Shown here: positions 1 to 19,805 of the stretch, one piece after another | Layout of the letters: every line of letters begins with the position of its first letter | Numbering within the stretch: position 1 is the stretch's first letter | Origin: a virus | Taxonomy: Duplodnaviria; Heunggongvirae; Uroviricota; Caudoviricetes | Direction: 5' to 3' (one strand) | Length of the DNA: 19,805 nucleotides | Virus record (IMG/VR): IMGVR_UViG_2731957841_000001 | Coordinates: 1 to 19,805 of that record | The notes under the pieces: model-generated | The model's database searches: none | What the model was told of the DNA's origin: nothing | What the model saw: only the letters and a program-made list of their open reading frames with translations | Program-made: the position numbers and the translations under genes

Positions 1-93
1 TTTATGTAAACGGGTTAATGAAAACAATAAGTTAGAGTAAAAACAATAAGTTGGGTTGGTGGTCAGTGGTGGTTATTACGGGGTAATGCCAAC

Positions 94-116
94 CGCTGCC
101 GCCACTTTGTCGCCAT
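94..116. repeat. Putative attL core: 23-bp direct repeat CGCTGCCGCCACTTTGTCGCCAT, matching 19717..19739 at 22/23
   Basis: Repeat read directly from the sequence; copies sit just outside the int-side cargo and immediately after the ogr stop, where P2-family att sites are expected. Confidence 0.55.
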
Positions 117-871
117 TAAGAAGGTGATGACTGGTCTTTGATAGCTAGAAGTCCCCATGAGAAAACTTCTTTGGCATCGCTTATTAAACCATCCTCTATA
201 AATTGCTGTGTCTCAGCCCATTCCATATCACTGACATAGTGTACTAGCGTATTTGTCTGGATTGGGATTTCTTCAAATTGCTCGATTCGACGTTTGAAAC
301 TACATTCAGGATCTGAACAACGGCATGTGCGTCTTATATCATCTACCCTACAGAGTAAAAGGGAGTAGGGGGTCTCAAGTGGTGCACAGTAGTCAACCCG
401 ATAGTTATGAGATCGTGTTGGCTGGATGTTATGAAGGGGATCTAAAAGCACAATATTAAAAATTTGGTTCTCATCCCAAAAGCCAACAACTCTACCAAGG
501 GCAGTAGATATCTGAAATTGTAGTAAGGGGTATTCTTCGTCATTTTCAAGGTAATCAGTGTCAATCCATGTCAACTGGCTACGTTGTACGGGTATATTTC
601 TTTGTTCCCAGTTTATTGAATGATAGCGCCATGCCTCTCTATCGGCCCCACTGGTAATAAAGCCTTTGACATCTTTTTGAGAAAGCTCAGATAATTTTCC
701 AATTAGTGAAACAAACCAGCCTGAATTGGTACGGTCTAACCCAAAATTATCAATTTGACGCCAATAACGAAAAGAAAATGCCCACTTTTTTTCGGGTGCA
801 GAGGGCGTTTTTGGGGTCTGTGCCGCTGTTGGTTGATTTGCCCCTAATGAAGGGCGGTAGGCGTTCACCAT
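116..871 (-). CDS. Hypothetical 251-aa protein, candidate toxin/effector partner of the upstream Panacea-domain protein
   Basis: Long ORF whose ATG (869..871) lies 5 nt after the stop of the upstream gene on the same strand; no strong SD, so translational coupling is plausible. Low-complexity P/A/T/Q-rich N-terminus and a C-x8-C-x-C-x4-C cluster. No family recognised. Confidence 0.55.
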   Translation of the reverse strand: MVNAYRPSLGANQPTAAQTPKTPSAPEKKWAFSFRYWRQIDNFGLDRTNSGWFVSLIGKLSELSQKDVKGFITSGADREAWRYHSINWEQRNIPVQRSQLTWIDTDYLENDEEYPLLQFQISTALGRVVGFWDENQIFNIVLLDPLHNIQPTRSHNYRVDYCAPLETPYSLLLCRVDDIRRTCRCSDPECSFKRRIEQFEEIPIQTNTLVHYVSDMEWAETQQFIEDGLISDAKEVFSWGLLAIKDQSSPS

Positions 872-876
872 GGCTA

Positions 877-1344
877 TTAATTTAATCGGCTACGATAAAA
901 GTCTCTTGTTATGTTGCGATCGATGACTACTTCACAACGTGCTGAAGGTCTGTAACCCTCACGAGCCTTAATCCATGGTTCTTCTTTATGAGTCATATCT
1001 TCAAGTTGTGCGCCAGAAAAAGCACCGTAGACTTCAAGAACGCCATCAATATGAGCTGCGGTTGCGGCTGGAATGGATGAAAGATCAAACCCAGGAGTGC
1101 GATCTGCAATCGTTATGTCCGAATACAGTGATTTTGTAGAAGAGAACCGGTTATAAATCGCACGGCTTACTGGGCCATGAATCCAAGCTTGAAACTCCTC
1201 ATCCACTAACTTTTTATCGAAAAAAGCTAGATACCAAGCATCTGCGTAATAAGCTAATTTTTGCAGCTTCAAATTAGACATAGTTTCACCTGAAGCTAAG
1301 ATTTTTGTGATGATGTAATCACATAATTGGTTAATATTTATCAT
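877..1344 (-). CDS. Panacea/DUF4065-like protein (SocA/PanA antitoxin-type)
   Basis: 155 aa; N-terminal region SNLKLQKLAYYADAWYLAFF...FQAWIHGPV matches, from memory, the conserved LKLQKLLYY..W core of DUF4065 proteins. GAGGGA RBS about 7 nt upstream of the ATG. Confidence 0.65.
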   Translation of the reverse strand: MININQLCDYIITKILASGETMSNLKLQKLAYYADAWYLAFFDKKLVDEEFQAWIHGPVSRAIYNRFSSTKSLYSDITIADRTPGFDLSSIPAATAAHIDGVLEVYGAFSGAQLEDMTHKEEPWIKAREGYRPSARCEVVIDRNITRDFYRSRLN

Positions 1345-1509
1345 TATTTATCCCTCTAGGCTTGGTGTCTAAGCAGCCAATCTTATTAAAGATATCGACC
1401 GTTAGAAATCTTTGAATACCAAGTTAACTTATAGTGGCATACATAGCTGAATAAATCGAGATTCAAACGTGCTAAAATGTGATGAATATGGATGAGCAGT
1501 GCTTTCATT

Positions 1510-2529
1510 TTACGTAGTTACCATAGTTGCTAATGGATTAAAACGTAGCGCTGTTTCTAGGTGGTCAGGAGCCAGATGAGCATAGCGCATGGTCATTTTT
1601 ATGTCGTGATGCCCAAGGATTTTCTGCAGAGCCAGGATGTTTCCGCCGGACATCATAAAGTGTGCTGCGAACGTATGACGCAGAACGTGTGTTAGCTGAC
1701 CGCGTGGAAGCACAATAGAAGTCTTATCCATTACAGATAAAAACTGGAAGTAGCAGTCAGTGAAGAAATTGAAACCGTCTAGGGCAATGATTTCCTCATA
1801 CAGCTCTTTGCTAATCGGAATGCTTCGGTTCTTTTTGCCTTTGGTCCTGACGAATGTGATCCGGTATTTCGTAACCTGAGAACGGGTTAGGTTCACAGCT
1901 TCGCGCCAGCGTGCTCCGGTGCTCAGACAGATTTTAACGACAAGAGCGAGCAGGGGACTTTGGCGGTTGCAGTCGTACAATAGCTCGGTAATTTGTTCAT
2001 GCGTCAGCCAGGCCATCTCCTTTTCTGCGATGGTGAATTTTCGCATGTTCTCCAGTGGGTTCGGATACGACCATTCGCCCAGGCGGGATAGTTCGCTAAA
2101 AACACTACTTAGATAGCTTTGCTCCAGGTTAATGGTGACCGGGCTTGCTCCTTTCTTCCATTTCTCGCTGAAGTAGATCTCGCCTGTCAGGCGTTTATCT
2201 CGATAGTGGGCAAACATTTTAGAGGTGAGATCAGTTGCAAGGGGATTGCCCAGAGCGTCAACCATCAGCAGCAATTTGTCATAGACATGCTGCCCAGCAG
2301 TCAGTGATTTACCATGTAGTTTGAACCATAGCTCAACCACGTCTTTTAGTGTTCGACGATCCACTGATTCACCTAGCCAGGGCTTTGCTTCGGTTTCTTC
2401 CATCGTGTGACGCTCAAAAGCCAGTGCTTCGCCTTTGGTGGCGAATTGTTTACGCACACGACGCCCACTACGTCCGGCGGGGTAACATTCGCAAAGCCAT
2501 TTTCCTGTGGTGAGTTTTCGTACAGCCAT
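1510..2529 (-). CDS. int: Tyrosine recombinase / phage integrase (P2/186 Int-like)
   Basis: C-terminal catalytic motifs (LSTGARWREA, HVLRHTFAAHFM, MTMRYAHL) and overall resemblance to P2 Int. Start moved to the internal ATG at 2529 (MAVRKLTTGKW...), which has a GGAGGG RBS; the upstream extension of the ORF is probably not translated. Confidence 0.9.
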   Translation of the reverse strand: MAVRKLTTGKWLCECYPAGRSGRRVRKQFATKGEALAFERHTMEETEAKPWLGESVDRRTLKDVVELWFKLHGKSLTAGQHVYDKLLLMVDALGNPLATDLTSKMFAHYRDKRLTGEIYFSEKWKKGASPVTINLEQSYLSSVFSELSRLGEWSYPNPLENMRKFTIAEKEMAWLTHEQITELLYDCNRQSPLLALVVKICLSTGARWREAVNLTRSQVTKYRITFVRTKGKKNRSIPISKELYEEIIALDGFNFFTDCYFQFLSVMDKTSIVLPRGQLTHVLRHTFAAHFMMSGGNILALQKILGHHDIKMTMRYAHLAPDHLETALRFNPLATMVTT

Positions 2530-2717
2530 AAAAAATGCCCTCCAATAGAGAGCATTTTTACTGTATGTATAACCAGTGTCAATATATGAAATCCTGCGAC
2601 CATACATCTCACTGAAGCCATAATGAAGTAGGCTATTCTTTTTGCTATGTGAGCATGTAACTTTTGCGGTTAACCTGTGGCTCATTTTTATTTTAGGCGC
2701 AGATATAAAAGCAAAAG

Positions 2718-2909
2718 TTATCGTGAGTTTTTAGTACAGATTTTTTTGGATTTACTAATAGTTCCATCATTGCAAACGAATTTGCCATCTGAGGTACAGT
2801 GAGAAACACCTCCCTTTTTCCCTGAGCAGGGATAATTTCTAGCATAGGTAGCTAGTGGGTTTAATAACAAAGAACATGACAAAACCACAAAAAATACCTT
2901 ACCAAGCAT
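2718..2909 (-). CDS. Small secreted Cys-rich protein (63 aa), moron-like ORF between cI and int
   Basis: Strong GGAGG RBS 5-6 nt upstream of the ATG; N-terminus [23 protein letters not shown] looks like a Sec signal peptide; basic mature part with 4 Cys. AT-rich relative to flanking genes. Confidence 0.5.
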
Positions 2910-2924
2910 AATTTCCTCCCGGTA

Positions 2925-3494
2925 CTATTTAACATACTTGACTGTTAAACTTATAATTTTACCAATTATTTCAATGTCTTCTATCTTGCATTCGAAGGCT
3001 CTGTTTCCACCCTCGACGAAGATTCTTCCACCGGGTAAACGAGTAATGTCACGGATCGTTATTTCGCCATCAATACTTATTACCCATTTACCATCACGTA
3101 TATCATCAAATTCCTTATCACAAATAAATTCAGAATTATTATCTGTGATTACAAAAAGATTCTTGAATGCCGACGGTAGAAATTCTCTATCGAAAATATA
3201 AAAACCGTCTTCACACAAGGCCCCATCAGATAATACATATTTAGCAACTTCCATAGTATTTGTATTACCTGAAGTTTGCTTTGAACCATGCCCGGTTGTG
3301 AGCCAATTAAGCGAGGTGCCTGTTTCAAGGGCGCACTGGATTACCCATTCTGCTGGGAATGAGTCACGCATGTAGCGTGTGGCGAGTGTACTTTTAGAGA
3401 TTCCTAAATGATCGCACAACGCCTGTCGAGTCTTGAATCCATAAGCTTCTACCATGCGCTCTATAGCGCCTCGTCCGCCTTTCTCCAAATTCAT
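2925..3494 (-). CDS. cI: CI-type immunity repressor (coliphage 186 CI-like)
   Basis: Motifs VEAYGF...LGISKSTLATRYMR...CALETGTSLNWLTTGHG match my recollection of 186 CI; sits upstream of int on the same strand and faces apl/cII. Start taken at ATG 3494 with a GGAGTG RBS (the ORF track begins at a GTG two codons earlier). Confidence 0.75.
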   Translation of the reverse strand: MNLEKGGRGAIERMVEAYGFKTRQALCDHLGISKSTLATRYMRDSFPAEWVIQCALETGTSLNWLTTGHGSKQTSGNTNTMEVAKYVLSDGALCEDGFYIFDREFLPSAFKNLFVITDNNSEFICDKEFDDIRDGKWVISIDGEITIRDITRLPGGRIFVEGGNRAFECKIEDIEIIGKIISLTVKYVK

Positions 3495-3518
3495 GGTCAC
3501 TCCAAGTGAACTTTTATC

Positions 3519-3574
3519 TTGACGATTTCACTGTGCGATCGTATGTTTATGGTGTTCACAAAATACAAACGATC
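3519..3574 (+). promoter_or_regulatory. Candidate lytic promoter pR (-35 TTGACG 3519..3524, 17-bp spacer, -10 TATGTT 3542..3547) overlapping an imperfect inverted repeat (GATCGTATGT 3537..3546 / ACAAACGATC 3565..3574), a putative operator
   Basis: Hexamers and spacing read from the sequence; position between cI and apl fits a 186-type switch region. Operator assignment is inference. Confidence 0.4.
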
Positions 3575-3619
3575 CGTATTCGTCCTGATTAATCATCATT
3601 AAACGAGGAATGTTGCATC

Positions 3620-3841
3620 ATGAGACCTAACATTTCAATCACTCTTACTACACCTCATGTGACTATTGAACGCTATAGCGAGCTGACAGGGCTATCCATC
3701 GATACCATCAATGACATGTTGGCTGATGGACGCCTTATCCGTCACCGTCTGCGCAAAGATAAAAAACGCGAAAAAGTGATGATCAACATAGCAGCAATGA
3801 CCGTTGATGCGCTTTCAGAATGCAATCTAAACCTTAATTAG
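3620..3841 (+). CDS. apl: Apl/Cox-like excisionase and transcriptional regulator
   Basis: 73-aa ORF, first gene of the rightward early operon facing cI, with an HTH-like segment ([24 protein letters not shown]). Assigned by position and size. Confidence 0.55.
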
Positions 3842-3873
3842 TTCGATTCTGAAATACATCAGAGGCATTGACC

Positions 3874-4383
3874 ATGTTTGATTACCAAGTTTCCAAACAT
3901 CCACATTTTGATGAATCCTGTCGTGCATTCGCATTGCGCCACAACCTGGTGCAACTGGCAGAACGTGCTGGCATGAATGTGCAGATTCTGCGGAACAAGT
4001 TGAACCCAGCTCAACCTCATTTATTAACCGCACCAGAAATCTGGCTGCTTACCGATCTGACTGAAGATTCAACGCTGGTAGATGGTTTTCTGGCTCAGAT
4101 TCACTGCCTGCCATGCGTACCGATTAATGAGGTGGCAAAAGAGAAACTGCCACATTACGTCATGAGTGCAACCGCAGAGATCGGGCGTGTTGCTGCAGGT
4201 GCGGTATCTGGCGATGTAAAAACCAGTGCAGGTCGTCGTGATGCTATCAGCAGCATTAACTCTGTAACACGACTGATGGCGTTGGCTGCTGTTTCATTGC
4301 AGGCCCGTTTACAGGCTAACCCTGCGATGGCGAGTGCAGTTGATACCGTGACTGGCCTCGGTGCTTCATTTGGTTTGCTGTGA
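3874..4383 (+). CDS. cII: CII-like lysogeny establishment regulator (186 CII-like)
   Basis: 169 aa from ATG 3874 (AGAGG RBS 8 nt upstream); [23 protein letters not shown]... closely matches my recollection of 186 CII. Confidence 0.8.
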
Positions 4384-4390
4384 GGTGCTT

Positions 4391-4687
4391 ATGCTGACGA
4401 AAGAACCATCATTTGCATCGCTGCTGGTAAAACAAAGCCCGGCAATGCACTACGGTCACGGCTGGATCACGGGTGAGGATGGAAAACGCTGGCATCCATG
4501 TCATTCACAAGATGAATTGCTGTCTGAATTGACCACGAGGAAACGGAGAAAGTCCAAATGTATGCGGCAGAAAGTGAAGTGGTTTATCAGTTTCGTTACA
4601 GAGGGGAGAGTTATTCAGTACCTGAAGATGATTTGCTCTGTTGCTATCCGTCATTGTCGGGCGATGGCAGTTACTTTTTCACGTTAA
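4391..4687 (+). CDS. Hypothetical early protein; its 3' part overlaps the next ORF out of frame
   Basis: ATG 4391 with a GAGGTG RBS just after the cII stop; the distal part of the translation is Cys/Arg-rich and unconvincing. Confidence 0.3.
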   Translation: MLTKEPSFASLLVKQSPAMHYGHGWITGEDGKRWHPCHSQDELLSELTTRKRRKSKCMRQKVKWFISFVTEGRVIQYLKMICSVAIRHCRAMAVTFSR

Positions 4688-4782
4688 AGGATGGGACGTT
4701 TTTACGGGGAGAGCAGGTTAAAGAGACGATACGAAAAAATGTATCTCCTCTTGAGCGTTACCGTAAGAACAAAGAACGATAG
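4558..4782 (+). CDS. Hypothetical early protein (74 aa)
   Basis: Protein-like translation (MYAAESEVVYQFRYRGESYSVPEDD...), GGAG upstream; overlaps 4391..4687 in another frame. Confidence 0.45.
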   Translation: MYAAESEVVYQFRYRGESYSVPEDDLLCCYPSLSGDGSYFFTLKDGTFLRGEQVKETIRKNVSPLERYRKNKER

Positions 4783-4804
4783 CTGCGTTTGGGGGATATG
4801 AAGT

Positions 4805-5146
4805 ATGGCAATTAATGGCGCTGCAGCGACTGTTCCATTAAGCCCCGGTGAACGCCTGAATGGACTTAATCACATTGCGGAGTTAAGGGCGAAAGTGTTT
4901 GGCCTGAATATTGAGTCAGAGCTTGAGCGGTTTATTAAAGATATGCGTGATCCACGGGATATCAATAATGAACAAAATAAACGGGCACTGGCTGCCATAT
5001 TCTTTATGGCAAAAATTCCAGCTGAACGTCATAGCATCAGCATTAATGAGCTGACCACTGACGAAAAGCGGGAGTTGATTAAAGCAATGAATCATTTTCG
5101 TGCAGTGGTGAGCTTATTTCCCAGACGGCTAACCATGCCGAATTAA
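4805..5146 (+). CDS. Hypothetical early protein (113 aa)
   Basis: ORF with a GGGGGA RBS 8 nt upstream of the ATG; same strand and operon context as the other early genes. Confidence 0.5.
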   Translation: MAINGAAATVPLSPGERLNGLNHIAELRAKVFGLNIESELERFIKDMRDPRDINNEQNKRALAAIFFMAKIPAERHSISINELTTDEKRELIKAMNHFRAVVSLFPRRLTMPN

Positions 5147-5213
5147 CCAACTAATGAAATTAATGGCGTAAACCCGCCGGGCATCCCTTTATCTAAATTC
5201 AGGAGAATTGATT

Positions 5214-5447
5214 ATGCGTAATATTGAAACCCTCACGACTAAAACCGGACCGGATGACGCAGGGCTTAATATTTTACTGACAGAGGCTCGTCTGGAAGAA
5301 CGCCGGGCAAGGGCTGAAGCAATGGCTGCCCGCCTTGATAGTCTTGCGTGTCATATCACATCCCGCCAGCTAAACCACGTCGAAGCGGCAGAACTGCTGC
5401 GTGTGACCGCTGAAGCAATCCAGAACGAAGCGCAGGAGATCCACTAA
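5214..5447 (+). CDS. Hypothetical early protein (77 aa)
   Basis: Start taken at ATG 5214 with an AGGAG RBS at 5201..5205 (the ORF track begins at TTG 5208, too close to the RBS). Stop overlaps the next start (TAATG). Confidence 0.5.
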   Translation: MRNIETLTTKTGPDDAGLNILLTEARLEERRARAEAMAARLDSLACHITSRQLNHVEAAELLRVTAEAIQNEAQEIH

Positions 5448-5674
5448 TGGCTGATGCAATGGATCTCGTACAGCAGCGCGTTGAAGAAGAACGCCAGCGC
5501 CATATCCGTGCTGCCCGTGCCAAAACACCGGGCGTGTCTCGCGTGCTTTGTATTGAATGTGAAGCGCCAATTCCGCCAGCACGCCGCCGCGCCATTCCTG
5601 GAGTGCAGCTTTGCATTACCTGCCAGGAAATCGCAGAGCTGAAAGGCAAACATTACAACGGAGGTGCTGTATGA
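5447..5674 (+). CDS. TraR/DksA-family C4 zinc-finger protein
   Basis: 75 aa with CIECEAP...CITCQ (C-x2-C ... C-x2-C), typical of the small TraR-like proteins in P2-family early operons. Confidence 0.65.
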   Translation: MADAMDLVQQRVEEERQRHIRAARAKTPGVSRVLCIECEAPIPPARRRAIPGVQLCITCQEIAELKGKHYNGGAV

Positions 5675-6528
5675 GCACCATCCTGAAATGGGCGGGTAAT
5701 AAAACCGCCATTATGTCCGAACTGAAAAAATACCTTCCTGCTGGCCCGCGACTGGTTGAACCTTTCGCGGGTTCTTGTGCTGTGATGATGGCGACGGATT
5801 ACCCCAGCTATCTGGTTGCGGATATTAATCCTGATTTAATCAACCTCTATAAAAAGATTGCCGCTGATTGCGAAGCGTTTATATCTCGTGCCAGAGTTTT
5901 ATTTGAGGAAGCAAACAGTGAGCTGGCTTATTACAACATAAGACAGGAGTTTAATTACTCAACTGAAATTACTGATTTCATGAAGGCGATATATTTCCTG
6001 TATCTCAATCGTCACGGTTACCGTGGTTTATGTCGCTATAACAAGAGCGGGCATTTCAACATTCCCTACGGTAATTATAAAAATCCGTATTTCCCTGAAA
6101 AAGAAATTCGCGCATTTGCAGAGAAAGCCCCGCGGGCAACGTTTATCTGCGCCAGCTTTGATGAAACGCTGGCGATGTTGAAGGCGGGGGATGTGGTGTA
6201 TTGCGATCCGCCGTATGACGGTACGTTTTCCGGCTATCACACTGATGGTTTCACTGAAGATGACCAGTATCACCTGGCATCCGTTCTTGAACATCGGTCA
6301 TCAGAAGGTCATCCGGTCATTGTTTCTAACAGTGACACATCCCTGATTCGTTCGCTGTATCGCAATTTCACTCACCACTACATCAAGGCAAAACGCAGCA
6401 TCGGCGTGTCGGCTGGCGAGAGTAAATCTGCAACAGAAATCATTGCTGTTTCCGGGGCGCGCTGCTGGGTGGGATTTGATCCTTCGCGTGGCGTGGATAG
6501 TTCTGCTGTGTACGAGGTGCGTGTATGA
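5671..6528 (+). CDS. dam: DNA N6-adenine methyltransferase (Dam-like)
   Basis: Start at ATG 5671 (GGAGG RBS). N-terminal ILKWAGNK and PFAGSCAV (AdoMet-binding motif I) plus the catalytic DPPY motif ([10 protein letters not shown]). Stop overlaps the A start (ATGA). Confidence 0.8.
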
Positions 6529-8939
6529 GTCATGCCGATATGAGCGACTCTAGCGGCTTTAACGAGGCCGCTGCAGCATTTTCATGGAACGGCCCGAAAA
6601 AGGCCATAAACCCTTATCTGGACCCGGCGGAAGTTGCGCCGGTTTCTGCGCTTTCAAACCTGATCACTCTGTATGCTGCCGATAACGAGCAGGAACAGCT
6701 GCGCCGCGAGGAATTGAGTGAACAGGTCTGGGAGCGTTATTTCTTTAATGAATCCCGTGATCCTGTCCAGCGCGAAATGGAGCAGGATAAGCTCATTAGT
6801 CGGGCAAAGCTGGCGCATGAGCAGCAGCGTTTTAACCCGGACATGGTCATTCTGGCGGACGTCAGCGCCCAGCCCACCCACATCAGCAAGCCGCTGATGC
6901 AACGTATCGAATACTTCAGCAGCCTGGGCAGGCCAAAGGCTTATTCCCGCTATTTGCGTGAGACGATTAAGCCATGTCTGGAGCGACTGGATTGTGTACG
7001 CGACAGTCAGCTATCTACTTCTTTCCGTTTTATGGCAAGCCATCAAGGGCTGGAGGGCCTGCTGATCCTGCCTGAAATGAGTCAGGATCAGGTGAAACGC
7101 CTGTCCACCCTGGTAGCTGCGCATATGAGCATGTGTCTTGAGGCCGCTTGTGGTGATTTGTATACCAACGATGACGTAAAGCCAGAAGAAATCCGCAAGA
7201 CATGGGAAAAGGTGGCAGCGGAAACCCTGCGTCTGGATGTTATCCCGCCTGCGTTTGAGAAACTTCGTCGGAAAAGAAACCGCCGCAAACCTGTGCCCTA
7301 TGAACTCATACCGGGTTCGCTGGCACGTATGCTTTGCGCCGACTGGTGGTATCGAAAATTGTGGAAGATGCGTTGCGAATGGCGGGAAGAGCAGTTGCGT
7401 GCTGTCTGTCTGGTCAGCAAAAAAGCATCTCCCTATGTCAGCTATGAAGCCGTGATGCATAAACGTGAGCAGCGCCGCAAGTCGCTGGAGTTTTTCCGTT
7501 CTCATGAACTGGTGAACGAAGACGGAGACACGCTGGATATGGAAGATGTGGTAAACGCCAGCAGCAGCAACCCGGCACATCGCCGCAATGAGATGATGGC
7601 CTGCGTTAAAGGTCTGGAGCTTATCGCGGAAATGCGCGGTGACTGCGCCGTTTTCTACACCATCACATGTCCGTCACGTTTCCATTCCACGCTCAATAAC
7701 GGCAGGCCCAACCCGACCTGGACAAATGCGACGGTAAGACAAAGCAGCGATTATCTGGTCGGCATGTTTGCTGCATTTCGTAAGGCGATGCACAAAACCG
7801 GGTTGCGCTGGTATGGCGTACGGGTGGCTGAGCCGCACCATGACGGTACTGTGCACTGGCATCTCATGTGTTTCATGCGCAAAAAAGACCGCCGCGCCAT
7901 TACTGCATTGTTGCGTAAGTTTGCCATCCGTGAAGACCGCGAGGAGCTGGGCAATAACACGGGCCCACGCTTTAAGTCTGAGCTGATAAACCCACGCAAA
8001 GGAACGCCGACAAGCTACATCGCAAAATACATCAGTAAGAACATTGACGGGCGTGGTCTGGCTGGCGAGATCAGCAAGGAAACGGGTAAATCCCTGCGTG
8101 ATAACGCCGAATACGTTAATGCCTGGGCGTCTCTGCATCGTGTTCAGCAGTTCCGCTTCTTTGGTATTCCGGGGCGCCAGGCTTACCGTGAACTGCGATT
8201 GCTGGCTGGTCAGGCGGCAAGACAACAGGGTGACAAAAAAGCAGGTGCGCCGGTACTGGATGATCCGCGTCTTGATGCCATCCTGGCTGCTGCTGATGCT
8301 GGTTGTTTTGCCACCTACATCATGAAGCAGGGCGGCGTACTGGTTCCCCGCAAATATCACCTTATCAGAACAGCTTATGAAATTAACGAAGAGCCGACTG
8401 CCTATGGCGATCACGGTATTCGTATTTATGGCATCTGGTCACCCATTTCAGAGGGCAAGATCTGCACTCATGCAGTGAAGTGGAAAATGGTTCGTAAGGC
8501 CGTTGACGTTCAGGAGGCGGTAGCCGACCAGGGCGCTTGCGCCCCTTGGACTCGTGGCAATAACTGTCCCCTTGCTGAAAATTTGTACCAACAAGGGAAA
8601 GACAAATCAGCTGATGGGGGCTCCAGAACGGACATTACCCGCATGGATGACAAGGAATTGCACGATTACCTGCACAGTATGAGCAAAAAAGATCGCCGGG
8701 AGCTGGCAGCAAGGTTGCGCTTGGTGAAACCGAAACGGCGTAAAGACTACAAACAGCGAATTACAGATCATCAGCATCAGCAGCTCGTCTATGAACTGAA
8801 GTCCAGAGGATTTGATGGCAGCGAGAAAGAAGTCGATTTGCTCCTTCGCGGTGGCAGTATTCCGTCAGGAGCAGGCTTGCGTATCTTCTATCGGAACCAG
8901 CGTTTGCGGGAAGATGATAAGTGGCGGAACCTGTATTAA
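6525..8939 (+). CDS. A: Rolling-circle replication initiator (P2 gene A-like HUH endonuclease)
   Basis: 804 aa; HUH-type motif ([10 protein letters not shown]) and paired active-site tyrosines ([10 protein letters not shown]); size and position match P2/186 gene A. Confidence 0.85.
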
Positions 8940-9030
8940 TTACGCGGGTTAACAATTCGTGCTCTTAATAATACCAGGCATATCAGGCTGATGAACGTAA
9001 AAAAACGTTTTACATCAGTAAGATTATTAT

Positions 9031-9050
9031 ATACTGTAAATATAAACAGT
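9031..9050 (+). promoter_or_regulatory. LexA (SOS) box TACTGTAAATATAAACAGTG overlapping a promoter (-35 TTTACA 9008..9013, -10 TATACT 9029..9034)
   Basis: Perfect CTGT-N8-ACAG with an AT-rich centre, directly upstream of the small ORF and DinI-like operon. Confidence 0.6.
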
Positions 9051-9092
9051 GGTTATGTATACAGCATTTCTTGTGGTGTCATAGGAGGAAAG

Positions 9093-9281
9093 ATGCAGGA
9101 CTATTTTTTGGAGTCTTTGAAGCTCCAGCGCATTGATTTTTTTCTTAAGCTTGTAGCGGCTAGTGAGTGTAGTGATGAAGAGAAGGGGCTGGCTTTGCAG
9201 TGGGTTTCTGAACTAACAGATGAACTCATGGCAAAAATCAGAACCCACGAATACAACCGCTCAATGGATGTCATCAGTTGA
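9093..9281 (+). CDS. Small hypothetical protein (62 aa) in the position of a 186 Tum-type antirepressor
   Basis: AGGAGG RBS 4-5 nt upstream of ATG 9093. The longer track ORF starting at 8991 is rejected because the promoter and LexA box lie inside it. Confidence 0.45.
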   Translation: MQDYFLESLKLQRIDFFLKLVAASECSDEEKGLALQWVSELTDELMAKIRTHEYNRSMDVIS

Positions 9282-9291
9282 GGTGACTTTT

Positions 9292-9525
9292 ATGCGCATT
9301 GAAATAATGATCGATAAAGAGCAGAAGATTAGCCAGTCTATCCTGGACGCCCTTGAATCCGAGCTTTACCGCAATCTGCGCCCCCTGTATCCCAAAACGG
9401 TAATTCGTATCCGCAAAGGTAGCTCTAACGGTGTGGAACTGACCGGACTGCAACTGGACGAAGAAAGAAAACAAGTGATGAAAATTATGCAGAAGGTGTG
9501 GGAAGACGACAGCTGGCTGCATTAA
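9292..9525 (+). CDS. DinI-family protein
   Basis: MRIEIMIDKEQ...ILDALESELYRNL...VWEDDSWL aligns along its length with E. coli DinI as I recall it (MRIEVTIAK...IDALAGELSRRI...TWESADDWF). GAGGTGA RBS. Confidence 0.8.
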   Translation: MRIEIMIDKEQKISQSILDALESELYRNLRPLYPKTVIRIRKGSSNGVELTGLQLDEERKQVMKIMQKVWEDDSWLH

Positions 9526-9527
9526 GA

Positions 9528-9570
9528 AACGTTGCTGGCGTCTGAACTTGCTTCTGACGTCAGCAACGTT
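9528..9570. terminator. Long hairpin (15-bp stem AACGTTGCTGGCGTC / GACGTCAGCAACGTT, 13-nt loop) between convergent genes
   Basis: Inverted repeat read from the sequence, 2 nt after the DinI-like stop; a U-rich tract follows only on the minus-strand transcript. Confidence 0.45.
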
Positions 9571-9791
9571 GAACAACTAGTTTAGTGGGGCATTAGTCAT
9601 GGGGTAAAATACAGTAACCATTATTTTCACTTCCGCTCAGATTTAACCGAACGTTAGTTTTGCTACGTATGATGGGCTGCAAATTACCTTTTGGGATTTG
9701 TGATAGATACGAAAATCCTATTAGATGCTTGTTAGACCGGAAGCGCCACTTCGAACGAAAAGTAATGGCCACTTATGCCGGTTTAAAAGCC

Positions 9792-10322
9792 TTAACCTTG
9801 TATAGTTATTTGAATATTTTCTTCATTGACACCAAAGTATAGGGCTAGCCCTGCTTTTGCCTCCTGAAGTGTTAACGGCTTAACTACATTTTCTTCTTCT
9901 TCTTCGTACTCATCACCCGCTTGATCGACAATCGAATTAGTCGGGGTTAATTTTGGAAGAGCTTTAAATTCCAACTTGTCAGCCTCAATGCCAATGTCTT
10001 TGAGGTTGCGATAAGAAACGGGATTCCGATTGCCATCCCATTGTCCTGGGATGTCAATTTCAGCATAAGAATTGATGTTTATGATCCAGCGTTTAGGGTT
10101 TTCTGGAGCCCTGCTTACTCCCGAGATTCGACCGATCATAAAAGCATGATGATGTTTTGCTTCTTGTGATCCCCAGTCCTTTCTCGAATTTTGTACACAA
10201 ACTAAATATTCGTGCTTAGCTGCATGGCTGGCGTCAAGTCTCCATGCTTGGCTTCCCCCTGTGTTCAAAATCTCTGTTAAACCACGAGCAGTAAGTACAG
10301 TAATACAGTTGGTAGTAGCCAT
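9792..10322 (-). CDS. Hypothetical 176-aa protein, opposite-strand orphan in the cargo interval
   Basis: Long AT-rich ORF with a His-rich patch (KHHHAF), a WDGNRN motif and an acidic linker (DEYEEEEEN). No family recognised. Confidence 0.55.
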   Translation of the reverse strand: MATTNCITVLTARGLTEILNTGGSQAWRLDASHAAKHEYLVCVQNSRKDWGSQEAKHHHAFMIGRISGVSRAPENPKRWIININSYAEIDIPGQWDGNRNPVSYRNLKDIGIEADKLEFKALPKLTPTNSIVDQAGDEYEEEEENVVKPLTLQEAKAGLALYFGVNEENIQITIQG

Positions 10323-10637
10323 TGAATTGTGACCCCGTCTTTTTTAGAGAAATACTATTGATGAATGTAGTTTACGTATTTTTTTATTGAGTAGTCAAGT
10401 TAGTATTCTGCTCGTTATTGGCTGTTTTTTGAGTGTTGTGAGTTAGTACTTTGTGTAGTACCTCTTGGTTTATGAGGGTTAAATCTAAGTTATGACAAAG
10501 GGAGGCAGGGGGAACGCGCAGCGCAAGGTGTACAGGAGGCCATAAGGACTCACTTGAAGTAAGAAAAGATCGATAAAGCAACAATGCATGTCTATGCCGC
10601 ATGAATTCGCATGATCGTTTGAGGATCGTTTTAGCTG

Positions 10638-10667
10638 AGGCCCGCTAGGAATGGCGGGCTTTTGTTT
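10638..10667 (+). terminator. Rho-independent terminator-like hairpin (GCCCGC / GCGGGC stem, 8-nt loop) followed by TTTTGTTT
   Basis: Read from the sequence; no plus-strand gene lies upstream within about 1 kb. Confidence 0.45.
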
Positions 10668-10708
10668 ATGTCATGCAAGTGCATGAAAACCACTACATAA
10701 AGCGGGCA

Positions 10709-10727
10709 GGCGTGGCGGGGATACGAG
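10709..10727. other. cos-like motif GGCGTGGCGGGGATACGAG
   Basis: First 13 nt match the 186 cohesive end as I recall it (GGCGTGGCGGGGAAAGCAT; P2 is GGCGAGGCGGGGAAAGCAC). It is a GC-rich island in AT-rich spacer between the A-side cargo and Q. Confidence 0.35.
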
Positions 10728-10764
10728 CGCGCGCTGGGAGGTATAAGAATGAAGTACAATTAAC

Positions 10765-10792
10765 TTCACTTTGTTGAGTAAAATGCTATAAG
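10765..10792 (+). promoter_or_regulatory. Candidate sigma70 promoter for the OLD-like gene (-35 TTCACT, 16-bp spacer, -10 TATAAG)
   Basis: Hexamers read from the sequence about 70 bp upstream of ATG 10859; weak match, unverified. Confidence 0.25.
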
Positions 10793-10858
10793 AATAATGC
10801 AAATTATTGAGTCCCATTAGTTCAAAACTTAGGGATATCTTATGTGAAAGGAGGTTAT

Positions 10859-12544
10859 ATGTTAGATAAATTGATTTTTAATTCAGGAAGTAATCCAACA
10901 TCTAAATCTTCATTATCGGTTGACTTGACTCCATTGACAATTTTTGTGGGGCCGAATAATAGTGGTAAATCTAGAGCTTTAATCGATATAGAAAATCAAC
11001 TGACAACCCGAAATGCAGCGCAGGGAGAAGTAATAAAACAGATATTAATCAAACCACTTTCTGAGGATGAAGCAAAAAAGGAAATTGAATCTTTACAAGT
11101 TGAGCCAAACCAGGATGAAAAGCATGCGGGGCATGTTGTTTTATCTAGGCTAAACCTCCGTGGTGAAGGAATATCTAGGATTCTAGTGTATTTGGATGGA
11201 ATGTTAAGAGAATTCCAGCAACCCAATGAATTCAATCGGGAGCATCTATATCAATATTACTCGTTGCTGACTCTAAGGTTGGATGGTAGAAGTCGACTTT
11301 CCTTAACTTCAAGTCAAGGTTCATCCGATTTACAAGGAGAACCTACGAATAACCTTTCATTTCTTTTTAAAAATAATAAAGCAAGGATGGAGCTAAGAGA
11401 TATCGTTTTTGATGCTTTCGGGAAGTATCTTGTTATTGATCCAACAAATATAGGTTATCTTAGAATTCGTCTTTCTGAGCGCGCTCCTGAGACTGAACAA
11501 GAAGAAAGAGGTTGGGATGAAAAGTCAGTGCTTTTTCATTCAAAAGCGTCATTGATTACAGAGGCTAGCGATGGTGTTAATGCTTTTGTTGGGATGATGA
11601 TTTCGCTGATAGTTGGCTCACCAAAGGTGACTCTAATTGATGAGCCGGAAGCTTTTTTACATCCATCCTTATGCTCAAAGTTAGGAAAGGAAATATCTAG
11701 GATTAGTGCTCATAGTAATAAAAATGTGTTTATTTCAACGCATAGCGCTAATTTTTTAATGGGTTGTGTTCAAGGTAAAGTGCCATTGAATATAGTTAGG
11801 CTTACTTTTGATGGTAAATCTGGTACGTCTAGATTACTAACAAAGGAACAATTGACGCCGCTCATGAGAAATCCGTTATTAAGATCTATTGGTGTGCTAA
11901 ACGCATTGTTTTATAATTACGTTGTCGTTACTGAAGCGGATGCAGATAGGGCATTTTATCAAGAGATTAATGAGCGCTTATTGGCTGCTGGAGATCCTCG
12001 GGGTATTGAGGGATGCCTGTTTTTGAATGCTCAAAACAAACAAACTGTTTGGGATATAGTAAAACCCCTTCGTGAGCTAGGTATTCCCTGCGTTGGAGTG
12101 GTAGATATCGATATATTGAAGGAGGGAGGAGTTGTATGGAAAAAACCAATGCTTGGAGCTTTTTTTCCAGAAATGAAGCATGAAACTTTAGGTTTGGAAA
12201 GACAAAAGCTTTTTCAAGCCTTCAAAAATACGAATAAAAATATGAAGACAGATGGGGGCCTCTCCTTGTTATCGGGTTCAGATAAAACCGCCTGCTCTGA
12301 GTTTTTTAAATCCCTTTCAGATTATGGGGTTTTTGTCGTTCCAACGGGCGAGATCGAGTCTTGGTTGCAAAATCTTGAAATAGGTCGAGGAAAGAATACT
12401 TGGTTAACAAGTATTTTCGAGAAGATGGGGGATGATCCTAATGATGAATCATATGTGAAGCCATCTGAAGGTGATGTTTGGGATTTTATTGGGAATATAA
12501 AGCACTGGTTGGTTAACCCTGAAAGGAAGGGTATTCCCGAGTGA
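10859..12544 (+). CDS. OLD-family nuclease: N-terminal ABC-type ATPase plus C-terminal Toprim domain (P2 Old-like, class 1 arrangement)
   Basis: Start at ATG 10859 (AGGAGG RBS). Walker A (FVGPNNSGKS), signature-like EASDGVNAF, Walker B (VTLIDEPEAFLHP), H-loop (ISTHSA); C-terminal Toprim-like acidic motifs (VVVTEADADRAF, VGVVDIDIL). No adjacent helicase gene. Confidence 0.7.
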   Translation: MLDKLIFNSGSNPTSKSSLSVDLTPLTIFVGPNNSGKSRALIDIENQLTTRNAAQGEVIKQILIKPLSEDEAKKEIESLQVEPNQDEKHAGHVVLSRLNLRGEGISRILVYLDGMLREFQQPNEFNREHLYQYYSLLTLRLDGRSRLSLTSSQGSSDLQGEPTNNLSFLFKNNKARMELRDIVFDAFGKYLVIDPTNIGYLRIRLSERAPETEQEERGWDEKSVLFHSKASLITEASDGVNAFVGMMISLIVGSPKVTLIDEPEAFLHPSLCSKLGKEISRISAHSNKNVFISTHSANFLMGCVQGKVPLNIVRLTFDGKSGTSRLLTKEQLTPLMRNPLLRSIGVLNALFYNYVVVTEADADRAFYQEINERLLAAGDPRGIEGCLFLNAQNKQTVWDIVKPLRELGIPCVGVVDIDILKEGGVVWKKPMLGAFFPEMKHETLGLERQKLFQAFKNTNKNMKTDGGLSLLSGSDKTACSEFFKSLSDYGVFVVPTGEIESWLQNLEIGRGKNTWLTSIFEKMGDDPNDESYVKPSEGDVWDFIGNIKHWLVNPERKGIPE

Positions 12545-12551
12545 GTTTATT

Positions 12552-12573
12552 GAGCCGCTTTAGCGGCTCTTTT
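12552..12573 (+). terminator. Rho-independent terminator (GAGCCGC-TTTA-GCGGCTC followed by TTTT) after the OLD-like gene
   Basis: Hairpin plus T-run 8 nt after the stop codon, in the 36-bp gap before the convergent Q stop. Confidence 0.55.
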
Positions 12574-12580
12574 CATATTC

Positions 12581-13609
12581 CTATGCAAGGTTATATTCAT
12601 TAAATTGCATTATTGGCTCCTTTATCCATTCATTTACTTCTTGAAGCCTTTTTTGCAATGGAATTAGCTCATTACGGACAAAGACCCTGCTGGCTTTCTC
12701 CACATCCCCAAATCCCCCGACATTATTTGGCATTATCCCCATCATTTGTGGCGGCACACGATGCGCAGCCATCATGTCATCCCGGCTCACGTTCTTGATA
12801 TTCAGAAACTCATCCTTCGCCGCGACTTCTGACAACGGGATGATCTGAAGCCCGTCCTTTTTGCCGTTAGGCGAGTACATAAACAGGTTGCGGAAGTTGC
12901 CAGGGCCTTTGGCGCTTTTCATCGCATTGCGGAGGTTGTTCACATCCTCCTGGTTCTGCGCGGCATCGGTCATGTACATGATGAAGCCTGCATGACTGCC
13001 GTTAATGTAATACTTCCGGCGGAACAGCGTGGCGGACTCGTTGAGCAGGGCTGACGGAATGGCAGAAAGATAACCTGGCAGGCCGTAGATCTCCTGGTTG
13101 ATGTCAGGTTCCATCAGATGAAAAATGCTGCCTTTCGTGAACTGATACGGCTGGGTTGTCATACCGTATTGCACAAACCAGTAGGTATCCAGGTCTAACC
13201 CGCGTCGGGTGTATTTTGCCAGCGCAGGCTCAAGGGCTATAACTTCACCGAATCGGTTCGTGCGTTTCTCCAGGTAGGCGTTACCAAATACCAGATAGTC
13301 CTGCACAAAACGCGAAAAAGCCTGTTGGCTGAGCAGCGGATGAGGGATATAGGTACTGGTCAGAATGTTGCACTTTACTGCAATCGGGGAACTGTGATGC
13401 ACGGCAGCCCGGAAGGTGCGCGCCAGTCCGTCAAAACTTACGGGTGGCTCATACCAGCGATCCGTCTGTACGCATTCCACATAGTCCAGCAGTTCGCGGC
13501 GGTCCAGTACAGGAATGGGATCACCAAAGCTGAAAGCTTCGGCTGAAGTTTGATTTTTATGCTGGCTCCGTTTCGTCGCAGCAGCGCGGTTTTTCTTACT
13601 CTTTCCCAT
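12581..13609 (-). CDS. Q: Portal protein (P2 gpQ-like)
   Basis: 342 aa from ATG 13609 (the track starts one codon earlier at TTG); directly downstream of the terminase gene with a TGATG stop/start overlap, as in the P2 PQ operon. Confidence 0.85.
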   Translation of the reverse strand: MGKSKKNRAAATKRSQHKNQTSAEAFSFGDPIPVLDRRELLDYVECVQTDRWYEPPVSFDGLARTFRAAVHHSSPIAVKCNILTSTYIPHPLLSQQAFSRFVQDYLVFGNAYLEKRTNRFGEVIALEPALAKYTRRGLDLDTYWFVQYGMTTQPYQFTKGSIFHLMEPDINQEIYGLPGYLSAIPSALLNESATLFRRKYYINGSHAGFIMYMTDAAQNQEDVNNLRNAMKSAKGPGNFRNLFMYSPNGKKDGLQIIPLSEVAAKDEFLNIKNVSRDDMMAAHRVPPQMMGIMPNNVGGFGDVEKASRVFVRNELIPLQKRLQEVNEWIKEPIMQFNEYNLA

Positions 13610-15375
13610 CAAAAAATCTCCACAATATTGCTGGTATTGGCGGACTCGCCCTGCAGCGGTTCGTTAAACAGTGCGTGCATTGTTGCCCAGGCCAGATCGG
13701 CGTGGCTGGCTTCTTCGCTGCGGCTAGCTTCATAGGTCGGGCGGTTGCCGCTGGCGGTGGTGGCGCGACGGATTGCCATGAATGACTGCGCAATGTCGGT
13801 GTGCCCGGCGTCAAACTCCAGACGGCGGTGGCTGATAATGTCGTAGGCCTTGAGTACCAGGGCGTTTTTAACGTTGGGGTTGTAGACAAACTCCCGGACG
13901 GCAGGAAAGAACGCTTTCACGTTCTCATAAACCCCGTGACCGACGCCTGTCGAGTCGATGCCGATATAGGTCACGTTGTACTGCTCGGTCAGTTTTTTGA
14001 TTGCATCAGCCTGGGCGCGGAAGTCCATCCCGCGCCACTGGTGACGCTCAAGAATGCGAAACTTACCGCCTGGCACGGCTGGCGGTGCCACCACCACGCA
14101 TCCGGCGCTGTCGCCATTCTGCGTACCTTTTGCCGGGTCATAACCGATCCACACCTCGCGCCAGCCAAACGGGCGCAGGGCCAGTGCATGAAAGTCGGTC
14201 CAGACTTCCCAACTGTCCACCATGCACGCCTGCAGCTCGCTGAGCGGAAACACGGATGCGAGATCGTCCACAAACTCGCACATCAGCAGGTTCTGGTATT
14301 CGTCCGGGCTGTACTCCATGCGTAGCTGGTCGAGGTCGAACAGGTTACAGCCGCCGCGCACCGCATCTTCCACGGTGACTATCTGGCGGTATTGCCCGTC
14401 TGCGCACAGCAGGCCGGGGGCCAGATTGCTGTGGGACAGGTCGATGTCCACCTTATCGGCTTTGTTGCGCCCACGGTTGAACAGCGCACCGGACCAGAAC
14501 GGATAAGCACTGTGTGTCAGACTGGATGGCGTGGAAAAATAGGTTTGTCGCCATTTTTTGTGAATAGCCATACCGGAAGCCACTTTGCGCAGCTCCTGGA
14601 ATTTCGGTATCCAGAAATATTCATCCAGATACAGGTTGCCGTGGTAACTCTGGGCCGTGCGGGCATTGGTGCCGAGGAAGTAAAGCGTGGCCCCGTTAGG
14701 AAGCACCATCGGATCGCCTTTCAGCTCCACCTCCACTTCTTTGGCAAAGTCGATGATGTACTGTTTAAAGACGTGGGCCTGAGCCTTGCTGGCAGAAAGG
14801 AAAATCTGGTTACGCCCGGTCAGCAGGGCGTCAATCAGGGCTTCACGGGCAAAGTAAAAGGTCGCGCCGATCTGGCGTGACTTCAGCAGGTTGCGGATGC
14901 GGTTGGTTTTTCCGGCTTCCCACCAGTGGCGCTGGTAGTTGAACATAGAGGAATGGAAGATTTCTTCCAGTTTCTCAATCTGTTCATCGGTGAAAACATT
15001 CTTTTCCGGCTGACGACGTGGGCCTTTGTTGCGGTTGGCAACGTTAGGGTTTAAGTCGGCTTCGTTGCCGCCATTGTTAAACTTGCCGATCCGCGCGTGG
15101 CGCTCAGACTGGCGTGCCAGCAGGTCAATTTCTTTGAAATCTTTCCCTTCTTTGTGCTCCTTCATAATGAGCTGGCAGTAGCGTGCGGCGGTGGTGAGCT
15201 GCATCTGATCCAGCGGCCCATAGTCACCCCACTTGTCGCGTTTTTTCCAGCTGTGAACGGTTGCAACTTTCTCGCCCAGCATTTCAGCAATGCGGGCGAC
15301 GCGGTATCCCTGAAAGTACAGCAGCATGGCCTGCCGACGGGGATCGAGATCTGCGGGTGTCAGTGTGGTGTTCAT
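13609..15375 (-). CDS. P: Terminase large (ATPase) subunit (P2 gpP-like)
   Basis: 588 aa; N-terminus (LDPRRQAMLLYFQGYRVARIAEMLG...HSWKKRDKW) and size match P2 gpP; followed by Q on the same strand. Confidence 0.85.
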   Translation of the reverse strand: MNTTLTPADLDPRRQAMLLYFQGYRVARIAEMLGEKVATVHSWKKRDKWGDYGPLDQMQLTTAARYCQLIMKEHKEGKDFKEIDLLARQSERHARIGKFNNGGNEADLNPNVANRNKGPRRQPEKNVFTDEQIEKLEEIFHSSMFNYQRHWWEAGKTNRIRNLLKSRQIGATFYFAREALIDALLTGRNQIFLSASKAQAHVFKQYIIDFAKEVEVELKGDPMVLPNGATLYFLGTNARTAQSYHGNLYLDEYFWIPKFQELRKVASGMAIHKKWRQTYFSTPSSLTHSAYPFWSGALFNRGRNKADKVDIDLSHSNLAPGLLCADGQYRQIVTVEDAVRGGCNLFDLDQLRMEYSPDEYQNLLMCEFVDDLASVFPLSELQACMVDSWEVWTDFHALALRPFGWREVWIGYDPAKGTQNGDSAGCVVVAPPAVPGGKFRILERHQWRGMDFRAQADAIKKLTEQYNVTYIGIDSTGVGHGVYENVKAFFPAVREFVYNPNVKNALVLKAYDIISHRRLEFDAGHTDIAQSFMAIRRATTASGNRPTYEASRSEEASHADLAWATMHALFNEPLQGESANTSNIVEIF

Positions 15376-15424
15376 GGCACAAACCTACAGCCTTGAATGA
15401 AGGCTTTCCCCGCCTGCGGTTTGT

Positions 15425-15943
15425 GTGGTTGAAGGACTTTCAGTTGCGGGGCCAACTGCAGCTTATGAATTTCATGCCCGAAGCGCCGACGGTCGGGTGG
15501 CGGATGCCAGTGCAACCAGCCCGGCACCTGCAGAGGTGGTGCTGACTGTCCTTAGCCGCGAAGGCGATGGAACTGCAGAAAAAGACCTGCTGGACGTGGT
15601 GGAAAAAGCTCTGAACAGTGAGAACGTCCGCCCGGTGGCTGACCGTCTTACGGTTCGCAGCGCAGAAATCATCCCGTATCGCGTGGAAGCCACCATTTTT
15701 CTCTATCCGGGACCGGAAGCAGAGCCGGTAATGGCAGCGGCAAAAGCCAGTCTGCAGAAGTACATTGCCAGCCAGACGAGGCTTGGTCGGGATATTCGCC
15801 GTAGCGCCATCTTTGCTGCTCTGCATGTTGAGGGTGTTCAACGTGTGGAACTGGCTTCTCCGCTGGCGGATGTGGTCCTGAACAAAACACAGGCGGCATC
15901 ATGTACGCAGTGGAGCGTAACCAACGGAGGAACGGATGAATAG
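15425..15943 (+). pseudogene. J: Baseplate protein J, C-terminal fragment only
   Basis: Translation resembles the C-terminal part of P2-type gpJ (RPVADRLTVRSAEIIPYRVEATIFLYPG...IFAALHVEGVQRVEL), and its stop overlaps the next start as at the P2 J/I junction. It begins about 50 bp after the P start codon, so O-N-M-L-lysis-R-S-V-W and the J N-terminus are absent. Confidence 0.6.
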
Positions 15944-17828
15944 TCTGCTGCCACCGGGTTCAACTTCACTGGAGCGCCGACTGGCGCAAACCTGTAGCGG
16001 GATTTCTGATTTGCAGGTGCCGCTGCGTGACTTGTGGAATCCGGCTATCCAGCGTGTGCTGGAGAAGGTGAACGCACTGCCGCAGGACAAGCGTCTGTCT
16101 GCCATGACCATGTTGTTTGGTAAAGAGTTTGGCGATGACGCGGCGAAACTGGCAAACAACCTGCCGGAACTACAGCGCCAGCTAAAACTGACAGCGGGCA
16201 ATGATGCGCTCGGTTCCATGCAGAAAGAATCCGACATCAACAAGGACTCACTTTCTGCTCAGTGGTTGCTGGTTAAAACCGGAGCGCAGAATACCTTCAG
16301 CAGCCTGGGCGAAACGCTGCGCCAGCCGCTGATGGATATTCTGTACACGGTGAAAAGCGTTACGGGAGCGTTGCGTCGCTGGGTGGAAGCTAACCCGGAA
16401 CTGACGGGCACACTGATGAAAGTAGCCGCTATTGTGGCTGCGGTTACCGTCGGCCTCGGCACCTTGGCTGTGGCGCTGGCTGCAGTGCTGGGGCCGCTGG
16501 CAGTCATCCGTCTGGGATTCTCTGTGCTGGGCATCAAAACGTTACCTTCCGTTACGGCAGCAGTAACACGAACCAGCAGCGCGTTGTCCTGGCTGGCTGG
16601 CGCACCACTGGCACTGCTGCGACACGGGCTTGCTTTATCGGGTAACGCAGCGGGTTTACTTACTGCGCCGTTGTCGTCTTTGCGCCGTACGGCATCACTG
16701 ACGGGAAATGTCCTGAAAACTGTTGCAGGTGCGCCGGTTGCACTTTTGCGGTCTGGATTATCCGGTTTACGTGCGGTTGCTGTGATGTTTATGAATCCTC
16801 TGGCGGTACTGCGCGGTGGACTGACCGCCGCAGGTACGGTGCAGCGAGTACTGGCATCTGGTCCACTGGCGATGCTGCGCGTTGCCCTGTATGCCATATC
16901 TGGTCTGTTAGGTGCTCTGCTCAGTCCGATAGGTCTAGTGGTTACTGCACTGGCAGGCGTGGCGCTGGTTGTCTGGAAATACTGGCAACCCATCACCGCA
17001 TTTCTCGGTGGCGTGGTGGAGGGATTCAAAGCGGCGGCAGGTCCCGTCAGTGCCGCATTCGAACCACTTAAGCCTGTGTTCCAGTGGATTGGCGACAAAG
17101 TGCAGGCGCTGTGGGGCTGGTTTACTGACCTGCTGACGCCCGTTAAGTCGACCTCTGCCGAACTGCAGAGTGCAGCGGCAATGGGGCGACGATTCGGGGA
17201 GGCTCTGGCGGAAGGGCTGAATATGGTCATGCATCCGCTGGACTCCCTGAAATCCGGCGTTTCCTGGTTGCTGGAGAAACTCGGCATTGTCAGTAAAGAG
17301 GCCGCAAAGGCAAAACTACCGGAAAGCGTGACGCGTCAGCAACCTGCGACGGTGAATGCAGACGGCAAAGTGATGATGCCATCGGGTGGTTTTCCATCAT
17401 GGGGATATGGCTTTGCGGGGATGTATGACAGCGGCGGGTATATCCCGCGCGGGCAGTTTGGCATCGTCGGTGAAAACGGGCCGGAAATTGTTAACGGCCC
17501 GGCAAATGTGACCAGCCGGAGAAATACAGCTGCACTGGCTGCCGTTGTTGCCGGAATGATGGGCGTTGCTGCCGCGCCAGCAGAGCTTCCACCGTTGCAC
17601 CCTTTGGCACTTCCCGCGAAAGGTGGAGAAGCAATTGTGAGTCGCGCAGCCACTGTGCCGCTCGTTCAACGGATTGAGGCACCGACGCAGATCATCATTC
17701 AGACGCAGCCAGGACAAAGTGCGCAGGATATTGCGCGGGAGGTGGCACGCCAGCTTGATGAACGTGAACGCAGGCTGAAGGCAAAAGCCAGGAGTAACTA
17801 CAGCGATCAGGGGGGATACGACGCATGA
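15936..17828 (+). CDS. T: Tail tape measure protein, truncated; the first ~37 codons look like the N-terminus of tail protein I (in-frame deletion fusion)
   Basis: N-terminus LLPPGSTSLERRLA...VPLRDLWNP resembles the gpI start, then switches to tape-measure-like sequence with degenerate PLAxLRxGL repeats and the C-terminal MYDSGGYIPRGQFGIVGENGPEIV motif. Stop overlaps the U start (ATGA). Confidence 0.65.
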   Translation: MNSLLPPGSTSLERRLAQTCSGISDLQVPLRDLWNPAIQRVLEKVNALPQDKRLSAMTMLFGKEFGDDAAKLANNLPELQRQLKLTAGNDALGSMQKESDINKDSLSAQWLLVKTGAQNTFSSLGETLRQPLMDILYTVKSVTGALRRWVEANPELTGTLMKVAAIVAAVTVGLGTLAVALAAVLGPLAVIRLGFSVLGIKTLPSVTAAVTRTSSALSWLAGAPLALLRHGLALSGNAAGLLTAPLSSLRRTASLTGNVLKTVAGAPVALLRSGLSGLRAVAVMFMNPLAVLRGGLTAAGTVQRVLASGPLAMLRVALYAISGLLGALLSPIGLVVTALAGVALVVWKYWQPITAFLGGVVEGFKAAAGPVSAAFEPLKPVFQWIGDKVQALWGWFTDLLTPVKSTSAELQSAAAMGRRFGEALAEGLNMVMHPLDSLKSGVSWLLEKLGIVSKEAAKAKLPESVTRQQPATVNADGKVMMPSGGFPSWGYGFAGMYDSGGYIPRGQFGIVGENGPEIVNGPANVTSRRNTAALAAVVAGMMGVAAAPAELPPLHPLALPAKGGEAIVSRAATVPLVQRIEAPTQIIIQTQPGQSAQDIAREVARQLDERERRLKAKARSNYSDQGGYDA

Positions 17829-18310
17829 TGATGGTGCTGGGATTGTACGTGTTTATGCTGCGCACCGTTCCGTATCAGGAACTGCAGTATCAACGCAGCT
17901 GGCGACATGCGGCAAACAGTCGGGTAAACCGACGTCCGTCCACGCAGTTTCTGGGACCGGAAAACGACATGCTGACGCTTTCCGGTGTTCTTATGCCGGA
18001 GATAACAGGCGGCAGGCTGTCGTTGCTGGCACTGGAGCAGATGGCAGAACAGGGGAAAGCATGGCCCCTGATTGAAGGCAGCGGCATGATTTACGGCATG
18101 TATGTGATTGAGGGACTGAATCAGACTAAAACGGAGTTTTTCCGCGACGGTATGCCGCGCCGGATTGAGTTCACCCTGTCGCTCAAACGAGTGGATGAAT
18201 CCCTGTCCGATATGTTCGGTGATCTCAGTGCGCAACTGAATAATCTGCAGGACACGGCAACGTCTGCCTTAAGCGATATCAGTAAAACGGTGGGAGGGCT
18301 GCTGTCGTGA
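17825..18310 (+). CDS. U: Tail protein U (P2 gpU-like)
   Basis: 161 aa; N-terminus MMMVLGLYVFMLRTVPYQELQYQRSW matches my recollection of P2 gpU; position between T and D. Confidence 0.8.
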   Translation: MMMVLGLYVFMLRTVPYQELQYQRSWRHAANSRVNRRPSTQFLGPENDMLTLSGVLMPEITGGRLSLLALEQMAEQGKAWPLIEGSGMIYGMYVIEGLNQTKTEFFRDGMPRRIEFTLSLKRVDESLSDMFGDLSAQLNNLQDTATSALSDISKTVGGLLS

Positions 18311-19407
18311 ATTTCAGCTCAGAACTGCTTAACAAAGGCAACAAAACTCCCGCATTCAGCATCAGTATTGAGGGCAGGGATATCACCACAGTGCTGGATA
18401 ACCGCCTGATGAGTTTGACGCTGACGGATAACCGGGGCTTTGAAGCGGACCAGCTTGATCTGGAGTTGGATGACGCTGACGGAAAAATCGTGCTGCCGCG
18501 CCGTGGTGCGGTCATTACGCTGGCGCTGGGCTGGAAGGGGCAGCTGCTTTTCCCGAAAGGGGCATTCACAGTGGACGAGATTGAACACACTGGCGCACCG
18601 GACCGCCTGACTATCCGGGCGCGAAGTGCTGATTTTCGGGAAACGCTGAATACCCGCCGTGAAAAATCGTGGCATAAGACCACCGTCGGGGAAGTGGTGA
18701 AGGAAATAGCCGCGCGGCACAAGCTGAAGATGGCACTGGGTAAAGACCTGTCGGATAAGCCCGTGGAGCATATAGACCAGACTAATGAGAGTGACGGCAG
18801 TTTTCTGATGCGGCTGGCGCGACAATACGGTGCCATCGCGTCGGTGAAAAATGGCAATCTGTTATTCATCCGGCAGGGGCAGGGCAAAAGCGTCACTGGT
18901 AAACCTCTGCCAGTGATCACTATCACACGCAAGGACGGCGACAGTCACCGATTTACCCTGGCAGATCGCGGAGCCTACACGGGCGTAATTGCCAGCTGGT
19001 TGCATACCCGCGAACCTGCGAAGAAAGAAAGCACCACGGTGAAGCGTAAGCGCAGAACTAAGAAGCAGAAGAAAGAGCCAGAAGCGAAGCAGGGCGATTA
19101 CCTGGTGGGTACGGATGAAAACGTGCTGGTACTTAATCGCACTTATGCCAACCGGAGCAACGCCGAACGAGCGGCGAAAATGCAGTGGGAACGCCTGCAA
19201 CGCGGCGTTGCGTCATTTTCGCTACAACTGGCAGAAGGGCGGGCAGATCTCTACACGGAAATGCCTGTGAAGGTCAGTGGTTTTAAACAGCCGATAGATG
19301 ATGCGGAATGGACCATTACGACTCTGACACATACCGTCAGCCCGGATAACGGTTTTACAACCAGTATTGAACTCGAAGTGAAGATTGATGATTTCGAAAT
19401 GGAATGA
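18307..19407 (+). CDS. D: Tail/late gene D protein (P2 gpD-like)
   Basis: 366 aa; MNFSSELLNKGNKTPAFSISIEGRDIT... matches P2 gpD as I recall it; apparent GTG start overlapping the U stop (GTGA). Confidence 0.8.
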   Translation: MNFSSELLNKGNKTPAFSISIEGRDITTVLDNRLMSLTLTDNRGFEADQLDLELDDADGKIVLPRRGAVITLALGWKGQLLFPKGAFTVDEIEHTGAPDRLTIRARSADFRETLNTRREKSWHKTTVGEVVKEIAARHKLKMALGKDLSDKPVEHIDQTNESDGSFLMRLARQYGAIASVKNGNLLFIRQGQGKSVTGKPLPVITITRKDGDSHRFTLADRGAYTGVIASWLHTREPAKKESTTVKRKRRTKKQKKEPEAKQGDYLVGTDENVLVLNRTYANRSNAERAAKMQWERLQRGVASFSLQLAEGRADLYTEMPVKVSGFKQPIDDAEWTITTLTHTVSPDNGFTTSIELEVKIDDFEME

Positions 19408-19496
19408 TTCTTCGCAATGGAGAACTTTTAAGTTTGCAAAATGGAATAATGCGGTATCATTATTGTGAATTTAGCAAAAATGGGAGAACTCGAAAA

Positions 19497-19715
19497 ATGA
19501 TGATTTGCCCACTGTGTGGAAGTGCCGCCCATACTCGCAGCAGTTTTCAGGTATCTTCATTGACCAAAGAGCGTTACAACCAGTGCCAGAATATTAACTG
19601 CAGCCATACTTTTGTAACCCATGAAACTTTTGTTCGTTCGATTGCAACGCCAAAAGAGTCAAATCCGGTTCAGCCGCATCCAATGAAATCAGGACAGGTG
19701 GCGCTCTCTCTTTGA
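19497..19715 (+). CDS. ogr: Ogr-type zinc-finger late transcription activator
   Basis: 72 aa from ATG 19497; CPLCGSAAHTRSS...ERYNQCQNINCSHTF matches the P2 Ogr zinc-finger pattern; last gene before the right-hand repeat. Confidence 0.85.
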   Translation: MMICPLCGSAAHTRSSFQVSSLTKERYNQCQNINCSHTFVTHETFVRSIATPKESNPVQPHPMKSGQVALSL

Positions 19716-19716
19716 C

Positions 19717-19739
19717 GCTGCCGCCATTTTGTCGCCATC
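19717..19739. repeat. Putative attR core: CGCTGCCGCCATTTTGTCGCCAT, direct repeat of 94..116
   Basis: 22/23 identity with the left copy; starts 2 nt after the ogr stop codon. Confidence 0.55.
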
Positions 19740-19805
19740 GTTAAAAAACAGTGCTTCTAACGTCATGATTTTAAACGACATAAATTTCAGGCAACAAAAA
19801 ACCCA

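Follow-up and report, generated by a model that had tools for sequence, protein, structure and literature searches.

Gene content and placement of the prophage

The window, i.e., the whole 19,805-bp stretch of DNA analyzed here (overall GC 0.485), lies between rcdA (ybjK) and ybjL in its host, E. coli, and shows the P2-family gene order int, switch, A, cos, Q, P ... T, U, D, ogr (Table 1). Pfam domains GPA, portal, Terminase_6N/6C, Baseplate_J, GpU and Ogr_Delta identified P2-family homologues, with protein identities of 30-66% to P2 and 186 and of 93-100% to Klebsiella phage 4LV2017. With a high degree of confidence, the window corresponds precisely to a single copy of a P2-family (Peduoviridae) prophage that is defective and whose lysogeny and integration module is of the 186 type. 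A first-pass annotation had likewise recognized a reduced P2-family prophage with a 186-type immunity region, a description borne out by domain matches and protein identities as well as by size (19,805 bp vs. 34,525 bp for an intact sibling). The gene order it listed, from int to ogr, was broadly correct, except that its "T" is an I'-'T fusion, that a J' fragment precedes this fusion, and that several accessory genes were not mentioned. Overall, this is a very common E. coli P2-family prophage type, here lacking 14.7 kb of genes for head, tail and lysis; the observations represent already-known biology throughout, and the finding is ordinary.

Table 1. Coordinates of genes, sites and deletion junctions in the window
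Feature	Position	Strand	Remarks
P' arm of attachment site, attL-proximal	1..116
13-bp direct repeats AAAACAATAAGTT	21-33, 40-52 (feature 21..53)	+	candidate IHF/accessory-factor sites
Relic of original int 3' end	76..114	-	GDKVAAAVGITP, then stop
Left 23-mer, predicted P' arm pair	94..116	+	TGCCGCCACTT at 97-107, TGTCGCCAT at 108-116
orf251, cargo	116..871	-	absent from 4LV2017
Panacea-domain (SocA-like) antitoxin, cargo	877..1344	-	PF13274, E = 2e-19
Tyrosine integrase	1510..2529	-	Pfam Int_N + Phage_integrase
YdcA-family small protein	2718..2909	-	NCBIfam NF007463, E = 1e-33
CI repressor, 186-type	2925..3494	-	PF07022 + PF16452
Apl/Cox-position gene	3620..3841	+	position only
cII, 186-type	3874-4383	+	PF06892
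fil, 186-type	4391-4687	+	PF10893
DUF5347, DUF2732, TraR/DksA zinc-finger protein, Dam-type N6-adenine methylase	4805..6528	+
Replication endonuclease A	6525..8939	+	PF05840, E = 6e-128
LexA box CTGTAAATATAAACAG	9034-9049	+	in SOS operon
orf62	9093-9281	+	in SOS operon
DinI/Tum-like gene	9292-9525	+	in SOS operon
orf176 and weak 72-aa ORF	9792..10602	-	A side of cos; GC 0.411
cos GGCGTGGCGGGGATACGAG	10709..10727	+	in conserved ~60-bp cos region, between A and Q
Old-type ATPase/TOPRIM nuclease	10859..12544	+	Pfam AAA_15, AAA_21, OLD-like_TOPRIM
Portal Q	12581-13609	-	intact ORF
Large terminase P	13609-15375	-	intact ORF
J' fragment	15425..15943	+	Pfam Baseplate_J
Deletion 1 junction	15429..15431		7,280 bp gone
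I'-'T in-frame fusion	15936..17828	+	deletion 2 junction at 16045-16047
Tail genes U and D	17825..19407	+	intact ORFs
ogr/B-type zinc-finger late activator	19497..19715	+	PF04606; NCBIfam PRK09678
Right 23-mer, predicted P arm pair	19716..19738	+	TGCCGCCATTT at 19719-19729, TGTCGCCAT at 19730-19738
IHF-like candidate AATCATGACGTTA	19758..19770	-	between arm sites and core
attR core copy AACAAAAAACCCA	19793..19805	+	base 14, T, is the first host base past the window

The integrase (339 aa) shares 55% identity with Int of 186, 36% with that of P2 and 97% with that of 4LV2017. Its N-terminal arm-binding domain is of the 186 type, and residues W11, E14 and Y16 therein align with W11, E14 and Y16 of 186, as compared to Y11, D14 and R16 in P2; W, E and Y have been described as discriminator residues of the 186 type, and Y, D and R as those of P2 (PMC3448106). 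The 186-type regulatory set, i.e., CI (CI_repr and CI_C), CII (CP76), Fil and a LexA-controlled Tum/DinI-like antirepressor, is present, with proteins 33-69% identical to those of 186 (33% for CI, 60% for Fil and 69% for CII); none matched P2 C, Cox or B, and CI had no match in P2. The region 9034..9525 is an SOS operon, as in the p95/LexA/tum annotation of 186. The 73-aa protein encoded first in the early lytic operon is 85% identical to its 4LV2017 counterpart and had neither detectable similarity to Apl of 186 or Cox of P2 nor a Pfam match; its presumed role as excisionase and regulator is thus assigned by position.

The first-pass annotation had described a P2/186 hybrid with a P2-type ogr. 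This description does not hold, as Ogr shares 55.2% identity with P2 Ogr and 54.2% with 186 B, and Q, P, J, U and D are also equidistant from P2 and 186 (approx. 37-66% identity for late proteins). A P2-type late activator with P2-type late genes joined to a 186-type switch is ruled out by this equal distance. Since 186 carries an ogr homologue (B) at the same position, a 186-type switch followed by an ogr-like gene represents the normal 186-type layout rather than a mosaic.

Coliphage 186 (NC_001317) follows the same plan as the window, i.e., ogr/B, Int arm sites, IHF, core, IHF/accessory sites, Int arm sites, a small cargo ORF, int, cI, apl, cII and fil, along with an SOS-controlled Tum. Differences from 186 include the merely 33-69% protein identity, an apl-position protein unrelated in sequence, and the attB of the window element, i.e., the intergenic ybjL terminator with a 14-bp core. 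Coliphage P2 (NC_001895) is alike in late-region gene order, in an old-type gene near cos and in the plan of attP (P arm, IHF, core, RDF sites and a P' arm overlapping the int 3' end); it differs in its C/Cox switch, its more distant Int and its lack of cII, fil and tum homologues. The closest named phage, 4LV2017 (NC_047818; Peduoviridae, Elveevirus), shows approx. 95% nucleotide identity along the backbone and 93-100% protein identity for most genes, but is an intact phage of K. pneumoniae, with a CI that is 48% identical and a retron instead of Old in the cos hotspot. Moreover, an intact 34,525-bp prophage of E. coli 1297KP (NZ_CM173856.1, 3147021-3181545) differs from the window by 3 SNPs over the 19,805 shared bases and shares its insertion site, att arms and cargo (orf251 with Panacea, and the Old-type nuclease), while retaining blocks of 7,280 and 7,440 bp that hold capsid, lysis, baseplate, fibre, sheath and tube genes and late promoters.

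Next to int, the cargo stretch 116-1509 has a GC content of 0.405; its Panacea gene matched NCBIfam SocA_antitoxin below the cut-off of that model, and orf251, for which Pfam, PADLOC and NCBIfam searches all gave no match, is presumed to be the toxin partner of this adjoining antitoxin. Cargo is also found in the gpA-gpQ interval, a cos-proximal defence hotspot described previously (PMC9122126), where siblings hold other cargo and the window carries the Old-type nuclease (PADLOC Old, E = 1e-20). Family searches gave no matches for orf176 and the 72-aa ORF on the A side of cos. The cos region itself closely resembles that of 186 in a by-eye alignment to the 186 and P2 cos sites, and forms an island conserved with 4LV2017 (10586-10736).

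Late-gene deletions and prospects for mobility

The element is reduced as a result of two deletions, which removed 7,280 and 7,440 bp (14,720 bp in total) as compared to the intact sibling, each with 3 bp of microhomology at its junction. The first deletion extends from the P/O intergenic region to mid-J; its breakpoint interrupts the activator dyad (TGT-N12-ACA) shared by the divergent P/O late promoters, and it leaves the C-terminal 170 residues of baseplate protein J, which are 100% identical to the C-terminus of 4LV2017 J. The second deletion fuses approx. 37 residues of I with the last 593 residues of the tape measure protein, and the fusion has been deposited as KRR49998.1. The missing genes comprise O, N, M, L, X, R, S, V, W, H, G, FI, FII and E together with the lysis genes (holin, endolysin and spanins), and J, I and T have lost half, most and a third of their length, respectively. 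The two deletions also removed all three Ogr-dependent late-promoter activator dyads; U and D lack the F-operon promoter. These losses of genes and late-promoter dyads imply that the element can neither produce particles nor lyse the cell. A "complete, non-cryptic" prophage has been defined by a full structural and lysis gene set (PMC3448106), which this prophage does not carry. A third deletion, of 2,360 bp, occurs in a derivative, and L134 shows further decay.

The immunity genes, the SOS/Tum circuit, int, A, cos, Q, P, U, D and ogr are kept as intact reading frames or sites, together with the accessory cargo (the Old-type nuclease, the presumed Panacea toxin-antitoxin pair and Dam). We consider it unlikely that the doubly deleted element is still recombinationally active and could be mobilized, via its intact cos, A, int and ogr, by a co-resident P2-like helper; if it were, the element would be on its way to becoming a satellite-like vehicle for defence cargo rather than a dead relic. 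Very unlikely is the more specific proposal of a selected, still mobile hitchhiker that excises, replicates and is packaged through cos by a co-resident P2-like helper. Such a hitchhiker would be consistent with the intact int, apl-position gene, A, cos, ogr and SOS/Tum circuit, and with a tandem dimer in one draft assembly, where a regenerated attP implies that Int-mediated recombination took place once the deletions had occurred. However, Pfam searches found no satellite-type hijacking genes, the breakpoints fall at microhomologies and disrupt genes and a promoter dyad, as random decay would do, and this decay has gone further in L134. Moreover, 19.8 kb is approx. 59% of the P2 genome, and a monomer of this size fits neither P2-size nor P4-size capsids. 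A P4-like or other satellite was also rejected, as no sid, psu, delta or primase-type replication domains were found with Pfam, replication relies on a P2-type A, and the structural genes that remain are truncated remnants of a complete phage.

Predicted integrase arm-type sites in the 23-bp repeats

The crossover core consists of 14 bp, AACAAAAAACCCAT, which overlap the T-run of the ybjL terminator and are located at the window edges, as seen from host flanks, empty sites and the natural tandem dimer. Internal to the two core copies, by 93 bp on the left and 54 bp on the right, lies the direct repeat that the first-pass annotation had placed at both ends of the element. The repeat is real (left copy CGCTGCCGCCACTTTGTCGCCAT, right copy CGCTGCCGCCATTTTGTCGCCAT; 22 of 23 bases identical) and exceeds chance expectation, with 0 of 200 dinucleotide shuffles matching at ≤3 mismatches, but its right copy lies at 19716-19738, not 19717-19739, and the copies are not at the element ends.

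Judged by sequence match, position and conservation, on which the IHF-site assignments below are also based, each 23-mer is a pair of predicted 186-type Int arm-type sites, 11 bp apart (TGCCGCCAcTT + TGTCGCCAT). The published 186-type arm consensus is tgccGCCActt, with two or more direct repeats on each side of the core, as compared to TGTGGACA-type arm sites in P2 (PMC3448106); here, such repeats occur at 19719-19738 and 97-116. In 186, where the GenBank annotation gives arm sites as YAYCGCCAYTY, attP has 11-bp-spaced pairs of sites with a CGCCA core motif on each arm, a layout that matches the 23-mers of the window. Among 26 distinct prophages at this insertion site, conservation of the right 23-mer was 1.56 bits per position vs. 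0.27-0.36 in its flanks.

The IHF-like candidate on the ogr side has one mismatch from the consensus WATCAANNNNTTR and corresponds in position to IHF sites of 186 and P2; a conserved IHF-like block, TAAgnnnnTGATTT, recurs in the comparison of the 26 sequences. On the other side, the P' arm (1-116) has the same sequence as the attP between the two copies of the tandem dimer and is homologous to 4LV2017 27-141. Both 13-bp repeats in this arm also have one mismatch from the IHF consensus; as they do not recur at the cI-apl switch, we do not name them Apl operators, nor did the P' arm reveal an Apl-type operator array. The P pair is located just after ogr and the other pair in the P' arm, and integration separates the two pairs, one going to attR and the other to attL. 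If 186 and P2 are taken as models, the N-terminal domain of Int would bind the arm pairs while IHF would bend the DNA between arms and core to form an intasome.

It is highly improbable that the 23-mer likeness is a functionless relic rather than a protein-binding site, e.g., a relic of an old duplication of the int 3' end onto the ogr side. The left 23-mer does coincide with int 3' coding sequence in 4LV2017 and with the int relic in the window, which remained when the cargo insertion displaced the original int 3' end; 4LV2017 int, which has no orf251/Panacea cargo beside it, keeps its genuine C-terminus overlapping the P' arm sites. The same overlap is found in the P' arm of P2, however, and the 23-mer fits the published arm consensus, the Int carries the corresponding N-terminal discriminator residues, and the ogr-side copy is kept at a fixed distance from the core in the 26 diverged prophages, whose flanking sequence is randomized.

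Length and ends of the element

That the small size could be an assembly or data artefact hiding an intact prophage is scarcely credible. Both deletions are exact multiples of 80 bp, and no complete RefSeq E. coli genome is at least 99% identical to the window, bar the intact H21 prophage. Against this, the junction-spanning fusion was found on 65 contigs (NCBI, ENA and Logan), among them two Logan assemblies that are independent and read-based, the 3-bp junction microhomology is too short for a k-mer assembler to jump, and the length of the third deletion in the derivative is not divisible by 80.

Window base 1 is the final T of the attL core copy, the remainder of which (AACAAAAAACCCA) lies just beyond the window, and imperfect identity with attB extends from 19780 (24 of 27 bases) into the attR copy. 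Host flanks place the attL junction at ...TAGATAAATTTTAGATAACAAAAAACCCA/TTTATG (L004) and the attR junction at ...ATAAATTTCAGGCAACAAAAAACCCA/TCAACC. Of 5426 complete E. coli genomes, 4227 have an intact copy of the reconstructed attB, i.e., the empty rcdA-ybjL site, and the attR junction was found in 1111 genomes; the junction repeats that match attB are those of the core and not the 23-mers. The 4LV2017 record has attL and attR annotated at the same core, with both 23-mers inside. Integration took place through Int-mediated exchange inside the 14-bp core, with one core copy now just left of base 1 and the other at 19793-19805.

The proposal that 23-bp repeats bound the element, with one copy expected at the empty site, is therefore contradicted by related genomes, which share the flanks and have the junction elsewhere. 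As a duplicated att core delimiting an element from 94 to 19739, the 23-mers retain practically no probability: for all that a 22/23 direct repeat near both ends is far from chance, this reading is refuted by empty sites (L035 and L053) that hold no 23-mer, by host homology ending outside the 23-mers, 93 bp beyond the left copy and about 54-67 bp beyond the right one, by the attP of the dimer, and by the same repeat pairs flanking the mapped core of 186. In the dimer (one draft assembly), the period is 19,805 bp, not 19,622 bp, and the joint is a contiguous attP with a single core between the two 23-mers. This dimer is also the sole hint of continuing activity or mobilization.

Terminal repeats and the point of exchange

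The first-pass annotation had described a 23-bp direct repeat at both ends of the window and had taken its copies for the boundaries of the element. The repeat itself stands (22 of 23 positions identical between CGCTGCCGCCACTTTGTCGCCAT and CGCTGCCGCCATTTTGTCGCCAT, with 0 of 200 dinucleotide-preserving shuffles yielding any match at ≤3 mismatches, i.e., beyond chance), although the right copy had been placed one base off. The E. coli host flanks, taken from contigs encoding window proteins, are the 3' end of rcdA (ybjK) on the left and, on the right, the ybjL terminator and, beyond it, ybjM, grxA and nfsA. At the attL junction GGGTAGTAGATAAATTTTAGATAACAAAAAACCCA is followed by TTTATG, and at the attR junction ATAAATTTCAGGCAACAAAAAACCCA is followed by TCAACC. 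The exact core common to attL and attR is AACAAAAAACCCAT (14 bp), and leftward extension gives 24 matches in 27 positions. As the three mismatched positions of this extended core keep the host variants in attL and the phage variants in attR, the exchange is placed within the 14-mer.

The core together with the ybjL flank was also searched in one genome per species, which returned 120 loci. Two E. coli loci (L035 and L053) represent empty sites, where rcdA leads straight into TAGATAA[A/G]TTTTAGAT-AACAAAAAACCCATCAACC; no 23-mer was found at ≤4 mismatches anywhere in these 8-kb loci. The expectation of the first-pass annotation, i.e., one repeat copy at the empty site, is thus borne out by the 14-bp core but not by the 23-mer. 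Of 5426 complete E. coli genomes, 4227 carry an intact copy of a reconstructed 300-nt empty site, which lacks the 23-mer, and 1111 have the attR junction (ogr end, 23-mer, core and ybjL flank) in one piece; this is a common P2-family prophage, which occupies the rcdA-ybjL site in approx. 20% of complete E. coli genomes. No paper that names ybjL as an integration site of P2-like phages turned up in a literature search, but the GenBank record of Klebsiella phage 4LV2017 does annotate the site. An E. coli-type rcdA-ybjL empty site was also observed on a 724-bp contig of an Actinoallomurus acaciae assembly (L082), and this contig is probably an enterobacterial contaminant there.

A look-up of the fragment J' (the C-terminal part of baseplate protein J) matched two places on contig NNXA01000006.1 (GCA_002486185.1), with starts exactly 19,805 bp apart, which is the window length. 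This contig (L135) carries two copies of the element, head-to-tail. Their joint (L135 10289-10500) consists of window 19713-19805 followed by window 1-118, and thus represents a contiguous attP with a single core, flanked by one 23-mer on each side. As recombination between the 23-mers would give a period of 19,622 bp and one 23-mer, the joint is direct evidence of where the exchange takes place. The junctions, the empty sites and this joint all put the exchange at the 14-bp core, and the 23-mers do not bound the element. Escherichia phage vB_EcoM-813R9 (ON470620), considered as a virion-derived genome with this integrase and a contiguous attP, was rejected as it is a prophage record with rcdA flanks.

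Predicted integrase arm-type sites

Each 23-mer comprises two TGYCGCCA octamers with starts 11 bp apart. The arm-site consensus is reported as tgccGCCActt in the 186 type, as compared to tgTGGaCa in the P2 type (Nilsson et al., PMC3448106); window sequence TGCCGCCACTT matches the former. The GenBank record of phage 186 lists predicted Int arm-type sequences (YAYCGCCAYTY), three to the left and two to the right of the core, as well as IHF footprints and five Apl sites, and places a small ORF (orf69) between attP and int. The 186 arm sites are also paired at 11-bp spacing (CACCGCCATTCTATCGCCAC left of the core, TACCGCCACTTTATCGCCAT right of it), and all are direct; in the P2 record the plan of attP is the same, and its P' arm overlaps the 3' end of int. 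Three N-terminal residues of Int have been proposed as arm-site discriminators (Nilsson et al., PMC3448106), and the window Int carries the 186-type states (W11, E14 and Y16, as compared to Y, D and R in P2). On this sequence evidence, the 23-mer repeat is a known pair of predicted 186-type Int arm sites and not a boundary.

Conservation was assessed among 26 distinct prophages of different genera at this attB, in a gapless alignment anchored at the core. The 23-mer block showed a mean of 1.56 bits per position, as compared to 0.27-0.36 in its flanks. A second conserved block, TAAgnnnnTGATTT, is located between the core and the arm sites, and its sequence is that of the IHF consensus in reverse complement (in the window, AATCATGACGTTA). 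A third, inverted arm site in the ogr 3' end (GGTGGCG, approx. 19696-19702) is not claimed, as the match is weak and unconserved. The 13-bp direct repeats AAAACAATAAGTT, located between core and P' arm sites, are each one mismatch off the IHF consensus. They were dropped as candidate Apl/Cox operators since no copies occur at the cI-apl switch, and are thus left as IHF-like or of no assigned function. The site matches, together with the 186 and P2 literature, point to an intasome-type mechanism in which the N-terminal domain of Int would occupy the predicted arm pairs, IHF would bend the DNA at its predicted sites and the core domains of Int would act on the 14-mer.

In a P2-family prophage, a near-perfect terminal direct repeat can hence represent Int arm-site pairs instead of the att core, and boundaries called from the longest repeat can therefore err by approx. 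60-90 bp per end.

Features of the window
Feature	Position	Remarks
13-bp direct repeats	21-33, 40-52	two exact copies, 19 bp apart
int relic	76-114, minus strand	encodes GDKVAAAVGITP, then stop
Left 23-mer	94-116	CGCTGCCGCCACTTTGTCGCCAT
Sequence compared with 186-type consensus	97-107	TGCCGCCACTT
orf251/Panacea module	116-1509	GC 0.405
LexA box	9034-9049	CTGTAAATATAAACAG; upstream of orf62 and DinI/Tum-like gene
Cos-proximal hotspot	9524-12650	L004-L009 (comparison loci) positions 1-1350
cos	10709-10727	flank closely similar to 186 cos region
Old-type nuclease	between cos and Q	PADLOC Old, E = 1e-20
Deletion 1 break, P/O dyad	15376-15431	TGTGTGGTTG / TCGGTACA
Deletion 1 junction	15429-15431	3-bp microhomology
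Deletion 2 junction	16045-16047	3-bp microhomology
Further deletion in L134	16645-19004	2,360 bp
Right 23-mer	19716-19738	CGCTGCCGCCATTTTGTCGCCAT
IHF-like block	19758-19770, minus strand	AATCATGACGTTA

Deletions and probable later recombination

The element is a defective, doubly deleted form of a common P2-family prophage, and its novelty is low. The entire window is present in E. coli 1297KP (NZ_CM173856.1) as three collinear pieces across 34,525 bp, with 3 mismatches in total. The first deletion (7,280 bp) starts in the intergenic region of P and O and ends in mid-J, and the second (7,440 bp, in frame) runs from approx. codon 37 of I to one third into T; between the two, an island of 619 bp with J and I sequence is left. 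The first break cuts through the centre of the TGT-N12-ACA dyad, the Ogr-activator site of the divergent late promoters of P and O, and the dyads upstream of V and FI fall within the deleted blocks; Q, P, J', I'-'T, U and D survive, thus without an Ogr-dependent promoter.

The fusion protein I'-'T (gpI start joined to tape measure) has the accession KRR49998.1 (E. coli VL2732) and was found on 65 contigs (NCBI, ENA, Logan). One Logan assembly (L134, ERR15664131) carries a further deletion that joins the I'-'T ORF to D, which shows that decay is ongoing in the lineage. The 65 contigs and this derivative indicate that the deletion is real and lineage-defining. Among complete RefSeq genomes, only the intact 1297KP prophage matches the window at ≥99% identity, and the J' look-up found no single-deletion intermediates, meeting the third-deletion derivative instead. 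An assembly artefact was considered, since both deletions are exact multiples of 80, and was ruled out by independent read-based assemblies with the same junctions and by the 3-bp junctions; the multiples of 80 are probably a coincidence, with no biological explanation, and the L134 deletion is not such a multiple.

Both copies in the tandem dimer carry both deletions, which implies Int-mediated recombination at a later time. This may have come about when an excised circle integrated again, or by unequal sister exchange between attL and attR. In this draft genome, the dimer may instead be a loop that the assembler made from reads of excised circles, but such a loop would need an active att/Int system just as much. 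The dimer therefore implies either Int/att activity after the deletions or such a loop, and suggests that this activity can persist beyond particle production, which is of minor interest.

In the intact sibling prophage, the region L130 27063-28647, within a block missing from the window, contains a ClpP-like protease gene, a pseudogenised recombinase and partial tail-fibre-assembly genes that run in both directions; together they resemble what is left of an invertible tail-fibre segment.

Relatives and gene content

Among phage records, that of 4LV2017 (NC_047818, Peduoviridae, Elveevirus) is the closest, at approx. 95% identity over 72% of the window. Its annotated attL (8-27) and attR (33422-33440) are both CAGGCAACAAAAAACCCAT, and window bases 1 and 19805 align to its positions 27 and 33439, respectively. 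Both 23-mers are also present in 4LV2017, internal to the att sites, with the left copy within the int 3' coding end.

The P2-family gene order reported in the first-pass annotation was upheld by ORF layout and Pfam matches, which gave integrase, CI, an ORF in the apl position, CII, Fil, Dam, A, a DinI/Tum-like gene, an OLD-type ATPase/TOPRIM protein, portal Q, terminase P, a Baseplate_J C-terminal fragment, a 630-aa ORF (with a gpI-like start and a tape measure continuation), U, D and ogr. The proposal of a P2/186 hybrid with a P2-type ogr did not hold, as Ogr is 55.2% identical to P2 Ogr as compared to 54.2% to 186 B, the ogr homologue that adjoins attP in 186. Q, P, J', U and D show 48-66% identity to either phage, and the lysogeny module matches 186 only (Int 55%, versus 36% for P2; CII 69%, Fil 60%, Tum-like 41%, CI 33%). 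Judged by sequence identity, the element is a separate 186-type lineage near 4LV2017 and not a hybrid.

The element has little importance beyond its correct annotation; it is one more case of prophage decay in which immunity and defence cargo are kept and virion and lysis genes are lost, and defective P2 elements retaining defence genes have already been described (PMC13586616). The gpA-gpQ hotspot, where the Old-type gene is located, is also documented (PMC9122126). Sibling prophages that are almost identical elsewhere differ in their cargo at this hotspot, which includes an Old-type nuclease, GmrSD, Mrr_cat/ASCH and MC5/CTD9 proteins; 4LV2017 has a retron there. The present lineage has cos between A and the Old-type gene, which places this cargo between cos and Q.

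A low-GC module with orf251 and a Panacea-domain antitoxin lies between the P' arm sites and int, in the position of orf69 in 186. Its insertion truncates the C-terminal tail of int and replaces the last int codons, and an int relic is present on the minus strand. No match to orf251, orf176 or a 72-aa ORF was found in PADLOC, NCBIfam or Pfam; the 251-aa product of orf251 could be an uncharacterised toxin. The LexA box upstream of orf62 and the DinI/Tum-like gene suggests that this prophage, though defective, is still linked to the SOS response, like 186.

Follow-up and report, generated by a model that had tools for sequence, protein, structure and literature searches.

The window, as we call the whole stretch of 19,805 nucleotides analysed here, comes from a P2/186-like prophage of E. 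coli that appears defective. The same window also holds an OLD-family gene, at the classical A-Q hotspot. Two closely spaced genes, panA and panT, lie between the attL-proximal end and the integrase gene, in the following arrangement.

1..115, no strand assigned: attL-proximal prophage end, common to related prophages
76-115, minus strand: orphaned ancestral int end, the last 13 codons (GDKVAAAVGITP) and the stop
116..1525, minus strand: cargo cassette of 1,410 bp, with panA, panT, a 165-nt leader and the new last 4 int codons
116..871, minus strand: panT (long T1 form), coding for the 251-aa putative effector WP_001710104.1; from homologues, T1 listing and AF2 model
128..259, minus strand: putative ribbon-helix-helix (RHH) domain of PanT, residues 205-248 (strand TLVHYVS, helices 215-226 and 233-248)
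302..388, minus strand: cysteine element of PanT, residues 162-190, family consensus C162-x4-C167...C185-x4-C190
419..790, minus strand: RelE/ParE-fold (BECR) core of PanT in the predicted structure, residues 28-151
872..876, minus strand: panA-panT spacer of 5 nt, between the panA stop (877-879) and the partner ATG (869-871)
877..1344, minus strand: panA, coding for a 155-aa standalone Panacea (DUF4065) protein; from Pfam PF13274, PHROG 1281 and RefSeq
1345..1509, minus strand: int-panA intergenic leader, 165 nt; covered by the terminator and promoter scan
1351-1357, minus strand: Shine-Dalgarno sequence of panA, AGAGGGA, as read from the sequence
1510..2529, minus strand: tyrosine integrase gene int; Pfam Int_N and Phage_integrase, RefSeq coordinates

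Window positions 1-115 share 97-99% identity with Klebsiella Peduoviridae phages and 99% with two E. coli prophages in which the slot holds different cargo (L068, L069); against an E. coli prophage with nothing in the slot (L067) the figure is 89.6%. In Klebsiella phage 4LV2017 the sequence matching this segment borders the annotated attL, and the upstream gene rcdA stops 30 nt short of window base 1, which bears out the original prediction that the pair sits just inside attL and before int. The segment contains the direct repeat AAAACAATAAGTT in two copies (21-33 and 40-52) that may serve as Int arm sites. Homology with L067 breaks off at 115 and starts again at 1526, with the cassette standing in place of 9 bp of such empty relatives; the breakpoints are identical in the prophages of E. 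coli HS (L068) and DL21 (L069), where the cargo consists of other small genes. Across about 1,100 related E. coli prophages, the slot inside the int 3' end is likewise empty or filled with other small genes. The cassette also changes the C-terminus of the integrase, which reads ...NPLATMVTT before the stop in place of ...NPLATLPSGDKVAAAVGITP.

The cassette is rare. We found it in 24 of 5,426 E. coli genomes, at an identity of at least 99.5%, every time adjoining int and with both ORFs intact in all 24 carriers. Its GC content is 39-46%, compared with 48-50% in int. An AT-rich, mobile cargo module had been proposed from the sequence, and both the composition and the exchangeable slot with breakpoints at 115/1526 agree with accessory cargo lying between attL and int. 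In this region, Rfam and tRNA scans returned nothing, and thus gave no sign of an RNA antitoxin or of a tRNA att site.

The product of panA, which contains the sequence ...SNLKLQKLAYYADAWYL..., matched the SocA_Panacea family (PF13274) with an E value of 2.1e-19 and 70.9 bits, well above the Pfam gathering threshold of 25.7, and PHROG 1281 with an E value of 2e-37. RefSeq lists it as WP_001710106.1, 'Panacea domain-containing protein'. The NCBIfam model SocA_antitoxin gave 63 bits, and the equivalog cutoff of 190 bits was not reached. Profile searches in Pfam, NCBIfam and PHROGs therefore confirm the Panacea/DUF4065 assignment that had been made from a short motif. The protein lacks an N-terminal HTH and is a putative antitoxin or sensor. 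The PADLOC v2 models returned no family at E <= 1 for either this protein or its 251-aa partner.

Only 5 nt separate the two genes and we saw no GGAG-like Shine-Dalgarno sequence before panT, just as the first reading of the sequence had described; this spacing implies that translation of panT is coupled to that of panA. A scan for sigma-70 promoters and terminators between int and panA found no credible panA promoter and no minus-strand terminator, so that the lysogenic cI-int transcript may read through into panA. The leader contains a 9-nt inverted repeat (1388-1413) that was matched by 40% of shuffles and is not above chance. Among 58 loci, 21% had upstream palindromes exceeding z = 2, some of which are probably terminators of upstream genes, and in the window the palindrome search against shuffles demonstrated no operator upstream of panA.

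The 251-aa partner had zero matches in Pfam, PADLOC and PHROGs, and as a single sequence none among PDB sequences; searching the PDB sequences with it and with both profiles gave nothing useful. The sole PDB sequence match, CBP TAZ1 (E ~9), was rejected as mere Cys/His spacing. Scanning 56 members of the partner family against Pfam also gave no match at E <= 1. Homologues are nevertheless abundant, with 746 representatives at E <= 1e-3, and form a family of proteins of about 250 aa spread over many bacterial phyla. Phage and viral collections hardly contain the family (0 of 50,697 phage records; 5 IMG/VR loci).

An alignment of 56 homologues contained 19 invariant columns, all of which fall within residues 32-151. 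Those in the predicted core are H84, W88, N110, Q118, G126, D144, H147, N148, Q150 and P151, with R127 conserved in at least 90% of members. The HN dipeptides remarked on earlier thus include an invariant one, H147-N148, present in 56 of 56 homologues. The C-terminal RHH region, by comparison, is poorly conserved. This clustering of invariant residues in the core suggests enzyme-like conservation. The cysteine cluster C174-x8-C183-x-C185-x4-C190 that had also been pointed out is literally there, but the family conserves only its C185 (89%) and C190 (95%). The other two family columns, C162 and C167, are occupied by cysteine in 86% and 82% of members, and the window's PanT has T167 instead of Cys plus the extra C174 and C183. 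The distal half of the element (C185, C190) is missing in 3 of the 56 aligned members. The element is a possible zinc knuckle that may bind metal.

We then turned to the AF2 model of PanT, which has a mean pLDDT of 85.5. Residues 1-20 are of low confidence (pLDDT 57-61), in keeping with the disordered N-terminus expected for the partner. Residues 28-151 are predicted to adopt a RelE/ParE (BECR) fold, with strands and helices in the order beta-alpha-alpha-beta-beta-beta-beta, and in structure comparisons the RNase members RelE, HigB, YoeB and YafQ consistently outscored ParE. A Foldseek search of the model against the PDB gave no significant hit, the best being S. pneumoniae HigB at E 0.24. At the sequence level, profile searches (Pfam with 56 members; PDB sequences) produced no match to the RelE, ParE, HigB, YoeB, YafQ or BrnT families, and hhalign of the family profile against single sequences of ParD, CopG and E. 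coli RelE gave no signal. The catalytic residues of RelE include K52, K54, R61, R81 and Y87. These are not conserved as such in PanT; R127 and D144/H147/N148 sit at comparable points along the strands, in a comparison made at the level of strand order and not of residue-level structural alignment. The C-terminal 45 residues are predicted to form a beta-alpha-alpha fold that can be superimposed on known RHH domains, with ParD/PrpA antitoxins as the top matches; the 56 members had no Pfam RHH match in this region. In the model, residues 205-248 are a putative RHH domain, a candidate module for dimerisation and operator binding.

To place the pair in a wider context, we collected 63 independent genome loci with PanT relatives confirmed by tblastn. 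In 59 of them the next gene upstream, in the same orientation, is a close panA homologue, intact in 58 and a pseudogene in one, which is far above chance. At 49 of 55 homologous loci the two genes are separated by no more than 20 nt or overlap by no more than 20 nt, and the values seen most often are overlaps of 1 nt and 4 nt. We found no conserved third gene beside the pair among 109 neighbouring genes. Identity matrices of PanA and PanT correlated with r = 0.60 (permutation maximum 0.21). The two proteins are strictly syntenic and co-diversifying over many phyla. Some loci elsewhere have defence or mobile neighbours: in Vibrio these are DarT-DarG and TrbL, and in Yersinia the pair lies by the end of a prophage. 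The pseudogene belongs to Methylobacterium sp. 10 (L039), in which panA carries two in-frame nonsense codons and the adjoining panT is intact and retains every invariant residue. This argues against constitutive lethality of PanT, unless the lost translational coupling silences panT.

The synteny and co-diversification leave practically no room for a chance adjacency or decaying junk at a prophage end. The rarity of the cassette and the apparently defective prophage could be cited for such an explanation, but the conserved order in 59 of 63 loci over many phyla, the value of r = 0.60, the 19 invariant columns in PanT and two intact ORFs that are at least 99.5% identical in 24 E. coli genomes all contradict it. 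We consider it effectively refuted already by the synteny.

The closest link to a described system is a homologue in V. palustris, WP_077311930.1, which is 51% identical to the window's PanT over 93% of its length. The Panacea survey lists this protein in PanT cluster T1, with WP_077311932.1 as partner and a score of 5|5 (Kurata et al., 2022; PMC8832971), a listing that supports a putative PanA-neutralised toxin. The window pair thus adds a member to the known PanAT class, and its gene family had been recorded by 2022. In the accessible part of the Panacea dataset no other predicted partner cluster is represented as heavily as T1, whose label is mentioned there at least 217 times. The paper labels the tested T1 proteins 'mRNase', as a predicted activity, and scores those of E. 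coli MOD1 and Salmonella phage Emek as 'not toxic' in E. coli (Kurata et al., 2022; PMC8832971). These two tested proteins are short forms and only distant relatives of the PanT studied here. The long and short forms aligned weakly by hhalign (E 0.0076 over 107 colinear columns, with a 48-sequence profile); an alignment with the single Emek gp16 sequence was uninformative. Models of both forms have an identical order of secondary structure, and both gave repeated sub-threshold matches to NCBIfam MAG6450_fam. Membership in T1 therefore follows by homology, from the V. palustris protein and the weak colinear link to the short forms. The supplements of the NetFlax paper (PMC10440598) contained none of these accessions. 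The partner had been called unplaceable in any family, a view that no longer stands given its T1 homologue and its predicted RelE/ParE fold with an RHH domain at the C-terminus, and it is neither a housekeeping nor a structural protein.

We propose that the pair is a PanAT-type two-gene module with a PanT of cluster T1, carried as exchangeable cargo at the int 3' end, and give this reading, with the inferred RelE-like mechanism included, a probability of roughly 55%. PanA proteins bind and directly neutralise diverse PanTs (PMC8832971, PMC10440598), and by analogy with these published pairs PanA would bind PanT and keep it inactive. In a lysogen the cassette would probably be expressed by read-through from the cI-int transcript. 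PanT would dimerise through its RHH domain, and this domain may provide operator binding and autoregulation because PanA has no DNA-binding domain; Panacea itself is in the authors' view probably not autoregulating (PMC8832971, PMC10440598). A phage cue or loss of the element could inactivate or titrate PanA, after which the RelE-like core would act as an RNase and arrest translation. The outcome would be abortive infection or prophage addiction. A bolder version of this model, which we hold to be doubtful, is that the long T1 effector has its own RHH autoregulator, perhaps with a zinc knuckle, stays latent and fires on a phage cue, with PanA as trigger sensor and clamp. Such latency would explain the 'not toxic' score of the largest PanT cluster. 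If true, it would invert the usual type II division of labour and define a widespread RelE-fold defence family.

We considered whether PanT might be no toxin at all. It could be a transcription factor of the RHH type whose RelE-like domain is non-catalytic and binds a ligand or partner, so that the pair would be regulatory, acting for example on prophage or host genes or in superinfection exclusion. A predicted DNA-binding domain, the missing canonical RelE catalytic residues, the absence of PADLOC matches, the tolerated loss of panA in Methylobacterium and the non-toxic score of the tested T1 relatives are all compatible with this. Ten invariant residues, however, lie in the RelE-like core and the RHH domain is poorly conserved; invariance concentrated in the core speaks more for an enzyme active site than for a regulator. 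The pair is moreover self-contained in unrelated contexts, with no conserved target genes nearby, and self-contained mobility of this kind is typical of selfish or defence modules. We regard a purely regulatory pair as unlikely. The core might also act like ParE, poisoning DNA gyrase in place of cleaving RNA, but this is improbable, as the RNase members of the fold score above ParE and the invariant residues where the last strand ends (His, Asp, Asn, Gln and Arg) are reminiscent of RNase active sites such as those of RelE, YoeB and HigB. The 'mRNase' label of the tested T1 proteins in Kurata et al. (PMC8832971) points the same way.

PanT could instead be a toxin and antitoxin in a single chain, in which the Cys4/RHH part would restrain the RelE-fold core in cis and repress the operon, with PanA as trigger sensor. 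RHH domains are a hallmark of type II antitoxins, and the top RHH matches of PanT were to the ParD/PrpA antitoxins. The intact panT beside a dead panA in Methylobacterium also fits, as do the T1 proteins scored non-toxic when over-expressed, the existence of fusions of BECR toxins with RHH domains (PMC11980606) and the proposal that Panacea is primarily a sensor (Ernits et al., PMC10440598). Yet the short T1 proteins were also non-toxic and are also PanA-paired, without having the extension, and the 56 members showed no sequence similarity to BrnA or another antitoxin family. Canonical RHH antitoxins neutralise through a separate tail, and none is evident in PanT past residue 248. Restraint in cis is rather unlikely on this evidence.

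The two-gene module of our preferred reading is a convenient test case, with a tractable E. coli host and prophage and clear mutational targets (R127, D144, H147, N148 and the RHH domain). According to the accessible part of the survey, T1 is heavily represented among predicted Panacea partners, with an activity so far only predicted. The window pair bears on whether T1 proteins are latent RelE-type RNases, whether an effector RHH domain substitutes for the missing DNA-binding domain of 'noNTD' PanAs, and whether Panacea is a sensor, as proposed by Ernits et al. (PMC10440598). Should the pair be inert or merely regulatory, the blanket 'toxin' annotation of PanA neighbours would be corrected.

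Compared with the published PanAT T1 pairs (Kurata et al., 2022; PMC8832971), the window has the same gene order, in which a 'noNTD' Panacea comes first and a hypothetical protein is encoded within a few nt of it, and the V. palustris homologue is of equal length and architecture. The published tests, in contrast, were made only on short forms of about 140-160 aa, which were non-toxic and whose kinship to the window's PanT is at the profile level. In the accessible parts of that paper and its supplements we found neither the long-form extension (Cys4 and RHH) nor a RelE-fold assignment. The pair shares the Panacea/SocA domain of the antitoxin with SocAB, a type VI toxin-antitoxin system of Caulobacter, but its PanA falls short of the SocA_antitoxin equivalog cutoff (63 against 190 bits) and PanT is unrelated to SocB; ClpXP-adaptor activity of this PanA cannot be inferred from these data. 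Like the old/tin and Z/fun hotspots of P2-like prophages (Rousset et al., 2022, PMC9122126; Vassallo et al., 2022), the slot receives exchangeable cargo at a fixed position. It differs in lying at the int 3' end beside attL and in holding cargo whose role in phage defence is putative; term searches of the two reports found no description of such a slot, which could serve as a simple marker for finding further cargo in the prophages of about 20% of E. coli genomes.

Relative to the mRNA interferases RelE, HigB, YoeB and YafQ, PanT has the same predicted fold and order of strands and helices, a conserved Arg in the third strand (G-R-V-V-G), a conserved Asp/His just past the last strand and a place in a two-gene module. 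It differs from them in being outside the Pfam BECR profiles, in an insertion of about 35 residues with the invariant H84, W88 and N110, in a Panacea partner in place of an RHH, Phd or HTH antitoxin, and in a predicted C-terminal RHH domain of its own; its toxicity is putative. A parallel to this domain order is found in the BrnT-BrnA and RelE-YiaG fusions, in which an N-terminal RelE-superfamily domain is likewise followed by a DNA-binding domain, usually an RHH in the BrnT-BrnA fusions (Gerdes, 2025, mBio; PMC11980606).

The window begins 30 nt past the stop codon of the host gene rcdA and then enters a 186/P2-like (Peduoviridae) prophage carrying, among other genes, int, cI, cII, fil, a Dam methylase gene and the gene for replication endonuclease A. 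Two genes lie between the prophage end and int:

877-1344, minus strand: panA, 155 aa, RefSeq WP_001710106.1, 'Panacea domain-containing protein'
116-871, minus strand: panT, 251 aa, RefSeq WP_001710104.1, 'hypothetical protein'

The original prediction took the 155-aa product for a Panacea (DUF4065) protein, and matches to Pfam PF13274 (E 2.1e-19) and PHROG 1281 (E 2e-37) bear this out. It is a standalone Panacea protein that reaches only 63 bits with the NCBIfam SocA model, against a cutoff of 190 bits. The tight spacing is likewise present, with 5 nt and no Shine-Dalgarno sequence between the genes, and every sequence detail given for the partner can literally be found. The 251-aa protein has zero matches in Pfam, PADLOC, PHROGs and PDB sequences. 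It had been considered unplaceable in any family, which holds for Pfam, PADLOC and PHROGs but not for the literature, where a homologue already stands in PanT cluster T1. The candidate call on the pair is sound; the family is already recorded.

This homologue is Vibrio palustris WP_077311930.1 (242 aa, 51% identical to the window partner), listed as T1 in Dataset S1 of Kurata et al. (2022; PMC8832971). In the available portion of that dataset it is paired with the PanA WP_077311932.1 ('noNTD'; order A then T, gap 4, reciprocity 5 and 5), the T1 label is mentioned at least 217 times, and the T1 list also takes in Spiroplasma entries. The same portion names two assayed T1 proteins, E. coli MOD1 WP_077635758.1 and Salmonella phage Emek YP_006560566.1, both with 'mRNase' as the predicted mode of action and both 'not toxic'. 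Emek gp16 (139-161 aa) is encoded just downstream of a DUF4065 gene, which it overlaps, and gave no tblastn match to the window partner. We found that a 48-sequence profile of its short-form family is colinear with the core of our 56-sequence alignment of the long-form partner family (hhalign E 0.0076, 107 columns), and that the predicted order of secondary structure is identical in both forms (a disordered tail, then beta-alpha-alpha-beta-beta-beta-beta). Both forms also match NCBIfam NF046006 MAG6450_fam repeatedly at sub-threshold level (E 0.005-0.07), so this may be the only curated profile touching the T1 superfamily; it is a Mycoplasma-named model of 103 positions. From these relationships and the homology to WP_077311930.1 we place the window partner in T1 as a long-form member. 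The reported lack of toxicity concerns only its distant short-form relatives.

By word-indexed search, at least 180 partner homologues, all of them unnamed, came to light in Enterobacterales, Vibrio, methanotrophs, Desulfobacterota, Bacteroidota and further phyla. When 1.84 billion cluster representatives were searched exhaustively with a profile, 746 members reached E <= 1e-3, of which 266 had E <= 1e-30; among the matches listed, nearly all partner homologues are 240-270 aa long. From GTDB, with one genome per species, we recovered 63 loci, ranging over Pseudomonadota, Bacteroidota, Planctomycetota, Verrucomicrobiota, Cyanobacteria, a Bifidobacteriaceae MAG and a few archaeal MAGs. At 58 of the 63, an ORF on the same strand with strong PanA homology (phmmer E 1e-30 to 1e-67) ends at or just before the partner start; at the 59th, from Methylobacterium sp. 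10, panA is a pseudogene, and the remaining four hold partner fragments only. In 49 of 55 pairs the two genes are spaced within +/-20 nt, most commonly with an overlap of 1 or 4 nt, and the pairwise-identity matrices of PanA and partner correlate (r = 0.60; maximum of 200 permutations, 0.21). No common family was found among the 109 ORFs flanking the pair on both sides, which are a housekeeping mix with a few transposases, integrases and AAA_21 ATPases and one type I restriction subunit. Gap, synteny, co-divergence and the lack of a common neighbour family mark the pair as a mobile unit of two translationally coupled genes that is complete in itself.

The partner family was detected on 2 of 72,556 plasmids, in only 5 IMG/VR contigs and, by tblastn, in 0 of 50,697 phage records. 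A Yersinia copy occupies the same ybjL-side prophage junction. The V. palustris T1 pair (L073:5532-10045) lies about 840 nt upstream of DarT(+HD)-DarG(Macro) and near TrbL, and therefore in an ICE-like accessory/defence region; a second Vibrio copy is found beside a DUF6602 gene, a transposase and a ptaRNA1 toxin. Thorsellia kenyensis carries a tandem duplication, with two complete panA-panT pairs on the same strand (L051:4268-6776).

Among 5,426 complete E. coli genomes, about 1,125 have the rcdA site occupied by a prophage with an int of this family. In the commonest form, an empty-slot prophage, int ends 76 nt into the window-equivalent sequence, and in the alignment homology to the window ends at 115 and restarts at 1526, leaving one feature between:

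116-1525, 1,410 bp: PanAT cassette, in place of 9 bp of the empty form

The insertion changes the C-terminus of Int from ATLPSGDKVAAAVGITP to ATMVTT, each followed by the stop, and strands the former terminal codons at 76-115. About 1,100 E. coli genomes have these flanks in common, and in most of them the slot is empty, with 9 bp between breakpoints 115/116 and 1525/1526. Identical breakpoints enclose an 89-aa hypothetical gene in E. coli HS and a 110-aa hypothetical gene in DL21, and one further strain has a P-loop NTPase there. Differing cargo at shared breakpoints points to an exchangeable cargo slot inside the 3' end of int in this prophage family. A term search did not find this slot in the available text of the P2-hotspot papers of Rousset et al. 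(2022; PMC9122126) and Vassallo et al. (2022). The PanAT cassette occupies it in exactly 24 of the 5,426 genomes, in each as a single chromosomal copy with >=99.5% identity. The prediction of a mobile module just inside attL agrees with this cassette at the prophage end beside int. Near the prophage end, just within it, stand two direct copies of AAAACAATAAGTT (window 21-52, starts 19 nt apart); the repeats may be integrase arm-type binding sites.

The minus strand showed no terminator between int and panA, the 165-nt leader upstream of panA gave no convincing promoter match, and an inverted-repeat search upstream of panA revealed no operator for panAT. In the lysogen the cassette could plausibly be expressed by read-through from the cI-int transcript.

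In the classical P2 hotspot, flanked by replication gene A and portal gene Q, lies a gene for a 566-aa OLD-family protein with ATPase and TOPRIM domains (10844-12544, plus strand; PADLOC Old, E 1e-20; Pfam AAA_15, AAA_21 and OLD-like_TOPRIM). The adjoining 176-aa ORF (9792-10322, minus strand) has zero matches. Downstream lie:

12581-13612: portal
13609-15375: terminase

At about 15400-17830 there follow a short scaffold-like ORF and a 630-aa ORF with an N-terminal Tail_P2_I match only; the greater part of the capsid and tail genes thus seems to have been lost, and the prophage looks defective. In strain PE15, which has an identical cassette, the truncated structural genes form another set.

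We placed the domain limits of the 251-aa partner from predicted secondary structure:

residues 1-27: predicted disordered tail
residues about 28-151: core, predicted RelE fold
residues 152-204: predicted linker carrying cysteines
residues about 205-248: predicted ribbon-helix-helix (RHH) domain, with strand TLVHYVS and helices 215-226 and 233-248

All 19 invariant columns of the 56-sequence alignment fall within residues 32-151 and include H84, W88, N110, Q118, D144, H147, N148 and Q150, while the C-terminal 100 residues are weakly conserved. The family cysteines C162 (86%), C167 (82%), C185 (89%) and C190 (95%) form two C-x4-C knuckles, an element that may bind zinc. The window partner has Thr at 167, its C174 and C183 are lineage-specific, and three members of the alignment miss the distal half (C185 and C190). 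The sole PDB sequence match of the family profile, the TAZ1 zinc-finger of CBP/p300, was not significant (E about 9); it spans LLDPLHN and the Cys columns (profile residues 140-200) and probably reflects His/Cys spacing only. Because profile, PDB-sequence and hhalign searches did not connect the partner with any RelE/ParE or RHH family at the sequence level, the assignment of the core to the RelE fold and of the C-terminal domain to RHH rests on predicted structures.

The evidence best supports reading the pair as a PanAT module with a RelE-fold enzyme as effector. Invariant His, Asp, Asn and Gln residues and a conserved Arg are crowded in the core, which points to catalysis by this domain. 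The G-R127-V-V-G strand lies at what we take to be the position of the catalytic Arg in RelE, YoeB and HigB, and D144-x-x-H147-N148, after the last strand, presumably at that of their C-terminal His/Tyr. Standalone Panacea proteins bind and neutralise other PanTs directly (PMC8832971, PMC10440598). According to Ernits et al., Panacea itself is probably no autoregulator of panAT operons, which makes the effector's own predicted RHH a natural candidate for dimerisation and operator binding.

A simple toxin reading is opposed by the short T1 relatives, reported as non-toxic in the available part of the dataset (PMC8832971), by the absence of PADLOC matches for both proteins and by Methylobacterium sp. 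10 (L039:4519-5732), where an intact panT with all invariant residues stands beside a panA with two in-frame stops (TGA at 4660, TAG at 4834). These observations keep alive a latent effector that depends on a trigger, with PanA as sensor; a toxin-RHH fusion inhibited in cis, comparable to the BrnT-BrnA fusions (Gerdes, 2025; PMC11980606); and a non-toxic regulator. The Methylobacterium locus is relevant to the question of effector toxicity in the absence of PanA, although lost translational coupling could silence panT there. Poisoning of gyrase in the manner of ParE is possible but less favoured.

By every computational measure the pair is a PanAT locus, and close homology assigns it to T1. 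It is not SocAB, and the partner falls outside all Pfam-defined RelE/ParE families, with which it shares the predicted fold. The survey of multidomain RelE/ParE toxins by Gerdes (2025; PMC11980606) started from 13 Pfam families and makes no mention of Panacea, and the available text of the PanAT and RelE/ParE literature searched yielded no description of a RelE fold with a Cys4 element and RHH partnered by PanA. The window pair adds a member to a known, functionally uncharacterised kind (PanAT, T1), and this copy is a convenient entry point for testing what the large PanT cluster T1 does.

What the first reader, a model, noticed from the sequence alone, without database searches (positions are those of the whole stretch)
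9008..9525. SOS-controlled operon: perfect LexA box upstream of a 62-aa ORF and a DinI homologue
TACTGTAAATATAAACAGTG is a perfect CTGT-N8-ACAG LexA box overlapping the -10 of a promoter. It drives a small 62-aa ORF followed by a clear DinI-like gene. This parallels the LexA-repressed tum operon of 186, so the 62-aa protein may be an antirepressor, unusually short if so, and the DinI-like protein may modulate RecA.
Basis: partly seen in the sequence, partly recalled or inferred. Interest (0 to 1): 0.5.

Follow-up and report, generated by a model that had tools for sequence, protein, structure and literature searches.

The report
Split tum SOS operon of a prophage
This is the DNA-damage switch of a Fels-2/186-like prophage, a LexA-repressed promoter driving a small antirepressor gene (tumA) and a DinI-like gene (tumB); the arrangement is already described for phages PSP3 and Fels-2 and occurs in about a fifth of complete E. 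coli genomes.

Summary
A LexA box (TACTGTAAATATAAACAGTG, 9032-9051) lies in a 186-p95-like promoter. It precedes a 62-aa ORF (9093-9281) and a 77-aa DinI-family gene (9292-9525), directly after the gpA replication gene of a 186-like prophage.

It is the known "split tum" arrangement.
- ORF62 is 98% identical to Fels-2 STM2728, and the DinI-like protein is 99% identical to Fels-2 STM2726.1.
- A profile of the ORF62 family hits the N-terminal half of 186 Tum at E 1.4e-9.
- PSP3 annotates the same pair as tumA (60 aa, "UV induction of prophage") and tumB.
- A published microarray shows the Fels-2 operon induced up to 15-fold by a mutagen.
- Sixty-two residues is a normal size for this kind of antirepressor.

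Two refinements came out of the work.
- The operator is a double, overlapping LexA box (9034-9064), nearly identical to colicin Y and pesticin operators.
- TumA is 71-100% conserved across prophages whose CI repressors share only 30-60% identity overall. The CI N-terminal domain tracks the TumA type; the C-terminal domain does not.

Verdict: already known, low interest. Antirepressor activity on this CI is inferred, not shown.

The parts
9009..9014 (+). -35 hexamer TTTACA of the p95-like promoter
   Evidence: Lies 17 nt upstream of TACTGT. The same layout (TTtACA/TTCACA, 17-18 nt, TACTGT) is seen in most of the related phages compared, and it matches the annotated -35/-10 of 186 p95. Assigned by homology; the generic scan did not call it.
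9032..9037 (+). -10 hexamer TACTGT, inside the LexA box
   Evidence: Equivalent to the annotated p95 -10 of 186, which is the first six bases of its LexA site (alignment).
9032..9051 (+). LexA box 1 (20-mer TACTGTAAATATAAACAGTG; core 9034-9049)
   Evidence: 17 of 20 positions match the consensus. It is the only such site in the window and appears in 0 of 200 shuffles. Its position is conserved in 14 of 15 phage sequences compared and in 25-31 of 33 genomic loci.
9049..9064 (+). LexA box 2, degenerate (GTGGTTATGTATACAG), sharing one base with box 1: a colicin-type double operator
   Evidence: An element of this form sits exactly 15 nt after box 1 in about 27 of 43 related loci. The 31-bp unit is nearly identical to the sequence just upstream of the colicin Y and pesticin genes. 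[quoted passage not shown]
9083..9088 (+). Shine-Dalgarno AGGAGG of ORF62
   Evidence: Read directly. It lies 4 nt before the ATG at 9093 and is conserved in relatives.
9093..9281 (+). tumA-like gene, 62 aa: presumed CI antirepressor
   Evidence: 98% identical to Fels-2 STM2728. phrog_698 E 3.6e-38. The family HMM hits 186 Tum residues ~6-47 at E 1.4e-9. Differences from relatives are concentrated at third codon positions, 19-22 of 29-34. AlphaFold predicts a two-helix hairpin, pLDDT 87.
9280..9285 (+). Shine-Dalgarno GAGGTG of the DinI-like gene, overlapping the ORF62 stop codon
   Evidence: Read directly. The 10-nt gap suggests translational coupling (inference).
9292..9525 (+). tumB-like gene, 77 aa: DinI-family protein
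   Evidence: PF06183 E 1.3e-22. 41% identical to 186 Tum residues 71-145. 77% identical to PSP3 TumB and 99% to Fels-2 STM2726.1. E. coli DinI 1GHH/7YWA E 3.6e-6.
9528..9570 (+). Strong hairpin after the operon: probable terminator, at the position of 186 t95a
   Evidence: RNA fold -29.4 kcal/mol, z -4.0, 0 of 200 shuffles as stable. There is no T-run, so it is not a canonical intrinsic terminator. The next gene (9792-10322) is on the opposite strand.
2925..3500 (-). CI immunity repressor, 186 type: the presumed target of TumA
   Evidence: PF07022 E 2.8e-33 plus PF16452 E 2.7e-27. S24 peptidase is below threshold (16 bits against 23). RefSeq names it 'phage repressor protein CI'.

Best explanation
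The region is the SOS-induction operon (tumA-tumB, a 'split tum') of a Fels-2/186-like temperate prophage of the family Peduoviridae.

In undamaged cells, LexA occupies a double operator at 9034-9064. This covers the -10 and the start region of a p95-type promoter and keeps the operon silent.

DNA damage activates RecA, LexA cleaves itself, and the operon is transcribed.
- The 62-aa TumA, predicted to be a two-helix hairpin, binds the prophage CI repressor (2925-3500) and prevents it from binding its operators. This derepresses the early lytic promoter. The process is reversible sequestration, not cleavage, as shown for 186 Tum.
- The 77-aa DinI-like TumB is made as a separate polypeptide. It probably binds RecA filaments and tunes the strength or duration of the SOS signal.

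What is shown and what is inferred.
- Shown here: the sequence features, their conservation, homology of both proteins to the two halves of 186 Tum, and purifying selection on ORF62.
- Shown in the literature for near-identical or homologous systems: DNA-damage induction of the Fels-2 operon; antirepression by 186 Tum; antirepressor activity of PSP3 TumA (second-hand).
- Inferred: LexA binding to this site, TumA binding to this particular CI, and the role of TumB.
For: Context.
- The window carries int, a 186-type CI, cII, a Dam methylase and gpA upstream, and portal and terminase genes downstream.
- It is 99.97-100% identical to a prophage between rcdA and ybjL in E. coli 1297KP.
- The operon sits directly after gpA, as p95-tum does in 186 and tumA-tumB does in PSP3.

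Operator.
- The 20-mer match appears in 0 of 200 shuffles.
- It is conserved upstream of tumA-like ORFs in 14 of 15 phage sequences compared and in 25-31 of 33 genomic loci, although the flanks are unrelated.
- A second box at +15, as in colicin operators, is also conserved (PMC2994835).

TumA.
- 98% identical to Fels-2 STM2728.
- An HMM built only from ORF62 relatives hits 186 Tum at E 1.4e-9 and a Yersinia phage 'tum protein' at 2e-10, in a database of 2,574 ORFs.
- 186 Tum residues 1-70 hit phrog_698 at E 5.9e-6, and ORF62 hits phrog_1993 (the PSP3 TumA family) at E 0.002.
- Differences fall mainly at third codon positions.
- It occurs alone under a LexA box, with no DinI gene, in ESSI-2, ev015, Yersinia phages and 13 of 33 genomic loci. 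It is therefore the core module.

TumB..

Literature.
- 186 Tum is a LexA-controlled CI antirepressor (PMC7708051; PMC3121763).
- Split tum in Fels-2 and PSP3, with the upstream half acting as antirepressor.
- The Fels-2 operon STM2726-2727-2728 is induced 5.5- to 14.8-fold by the mutagen MX and is listed with the LexA regulon (PMC2225428).

The CI N-terminal domain tracks the TumA type, even across a swap of the replication module.
Against: - No experiment exists on this exact sequence.
- The PSP3 TumA activity is a personal communication quoted second-hand. The primary paper, Bunny et al. 2002, could not be read here.
- Pairwise BLASTP finds no similarity between ORF62 and 186 Tum or PSP3 TumA. 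The direct profile hit to PSP3 TumA is not significant (E 6.8). The link therefore runs through profiles and intermediate sequences.
- The identical TumA occurs with CI proteins only 37-55% identical to the window's CI and with unrelated switch regions. It is not certain that this CI is sensitive to it.
- The -10 is weak, and the generic promoter scan called nothing.
- As given, the window lacks the capsid, lysis and most tail genes. Induction of this copy could not yield phage.
Confidence: 0.85

Rival explanations
1. ORF62 is not an antirepressor. It is an SOS-induced accessory factor, for example a partner or modulator of the DinI-like protein or of RecA/LexA, and prophage induction depends on something else.
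For: No direct test exists for the ORF62 family. Its PHROG and RefSeq labels are 'unknown function' and 'hypothetical protein'. The same ORF62 sequence accompanies very different CI proteins, which is unexpected for an immunity-specific antirepressor.
Against: ORF62 is homologous to the Tum half that is absent from the truncated, merely modulating Tum forms of 186. ORF62-type genes stand alone under a LexA box, without any DinI gene, in many prophages, so they do not depend on DinI. The CI N-terminal domain type follows the TumA type even where gpA is of another type. The 186-type CI has no significant autocleavage domain, so an antirepressor is needed.
Confidence: 0.08
2. CI of this prophage is inactivated directly by RecA-stimulated self-cleavage, as in lambda, and the operon only fine-tunes the SOS response.
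For: A faint Peptidase_S24 hit lies in the CI C-terminal domain (E 0.008, 16.3 bits).
Against: The hit is below the Pfam threshold of 23.3 bits. The domain is assigned to PF16452, the 186-type CI C-terminal domain, at E 2.7e-27. 186 induction works through Tum and not through cleavage.
Confidence: 0.04
3. The two ORFs are the decaying halves of a once-fused tum gene broken by a stop codon, with no function of their own.
For: 186 has the two parts fused in one 146-aa protein. The literature speaks of tum being 'split by a stop codon'.
Against: Each ORF has its own Shine-Dalgarno sequence. ORF62 evolves under purifying selection. Nearly all of the 66 representative clusters are short ORFs of about 50-75 aa, and none is a Tum-length protein with the match at its N-terminus. 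The operon is present in 1,083 of 5,426 complete E. coli genomes. 186 itself also makes the DinI part separately from an internal start.
Confidence: 0.02

Closest known systems
Fels-2 (Salmonella Typhimurium LT2) STM2728 / STM2726.1 (STM2727) operon
   Same: Proteins are 98% and 99% identical. The promoter and operator are virtually identical, including both LexA boxes. The operon has the same position after gpA. It is induced by a DNA-damaging mutagen.
   Different: The Fels-2 CI is only 38-39% identical overall to the window's CI (N-terminal domain 70%, C-terminal domain 26%), and the switch region differs. Fels-2 has a further gene (STM2726) downstream in the same orientation. The window instead has a convergent 176-aa ORF and an OLD-family nuclease.
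PSP3 tumA-tumB
   Same: Same architecture: a LexA box, then a 60-aa TumA ('UV induction of prophage'), then a separate DinI-like TumB 3 nt downstream, all after gpA. TumB is 77% identical.
   Different: TumA belongs to another sequence family (phrog_1993) and is related to ORF62 only at profile level. PSP3 has a single LexA box and a much longer CI (286 aa).
Coliphage 186 p95-tum
   Same: LexA-repressed promoter with the -10 inside the box, directly after gene A. Both protein parts are homologous. The mechanism (Tum sequesters CI) is established.
   Different: In 186 the two parts are fused into one 146-aa protein, and the DinI-like part is also made from internal starts. There is a single LexA box, and orf97 follows.
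Gifsy-1/2/3 LexA-controlled dinI-gfoA/gftA operons
   Same: A LexA-repressed prophage operon encoding a small antirepressor together with a DinI homologue. Antirepressors can act on repressors of other prophages.
   Different: The gene order is reversed (dinI first). These are lambdoid phages with an unrelated repressor family. No antirepressor homology was tested or is claimed.
Colicin / pesticin SOS operators
   Same: The 31-bp double overlapping LexA operator is almost base-for-base the same as the sequence upstream of colicin Y and pesticin genes.
   Different: It drives a phage antirepressor rather than a bacteriocin. The surrounding promoter and genes are unrelated.

Membership tests
Tum / TumA antirepressor (N-terminal Tum domain of 186-like phages) | Sequence homology to the N-terminal half of 186 Tum | tested here: met
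   The ORF62-family HMM hits 186 Tum residues ~6-47 at E 1.4e-9. Reciprocal PHROG hits support this. Pairwise BLASTP is negative.
Tum / TumA antirepressor (N-terminal Tum domain of 186-like phages) | Gene lies directly downstream of the gpA replication gene, at the end of the early region | tested here: met
   The gpA stop is at 8939 and ORF62 starts at 9093. The position is the same in 186, PSP3 and Fels-2.
Tum / TumA antirepressor (N-terminal Tum domain of 186-like phages) | LexA operator within its promoter | tested here: met
Tum / TumA antirepressor (N-terminal Tum domain of 186-like phages) | Cognate repressor is a 186-type, non-cleavable CI | tested here: met
   PF07022 + PF16452; S24 below threshold. 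Non-cleavability is inferred from the family.
Tum / TumA antirepressor (N-terminal Tum domain of 186-like phages) | Transcription induced by DNA damage | not testable with these tools
   Not testable on this sequence. Published for the near-identical Fels-2 operon (PMC2225428).
Tum / TumA antirepressor (N-terminal Tum domain of 186-like phages) | Binds CI and blocks its operator binding | not testable with these tools
   Established for 186 Tum and reported second-hand for PSP3 TumA. Here there is only indirect support, from co-variation of the CI N-terminal domain with TumA type.
DinI family (PF06183) | Pfam DinI domain above the gathering score | tested here: met
   80.4 bits against a cut-off of 24.2, covering profile positions 1-63 of 63.
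DinI family (PF06183) | Equivalog of chromosomal E. coli DinI (NCBIfam NF007893) | tested here: not met
   42 bits against a cut-off of 111. It is a phage DinI-like paralogue, not the host DinI.
DinI family (PF06183) | Acidic C-terminal helix and RecA-filament binding | tested here: inconclusive
   The C-terminal segment EERKQVMKIMQKVWEDDSW aligns with the DinI C-terminal helix of 1GHH. RecA binding cannot be tested here.
E. coli-type LexA (SOS) box | CTGT-N8-ACAG palindrome close to the 20-mer consensus | tested here: met
   17 of 20 positions match; 0 of 200 shuffles give such a site.
E. coli-type LexA (SOS) box | LexA protein binds the site | not testable with these tools
   Needs EMSA, footprinting or ChIP.
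Colicin-type double overlapping SOS operator | Two LexA boxes sharing one base, 15 nt apart | tested here: met
   Box 1 is 9034-9049 and box 2 is 9049-9064. The unit aligns with the colicin Y and pesticin operators. Occupancy by two LexA dimers is not tested.

The most novel reading that the evidence does not exclude
One nearly invariant TumA serves many heteroimmune CI repressors by recognising the conserved second half of the CI N-terminal domain. SOS-induced TumA from one Fels-2-like prophage, even a defective one, could then trans-induce other resident 186/P2-like prophages, as seen for Gifsy phages. In addition, the colicin-type double LexA operator, which 186 and PSP3 lack, would set a higher damage threshold for this lineage.
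Probability: 0.35. Interest if true: 0.45.

Novelty: already known. Interest (0 to 1): 0.2.

Why it matters
The finding itself adds little. It re-identifies the SOS induction module of Fels-2/PSP3-type prophages.

Its practical value is for annotation. The antirepressor is still labelled 'hypothetical protein' in RefSeq and 'unknown function' in PHROGs, and it has no Pfam or NCBIfam model. Yet it is present in about 20% of complete E. coli genomes, and it decides whether these prophages are induced by DNA-damaging antibiotics.

The two refinements are cheap to test. They concern the colicin-type double LexA operator, and a conserved TumA paired with diverse CI proteins that share only the N-terminal domain. 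Both bear on the induction threshold and on cross-induction between co-resident prophages.

Tried and rejected
- Pairwise BLASTP of ORF62 against 186 Tum and PSP3 TumA gave no alignment. Homology needed profiles.
- The generic sigma-70 scan called no promoter in 8800-9900. The promoter is assigned by alignment to 186 p95.
- ORF62 has no match in Pfam, NCBIfam or PDB sequences.
- A Foldseek search of the AlphaFold model against the PDB gave only generic helical hairpins, best E 0.39. No functional inference was drawn from it.
- Bunny et al. 2002 could not be retrieved by PubMed or PMC id.
- Literature searches for TumA/TumB and for the CI domain bound by Tum returned only noise.
The single protein was used instead.
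- The longer 96-aa reading of ORF62 from ATG 8991, which some annotations call, was rejected. It would start upstream of the promoter and operator, and it lacks the conserved Shine-Dalgarno sequence.
- Rfam and tRNA scans of the window found nothing.
- A fused CI-TumA chain for AlphaFold was considered and not run. The tool reports no interface measures and accepts only window sequences.

Full report
**1. What is in the sequence.**

- TACTGTAAATATAAACAGTG lies at 9032-9051, with the CTGT-N8-ACAG core at 9034-9049.
- A 62-codon ORF follows (ATG 9093, TGA 9279-9281), preceded by AGGAGG at 9083-9088.
- Ten nucleotides later comes a 77-codon ORF (ATG 9292, stop 9523-9525). Its GAGGTG ribosome-binding site overlaps the first ORF's stop codon.

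The bare 16-mer pattern is not rare enough to be significant on its own: 1 match against 0.26 expected, and 45 of 200 shuffles have one. A match to the 20-mer LexA consensus with 3 mismatches or fewer occurs once, and in none of 200 shuffles.

The second ORF is a clear DinI-family protein: PF06183 at 80 bits against a cut-off of 24, and E. coli DinI 1GHH/7YWA at E 3.6e-6. It falls far below the NCBIfam equivalog cut-off for host DinI, 42 bits against 111, so it is a phage paralogue.

**2. Context.**

The window is a 186-like (Peduoviridae) prophage.
- Upstream genes: integrase; a 186-type CI (PF07022 + PF16452, 2925-3500, minus strand); a Cox/Apl-like gene; cII; a DUF5347 gene; DUF2732; a Dam methylase; and the gpA replication endonuclease, which ends at 8939.
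- The operon sits directly after gpA. This is exactly where 186 has the annotated p95 promoter, LexA site and tum, and where PSP3 has tumA and tumB.
- The window is 99.97-100% identical to a prophage between rcdA and ybjL in E. coli 1297KP. There RefSeq calls the two genes 'hypothetical protein' and 'DinI-like family protein'.

**3. Identity of the two proteins.**

The DinI-like protein is 41% identical to residues 71-145 of 186 Tum, 77% to PSP3 TumB and 99% to Fels-2 STM2726.1.

ORF62 is 98% identical to Fels-2 STM2728. Pairwise BLASTP sees nothing between ORF62, PSP3 TumA and the N-terminal 70 residues of 186 Tum. Profiles do detect the relationship.
- An exhaustive HMMER search of 1.84 billion representatives found 66 clusters. 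Nearly all are short ORFs of about 50-75 aa, and none is a Tum-length fusion with the match at its N-terminus.
- An HMM built from 32 of these, with no Tum sequence included, hit 186 Tum residues ~6-47 at E 1.4e-9. It hit a Yersinia phage 'tum protein' at 2e-10. Both searches used a database of 2,574 ORFs.
- Independent PHROG profiles agree:

| Query | phrog_698 | phrog_8554 | phrog_1993 |
|---|---|---|---|
| ORF62 | 3.6e-38 | 2.4e-8 | 2e-3 |
| 186 Tum residues 1-70 | 5.9e-6 | 3.4e-12 | 1.5e-23 |
| PSP3 TumA | no hit | no hit | 2.7e-32 |

- The shared core is ...E..(L/I)(Q/E)R(I/V).(L/M/F)...(L/M)....C...(D/E)(K/R)..A(L/I).W..E(L/I).

ORF62 is a real gene. Against relatives that differ at 29-34 nucleotides, 19-22 of the differences are at third codon positions. 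AlphaFold with the family alignment predicts a two-helix hairpin (helices 2-23 and 28-61, pLDDT 87). It has no informative structural neighbours.

**4. The operator and promoter.**

Upstream regions of tumA-like ORFs from 14 phage loci were compared with the window's own, 15 sequences in all. An exact CTGT-N8-ACAG box appears in 14 of the 15; the exception has ACAT.
- TTtACA or TTCACA lies 17-18 nt before TACTGT in most of them, although the spacers and flanks are unrelated.
- This is the annotated -35/-10/LexA layout of 186 p95.
- In 33 further loci from different Enterobacterales species, the box is exact in 25 and has one mismatch or none in 31.

The operator is in fact double. GTGGTTATGTATACAG (9049-9064) shares one base with box 1, and an element of this form recurs at exactly +15 in about 27 of 43 loci.

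The 41-nt segment 9028-9068 matches small Col-type plasmids immediately upstream of the colicin Y and pesticin genes. The operators align almost base for base:
- window: TACTGTAAATATAAACAGTGGTTATGTATACAGCATTT
- colicin Y: TACTGTACATAAAACCAGTGGTTATGTATACAGTATTT

[quoted passage not shown] 186 and PSP3 have only one box.

**5. Mechanism.**

For 186, it is established that the LexA-repressed p95 promoter expresses Tum after UV. Tum then inhibits or sequesters CI and derepresses pR (PMC7708051; PMC3121763).

PMC3121763 states that Tum is a fusion of an antirepressor with a DinI-like half. It also states that Fels-2 and PSP3 have tum split in two. In PSP3 the upstream gene carries the antirepressor activity; this is a personal communication cited via Bunny et al. 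2002, which I could not read.

The Fels-2 operon STM2726-STM2727-STM2728 is induced 5.5-, 11- and 15-fold by increasing doses of the mutagen MX, and is listed with the LexA regulon (PMC2225428). Its promoter is virtually identical to the window's.

The window's CI lacks a significant S24 peptidase domain, so an antirepressor route is expected.

I therefore conclude, by homology and with about 85% confidence, the following chain:
- LexA holds the operon off.
- DNA damage releases it.
- TumA (ORF62) neutralises CI.
- The free DinI-like TumB modulates RecA filaments.

186 also makes its DinI-like part separately from an internal GTG start, annotated as modulating SOS induction. The split form is thus functionally close to the fused one.

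TumA-type genes occur alone under a LexA box, without any DinI gene, in ESSI-2, ev015, Yersinia phages and 13 of 33 genomic loci. This marks TumA as the core of the module and DinI as an accessory.

A strong hairpin at 9528-9570 (-29.4 kcal/mol, z -4.0, no T-run) probably ends the operon, at the place of 186 t95a.

**6. A caveat that is also the most interesting lead.**

TumA is 100% identical in phages whose CI is only 40-55% identical to the window's CI. Among TumA62 carriers there are at least six CI types below 62% identity, with unrelated cI-apl switch regions.

Split by domain, CI identity to the window's CI is as follows:

| Group | CI N-terminal domain (residues 8-73) | CI C-terminal domain |
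|---|---|---|
| TumA62 carriers | 56-94% (one outlier at 35%) | 24-43% (one near-identical prophage, L017, at 91%) |
| Phages with other Tum types | 41-59% | 25-36% |

Six loci carry a different gpA type (32-37% identity) yet a TumA62-type gene (72-85%). They keep an N-terminal domain at 62-67% identity.

This suggests that TumA recognises the conserved part of the CI N-terminal domain. It also suggests that TumA could act across immunity types. The sample is small and phylogenetically non-independent (Spearman 0.46, p 0.004, uncorrected). Sensitivity of the window's own CI is not shown.

**7. Comparison and novelty.**

The locus is a member of the described split-tum (tumA-tumB) module of Fels-2/PSP3-type phages. 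It is present in 1,083 of 5,426 complete E. coli genomes. [quoted passage not shown]

Novelty: already known. The small additions are the colicin-type double operator, the TumA/CI N-terminal domain pattern, and the observation that databases still leave the antirepressor unnamed.

Interest: 0.2.

Noticed in passing
window 15429-15431 and 16045-16047 (junctions): Relative to the otherwise 99.97-100% identical, intact 34.5-kb prophage of E. coli 1297KP, the window is three joined pieces: L016 1501-16931, 24209-24827 and 32265-36025. It lacks about 7.3 kb (the gpO scaffold gene through the N-terminal part of gpJ) and about 7.4 kb (the rest of gpI through the N-terminal part of the tape measure gene). 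What remains is a gpJ fragment (15425-15943) and a gpI/tape-measure fusion ORF (15936-17828). As given, this prophage cannot make virions. Each junction shares 3 bases between the adjoining pieces.
   Followed up: partly
window 9034-9064: The LexA operator is a double, overlapping box that is almost identical to the operators of the colicin Y and pesticin genes on small Col-type plasmids. 186 and PSP3 have a single box.
   Followed up: yes
window 9093-9281 vs 2925-3500; loci L002-L049: TumA is 71-100% conserved across prophages whose CI proteins share only 30-60% identity (one near-identical prophage, L017, excepted). CI N-terminal domain identity follows the TumA type, even where gpA is of another type. 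CI C-terminal domain identity does not.
   Followed up: partly
window 9792-10322 (-) and 10844-12544 (+): The variable cargo slot between tumB and the portal gene holds a 176-aa ORF with no family match and an OLD-family ATPase/TOPRIM nuclease (PADLOC Old E 1.3e-20; RefSeq 'ATP-dependent nuclease'). Related phages carry other cargo in the same slot, such as TIR-domain and SEFIR-domain genes.
   Followed up: partly
window 116-871 (-) and 877-1344 (-): A Panacea-domain (SocA-like antitoxin) ORF and an adjacent 251-aa ORF without family matches lie between the host gene rcdA and the integrase. They may form a toxin-antitoxin cargo pair at the prophage end.
   Followed up: no
window 2718-2909 (-): A small 63-aa ORF lies between int and cI. 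RefSeq annotates it as a 'YdcA family protein'; it has no Pfam or PADLOC hit.
   Followed up: no
L015 7250-7310; L036, L038, L041, L043, L044: Some relatives carry a one-base change in the LexA core (ACAT or CCAG in place of ACAG, or CTGC in place of CTGT). The CCAG variant is the form found in the first box of colicin Y, so not all of these changes need weaken LexA binding.
   Followed up: no
databases: The ORF62 family (phrog_698), the PSP3 TumA family (phrog_1993) and the Yersinia 'tum' family (phrog_8554) are all labelled 'unknown function'. phrog_189 labels full-length Tum simply as DinI. RefSeq calls ORF62 'hypothetical protein'.
   Followed up: yes
L008 (phage 500465-1) 4483-5013: This record's tumA has a local run of altered residues (ERGWLCSGV), and its DinI gene is frame-disturbed. 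The record also has an IS element inside gpA. It is probably a decayed copy or contains sequencing errors.
   Followed up: no

Follow-up and report, generated by a model that had tools for sequence, protein, structure and literature searches.

The DNA analyzed here, a stretch of 19,805 nucleotides that we call the window, is a P2-like prophage of Escherichia coli and matches strain 1297KP at 100% identity over positions 5500-15431. Between its replication gene A and its portal gene (Q), in the slot that holds tin and old in P2, lies a gene of 176 codons on the minus strand. The genes and putative signals around it are as follows.

6525-8939: replication gene A, by a match to the Phage_GPA profile
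9292-9525, plus strand: DinI-like gene, convergent with the 176-aa gene
9528-9570: hairpin between the DinI-like gene and the 176-aa gene (folding energy −27.8 kcal/mol and z −5.6 on the plus strand, −23.1 kcal/mol and z −4.6 on the minus strand)
9792-10322, minus strand: coding sequence of 176 aa, ATG to stop, RefSeq WP_000246368.1 (hypothetical protein), a member of phrog_37247 and of a family without a Pfam model
10333-10336, minus strand: GGGG run resembling a Shine-Dalgarno sequence, 5' of the ATG of the 176-aa gene
10369-10398, minus strand: sigma-70-like promoter (TTGACT-18-TAAACT) about 47 nt 5' of the ATG, by consensus match only
10859-12544, plus strand: OLD-family ATP-dependent nuclease (PADLOC Old, 1.3e-20; AAA_15, AAA_21 and OLD-like TOPRIM), a separate module

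The A-to-Q position, the exact extent of the gene, its AT richness, its convergence with the DinI-like gene and its divergence from the OLD-like gene all bore out the original prediction, and the translation contained the three motifs pointed out there (the His patch KHHHAF, WDGNRN and the acidic run DEYEEEEEN). The GC fraction was 0.40-0.41 over 9600-10400, compared with 0.51-0.55 in replication gene A. We regard it as virtually certain that the ORF is a real gene, since its RefSeq annotation and the existence of homologues at 27-99% identity that keep the same motifs place it far beyond a chance ORF. The hairpin at 9528-9570 is probably a bidirectional terminator, because UUUCUU trails it on the minus strand. 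The scan for sigma-70-like promoters found one site where 2.9 were expected, and the site is weak when taken alone. An Rfam scan of the whole window gave no RNA match for the 520-bp region upstream of the gene.

The same prediction had called the protein an orphan, and this was overturned. The protein matched phrog_37247 over its full length (E value = 6.3e-94, residues 1-176 on profile positions 1-189 of 189), and a word-indexed search returned 74 relatives. When 1.84 billion representatives, each standing for a cluster at 50% identity, were searched exhaustively with an HMM, 1014 clusters matched at E ≤ 1e-3, of which 308 also did so at E ≤ 1e-30; nearly all members were 160-190 aa long, and a homologue was carried by 193 plasmids. 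Bacterial members came from the Gamma-, Beta- and Alphaproteobacteria, Actinobacteria, Myxococcota, Chloroflexota, Planctomycetota, Acidobacteriota and Nitrospirota; the archaeal member was one Nitrosotalea. In every source, family members were annotated as “hypothetical protein”. Pfam and NCBIfam searches with the 176-aa protein gave no match, a Pfam search with 37 members (the protein and 36 relatives) gave none even at E ≤ 10, and a search of PDB sequences with the family profile gave none at E ≤ 10. PADLOC-DB v2, which covers known anti-phage defence, yielded 0 families at E ≤ 0.1, and the Pfam and NCBIfam profiles of known anti-restriction proteins (ArdA, ArdB/KlcA and Ocr-like) did not match. 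A literature search found no paper citing WP_000246368 or the accessions of the plasmid homologues, and the studies of P2 hotspots made no mention of the gene.

Two AlphaFold2 runs (37 and 139 sequences) produced the same model of the protein (mean pLDDT, 86.2 and 87.5; pTM, 0.68 and 0.70, respectively), in which a barrel-like N-terminal domain of six strands (pLDDT >90) is followed by a disordered linker and then by a confidently predicted helix (residues 152-163) with a tail. The gene is accordingly divided into three parts.

9957-10322, minus strand: N-terminal domain, residues 1-122, a predicted PUA-like pseudobarrel
9879-9956, minus strand: linker, residues 123-148, variable and disordered, with pLDDT <50 at residues 129-144
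9795-9878, minus strand: C-terminal element, residues 149-176, PLTxxEAKxGLAxxFGVxxxxIxITIxG, made up of helix 152-163 and a hydrophobic tail

The elements predicted within the N-terminal domain are b1 (residues 5-11), a1 (15-21), b2 (23-27), b3 (39-44), b4 (59-71), b5 (79-92) and b6 (102-106). The second of the two runs, from the deeper alignment, in which we looked for strand pairing by the C-terminal tail, left the model unchanged, the tail being confident and not assigned as a strand.

Conservation was computed over 329 family sequences. Near-invariant positions were T11 (96%), G23 (96%), W27 (97%), N45 (93%), H57 (91%), F61 (98%), R78 (98%), W95 (99%), R99 (95%), N100 (93%), P101 (100%) and Y104 (100%), so that the four aromatics W27, F61, W95 and Y104 were conserved at 97-100%. 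The three motifs singled out at the start are therefore present as described, but only H57 and W95/G97/R99/N100 are conserved family-wide, and the strong acidity of the linker (DEYEEEEEN) is confined to the enterobacterial clade. Across the family the linker ranged from 10 to 34 aa, its net charge had a median of −1 and was negative in 67% of members, and neither its length nor its charge was conserved. The C-terminal element was found in 319 of the 329 members, including homologues only 27-30% identical on ColE1-like plasmids and in jumbo phages, with A155 (96%), K156 (93%) and I172 (94%) conserved within it.

The structural matches to the model (scores in parentheses) were PH1033/UPF0310 (7.3), the YTH domains of Mmi1, YTHDC1 and YTHDC2 (6.6-6.9), the EVE-HNH enzyme VcaM4I (6.9), the 5hmC-specific PD-T4-3 (6.6), DrmA (6.6), ASCH proteins (5.5-6.0), THYN1 bound to 5mC DNA (5.7) and the N-terminal domains of McrB (4.6-5.0). 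Foldseek against the PDB gave no match at E ≤ 1e-3 (best E value = 0.04), and the nearest models in BFVD were uncharacterised proteins of 125-130 aa from Erwinia phage Yoloswag and Aeromonas phage phiAS5. At the level of fold, the N-terminal domain is predicted to be a PUA-like pseudobarrel of the EVE/YTH/ASCH type, and we consider it quite likely to be a PUA-like ligand-binding domain. Since the structural similarity is moderate, the Foldseek match weak and the EVE profile probability about 1%, we infer ligand binding from the fold class and the conservation pattern only.

The sequence comparisons set the family apart from each of these groups. Alignment by hhalign against four solved EVE domains (PF01878) gave a probability of about 1% (E value = 0.057, 18 columns) and paired only WDGNRN with the EVE motif WDGVRN. 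No Pfam match was obtained to YTH (PF04146) or to ASCH (PF04266); by inspection, the ASCH motif GxKxxExR is absent, and the equivalent segment reads GGSQAWRL. Because membership of EVE, YTH and ASCH fails at the sequence level, we treat the proteins as a distinct family within the PUA-like superfamily. The resemblances are nonetheless of some detail. With the EVE proteins THYN1, PH1033/UPF0310 and PSPTO5229 and the EVE domain of VcaM4I, several strands align by inspection (a tryptophan ending b2, a hydrophobic “xxGxIxxV” strand and a K/R-W strand), and both families have W-D-G-x-R-N, near the N-terminus in EVE and after b5 in the 176-aa family. Stand-alone proteins are known among EVE as well (PMC7641849), but the present family differs in its linker, its conserved C-terminal tail and its distribution centered on mobile elements. 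W27, W95, F61 and Y104 recall in sequence the aromatic cage of YTH domains (m6A readers, and the N-terminal domain of Thermococcus gammatolerans McrB), although YTH proteins are essentially eukaryotic RNA readers and their profile does not match. On the strength of the model, then, the protein may be likened to the reader domains of EVE, YTH, ASCH and type IV enzymes.

Domain fusions in relatives bear on what such a reader might do. The survey covered the top 150 representatives, 2 of which were longer than the stand-alone form. In P0205, the N-terminal domain (profile positions 5-129) is joined to an AbiTii abortive-infection domain (2e-43); in P0213, it is joined to a DUF3427-like segment (3e-5, under the Pfam cutoff) and an HNH_2 nuclease (5e-13). 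A second search with a 150-sequence profile, made to find more fusions, returned only stand-alone proteins without Pfam domains among the 120 best matches listed. The architecture of P0213 parallels, in a sensor-sensor-nuclease logic, that of YenY4I, a characterised modification-dependent enzyme composed of a PUA-superfamily domain, DUF3427 and a nuclease (PMC6765204). As the N-terminal domain is fused to effectors and neither fusion retains the C-terminal element, we take the domain to be a portable sensor module; in the stand-alone proteins, the C-terminal element would sit where the fusions have their effector. The two fusions, together with the PUA-like fold, place the family among conflict systems.

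Several type IV enzymes use a sensor of the PUA superfamily (YenY4I, TspA15I/VcaM4I, PD-T4-3 and the SauUSI-type DUF3427 enzymes), and one of these, the 5hmC-specific PD-T4-3 of an E. coli prophage, ranks among the top structural matches of the 176-aa protein. By itself the protein cannot be a restriction enzyme, since it has no nuclease or other catalytic domain; nor did it have a conserved nuclease neighbor, and a nuclease was found only in the relative P0213. A second kind of precedent is the sensor of PUA-Calcineurin-CE-HAD systems, whose PUA/ASCH-clan pocket has a (modified) adenine mononucleotide as its ligand and drives assembly, and whose family is also fused to many alternative effectors (HEPN, TIR, HNH and McrB) (bioRxiv 10.64898/2026.01.15.699771). 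Compared by motifs, the 176-aa protein does not belong to that sensor family: motif II (VWWGWWxKxxExxP) is absent, and the only resemblance is between motif V (“TPxYY”, near residue 100) and “NPVxY” at residues 100-104. Unlike that sensor, moreover, it has no fused effector.

Next, we looked into where homologues reside. By tblastn, a homologue was found on 193 of 72,556 plasmids, 163 of them classed as mobilizable and most 4.4-8.8 kb in size. A 30%-identical clade is the main cargo of plasmids of 4.4-5.8 kb, such as p52 of enterotoxigenic E. coli H10407 and pSEEH1578_03 of Salmonella Heidelberg. One clade of ColE1-like plasmids from Enterobacter, Salmonella and Klebsiella has a Sel1/TPR gene 4-5 nt downstream of the homologue; tblastn found no remnant of that gene in the window. 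There were 60 plasmid matches from Acinetobacter, and in the one examined for context (pABLAC2, a pRAY-type aadB plasmid) the homologue lies directly 3' of mobC-mobA on the same strand. Another homologue is embedded among the clustered transfer genes of a Pseudomonas ICE, and other sites include a different slot of a P2-like prophage and a position beside the integrase of a small island. Only 2 of 50,697 phage records carried a homologue, and both were Brevundimonas jumbo phages.

To compare the neighborhoods, 636 ORFs of 49 loci were run against one another by BLAST, and 129 flanking proteins were surveyed with Pfam and PADLOC. No recurrent neighbor emerged across 40 loci, which held generic mobile-element genes and, occasionally, defence genes: HmaA (an SNF2 helicase) immediately downstream in Azohydromonas, AbiU, and a type-IV-like restriction enzyme. 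Two strong PADLOC matches to DpdH raised a link to the Dpd 7-deazaguanine system, which we rejected; the one of the two that was traced, which lies in L018, a 4.6-kb contig similar to small mobilizable plasmids, proved to be the N-terminal domain of a MobA/MobL relaxase.

Among complete E. coli genomes, 8 of 5426 carried the gene, always in a P2-like prophage and right behind its DinI-like gene. Its right-hand neighbor was a HipA-like gene with HIRAN in five genomes, the OLD-family nuclease in one, a retron St85 reverse transcriptase with its effector in one, and three hypothetical genes, including one for a STAS-like protein, in the remaining one. Known or candidate defence modules thus adjoined the 176-aa gene in all eight carriers. 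In six of the eight carrier prophages, the window's included, a DNA adenine methylase is encoded just upstream of gene A.

The OLD gene, for its part, was present at 99.4% identity in at least 18 E. coli genomes without the 176-aa gene, and it was the neighbor in only one of the eight carriers. This distribution, in which each gene occurs without the other, contradicts the functional tie to the adjacent OLD-like protein that had been put forward, and we rejected the roles of partner, inhibitor or antitoxin of that nuclease. Comparison with a P2-like prophage that has the same OLD gene (L003) delimited the cassette.

9609-10584: extent of the cassette, the segment missing from prophage L003
10585-10745: junction of about 150 bp, common to prophages with and without the cassette and with varied right-hand cargo, with a terminator-like hairpin at 10637-10662 inside it

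As a candidate site of recombination, the junction may serve in cargo swapping. The gene forms an autonomous accessory cassette of about 1 kb that contains no other gene, has its own promoter-like site and lacks a conserved neighbor, and it occupies the variable A-to-Q locus of P2-like prophages as an independent, swappable unit. It shares with tin and old of P2 a location with gene A/DinI on one side and the portal gene Q on the other, a low GC content and an independent transcription unit, but the protein is unrelated to Tin and Old in sequence and fold. The gene is retained intact in a prophage whose capsid genes, along with some tail genes, are gone.

We best describe these proteins as a new PUA-like family with a solo-reader-plus-tail architecture. 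For the gene in the window, the reading that we prefer, with a rough probability of 0.4, is that of an effector-less nucleobase or nucleotide reader cassette that acts in conflicts between mobile elements, most likely in defence. A conflict-related function of some kind is, on balance, probable; that it is specifically defence we propose tentatively. The invariant residues would line a pocket for a flipped-out or free modified base, and the ligand may be 6mA, 5mC/5hmC or a derivative, in DNA, in RNA or as a mononucleotide. PUA-like pockets in defence systems sense modified bases or free m6-dAMP (bioRxiv 10.64898/2026.01.15.699771), and the option of a free nucleotide has a direct precedent, since the pocket of the PUA-Calcineurin-CE-HAD sensor binds m6-dAMP. 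The C-terminal element would serve as the output, by docking, by oligomerisation or by recruitment of a host factor. A lysogen would express the cassette in the manner of a moron, antisense to the early operon, and the most likely consequence would be the restriction of incoming phage or foreign DNA bearing the recognised modification, either through occlusion or through a recruited cellular effector.

Defence is slightly favored on account of the P2 hotspot site, the moron-like layout, the retention of the gene in a prophage stripped of its capsid genes and some tail genes, and the nature of the fusions. The proposal that the gene is a defence or anti-defence candidate thus survives in part: as an uncharacterised, self-contained cargo gene in the A-to-Q defence hotspot of P2, it is still best placed in that class, but it is not an orphan. 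Against a defence role, the protein has no effector domain and matches no known defence family, and most copies reside on small mobilizable plasmids, some of them right after a relaxase gene, with others in an ICE and in jumbo phages. Stoichiometric occlusion of a heavily modified T-even genome seems, moreover, implausible without a catalytic or recruited activity.

The placement on plasmids, in an ICE and in jumbo phages means that a role in establishment or anti-restriction fits at least as well as defence. Here the solo reader would be a decoy or shield on the methylated bases of its own element, or a sponge for an alarm nucleotide of the m6-dAMP type; type IV and PUA-effector defences of the host would be blinded, and plasmids, ICEs and phages could establish in new hosts. 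We judge such a factor rather unlikely but a serious rival to defence, with evidence on both sides. The high share of mobilizable plasmids among the carriers is in its favor, as is the fact that the gene is often their main or only cargo (p52 and pSEEH1578_03), but small enterobacterial plasmids are mostly mobilizable regardless, so no enrichment is demonstrated. The copies directly after mobC-mobA in pABLAC2 and within the ICE transfer cluster, those in the two Brevundimonas phages, and the N-domain-like folds of the Erwinia and Aeromonas phages also agree with it. The lack of an effector domain also speaks for it, and because the same N-terminal domain serves as the sensor of the AbiTii and HNH fusions, a solo copy could compete with such sensors. 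Shielding is stoichiometrically feasible when a small replicon has few modified sites, and PUA-effector systems triggered by m6-dAMP exist that proteins of mobile elements counter (bioRxiv 10.64898/2026.01.15.699771). In the prophage, however, the gene is antisense to the early operon, has its own promoter-like site and lies in a locus for defence cargo, which is not the layout of an early anti-restriction gene; P2 hotspots reportedly contain few anti-defence genes (PMC13586616), and the protein does not resemble ArdA, KlcA, Ocr or any known sponge. That mobile solo readers as a class blind many PUA-type host sensors, and so act as a general anti-defence against modification sensing, we hold to be unlikely; if true, it would explain why many “cryptic” ColE1-like and pRAY-type plasmids carry the gene.

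Three further readings are less likely. A trans-acting specificity subunit, inactive alone and using its C-terminal element to lend modification specificity to an effector encoded elsewhere (a nuclease, helicase or restriction complex of the host, for example), would account for the conserved element taking the effector's place in the stand-alone form. The position immediately upstream of HmaA in Azohydromonas and the closely spaced Sel1/TPR gene, a protein-interaction partner found in one ColE1-like plasmid clade, point the same way, and stand-alone EVE proteins, which are associated with restriction systems (Bell et al. 2020, PMC7641849), offer a likeness in those found beside type I R-M and SNF2-nuclease systems. 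We consider such a subunit improbable: no neighbor family is conserved over the 40 loci, the E. coli neighbors are of four module types, and the occurrence in many phyla and on tiny plasmids would call for a single universal host partner. For a small ASCH-like hydrolase, glycosylase or nuclease, acting at a modified base via T11, N45, H57, R78, R99 and possibly K156, the odds are poorer still. The invariant polar residues are unusually many for a pure reader, and catalysis would account for a single protein of 176 aa acting on heavily modified phage DNA, but a known catalytic motif is lacking, as noted above for ASCH, the best structural matches are readers, and the fusion of the N-terminal domain to separate nuclease and Abi effectors in relatives suggests sensing. 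A housekeeping or regulatory factor of the element, such as a reader of Dam methylation that tunes replication, copy number or expression, would suit multicopy plasmids and prophages of Dam+ hosts and the methylase gene in six of the eight E. coli carrier prophages, but is very improbable for a gene that is found so seldom and so unevenly (8 of 5426 E. coli genomes, 193 of 72,556 plasmids), sits in cargo slots and not in backbone positions, and also occurs in prophages that lack the methylase and in phyla whose methylomes differ.

The preferred reading, a solo reader of modified bases or nucleotides, touches on a wider question. Both type IV restriction and the newly described nucleotide-triggered immunity depend centrally on sensors of modified bases, and nearly all known sensors of this kind come coupled to an effector. 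The present family, widespread and unnamed, with more than 1000 clusters in many phyla and no Pfam model, keeps only the sensor and a short conserved tail, and it is found on the very common small “cryptic” plasmids of E. coli, Salmonella, Klebsiella and Acinetobacter. Once its ligand and output are worked out, many of these plasmids would have a function for their main cargo, and it would be clear whether solo readers defend or counter-defend.

We compared the protein family with canonical EVE domains (PF01878), the modified-base readers, profile against profile, and the only segment that aligned between them was the W-D-G-x-R-N motif, which pairs residues 95-100 of the window protein with residues 37-42 of the EVE domain of THYN1. 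The motif precedes helix 2 in EVE, whereas in the window protein's family it follows strand 5, and the likeness could reflect either convergence or a rearranged pocket element. Among the other family members, a 224-aa protein representing one cluster of the exhaustive HMM search (P0112) carries the N-domain twice in tandem, without the C-terminal element, an arrangement that raises the possibility of the reader functioning as a dimer. A 20-kb archaeal contig (NZ_RCMB01000012.1, Candidatus Nitrosotalea sp. TS) holds two family copies about 12 kb apart (L038 and L040).

One clade of ColE1-like enterobacterial plasmids carries a gene for a Sel1-repeat (TPR-like) protein of about 195 aa, located 4 to 5 nt 3' of the homologue:

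L051, 1156-1746: Sel1-repeat protein gene
L054, 1615-2199: Sel1-repeat protein gene
L015, 3121-3750: Sel1-repeat protein gene

This spacing suggests that the two genes form an operon, in that one ColE1-like clade only; on ETEC plasmid p52, the gene downstream of the homologue encodes an unrelated protein of 274 aa.

In the window, the noncoding parts of the cassette (262 bp upstream and 183 bp downstream) are conserved together with it. Its untranslated flanks contain two small open reading frames:

10384-10602, minus strand: 72-aa ORF
9593-9772, minus strand: 59-aa ORF

Since both gave no family hits and are absent from the RefSeq annotation, they are probably not genes. A segment of about 150 bp (10585-10745), common to prophages that differ in cargo on either side of it, contains a terminator-like hairpin (10637-10662, -20.5 kcal/mol) and is a candidate recombination joint for the swapping of hotspot modules. 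The cassette's commonest right-hand neighbor, found in five of the eight E. coli genomes, was a two-gene module:

L004, L005, L006, L059 and L060 (for example, L004 5101-6752): HipA_C-like protein (weak match, 304 aa) and HIRAN-domain protein (246 aa)

This module may be an uncharacterized defense system.

At the prophage's other variable end, two genes adjoin the integrase:

116-871, minus strand: 251-aa protein, downstream of the next gene, no Pfam match
877-1344, minus strand: SocA/Panacea-domain protein (PF13274, 2e-19)
1510-2685: integrase

The pair at 116-1344 looks like a PanA-type toxin-antitoxin or defense pair.

Relative to strain 1297KP, the window prophage has internal deletions. 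At 15431/15432, the stretch immediately after the terminase gene runs straight into the 3' end portion of baseplate gene J, and about 7.3 kb of capsid-to-baseplate genes is absent; strain LP50-1 has a similar P/O-J junction. Further along lies a hybrid frame:

15936-17828: 630-aa ORF, beginning as a tail protein I-like sequence, the remainder tape-measure-like

Together, this deletion and the hybrid frame indicate that the prophage is probably defective, yet despite the deletions its cargo genes are still intact.

Follow-up and report, generated by a model that had tools for sequence, protein, structure and literature searches.

In P2-like phages, the interval from gpA to gpQ, beside cos, is a recognised hotspot for accessory and defence genes (PMC9122126; Rousset et al. 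2022). A core of ~55 bp around the cut is common to P2, P4, and 186, as stated in PMC5694545 and PMC9594776, which cite Ziermann and Calendar (1990), and insertions between cosL and Q are known from PMC5694545 and PMC7826664, both citing Dodd and Egan (1996). At the retron Ec67 and Ec86 slots of 186-related prophages, for which Dodd and Egan (1996) is the work cited, foreign genes take the place of the ~180 bp that otherwise separate the GCGCGC tract of cos from the portal gene's 3' end. Ralstonia phage RSY1 is reported to carry extra ORFs between cosL and Q.

In phage P2, old and tin occupy the A side, with transcription pointing away from cos, and the interval from cos to Q is empty. In coliphage 186 and Salmonella phage PSP3 (Eganvirus), cos and the portal gene are ~180–195 bp apart with no gene in between; their LexA-controlled tum (dinI-like) operon is read toward cos, with termination ahead of the site, the 186 record annotating terminators t95a and t95b between tum and cos. 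The Fels-2-like phages SEN8, RE-2010, and SopEPhi (Felsduovirus) carry cargo genes on both sides of cos. A cos site with a built-in hairpin and swappable accessory genes on either side is an arrangement already described for P2/Fels-2-type phages, and an element of this kind is textbook.

Here, we describe a spacer within a 19,805-nt stretch of viral DNA (the window, taken as a whole) that very probably contains, at 10585–10734, the cos packaging site of a Fels-2-type P2-family (Peduoviridae) E. coli prophage. An earlier note on this DNA had pointed to a terminator-like hairpin and a cos-like motif in the same spacer.

A conserved cos element within a non-coding spacer

The spacer spans 10323–10858, as the earlier note had it, because the OLD-like gene most likely starts at the ATG at 10859, the PGAP call, rather than at the GTG at 10844. 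PGAP annotates nothing between the 176-aa and nuclease genes in an identical E. coli genome, in line with the earlier view that the spacer holds no convincing ORF. Two candidate ORFs were rejected: the 72-aa ORF at 10384–10602 on the minus strand has no Pfam or PHROG match, and a small ORF that the phage MLG42 annotation places across its copy of the element meets an in-frame stop in the window.

Within the spacer, BLAST matches to 97–121 Peduoviridae records (~100 phage records) are confined to 10585–10734 and stop sharply on both sides. A 47-sequence alignment places the start of conservation at 10585/10586 and its end at 10734, with the window agreeing with the family at every invariant position. 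Other E. coli prophages share 10585–12600 at 99.4% identity, their left flank being unrelated. The core pattern, TGCAT-AAAAC...AAGCGGGC followed by the 19-mer and GCGCGC, is near-invariant across 122 cos regions that include P2, 186, and P4-like types, and the window conforms to it. The 55-bp core and the TGCAT repeats are common to this site and the P2 (tin/old) cos region.

The gene context is that of a P2-family cos site, which has the replication/SOS region (A, tum/dinI) on one side and, on the other, toward which the left end is directed, the portal gene Q. Upstream of the element are A, tumA, and dinI; downstream, encoded on the opposite strand, are Q and P (Table 1).

Table 1. Features of the window around the cos element, with strand and supporting evidence.
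Feature	Position	Strand	Content or evidence
Gene A	6525–8939		
Upstream operon pointing at cos	9034–9525	+	Layout like the 186 p95-tum operon and PSP3 tumA/tumB
LexA box, CTGTAAATATAAACAG	9034–9049	+	Belongs to the upstream operon
tumA-like ORF	9093–9281	+	PGAP
dinI/tumB-like gene	9292–9525	+	Pfam DinI; PGAP
A-side cargo module	9606–10584	-	176-aa gene and 262-bp upstream region
176-aa gene	9792–10322	-	PHROG 37247, function unknown
Upstream region of A-side module (unconserved left part of spacer)	10323–10584		
Promoter-like site in A-side module	10398–10369		Scan
Conserved cos element, ~150 bp, Fels-2 type	10585–10734	+	No other stretch of the spacer has homologues elsewhere
Three distal (T)GCATG repeats	10585–10590, 10599–10603, 10609–10613	+	10–13 bp apart
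GATC (Dam) site pair	10613–10616, 10624–10627	+	Inside the cos element
Terminator-like hairpin	10637–10669	+	Stem core GCCCGCTA/TGGCGGGC, loop GGAA, tail TTTTGTTTAT; scan, folding, 47-homologue alignment
Proximal CATGCA/TGCATG pair	10671–10685	+	Beside the core
Equivalent of ~55-bp P2/P4 cos core (TGCATGAAAACC ... GCGCGC)	10680–10734	+	Near-invariant in the 122 cos regions compared
19-nt cohesive end GGCGTGGCGGGGATACGAG	10709–10727	+	Record termini, annotated cos features, published SEN8 cos
Q-side cargo module	10735–12580	+	Leader, OLD-like gene, hairpin
AT-rich leader of Q-side module	10735–10858		
OLD-like ATPase/TOPRIM nuclease gene	10859–12544	+	Pfam AAA_15, AAA_21, OLD-like_TOPRIM; PADLOC Old
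Terminator-like hairpin after OLD-like gene	12552–12569		Scan, folding
Portal gene Q	12581–13612	-	Pfam Phage_portal
Large terminase gene P	13609–15375	-	Pfam Terminase_6N/6C/Terminase_5

Cohesive end and predicted cleavage sites

The cohesive end conforms to the GC-rich 19-nt form of the P2 family, GGCG(A/T)GGCGGGGA..., and is identical to that of SEN8 (19/19), with 15/19 positions shared with 186 and PSP3 and 14/19 with P2. Its first 13 nt, GGCGTGGCGGGGA, were identified in the earlier note as a match to the 186 cohesive end, and they are indeed the first 13 nt of the 186 end in record NC_001317. This 13-mer occurs once in the window (10709–10721; 0.03 matches expected in shuffles at ≤1 mismatch), and the 19-mer is likewise unique there. 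The last 6 nt of the end differ from those of 186 and PSP3.

Similarity continues beyond the cohesive end. The 39 bp before the cut match SEN8 at 36 positions and 186 at 32 (32–33 across 186 and PSP3), the tract of 7 nt after it matches SEN8 at all positions and 186 at six, and 186 and PSP3 share the GCGCGC tract. Further upstream, identity to SEN8 is 76/91, hairpin included. The earlier note would have abandoned its reading had P2-family similarity ended with the 13-mer and no transcript ended at the hairpin; the first of these does not hold, because the flanks also match 186 and SEN8. Its proposal that the GC-rich island is cos is borne out by the cohesive-end sequence found there, by the ends of P2-family genome records, which fall at 10708|10709, and by the publication of the same 19-mer as the SEN8 cos (PMC5427200).

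Record termini map onto a single boundary, PSP3, SEN8, and EtG ending at the equivalent of 10708 and SEN4 and Smp131 starting at 10709, with several of the starts set by annotation. The cos features annotated at bases 1–19 of the PSP3, 186, P2, and SEN8 records align to 10709–10727. Because the SEN8 cos was identified by annotation, the exact cuts are placed by homology to 186, PSP3, and P2, which predicts a top-strand cut 5' of 10709 and a bottom-strand cut after 10727. The present 19-mer is the commonest cos type in the sample, where it is accompanied by 45 distinct flank variants.

Repeats and GATC sites of the cos element

The three distal repeats, also present in 186 and PSP3, are putative binding sites of the small terminase subunit. 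Their TGCAT motifs stand at fixed positions of approximately -124, -111, and -100 in all cos types among the 122 regions and are also visible in the right ends of P2 and 186. Beside the core, ATGCA and TGCAT at approximately -38 and -30 are kept in all cos types of the same set, and the distal-to-proximal spacing is constant across types.

Both sites of the GATC pair are present in 41 of 44 Fels-2-type regions vs none of 31 P2-type regions, and they are kept even where the intervening bases vary. An association test of Dam against GATC was confounded by lineage, with too few informative loci. It is conceivable, though decidedly unlikely, that Fels-2-type cos carries two lineage-specific controls in the spacer separating the putative terminase-binding repeats, the GATC pair and the hairpin, coupling packaging to methylation and transcription. 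The Dam methylase encoded by these phages might then read the GATC pair, its methylation state gating terminase binding as at P1 pac, and the terminator hairpin would shield the cleavage site from SOS-induced transcription. To our knowledge, such coupling has not been described for P2-family cos sites.

Cargo modules on both sides of cos

Both flanks of cos are cargo slots, and their A-side and Q-side modules assort independently in other E. coli prophages. The A-side module occurs as one 979-bp unit in 8 of 5,426 E. coli genomes at 98.5–100% identity, and relatives whose dinI leads directly into cos lack it; the dinI-to-cos distance is 207–208 bp with an empty slot vs 1,187 bp here. Searches of the 176-aa protein against Pfam, PADLOC, NCBIfam, and PDB sequences gave no match, and PHROGs returned only a family without known function.

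On the other side, the cos-to-Q distance is 182–210 bp with an empty slot vs 1,875 bp here, and Q-side cargo is present at 26 of the 31 loci of the present cos type. The putatively anti-phage OLD-like protein matches Old-family models and is 24% identical to P2 Old (E = 3e-12). Elsewhere, the same A-side module is paired with HipA/HIRAN genes and the same OLD module with other A-side genes. The earlier suggestion of a conserved boundary with exchanged cargo agrees with this recurrence of the flanking modules in other combinations and with the restriction of homology to the cos element, and the coordinates by themselves put the OLD-like gene on the Q side, as that note had proposed.

Cargo that varies among relatives on both sides of cos, with an Old-family nuclease among it, is what characterises the gpA–gpQ hotspot of P2-like phages, where accessory anti-phage genes lie beside cos. 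Unlike P2 old, the OLD-like gene is Q-side and on the other strand. The slots resemble those of SEN8, RE-2010, and SopEPhi in holding genes on both sides, but the cargo differs, the Q-side slot of RE-2010 holding an unrelated 554-aa protein, and the host is E. coli rather than Salmonella. The Q-side insertion also parallels the extra ORFs of RSY1 and the Ec67 and Ec86 insertions, its cargo being an OLD-like nuclease and not a retron.

A hairpin inside the element

The hairpin stem (~10637–10662) comprises 11 pairs, six of them G-C, followed by the T-rich tail TTTTGTTTAT at 10660–10669, and the structure extends from 72 to 40 bp before the cut. Its plus-strand RNA folds at -20.5 kcal/mol (z = -4.4 vs shuffles) and the complementary strand at -12.3 kcal/mol, the plus strand being stronger because of G-U pairs. 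A stable GC-rich stem-loop with a U-rich tract directly 3' has the structural features of an intrinsic terminator, and the plus-strand hairpin with a T-run seen in the earlier note is thereby confirmed. That note had also placed a terminator before cos; hairpin and cos both hold, but the hairpin lies inside the 150-bp element, between the two groups of TGCATG repeats, and not before it.

Across the 47 homologues, the stem is 94.7% paired. Only 2 double changes were counted, against 17 one-sided changes that preserve pairing and 25 unpaired cells, so true covariation is slight. Covariation cannot separate an RNA from a DNA role, because the stem is paired mostly through sequence conservation. 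In the T-run, compared in the alignment as the T's pair with upstream A's in the fold, two T's are invariant and two adjacent positions nearly so; most relatives have only TTTT after the stem. Many cos sites of the 186 and P4 types have, at the equivalent place, a weaker CCAG..CTGGCG palindrome that no T-run follows, 186 itself having a short CGCCAG/CTGGCG palindrome there and its t95b upstream of the TGCAT repeats, unlike the window. P2-type cos sites mostly have no palindrome or hairpin at this position (palindrome in 2/30).

As in 186 and PSP3, a LexA-controlled tum/dinI operon points toward cos. The earlier note had found no plus-strand gene upstream of the hairpin, which is true of the adjacent sequence, the nearest such gene, dinI-like, ending at 9525; the hairpin is an orphan in this copy only. 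Here, the operon ends 1.1 kb upstream of the hairpin, with an opposed gene between them, and in relatives with an empty A-side slot dinI ends ~135 bp before the hairpin and 207–208 bp before the cut. The hairpin therefore looks orphan because the 979-bp module with its opposed gene is inserted between dinI and cos. In MLG42, whose A-side slot is empty, the only structure between dinI and cos is without a T-run, and the site goes unflagged by a simple scan. The hairpin is probably the first T-tailed intrinsic terminator after the tumA/dinI operon.

Alternative readings of the hairpin and of the prophage copy

The hairpin could instead serve the packaging signal chiefly at the level of DNA, for example by bending, by forming a cruciform, or by binding terminase or a host factor, with little or no termination, which we consider unlikely. 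This alternative concerns the role of the hairpin only and is partly compatible with the preferred explanation. It would accord with the position of the hairpin inside the conserved element rather than outside it, with the constant spacing of the repeats, with the short T-run of most relatives, and with the slight covariation of the stem; the palindrome that many 186- and P4-type sites carry without a T-run fits it equally well. A DNA-level role sits less easily with the invariant and near-invariant T positions after the stem and with the 8 kcal/mol by which the plus-strand RNA is the more stable. One-sided changes, moreover, are often G-U compatible on the plus strand, the C-to-T change of the window itself keeping a U-G pair. 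The palindrome is not required by the family terminase in general, because P2-type cos sites mostly do without it. A small regulatory plus-strand RNA made within the spacer and ending at the hairpin, which the earlier note had offered as an alternative, would suit a strong T-tailed hairpin that has no adjacent upstream plus-strand gene in this copy, yet it is most improbable. No plus-strand promoter-like site was found anywhere in 10323–10858, the whole window has no Rfam match at the gathering score, and the only two hits returned for the spacer at E ≤ 1 are to eukaryotic families and attributable to chance. Conservation begins only 52 nt before the stem with the TGCATG repeats, which are common to cos sites without a terminator, and in relatives the hairpin directly follows dinI.

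A different question is whether the site is used in this copy. Outside two internal gaps of 7.3 and 7.4 kb, with junctions at 15429–15431 and 16045–16047, the window is 99.98% identical to the complete E. coli 1297KP prophage. Missing through these gaps are O, N, M, L, the lysis genes, R, S, V, W, part of J, and I through part of T. The large terminase subunit P is in the window, and the small subunit M, missing there, is present in the 1297KP prophage. If the deletions are real, the cos could be used only in trans, because the window is without the small terminase and the capsid genes. The site might thus be intact but idle, a recent relic served at best by a related helper, a possibility we hold only tentatively. 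In its favour, the small terminase, capsid, lysis, and most tail genes are missing through the two gaps, leaving ~19.8 kb against the 33–35 kb genomes of the group. The deletion junction, though, was not found in 5,426 complete E. coli genomes, a representative genome collection, or IMG/VR; the deletions may have arisen naturally, in assembly, or through the way in which the window was produced, and the element still matches every invariant family position. Phage P4 has a cos without a terminase, and an own terminase is not strictly defining for such a site.

Discussion

Taken as one reading, cos identity, packaging by terminase, a terminator hairpin that looks orphan through insertion, and a pivot between cargo slots together form an explanation that we regard as highly probable. 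Judging from the family, terminase, composed of the small subunit gpM and the large subunit gpP, would recognise the ~150-bp element in the replicated phage genome, with the distal and proximal TGCATG repeats as likely contacts. It would nick the top strand 5' of 10709 and the bottom strand after 10727, a stagger of 19 nt, and the resulting linear virion DNA would begin with the OLD-like gene, followed by Q and P; at its other end, the 176-aa gene would precede the 124 bp of cos that lie upstream of the cut. The hairpin sits in a length-constrained spacer between the repeat groups, where it most likely acts as an intrinsic terminator for plus-strand transcripts of the LexA-controlled tumA/dinI operon, and termination there would prevent SOS-induced transcription from reaching the cleavage site and the Q-side cargo.

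Because cos is the only unchangeable stretch in the A-to-Q interval, it forms a fixed pivot between two accessory slots, which would also be the two ends of the linear chromosome. The gpA–gpQ hotspot is on this account really two slots separated by cos, with exact cargo-exchange junctions at 9605/9606, 10584/10585, 10734/10735, and ~12580. The assignment would fix the physical ends of the present phage genome, its main value being for annotation, and would explain the apparently orphan terminator without a new RNA. Cosmids or transducing particles of this cos type could draw on the 150-bp element as a minimal candidate packaging signal, and its TGCATG repeats, GATC pair, and hairpin at fixed spacing could guide the dissection of terminase recognition in the P2 family.

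Lambda cos, with its cosQ-cosN-cosB organisation, R sites, and IHF bend, offers a working analogy only, in that a nicking site is flanked by short repeats with a spacer of fixed length between them. There is no sequence relationship to lambda cos, and, unlike in lambda, the extended recognition region here would lie on the right-end side of the cut. The overhang is 12 nt in lambda vs a predicted 19 nt here.

A cos element in the spacer between two cargo genes

The 536-bp spacer (10323-10858), located between the 176-aa gene and the OLD-like gene, contains no convincing ORF, as the earlier note had claimed: PGAP annotates none, and a 72-aa minus-strand ORF is without family match. The 13-mer GGCGTGGCGGGGA, matched there to the 186 cohesive end, is identical to nt 1-13 of that end in NC_001317 and occurs once in the window, at 10709-10721, with 0.03 matches expected by chance. 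Homology within the spacer is limited to 10585-10734. Searching 50,697 phage records with BLAST yielded 97-121 matching records, every match inside this interval and all from Peduoviridae of Klebsiella, Yersinia, Salmonella, Escherichia and others. Across 47 aligned, mutually distinct homologues, conservation runs from 10585/10586 to 10734, with unrelated sequence beyond.

End-to-end phage records break at a single place in the element, with PSP3, SEN8 and EtG ending at the equivalent of 10708 and SEN4 and Smp131 beginning at the base aligned with 10709. Bases 1-19 of the PSP3, 186, P2 and SEN8 records are annotated as the cohesive end, and the window 19-mer GGCGTGGCGGGGATACGAG (10709-10727) is identical to the cos already in print for SEN8 (PMC5427200). 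Compared with 186, the window matches at 15/19 positions of the cohesive end, 32/39 before the cut and 6/7 after; the corresponding values for SEN8 are 19/19, 36/39 and 7/7. The cut positions predicted for this 19-mer (top strand between 10708 and 10709) rest on homology to 186, PSP3 and P2, the SEN8 site being identified by annotation. Similarity to P2-family cos flanks extends beyond the 13-mer, and the cos reading therefore stands; a chance match of the 13-mer is ruled out by the extended homology together with terminus mapping. The original observation is confirmed, and its interpretation as cos is supported with two refinements; it correctly reads an element whose kind is known, not new.

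Genome context and internal deletions

The window represents an E. coli prophage of the P2/186-like kind. A prophage of strain 1297KP, inserted between ybjL and rcdA, is 99.98% identical to it, two internal gaps excepted. Two blocks present in 1297KP, of 7.3 and 7.4 kb, are missing from the window; the junctions lie at 15429-15431 and 16045-16047, each with a 3-bp overlap. The first block comprises O, N, the small terminase gene M, L, X, the lysis genes, R, S, V, W and the 5' part of J; the second comprises the 3' part of I, followed by H, G, FI, FII, E and the 5' part of T. The element measures ~19.8 kb, far from the 33-35 kb genomes typical of the group. The first junction is absent from 5426 complete E. 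coli genomes, a representative genome collection and IMG/VR. The two gaps may be natural deletions, may stem from assembly or may come from splicing of the window. Should they be genuine deletions, the cos of this copy can act only in trans.

Features of the window and of its cos element (negative positions count upstream from the predicted cut)
Feature	Window position	Position from cut	Strand	Remark
dam gene (DNA adenine methylase)	5611-6528			just upstream of gene A
Replication gene A	6525-8939		+	
LexA box	9034-9049			consensus sequence CTGTAAATATAAACAG; precedes tumA/dinI-like operon
tumA-like ORF and dinI/tumB-like gene	9093-9525		+	
176-aa gene	9792-10322		-	function unknown
Three TGCAT(G) repeats	10585-10590, 10599-10603, 10609-10613	near -124, -111, -100		
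Constant-length spacer				after the three TGCAT(G) repeats, before the ATGCA/TGCAT pair
ATGCA/TGCAT pair	10671-10685	near -38 and -30		
AAAAC...AAGCGGGC core, then 19-mer, then GCGCGC				end of cos element
OLD-like ATPase/TOPRIM gene	10859-12544		+	
Portal gene Q	12581-13612		-	
Large terminase gene P	13609-15375		-	
J fragment	15425-15943			
I'-T' fusion ORF	15936-17828			

Anatomy of the cos element

A set of 122 distinct cos regions, drawn both from IMG/VR and from phage records and aligned gap-free on the cut site, showed the same parts at fixed positions in all cos types: P2, 186, Fels-2 (the type of the window) and P4-like. P2 and 186 carry the same repeats as the window, and the repeated TGCAT motifs are most simply read as putative binding sites of the small terminase subunit. 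The core of the element is the ~55-bp one that PMC5694545 and PMC9594776 attribute to Ziermann & Calendar 1990. Over the cos element of Yersinia phage MLG42 (3017-3160), a 47-aa hypothetical protein (XAF37142.1) is annotated; in the window this frame is interrupted by TAG at codon 16, and the annotation is probably spurious.

Two GATC sites lie inside the window cos, at 10613-10616 and 10624-10627. This pair is present in 41/44 Fels-2-type regions versus 0/31 P2-type regions, is kept even where the intervening bases differ, and accompanies a Dam gene encoded just upstream of gene A in phages of the Fels-2 cos type, an association confounded by lineage. By analogy with the P1 pac site, methylation control of packaging through the pair is possible.

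A T-tailed hairpin inside the packaging signal

The hairpin with a T-rich tail lies where the earlier note placed it, with a stem at 10637-10662 and a tail extending to 10669. It folds at -20.5 kcal/mol (z = -4.4 versus shuffles), clearly stronger than its complement (-12.3 kcal/mol) because of G-U pairs. The structure proposed as a terminator preceding cos is instead located within cos, where it occupies the spacer of constant length, 72 to 40 bp upstream of the cut. Among 47 Fels-2-type sequences the hairpin is well preserved, with 94.7% pairing in the stem and two invariant T's after it. Its upkeep is mostly sequence conservation: changes in the stem comprise only two double, 17 one-sided keeping the pair and 25 unpaired cells. 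Other cos types often carry a weaker CCAG..CTGGCG palindrome without T-run at the same place, and P2-type sites mostly have no palindrome there.

Three readings of the hairpin were weighed. A small RNA ending at it, the alternative raised earlier, would also account for a T-tailed hairpin without a plus-strand gene upstream, but is unlikely: the spacer has neither a plus-strand promoter-like site nor an Rfam match, and the bases conserved upstream of the stem are the cos repeats. Termination of the SOS operon draws on relatives with an empty A-side slot (the cargo position between dinI and cos), in which 207-208 bp separate the end of dinI from the cut and ~135 bp separate it from the hairpin. 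MLG42, the sole such relative examined in detail, has one structure between dinI and cos, a stem without T-run directly after dinI. Its equivalent in the window, a strong stem at 9528-9570 directly after dinI, also lacks a T-run (-27.8 kcal/mol, z = -5.8), its arms differing from those of MLG42 with pairing kept, and is similar to t95a, a partial terminator of 186. In the 186 record, t95a and t95b are placed between the SOS operon and cos, and the window has a LexA-controlled operon directed toward cos like p95-tum of 186. The dinI spacing in empty slots, the intervening stem without T-run and the LexA-controlled operon therefore make the hairpin most likely the intrinsic terminator, and the first with a T-tail, that follows the SOS operon. 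Insertion of a 979-bp module at 9606-10584 would have parted it from its neighbour dinI. A structural role in packaging, consistent with its position inside cos, may coexist with termination. Only two leads are mildly new: conservation of the GATC pair in the cos type of Dam-encoding phages, and a probable terminator within the packaging signal.

Two cargo slots assort independently across cos

In P2-like phages, the gpA-gpQ interval beside cos has been published as a defence hotspot (Rousset et al. 2022, PMC9122126; also PMC13586616). Foreign genes between cos and the portal gene have been on record since Dodd & Egan 1996 worked on retrons Ec67/Ec86, as cited in PMC5694545 and PMC7826664, and are also described for Ralstonia phage RSY1.

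The A-side module (9606-10584) is found as an intact unit in 8/5426 E. coli genomes, and the left 262 bp of the spacer is the upstream region of its 176-aa gene. The encoded protein belongs to PHROG 37247, of unknown function, without a match in Pfam, PADLOC, NCBIfam or PDB. Taken alone, the coding sequence has nucleotide homologues of 72-77% on plasmids of 5-9 kb, most of them mobilizable, from Klebsiella, Enterobacter, Citrobacter and Rahnella, and the protein has 28% matches in two Brevundimonas jumbo phages. The Q-side module (10735-12580), replacing ~180 bp found between cos and Q in empty relatives, carries the OLD-like gene, assigned by Pfam AAA_15, AAA_21 and OLD-like_TOPRIM and the PADLOC Old model; the protein shares 24% identity with P2 Old. 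Q-side cargo occupies 26/31 loci with the window's cos type versus 4/28 P2-type loci.

The two slots assort independently. In CFSAN061772 and A41, the A-side module and cos are those of the window, with 3 mismatches, and are paired with HipA-domain and HIRAN-domain genes on the Q side; EC11 and others pair the same OLD module with other A-side genes. The stretch 10585-12600 recurs at 99.4% identity in many E. coli genomes with other genes to its left. Between EC11 and the window there are 12 differences in 10598-10695 but a single one in 10696-12700, which therefore places the join behind the window's cargo combination in or next to the cos core. This join could be a homologous exchange in the only invariant stretch. 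It could also stem from the slots being the two ends of the linear chromosome, in which case a single crossover at any backbone position would pair them anew, with the visible join at cos.

Beside the cargo, the last codons of Q (12581-12650) are rich in AT, and their DNA sequence has diverged from that of empty-slot relatives. Alignment with CFSAN061772 resumes only at 12651; the junction of the Q-side exchange therefore seems to fall within the 3' end of Q, not at the Q terminator.

Follow-up and report, generated by a model that had tools for sequence, protein, structure and literature searches.

A predicted Class 1 OLD-family ATPase–Toprim gene in a variable slot beside cos of a P2/186-like Escherichia coli prophage

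The window analysed here, a stretch of 19,805 nt, is an E. coli prophage of the P2/186-like type. On its plus strand, positions 10859–12544 encode a protein of 561 aa (RefSeq WP_057698812.1), hereafter the OLD-like protein. The ATG at 10859 is preceded by the ribosome binding sequence GGAGG at 10850–10854, 4 nt upstream, and is the start common to the RefSeq entry and all homologues; in the program-made ORF list, the frame begins further upstream, at a GTG at 10844. The preliminary description of this locus had placed the gene correctly, at 10859–12573, but its end does not hold as a coding limit. The coding sequence stops at 12544, and since a hairpin at 12552–12569 followed by a T-run lies beyond it, the earlier end takes in the terminator and not additional coding sequence. 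The features of the locus are as follows:

10581–10735, no strand: conserved cos block, which parts the two variable slots of the gpA–gpQ hotspot
10637–10662, plus strand: terminator-like hairpin upstream of the cos site, with an 11-pair stem and a T-run
10709–10727, no strand: cos cohesive-end sequence GGCGTGGCGGGGATACGAG, which aligns with P2 cosL/cosR GGCGAGGCGGGGAAAGCAC and flanks
10736–12647, no strand: swap slot 2 (cos to portal), an AT-rich cargo segment (37.6% G+C) that coincides with the break in homology to prophage L087
10736–10858, plus strand: AT-rich leader with presumed promoter and the ribosome binding sequence GGAGG, read from the sequence
10859–12544, plus strand: CDS of the predicted Class 1 OLD-family ATPase–Toprim protein, 561 aa (WP_057698812.1)
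10859–11863, plus strand: predicted ABC-type ATPase domain, approximately aa 1–335 (Pfam AAA_15, AAA_21)
11906–12373, plus strand: predicted Toprim nuclease domain, approximately aa 350–505 (PF20469; hhalign to the P2 Old family)
12552–12574, plus strand: intrinsic terminator-like hairpin GAGCCGCT-TTAG-AGCGGCTC followed by TTTTC, from a hairpin search and reading of the sequence
12581–12647, minus strand: 3′ end of the portal gene (≈22 codons), within the swapped segment, as homology to L087 does not begin until 12648
12581–13612, minus strand: portal ORF, from the ORF list

The gene had also been credited with its own putative promoter and terminator. The terminator is apparent as the hairpin and T-run described above. 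For the promoter, a consensus scan of the plus strand between cos and the ATG yielded no site matching in 9 or more of 12 positions, and an alignment of the leader across genera contained no conserved hexamers, the spacer upstream of the gene not being conserved. We infer a local promoter in the AT-rich leader only because a terminator and the cos site lie immediately upstream; the hairpin at 10637–10662 would insulate the cassette from upstream plus-strand transcription. No Rfam families or tRNA genes were found in the window. The gene is markedly AT-rich relative to the phage core, as previously described, with a G+C content of 38.3% compared to 53.0% for gene A, 54.9% for Q and P and 56.2% for the capsid genes.

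In the interval from DinI to the portal gene, only the cos block (10581–10735) aligns to prophage L087, with 95.5% identity. Matches to this block were obtained in 1271 E. coli genomes and also in Klebsiella, Salmonella and Yersinia phages of the P2-like type, and the cos core is likewise conserved in loci from Pantoea, Hafnia and Serratia. Homology to L087 stops at 10735 and restarts at 12648. In the window, the OLD-like gene is the sole gene between cos and portal, whereas in L087 this slot is occupied by a PIN-domain gene instead. The segment is thus exchanged as a unit between prophages, which bears out the earlier characterization of the gene as a self-contained cassette. The region between gpA and gpQ, beside cos, carries variable cargo of foreign composition, in place of which related prophages carry other cargo. 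The same cos–gene–portal layout recurs in Pantoea, Serratia and P2-like phages in IMG/VR, with homologues down to 42% identity, and the OLD-like gene is also kept where Hafnia and Cronobacter prophages have decayed to remnants. Its distribution within E. coli is patchy (19 of 5426 genomes).

The content of slot 1, on the other side of the cos block, varies independently of the OLD-like gene. A 176-aa slot-1 gene, for which Pfam and PADLOC searches returned no match, is found in 8 of the 5426 genomes and alongside the OLD-like gene in this strain only. We considered this gene as a possible partner and rejected it, given that co-occurrence is confined to one strain and that other slot-1 genes are present in strain EC11 and in the locus given in the table of Rousset et al. 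An 18-nt inverted repeat (10793–10810 and 12597–12614) was likewise rejected as a mobility signature: a repeat matching at 16 of 18 positions arose in 55 of 100 dinucleotide shuffles, and the PIN-gene cassette does not contain it.

The gpA–gpQ region is a defence hotspot validated by Rousset et al. 2022. Their P2-hotspot system 95, listed as “AAA_15/AAA_21/SMC_N” and described as a single-gene candidate with 34 occurrences, corresponds to the present protein, with a difference of one residue in the part of the sequence that is printed. In the part of the table examined, the entry bears no OLD or Toprim label. System 95 was catalogued in that study and was not among the systems cloned there. 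The present comparison sharpens the description of the P2 hotspot, which consists of two independent slots parted by a conserved cos block, the second slot extending as far as the final portal codons; the current understanding is not overturned.

The preliminary description had noted a complete set of ABC-ATPase motifs and a C-terminal Toprim-like E...DxD arrangement, and both could be located. Walker A corresponds to G31-PNNSGKS-38 (aa 31–38, nt 10949–10972), the signature-like motif to S237-D-G and Walker B to L259-IDEPE-264, at about aa 257–264 (nt 11627–11644 for aa 257–262), followed by the D-loop H268 and the H-loop H295. K37, D261/E262, H268 and H295 are invariant among 51 homologues, and K37, D261, H268 and H295 align to K37, D299, H306 and H332 of P2 Old. 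The acidic residues of the Toprim domain are E359 (nt 11933–11935), D363, D416xD418 (nt 12104–12112) and E498xE500 (nt 12350–12358), all of which are invariant or nearly so across the family. The basic residues R510 and K512, shortly after the second acidic pair, align near K550 of P2 Old (the equivalent of R487 in the Thermus scotoductus protein, TsOLD), a position that is not invariant, since some family members have G-H-G there.

In Pfam, the protein matched AAA_15 (50 bits) and AAA_21 (48 bits). The match to OLD-like_TOPRIM (PF20469) at aa 350–418 is marginal by itself, because its score of 23.5 bits is barely above the cutoff of 23.2, but structural matches and profile comparison support it. 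Old was the best PADLOC model (1.3e-20, aa 254–515). An AF2 model of the protein had a pLDDT of 89.9, and a fold search with this predicted structure gave TsOLD, the OLD protein of retron Eco8 and GajA as the best matches among solved structures. Between aa 142 and 189, the model has short helices only. A sequence search of the PDB retrieved only generic ABC transporters (E > 0.1), and the viral structure library BFVD only AAA/ABC proteins of giant viruses and archaeal viruses.

The OLD-like protein is part of a large and coherent family, which comprises about 1,600 clusters (50% identity) from at least 12 phyla. Its members keep a length of about 561 aa, and the core is very strongly conserved across phyla, with the C-terminal core nearly invariant. 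No conserved neighbour gene was found in 82 loci from many phyla; the biggest shared neighbour cluster, present in 7 of the 82, was metH in Pasteurellaceae and reflects plain synteny. A Pfam scan of 148 neighbours contained no recurrent helicase or reverse transcriptase and no defence-island enrichment, and consisted mostly of unrelated singletons. Outside phages, the family gene is mostly located among ordinary genes and not in defence islands. Such ordinary neighbours and the strong conservation of the core are compatible with a non-defence role.

Neither a helicase nor any other partner gene accompanies the OLD-like gene in its slot in the window. The lack of a conserved neighbour in the 82 loci places the gene in Class 1, the single-gene OLD systems, consistent with the PADLOC result and the fold matches. 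The earlier reading of an OLD-type ATPase–Toprim gene of Class 1 architecture that lacks a partner helicase, and is therefore not a Gabija system, thus stands. From its sequence, the product of 10859–12544 is a Class 1 OLD-family protein with a predicted N-terminal ABC-type ATPase and C-terminal two-metal Toprim domain.

The relationship to P2 Old (NP_046798; UniProt P13520) differs between the two halves of the protein. BLASTP aligned 312 aa with 24% identity (E = 3e-12), and this alignment is confined to aa 254–544, the C-terminal 55%. Family-versus-family comparison with the P2 Old family in hhalign gave a probability of 96.2% over 240 columns, from Walker B to the metal B site, and paired E359 with E398, D363 with E402, D416/D418 with D453/D455 and E498/E500 with D541/E543 of P2 Old. 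The six acidic metal ligands mutated in P2 Old by Schiltz et al. (PMC7049728) are all conserved in the OLD-like protein. These comparisons connect the predicted Toprim half to the P2 Old family in particular, and P2 Old is the closest characterized relative in the nuclease half. The N-terminal 255 residues, in contrast, could not be aligned to that family by hhalign, and regulation and oligomerization may therefore differ.

The preliminary description had left open whether the gene is a true P2 Old orthologue. A functional orthologue would exclude lambda by sensing the inhibition of RecBCD by lambda Gam and cutting tRNA-Thr(UGU) in its anticodon stem. The relationship of the nuclease half fits this, as does the shared arrangement of a single gene that adjoins cos in a P2-like phage and is read away from it, but the low identity and the unalignable N-terminal half speak against orthology. 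In addition, among 120 listed relatives of P2 Old, 108 match PF11398 (DUF2813), the few others being mostly more distant or truncated, compared to none among the 120 members listed for the OLD-like gene's family. The two families are also distinct from each other, and each has relatives of its own as far down as 35–40% identity. P2 old lies at 31620–33380, between tin/gpA and cosR on the gpA side of cos, as a leftward transcript, a position not matched by the OLD-like gene on the portal side. Members of Class 1 also vary in substrate and trigger, as documented for Vc OLD and YbjD (PMC12392090, PMC13261556). We therefore consider functional orthology to P2 Old quite improbable. The other identity left open previously was a fused PARIS-type (AriA–AriB) protein. 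Such fused genes exist (PMC9122126), and PADLOC models of AriA (about 5e-15) and AriAB (about 1e-10) do match, more weakly than Old. However, the two-stretch AriA and AriAB models match best near Walker B, at aa 254–305 (AriAB at aa 257–305), and the widest AriA model, at aa 26–300, stays inside the ATPase domain. DUF4435 gave no match at E up to 1, and family-level hhalign against AriB of E. coli B185 gave 0.15%, whereas the Toprim half aligns to P2 Old. The profile comparison proposed earlier thus favours P2 Old over AriB and the C-terminal domain does align to Toprim, which makes a fused PARIS protein very hard to credit. An orphaned GajA (Gabija) or retron-type OLD effector that lost its partner is more improbable still: neither a UvrD-like helicase nor a reverse transcriptase is present beside the gene in the window or recurrent among the 82 loci, the NCBIfam model retron_eff_Eco8 scored 31 bits against a cutoff of 250, the Rfam search was empty, and the ≈561-aa protein is smaller than the solved Class 2 and Class 3 chains in the structure matches.

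A role outside defence, whether in DNA repair or maintenance, in stabilization of the element (addiction) or in the cell cycle, appears unlikely. It would agree with the neighbours in most bacterial loci, which lack a defence-island signature, and with the near invariance of the C-terminal core across phyla. There is also a precedent in the archaeal OLD protein Cran1, for which a cell-cycle role has been reported (PMC12796447), so OLD proteins can act outside defence. Retention of the gene in prophage remnants shows selection, but not which selection. Against such a role are the patchy occurrence in E. coli, the foreign composition and the exchange of the slot with other defence-type cargo in a validated defence hotspot. 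Isolated location, as opposed to location in islands, is characteristic of Class 1 OLD genes (PMC10568477), and the bacterial and phage OLD proteins that were assayed against phage gave anti-phage phenotypes, as single genes in the case of P2 Old, Vc OLD and YbjD (PMC12445682, PMC12392090, PMC13261556).

The gene thus probably encodes a stand-alone OLD ATPase–nuclease carried as accessory anti-phage cargo in the cos-proximal hotspot of a P2/186-like prophage. In the mechanism that we propose, the 120-bp AT-rich leader would contain the promoter from which the lysogen transcribes the gene, and the protein would remain inactive until a competing phage infects. Binding and hydrolysis of ATP by the ABC heads would then license the Toprim site, in which E359, D416 and D418 are predicted to coordinate metal A and D363, E498 and E500 metal B. 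This site would cut a double-stranded nucleic acid target, and cutting would abort the infection. As a rough division, RNA, including tRNA, may be the target at slightly less than even chance and DNA at a chance slightly lower again, with a small share left for other substrates. Candidates are a tRNA stem, as for P2 Old, and phage DNA, which is nicked by Vc OLD.

More tentatively, and with less than even likelihood, the protein may represent a distinct, unnamed clade of stand-alone OLD proteins of ≈560 aa (the about 1,600 clusters in at least 12 phyla), repeatedly captured by the P2-like cos–portal slot. Members would have a compact ATPase without the usual dimerization insert, and their own trigger and target, unlike P2 Old, with its RecBCD-linked trigger and tRNA-Thr substrate, and Vc OLD, which nicks DNA. 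If this is true, single-gene OLD defence would gain a mechanistically new subtype. Studies of stand-alone OLD nucleases are few; P2 Old, Vc OLD and YbjD have been assayed for anti-phage activity, and TsOLD has been characterized biochemically and structurally only. Even among the first three, the substrate, the trigger and the need for the nuclease domain are not the same, and the OLD-like gene represents a large, well-conserved clade. A tractable E. coli prophage, a clean one-gene cassette and a known swap partner make it a convenient system, in which one could address whether Class 1 OLD proteins provide defence alone at native expression, what they cut and how the ATPase gates the nuclease.

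Among known systems, PARIS (Class 4), GajA (Class 2) and the retron Eco8 effector (Class 3) share the ABC-ATPase and Toprim logic and the overall fold. The OLD-like gene differs from PARIS in having no partner, no DUF4435 and no detectable relation to AriB, from Gabija in having no adjacent GajB UvrD/PcrA-like helicase, and from type I-B retrons in that the slot contains no reverse transcriptase ORF. Compared to the Class 1 protein TsOLD (PDB 6P74), only 269 of 512 residues superpose. Vc OLD and YbjD/OldB are similar in being stand-alone OLD genes that lower phage growth without a partner (PMC12392090, PMC13261556). The motif positions of Vc OLD (K48, D313 and D468/D470) differ from those of the OLD-like protein (K37, D261 and D416/D418), and YbjD/OldB of the host genome had no significant similarity to the OLD-like protein by BLASTP (E = 0.088) or hhalign (2.7%). 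P2 Old has the same single-gene ABC-ATPase and Toprim organization (586 aa compared to 561 aa here) and the same situation as cargo beside cos, and its ATPase motif residues are all kept, with a nearly equal spacing between Walker B and DxD in the two proteins (155 and 154 residues). It differs in that the distance from Walker A to Walker B is ≈38 residues shorter in the OLD-like protein, which has no DUF2813/SMC_N match, while the gene has no tin partner and is oriented differently relative to the flanking genes. The OLD-like gene is thus a distant relative of P2 old, and represents a known kind of system rather than a new one.

The window is part of an E. coli P2/186-like prophage and is matched at 100% identity in strain 1297KP, where rcdA and ybjL flank the prophage. 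In RefSeq, the genes follow the order integrase, CI, CII, Fil, Dam methylase, replication endonuclease gpA, a small ORF and DinI, followed by the OLD-like region, the portal (Q), the terminase (P) and the capsid genes. The DNA adenine methylase gene (5611-6528, +) belongs to the early operon, directly upstream of gpA (RefSeq, locus L001 7072-7929). An Rfam scan and a tRNA search of the window returned 0 Rfam matches and 0 tRNA. The features considered here are:

116-871, minus strand: 251-aa ORF without a family match, following the SocA/Panacea ORF
877-1344, minus strand: ORF with a SocA/Panacea antitoxin domain
9621-10580: slot 1, here with a 176-aa gene of unknown function
9792-10322, minus strand: the 176-aa ORF of slot 1, WP_000246368.1
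10637-10662: terminator upstream of cos
10736-12647: slot 2, with the OLD-like gene here and in strain EC11, and a PIN-domain gene in strain N18-04097
12552-12574: terminator hairpin 3' of the OLD-like ORF

The two ORFs at 116-1344 (−) form a pair, flanked by the integrase and, next to rcdA, the attachment site. They resemble a toxin-antitoxin or defence pair of the Panacea type in the minor int-att hotspot of P2-like phages.

The OLD-like ORF (561 aa) extends from an ATG at 10859 to a stop at 12544, and GGAGG precedes the ATG by 4 nt. RefSeq names the product 'ATP-dependent nuclease'; an earlier GTG at 10844 is used as the start neither there nor in any homologue compared. The preliminary description, whose observation was confirmed and whose interpretation was supported overall, had noted a gene with its own putative promoter and terminator that is markedly more AT-rich than the phage core. 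The hairpin is indeed present, and G+C is 38.3%, compared to 53-56% in gpA, the portal/terminase and the capsid genes. No promoter was identified by a consensus scan or by cross-genus leader alignment; the gene would be expressed from a local promoter, because a terminator and cos sit directly upstream. An 18-nt inverted repeat (16/18) on either side of the gene (10793-10810 and 12597-12614) is probably meaningless: a repeat of this kind turns up by chance in about half of shuffled equivalent sequences, and this one is missing from the alternative PIN-gene cassette.

The cos cohesive-end sequence, GGCGTGGCGGGGATACGAG, was located at 10709-10727 and aligns, flanks included, to P2 cos. The OLD-like gene therefore sits between cos and the portal gene, where P2 has an empty spacer of 167 bp. 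P2 old is located across cos from this interval and points leftward. When compared with two further E. coli prophages, the region showed a conserved 155-bp cos block (10581-10735). Slot 1 holds a DUF6236 gene in N18-04097 and other genes in EC11, and the comparison shows that the gpA-gpQ hotspot consists of two independently exchanged slots split by this block. The final ≈22 portal codons (12581-12647, −) fall within slot 2 and vary among prophages with the cargo, placing a recombination junction inside the portal gene. Of 5426 complete E. coli genomes, at least 1537 have the empty, P2-type cos-to-portal junction, which is the common state, and 19 have the OLD-like gene. One of these 19 is E. 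coli MB30 (hit H37, NZ_CP073968.1 3105297-3108497), where ISKpn26 (IS5-family) and a 'hypothetical protein' are annotated in the matched stretch; ISKpn26 may have inserted into or beside the OLD-like gene.

The cos-gene-portal layout recurs in prophages of Pantoea (70% identity) and Serratia (61%). Among full-length relatives in IMG/VR, 5 of 25 have a P2-type portal gene as their immediate convergent neighbour, at identities as low as 42%. In Hafnia alvei and Cronobacter dublinensis, the gene occupies the same chromosomal site, beside ybjL, in heavily decayed P2-like prophage remains, comprising a piece of the integrase, DUF6236, a cos with its core intact, the OLD-like gene and a portal fragment in Hafnia (locus L091, 3000-7500), and a degenerate cos and the OLD-like gene in Cronobacter (locus L089, 4794-6715). 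In both, the cargo has outlived the phage.

We clustered the ORFs within 3.5 kb of the OLD-like gene at 82 loci. The largest common cluster, metH in Pasteurellaceae (7/82), is ordinary synteny. Pfam assigned 142 families to the 148 immediate neighbours; nearly all of them occurred once, and neither a helicase nor a reverse transcriptase recurred, in agreement with the earlier view that there is no partner helicase and that the system is not of the Gabija type. The slot-1 gene was rejected as a partner: it occurs in 8/5426 E. coli genomes, this strain being the only one that has both genes, and it assorts independently of the OLD-like gene. Its sole match is phrog_37247 (unknown function), with none in Pfam or PADLOC, and it is a candidate hotspot cargo gene. 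Without a conserved neighbour, helicase, reverse transcriptase or Rfam match, the OLD-like gene falls within Class 1 OLD as defined in PMC10568477.

Pfam detected AAA_15, AAA_21 and, barely above cutoff, OLD-like_TOPRIM in the protein. In PADLOC, the Old model ranked first (1.3e-20, aa 254-515); matches to AriA, AriAB, GajA, HEC-01A and PtuA lay inside the ATPase domain, most centred on the Walker B region, the exceptions reaching beyond it being one GajA model (aa 197-494) and retron ATPase-Toprim_I-B (aa 257-418). No NCBIfam model came near its cutoff. The AlphaFold2 model, for which 51 homologues were used, was confident (pLDDT 89.9, pTM 0.87). At E up to 1e-30, a profile search over 50%-identity clusters yielded 1,616 representatives. 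Most of the top 150 were full length (about 545-585 aa), and ≈18 shorter ones among them are probably partial. By a one-genome-per-species scan, the family occurs in at least 516 species, in phyla including Proteobacteria, Bacteroidota, Cyanobacteria, Planctomycetota, Acidobacteriota, Gemmatimonadota, Nitrospirota, Verrucomicrobiota, Spirochaetes and Bacillota. Long stretches of its Toprim half are almost invariant.

P2 Old matched the protein with 24% identity over aa 254-544 (BLASTP, E 3e-12), and hhalign aligned the family to a 35-member P2 Old family (probability 96.2%, 240 columns spanning Walker B to past the metal-B site). The OLD-type ATPase-Toprim architecture originally proposed is supported. 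Residues were mapped using the positions mutated in P2 Old by Schiltz et al. (PMC7049728):

Residues of the OLD-like protein and their P2 Old equivalents
Walker A: K37, K37 in P2 Old
Walker B: D261, D299 in P2 Old
D-loop: H268, H306 in P2 Old
H-loop: H295, H332 in P2 Old
Metal A: E359, E398 in P2 Old
Metal A: D416/D418, D453/D455 in P2 Old
Metal B: D363, E402 in P2 Old
Metal B: E498/E500, D541/E543 in P2 Old

All of these are invariant or nearly so across the family, whereas R510/K512, equivalent to P2 Old K550, varies. By homology, the protein would act as an ATP-regulated two-metal Toprim nuclease.

The preliminary description had left two identities open, a true P2 Old orthologue or a fused PARIS-like protein. 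The resemblance to P2 Old is confined to the C-terminal part: no alignment was obtained for the first 255 residues, and DUF2813 (PF11398), present in 108 of 120 listed P2 Old relatives, is in none of the listed OLD-like family members. These differences make the two families sister subfamilies rather than orthologues. The PARIS option was likewise not borne out, since AriB showed no relation to the family (hhalign probability 0.15%).

The host chromosome also carries ybjD/oldB, a recently proposed chromosomal Class 1 OLD gene, ≈50 kb away (locus L086, 16945-18603). No relation was detected between its product and the OLD-like protein (BLASTP E 0.088), so the strain has two unrelated-looking stand-alone OLD genes. 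Rousset et al. 2022 catalogued the same protein as P2-hotspot system 95, 'AAA_15/AAA_21/SMC_N', a single gene with 34 occurrences, which is absent from the set that they cloned; a literature search found no experimental work on the protein. We infer a role in defence from what is known of the family (P2 Old, Vc OLD, YbjD) and from the location in a validated defence hotspot. P2 Old cuts tRNA anticodon stems (PMC12445682) and Vc OLD, whose published motif positions differ from those of the OLD-like protein, nicks DNA (PMC12392090). Judged from its sequence, the gene would encode a new member of Class 1 OLD, a known kind; its nuclease half resembles that of P2 Old, and it belongs to its own clade.

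Follow-up and report, generated by a model that had tools for sequence, protein, structure and literature searches.

The 19,805 bp stretch of DNA analysed here in full (the window) is an Escherichia coli prophage of P2/186 type, now defective (cryptic) after two internal deletions, in a case of ordinary prophage erosion. It very probably originated, and very recently, from a full-length 34.5-kb prophage that lost two internal blocks by illegitimate, microhomology-mediated recombination. The prophage is undescribed in the literature searched, and the paper on the E. coli VL2732 genome is silent on it.

An intact copy at the same chromosomal site

A full-length copy of 34,525 bp resides at the identical rcdA-ybjL site of E. 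coli 1297KP (NZ_CM173856.1; L010 10502-45026) and is referred to below as the parent; these two genes flank the prophage in every locus examined. Over the 19,805 bp that they have in common, parent and window differ by three SNPs (99.98% identity), and they are collinear save for two gaps. One SNP falls in the tail gene U (position 18087), while the remaining two are intergenic, within the lysogeny, replication and cargo modules. The two prophages share the att core, the integration site and the cargo (a Panacea pair and an Old-like nuclease), whereas the parent retains blocks of 7,280 bp and 7,440 bp, the full head, lysis and tail gene set, and all three late-promoter dyads. Since a near-identical intact copy is known in another strain, the decay event is unusually easy to date.

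The order of the genes (int, repressor/switch, replication gene A, cos, Q and P leftward with the late operons rightward, ogr, att) is that of P2-like phages (Peduoviridae), and the prophage is collinear with Klebsiella phage 4LV2017, P2 and the parent except at the two gaps. The complete head, lysis and tail set of such phages is lacking: O to W, most of J and I, H, G, FI, FII, E/E' and codons 1-432 of T are gone. The element is a derivative of a P2-like phage and no functional member of that group. As is typical of a cryptic prophage, it consists of three blocks with 99.97-100% identity to the parent, with internal blocks missing and att sites intact (comparison with 1297KP shows both the attL and attR cores to be present). 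Furthermore, the two deletions span the genes for the particle and for lysis (capsid, scaffold, small terminase, holin, lysozyme, spanins, sheath, tube and baseplate). Tailocins keep tail and lysis genes and lose the head, whereas here the deletions took the sheath, tube and baseplate genes together with those for lysis.

Breakpoints and truncated genes

Breakpoints were mapped by BLASTN against phage 4LV2017 and against the intact 1297KP prophage. The window resolves into three collinear blocks (1-15431, 15429-16047 and 16045-19805), each neighbouring pair overlapping by 3 bp. The resulting features are compiled in Table 1.

Table 1. Features of the defective prophage, in window coordinates.
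Feature	Position	Strand	Description
Whole defective prophage	1..19805	+	Begins just past the attL core and closes with the attR core
Probable cos site	10709..10727	+	GGCGTGGCGGGGATACGAG; in conserved island 10586-10736; proposed from homology only
Portal gene Q, intact	12581..13609	-	342 aa; PF04860 Phage_portal; same as parent
Large terminase gene P, intact	13609..15375	-	588 aa; Pfam Terminase_5/6N/6C; same as parent
P-O intergenic stump	15376..15431	.	56 bp; keeps the P-proximal half of the activator dyad (TGTGTGGTTG, 15422-15431)
Junction 1	15429..15431	.	TTG microhomology; three-way alignments with both parental flanks; 7,280 bp of parent lost
J' fragment	15432..15943	+	C-terminal 170 codons of baseplate gene J (parent residues 133-302), identical
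I' fragment	15936..16047	+	Codons 1-37 of tail gene I; start codon and ribosome-binding site (GGAGG) are its own; identical to parent
Junction 2	16045..16047	.	CTA microhomology, in frame; 7,440 bp of parent lost
T' fragment	16048..17828	+	Tape measure residues 433-1025, without difference from T of the parent (1,025 aa)
Tail gene U, full length	17825..18310	+	PF06995 Phage_P2_GpU; one SNP relative to parent, 18087
Tail gene D, intact	18307..19407	+	PF05954 Phage_GPD; same as parent
ogr late-gene activator, intact	19497..19715	+	72 aa; PF04606 Ogr_Delta; same as parent
attR core copy	19792..19805	.	AACAAAAAACCCA(T); identical 13-14 bp on the bacterial side of attL in 1297KP

Deletion 1 runs from a point between P and O, 56 bp upstream of where P starts (15375), to codon 132/133 of J. 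It removed the half of the pP/pO activator site that is distal to P, the pO promoter, the genes O, N, M, L, X, holin, lysozyme, lysA-like, lysB/C, R, S, V and W, and J codons 1-132. The original prediction had coding sequence resuming inside J about 50 bp past the terminase start, with the O-through-W block and the J N-terminus missing; comparison with intact relatives agrees on both counts and sets the distance at 56 bp and the point of re-entry at parent J residue 133. The mechanically assigned GTG start of the 172-aa open reading frame (15425) falls in the intergenic stump, and no Shine-Dalgarno sequence was seen by eye upstream of it. Likewise, a search of 15150-16150 for a sigma-70-like promoter, including one created at junction 1 that would drive J' to D, found none.

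At deletion 2, codon 37/38 of I is followed, with the frame kept, by residue 433 of a tape measure protein that is 1,025 aa long when complete; I codons 38-201, H, the region of tail-fibre assembly and the invertase, sheath, tube, E/E' and T codons 1-432 are lost. The product is a 630-aa open reading frame (15936-17828) without a single mismatch to the parent proteins. The first 37 or so codons of I had been proposed to run in frame into the tape measure gene, and the number is exactly 37, followed by residues 433-1025; the 3' part of I, H, G, the sheath and tube genes and the T N-terminus are missing as foreseen, and E/E' has gone with them.

Origin of the deletions

The original prediction had called for alignment to an intact genome and a search for microhomology at the junctions, and this alignment placed the breakpoints to the base, at TTG and CTA. 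Overlaps of at least 3 bp would arise by chance in ~5% of random joins, and at both junctions in ~0.3% (by our own formula). The joins carry no long repeat and no IS or foreign DNA, as expected of microhomology-mediated deletion; IS sequence is absent between the collinear blocks. Local alignment revealed no longer imperfect repeats at the breakpoints above the random level, with 10% (junction 1) and 83% (junction 2) of random pairs scoring at least as high. Two other possibilities were considered. Deletion 2 was not attributed to the phage invertase, as its end points lie in I and T, outside the invertible region. The in-frame nature of the joins (junction 2 and a third deletion described below) allows no conclusion on selection, since two in-frame joins are expected about once in nine by chance.

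In the proposed course of events, a full-length 34.5-kb prophage would have lost its O-J and I-T blocks at 3-bp microhomologies, yielding a deleted prophage that would retain immunity and cargo and be devoid of morphogenesis and lysis functions. The disarmed prophage would therefore leave its host with the possible benefits and without the risk of lysis. Drift in one clone, rather than selection for the deleted form, would give an identical picture. No observation contradicts the two-deletion structure as such.

Whether both blocks were lost together is a separate matter. A single complex replication event with serial template switching (of the MMBIR/FoSTeS type), passing from the P-O region to J, copying 616 bp and then moving on to T, is a possibility that we entertain tentatively. 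The equal 3-bp microhomology at both junctions and the short retained segment between them are consistent with it, as is the failure to see a single-deletion intermediate among the 5,426 complete E. coli genomes and the contigs read; moreover, the independent derivative CP032986.1 carries a 374-bp inverted P-O fragment between two large gaps, an arrangement that likewise resembles the outcome of template switching. On the other hand, intermediates may simply be unsampled, and simple single deletions do occur in this prophage family (LP50-1, and the third deletion in ERR15664131). Two sequential events and one complex event are equally plausible.

Retained functions and loss of late control

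Portal, terminase, U, D and ogr had been expected to survive, and all match the parent apart from the SNP in U; the lysogeny, replication and cargo modules are also kept, with just the two intergenic SNPs. The large terminase is 64% identical to P2 gpP in an alignment that begins at the first Met. In alignment, the cos candidate corresponds to the cohesive end of P2, GGCGAGGCGGGGAAAGCAC, together with the conserved flank on its left, and the surrounding island is kept in 4LV2017 and LP50-1 despite the different cargo around it. An Old-like ATPase-TOPRIM nuclease makes up the cargo together with a Panacea-domain pair. PADLOC had no match for the two cargo genes at the left end, and Pfam recognised only the Panacea domain in them.

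Judging from this gene content and from what is known of P2 and 186, the element would still provide CI immunity, and its Int, Apl and replication functions probably still work. Assembly of heads or tails, lysis of the cell and production of virions, in contrast, would be beyond it.

The late genes of P2 require Ogr and TGT-N12-ACA sites in their operons (PMC3931495). Both the parent and 4LV2017 carry TGTGTGGTTGTCGGTACA at the place where P2 has an annotated 'activator binding site; pO, pP promoters'. Three such dyads are found in the parent (L010 25923-25940, 31831-31848 and 37697-37714), upstream of O, V and FI, with a spacing like that of the annotated P2 activator sites. Deletion 1 severs TGTGTGGTTGTCGGTACA after its tenth base, and the other two dyads (pV and pF) are deleted; hence, all three positioned Ogr-type dyads are affected. 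With the pP/pO site cut and pV and pF inside the deletions, ogr is left without a target in the element. The suspicion that the late promoter might be damaged is thereby borne out. The accompanying statement that no TGT-N12-ACA site is visible upstream of P holds for the activator position but not to the letter, as a literal match is present at 15364-15381. We do not regard this match as an Ogr site, given its overlap with the start codon of P, its unchanged presence in the intact phages, and a frequency of the pattern across the window no higher than chance. By analogy with P2 and 186, the surviving late genes (Q, P, J', the I'::T' fusion, U and D) are probably silent passengers that Ogr cannot switch on. 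Read-through into J' to D, or basal Ogr-independent transcription of P and Q, may occur.

Mobility

The set of genes that escaped deletion raises the question as to whether the element is a mini-prophage that still excises, replicates and re-integrates, and that a related P2-like helper might package as an incipient satellite. If true, this would be a satellite-like parasite caught being born from an ordinary prophage. Indeed, int, apl, the A replication gene, the cos-like site, Q, P and ogr are all kept, and packaging by a co-resident or superinfecting P2-like phage is conceivable because the cos-like site, ogr, portal and large terminase are present. A head-to-tail pair of copies in NNXA01000006.1 also points to Int-mediated recombination after the deletions, but this tandem arrangement occurs in a single assembly only. 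With 99.98% identity to an ordinary prophage, the element is too young for satellite adaptations to have arisen; no block falls below 99.97% identity to that prophage, and no P4-type Pfam match (sid, psu, primase) exists among the genes called in the loci, unlike what a P4-like satellite would present. At 19.8 kb the element amounts to ~57% of the parent genome and its dimer to ~115%, which may not suit the tolerance of a P2-type head. Finally, all carriers seen have the element at one chromosomal site, and the equally long carrying contigs from two runs fit vertical inheritance. We consider a mobile element of this kind improbable, and retain the reading of a cryptic prophage disarmed by deletion.

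Carriers and public annotation

Both junctions, with sequence identical to the window, were recovered from two Logan assemblies (L003 and L004) of separate sequencing runs, and the NCBI assembly GCA_002486185.1 shows the matching gene order. The exact fusion protein is present on 65 contigs and J' on 76, and the fusion has been deposited as KRR49998.1 from E. coli VL2732. Neither junction occurs among the 5,426 complete E. coli genomes. An exact scan for junction 2 in one-genome-per-species contigs and viral contigs gave no match, which is no evidence against the element. The carriers look like one clone with vertical inheritance.

In public records the two truncated products are named 'Baseplate assembly protein GpJ' and 'phage tail tape measure protein', without a mark of partiality, as though the 172-aa and 630-aa frames were natural full-length variants of J and the tape measure protein with nothing missing. 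That they are so is scarcely credible. The product of 15425..15943 is no protein other than J, corresponding to parent J residues 133-302, and the 630-aa protein is not a complete tape measure protein but I residues 1-37 plus T residues 433-1025. Intact relatives have a J of 302 aa and a T of 1,025 aa, and the 1,025-aa members of the protein cluster carry the name tape measure protein. Pfam coverage agrees, as the 172-aa frame spans just the C-terminal half of Baseplate_J (profile positions 130-254 of 255) and the fusion the first 33 positions (1-33 of 139) of Tail_P2_I. These names therefore warrant a warning, since a J fragment and an I::T fusion pass for normal baseplate and tape measure proteins.

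Collapsed or chimeric contigs can in principle mimic deletions, but no observation supports such an artefact, for which we see next to no chance: the junctions are identical in independent assemblies of different sequencing runs, the gene order recurs in the NCBI assembly, and the fusion protein was deposited from VL2732.

Other decay products at the locus

Further derivatives accompany the window. ERR15664131 belongs to the window's own lineage and has undergone a third in-frame deletion, which fuses I'::T' to D. LP50-1 has lost the region from O' to 'J, nearly the same block as deletion 1, while in CP032986.1 the replication module is gone as well and an inverted fragment is present. The breakpoints of LP50-1 and CP032986.1 differ, so these are independent events. 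All three resemble the window in having internal deletions at 2-3 bp microhomology, with loss of morphogenesis genes and preservation of the ends. In NNXA01000006.1, from the single assembly GCA_002486185.1, the two deleted copies enclose a reconstituted attP.

Alone, the find carries little weight: prophages with deleted morphogenesis and lysis genes are common, and illegitimate recombination at short microhomologies is the mechanism one would expect. Its value lies in the natural series at one chromosomal site, formed by an intact parent three SNPs away, a double deletion, a third deletion, independent deletions and a tandem duplication. This series could be used to measure the speed and order in which P2-like prophages are disarmed, and to test the immunity and defence functions (Old-like nuclease, Panacea pair) and the mobilisability of a disarmed copy.

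Comparison with known systems

Klebsiella phage 4LV2017 (Elveevirus, Peduoviridae) has the same gene order as the window, and the shared modules are 94-98% identical at the DNA level. The reference gene maps of P2 and 186 also agree in gene order; the pO/pP activator site and cos have their homologues in P2, while the switch region (CI, CII, Fil) follows the 186 type. In contrast to the window, these are complete, plaque-forming phages, and their cargo differs (a retron in 4LV2017, old/tin in P2). Loss of lysis and morphogenesis genes with retention of immunity and cargo is a feature of grounded or defective prophages (PMC6379469; PMC2669165).

The window resembles the satellite phage P4, a P2-dependent element, in its cos, integrase and Ogr-family activator. 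P4 has evolved independently, as a replicon of 11.6 kb that brings its own primase and genes for capsid size, whereas the window is a P2-like phage with holes, in which no such Pfam match was obtained among the called genes. A parallel in mode of decay may be the cryptic P2 remnant of E. coli K-12, which Slettan et al. reportedly described in 1992 and which is said to carry ogrK and a D fragment. There too, internal erosion spared the right end (D, ogr, attR). The K-12 remnant, however, is an old stump of less than 1 kb, whereas the window is a very young prophage of 19.8 kb that still holds its lysogeny, replication and packaging genes.

Identity of the prophage and its intact parent

The window is a complete integrated prophage of the P2/186 type, and its gene map is listed in the table below. 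The closest match in the phage database is Klebsiella phage 4LV2017 (94-98% identity). Despite this, the host is E. coli, since the exact 630-aa and 172-aa products were deposited from E. coli VL2732, an isolate from bovine mastitis described as phylogroup A, ST10 (PMC4556653), and since E. coli genes flank the element in all recovered loci (rcdA on the left; ybjL, ybjM, grxA, nfsA, rimK and potF on the right).

BLASTN comparison with 4LV2017 divides the window into three collinear blocks, which meet at 15429-15431 and 16045-16047. The same prophage, with the same site and cargo, is present at its full length of 34,525 bp in E. coli 1297KP (NZ_CM173856.1; locus L010), from which the window differs by three substitutions across 19,805 bp. 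Deletion 1 removed 7,280 bp (L010 25933-33212); it begins in the intergenic space between P and O (56 bp upstream of the P ATG) and ends within J, of which parental residues 133-302 are kept. Deletion 2 removed 7,440 bp (L010 33829-41268) and fuses I (codon 37/38) to T (codon 432/433) with the reading frame kept; the resulting 630-aa ORF, made up of residues 1-37 of I and residues 433-1025 of T, shows zero mismatches to the parent. Furthermore, the Pfam match of the 172-aa ORF is limited to the C-terminal half of Baseplate_J, and that of the fusion to positions 1-33 of the Tail_P2_I profile.

The original prediction, made from the sequence alone, had proposed two such junctions, one resuming inside J and one carrying some 37 codons of I in frame into the tape measure gene. 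Since the parent comparison and the partial Pfam matches agree, its coordinates, gene assignments and codon count are correct. The product of 15425-15943 is indeed the C-terminal part of J rather than another full-length protein, and the 630-aa protein is not a complete tape measure protein; the observation is confirmed and its interpretation supported.

Features of the prophage, its parent and its tandem copy (window coordinates unless stated)
Feature	Position	Strand	Remark
attL core, AACAAAAAACCCA[T]	directly left of window start		13-14 bp
251-aa protein and 155-aa SocA/Panacea-domain protein	116-1344	minus	left end, between attL core and int
Integrase, CI-type repressor, apl/cII/fil-type early region, DNA methylase, replication gene A	right of left-end cargo
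DinI-like gene	after replication gene A
Cos-like site	about 10709-10727		homology to P2 cos
Old-like ATPase-TOPRIM nuclease	10844-12544	plus	PADLOC Old; Pfam AAA_15, AAA_21, OLD-like_TOPRIM; between cos-like site and Q
Portal Q, large terminase P		minus
J fragment, I::T fusion, U, D, ogr		plus
attR core, copy of AACAAAAAACCCA[T]	window right end
Parent dyad TGTGTGGTTGTCGGTACA	between P and O
Parent dyad TGTATCAGCACTGATACA	upstream of V
Parent dyad TGTATGAATAACGGTACA	upstream of FI
Tandem joint	L007 10381/10382; L022 14381/14382		window 19805 joined to window 1

Spread and annotation

An assembly artefact is excluded: two Logan assemblies built from separate sequencing runs (L003 and L004) contain both junctions in a stretch that matches the window without a difference, the NCBI assembly GCA_002486185.1 has the same gene order, and the fusion protein and the J fragment are recorded on 65 and 76 contigs, respectively. 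As carrying contigs from two different runs are identical in length and gene content, and the insertion site is constant in all carriers, vertical inheritance within one clone is the simplest reading. In public records, the two products (KRR49997.1 and KRR49998.1; window 15425-17828) are named "Baseplate assembly protein GpJ" and "phage tail tape measure protein", their partial or chimeric state unmarked, which serves as a warning about annotation.

Origin of the junctions

The two parental sequences overlap by TTG at junction 1 and by CTA at junction 2, three bases in each case; by our own formula, random joining would produce an overlap of at least 3 bp at about 5% per junction. No longer repeat was found close to either breakpoint, and no IS or other foreign DNA lies between the collinear blocks. 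To judge by their sequence, the junctions bear the signature of RecA-independent illegitimate recombination, via slippage or template switching. They may reflect two successive deletion events, or a single complex event in which the 616-bp J-I piece was copied between two template jumps; neither the contigs read nor a set of 5,426 complete E. coli genomes showed an intermediate with only one deletion. The phage invertase is rejected as the cause of deletion 2, whose ends lie outside the invertible tail-fibre segment.

Late promoters and expression of the surviving late genes

In P2, four late promoters depend on Ogr and contain a TGT-N12-ACA element (PMC3931495); in the annotation of the P2 record, one activator site is common to the divergent pP and pO, while pV and pF have one site each. 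The parent carries perfect dyads at equivalent positions, that between P and O being alignable with the P2 site. Deletion 1 severs this dyad after its tenth base, leaving the remnant TGTGTGGTTG followed by J sequence, and the dyads upstream of V and FI fall within deletions 1 and 2. The late-promoter damage suspected originally is therefore borne out. The accompanying claim that no TGT-N12-ACA site lies upstream of P holds in part: the true dyad is cut in half, but a literal match exists at 15364-15381, which overlaps the P start codon, is found in intact phages too, and is best read as chance. No new sigma-70-like promoter was found around the junctions. Activator-dependent transcription would be lost for Q, P, the J fragment, the I::T fusion, U and D, and the intact ogr would have no target inside its own element.

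The reading frame of the J fragment takes its GTG start from the intergenic stump; as no Shine-Dalgarno sequence was seen before this GTG, the fragment is probably not translated. The I::T fusion retains the native ribosome-binding site of I. The distance from the activator dyad centre to the P start codon (window 15375-15431) is 55.5 bp, as against 79 bp in P2, and a -10-like TAGGTT on the minus strand (15387-15382) stops 7 bp short of the P ATG. Given this closeness of both elements to the ATG, the P mRNA of this phage group may, speculatively, start at or beside the start codon, and hence be leaderless.

Cargo and possible residual mobility

From its gene content, the element would be unable to make capsids or tails, or to lyse the cell. 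The repressor gene, integrase, replication gene and cargo are unchanged, the lysogeny, replication and cargo modules differing from the parent by two intergenic SNPs only, at 3551 and 2578. The former lies in the cI-apl switch region, just downstream of a promoter-like TTGACG-N17-TATGTT (read by eye), and the latter upstream of int. Most likely the element does its host no harm while carrying CI immunity and candidate defence genes, the standard picture of a "grounded" or domesticated prophage (PMC6379469).

The left-end cargo pair, absent from 4LV2017, may represent a Panacea antitoxin and its toxin; the 251-aa protein has no Pfam or PADLOC match, and is widespread (2,108 blocks of the collection). 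Where the window has its Old-like nuclease, 4LV2017 has a retron and the related prophage of LP50-1 a DprA-like gene, and this difference in content marks the cos-Q interval as a variable cargo hotspot.

In NNXA01000006.1 (GCA_002486185.1; L007/L022), two deleted copies follow each other head to tail at a spacing of exactly 19,805 bp, and a reconstituted attP separates them. The duplication is later than the deletions, which suggests that the defective element underwent Int-mediated recombination. Together with the retained cos-like site, this leaves a low probability that the element can still move, or that another phage can help it.

Comparison with other decayed prophages

The feature is ordinary, very recent prophage decay, not novel in kind; no description of this prophage was found in the literature searched, and its value, besides the annotation warning, lies in a well-resolved decay series. 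Within the same lineage, ERR15664131 (L006/L021) carries a third deletion of ~2.36 kb (~window 16645-19004; 2-bp microhomology TA), which joins the I::T fusion, with the reading frame kept, to the final third of D as a 369-aa ORF, U being gone. At the same rcdA-ybjL site, an independent deletion in the LP50-1 prophage (NZ_CP101858.1; L005 18435-18563) extends from about codon 58 of O to about codon 107 of J, with a 3-bp overlap; nearly the same block as in deletion 1 is lost, but the other tail genes are kept. CP032986.1 (L017 1-1700) holds an independent and more drastic derivative, again at this site, in which an inverted 374-bp P-O piece connects cII with the 3' end of T, fil through most of T being gone. 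With decay products in all three, erosion is recurrent within this prophage family. E. coli K-12 carries an ogr-D remnant, and the window is a point on a continuum of decay that ends in stumps of this kind.
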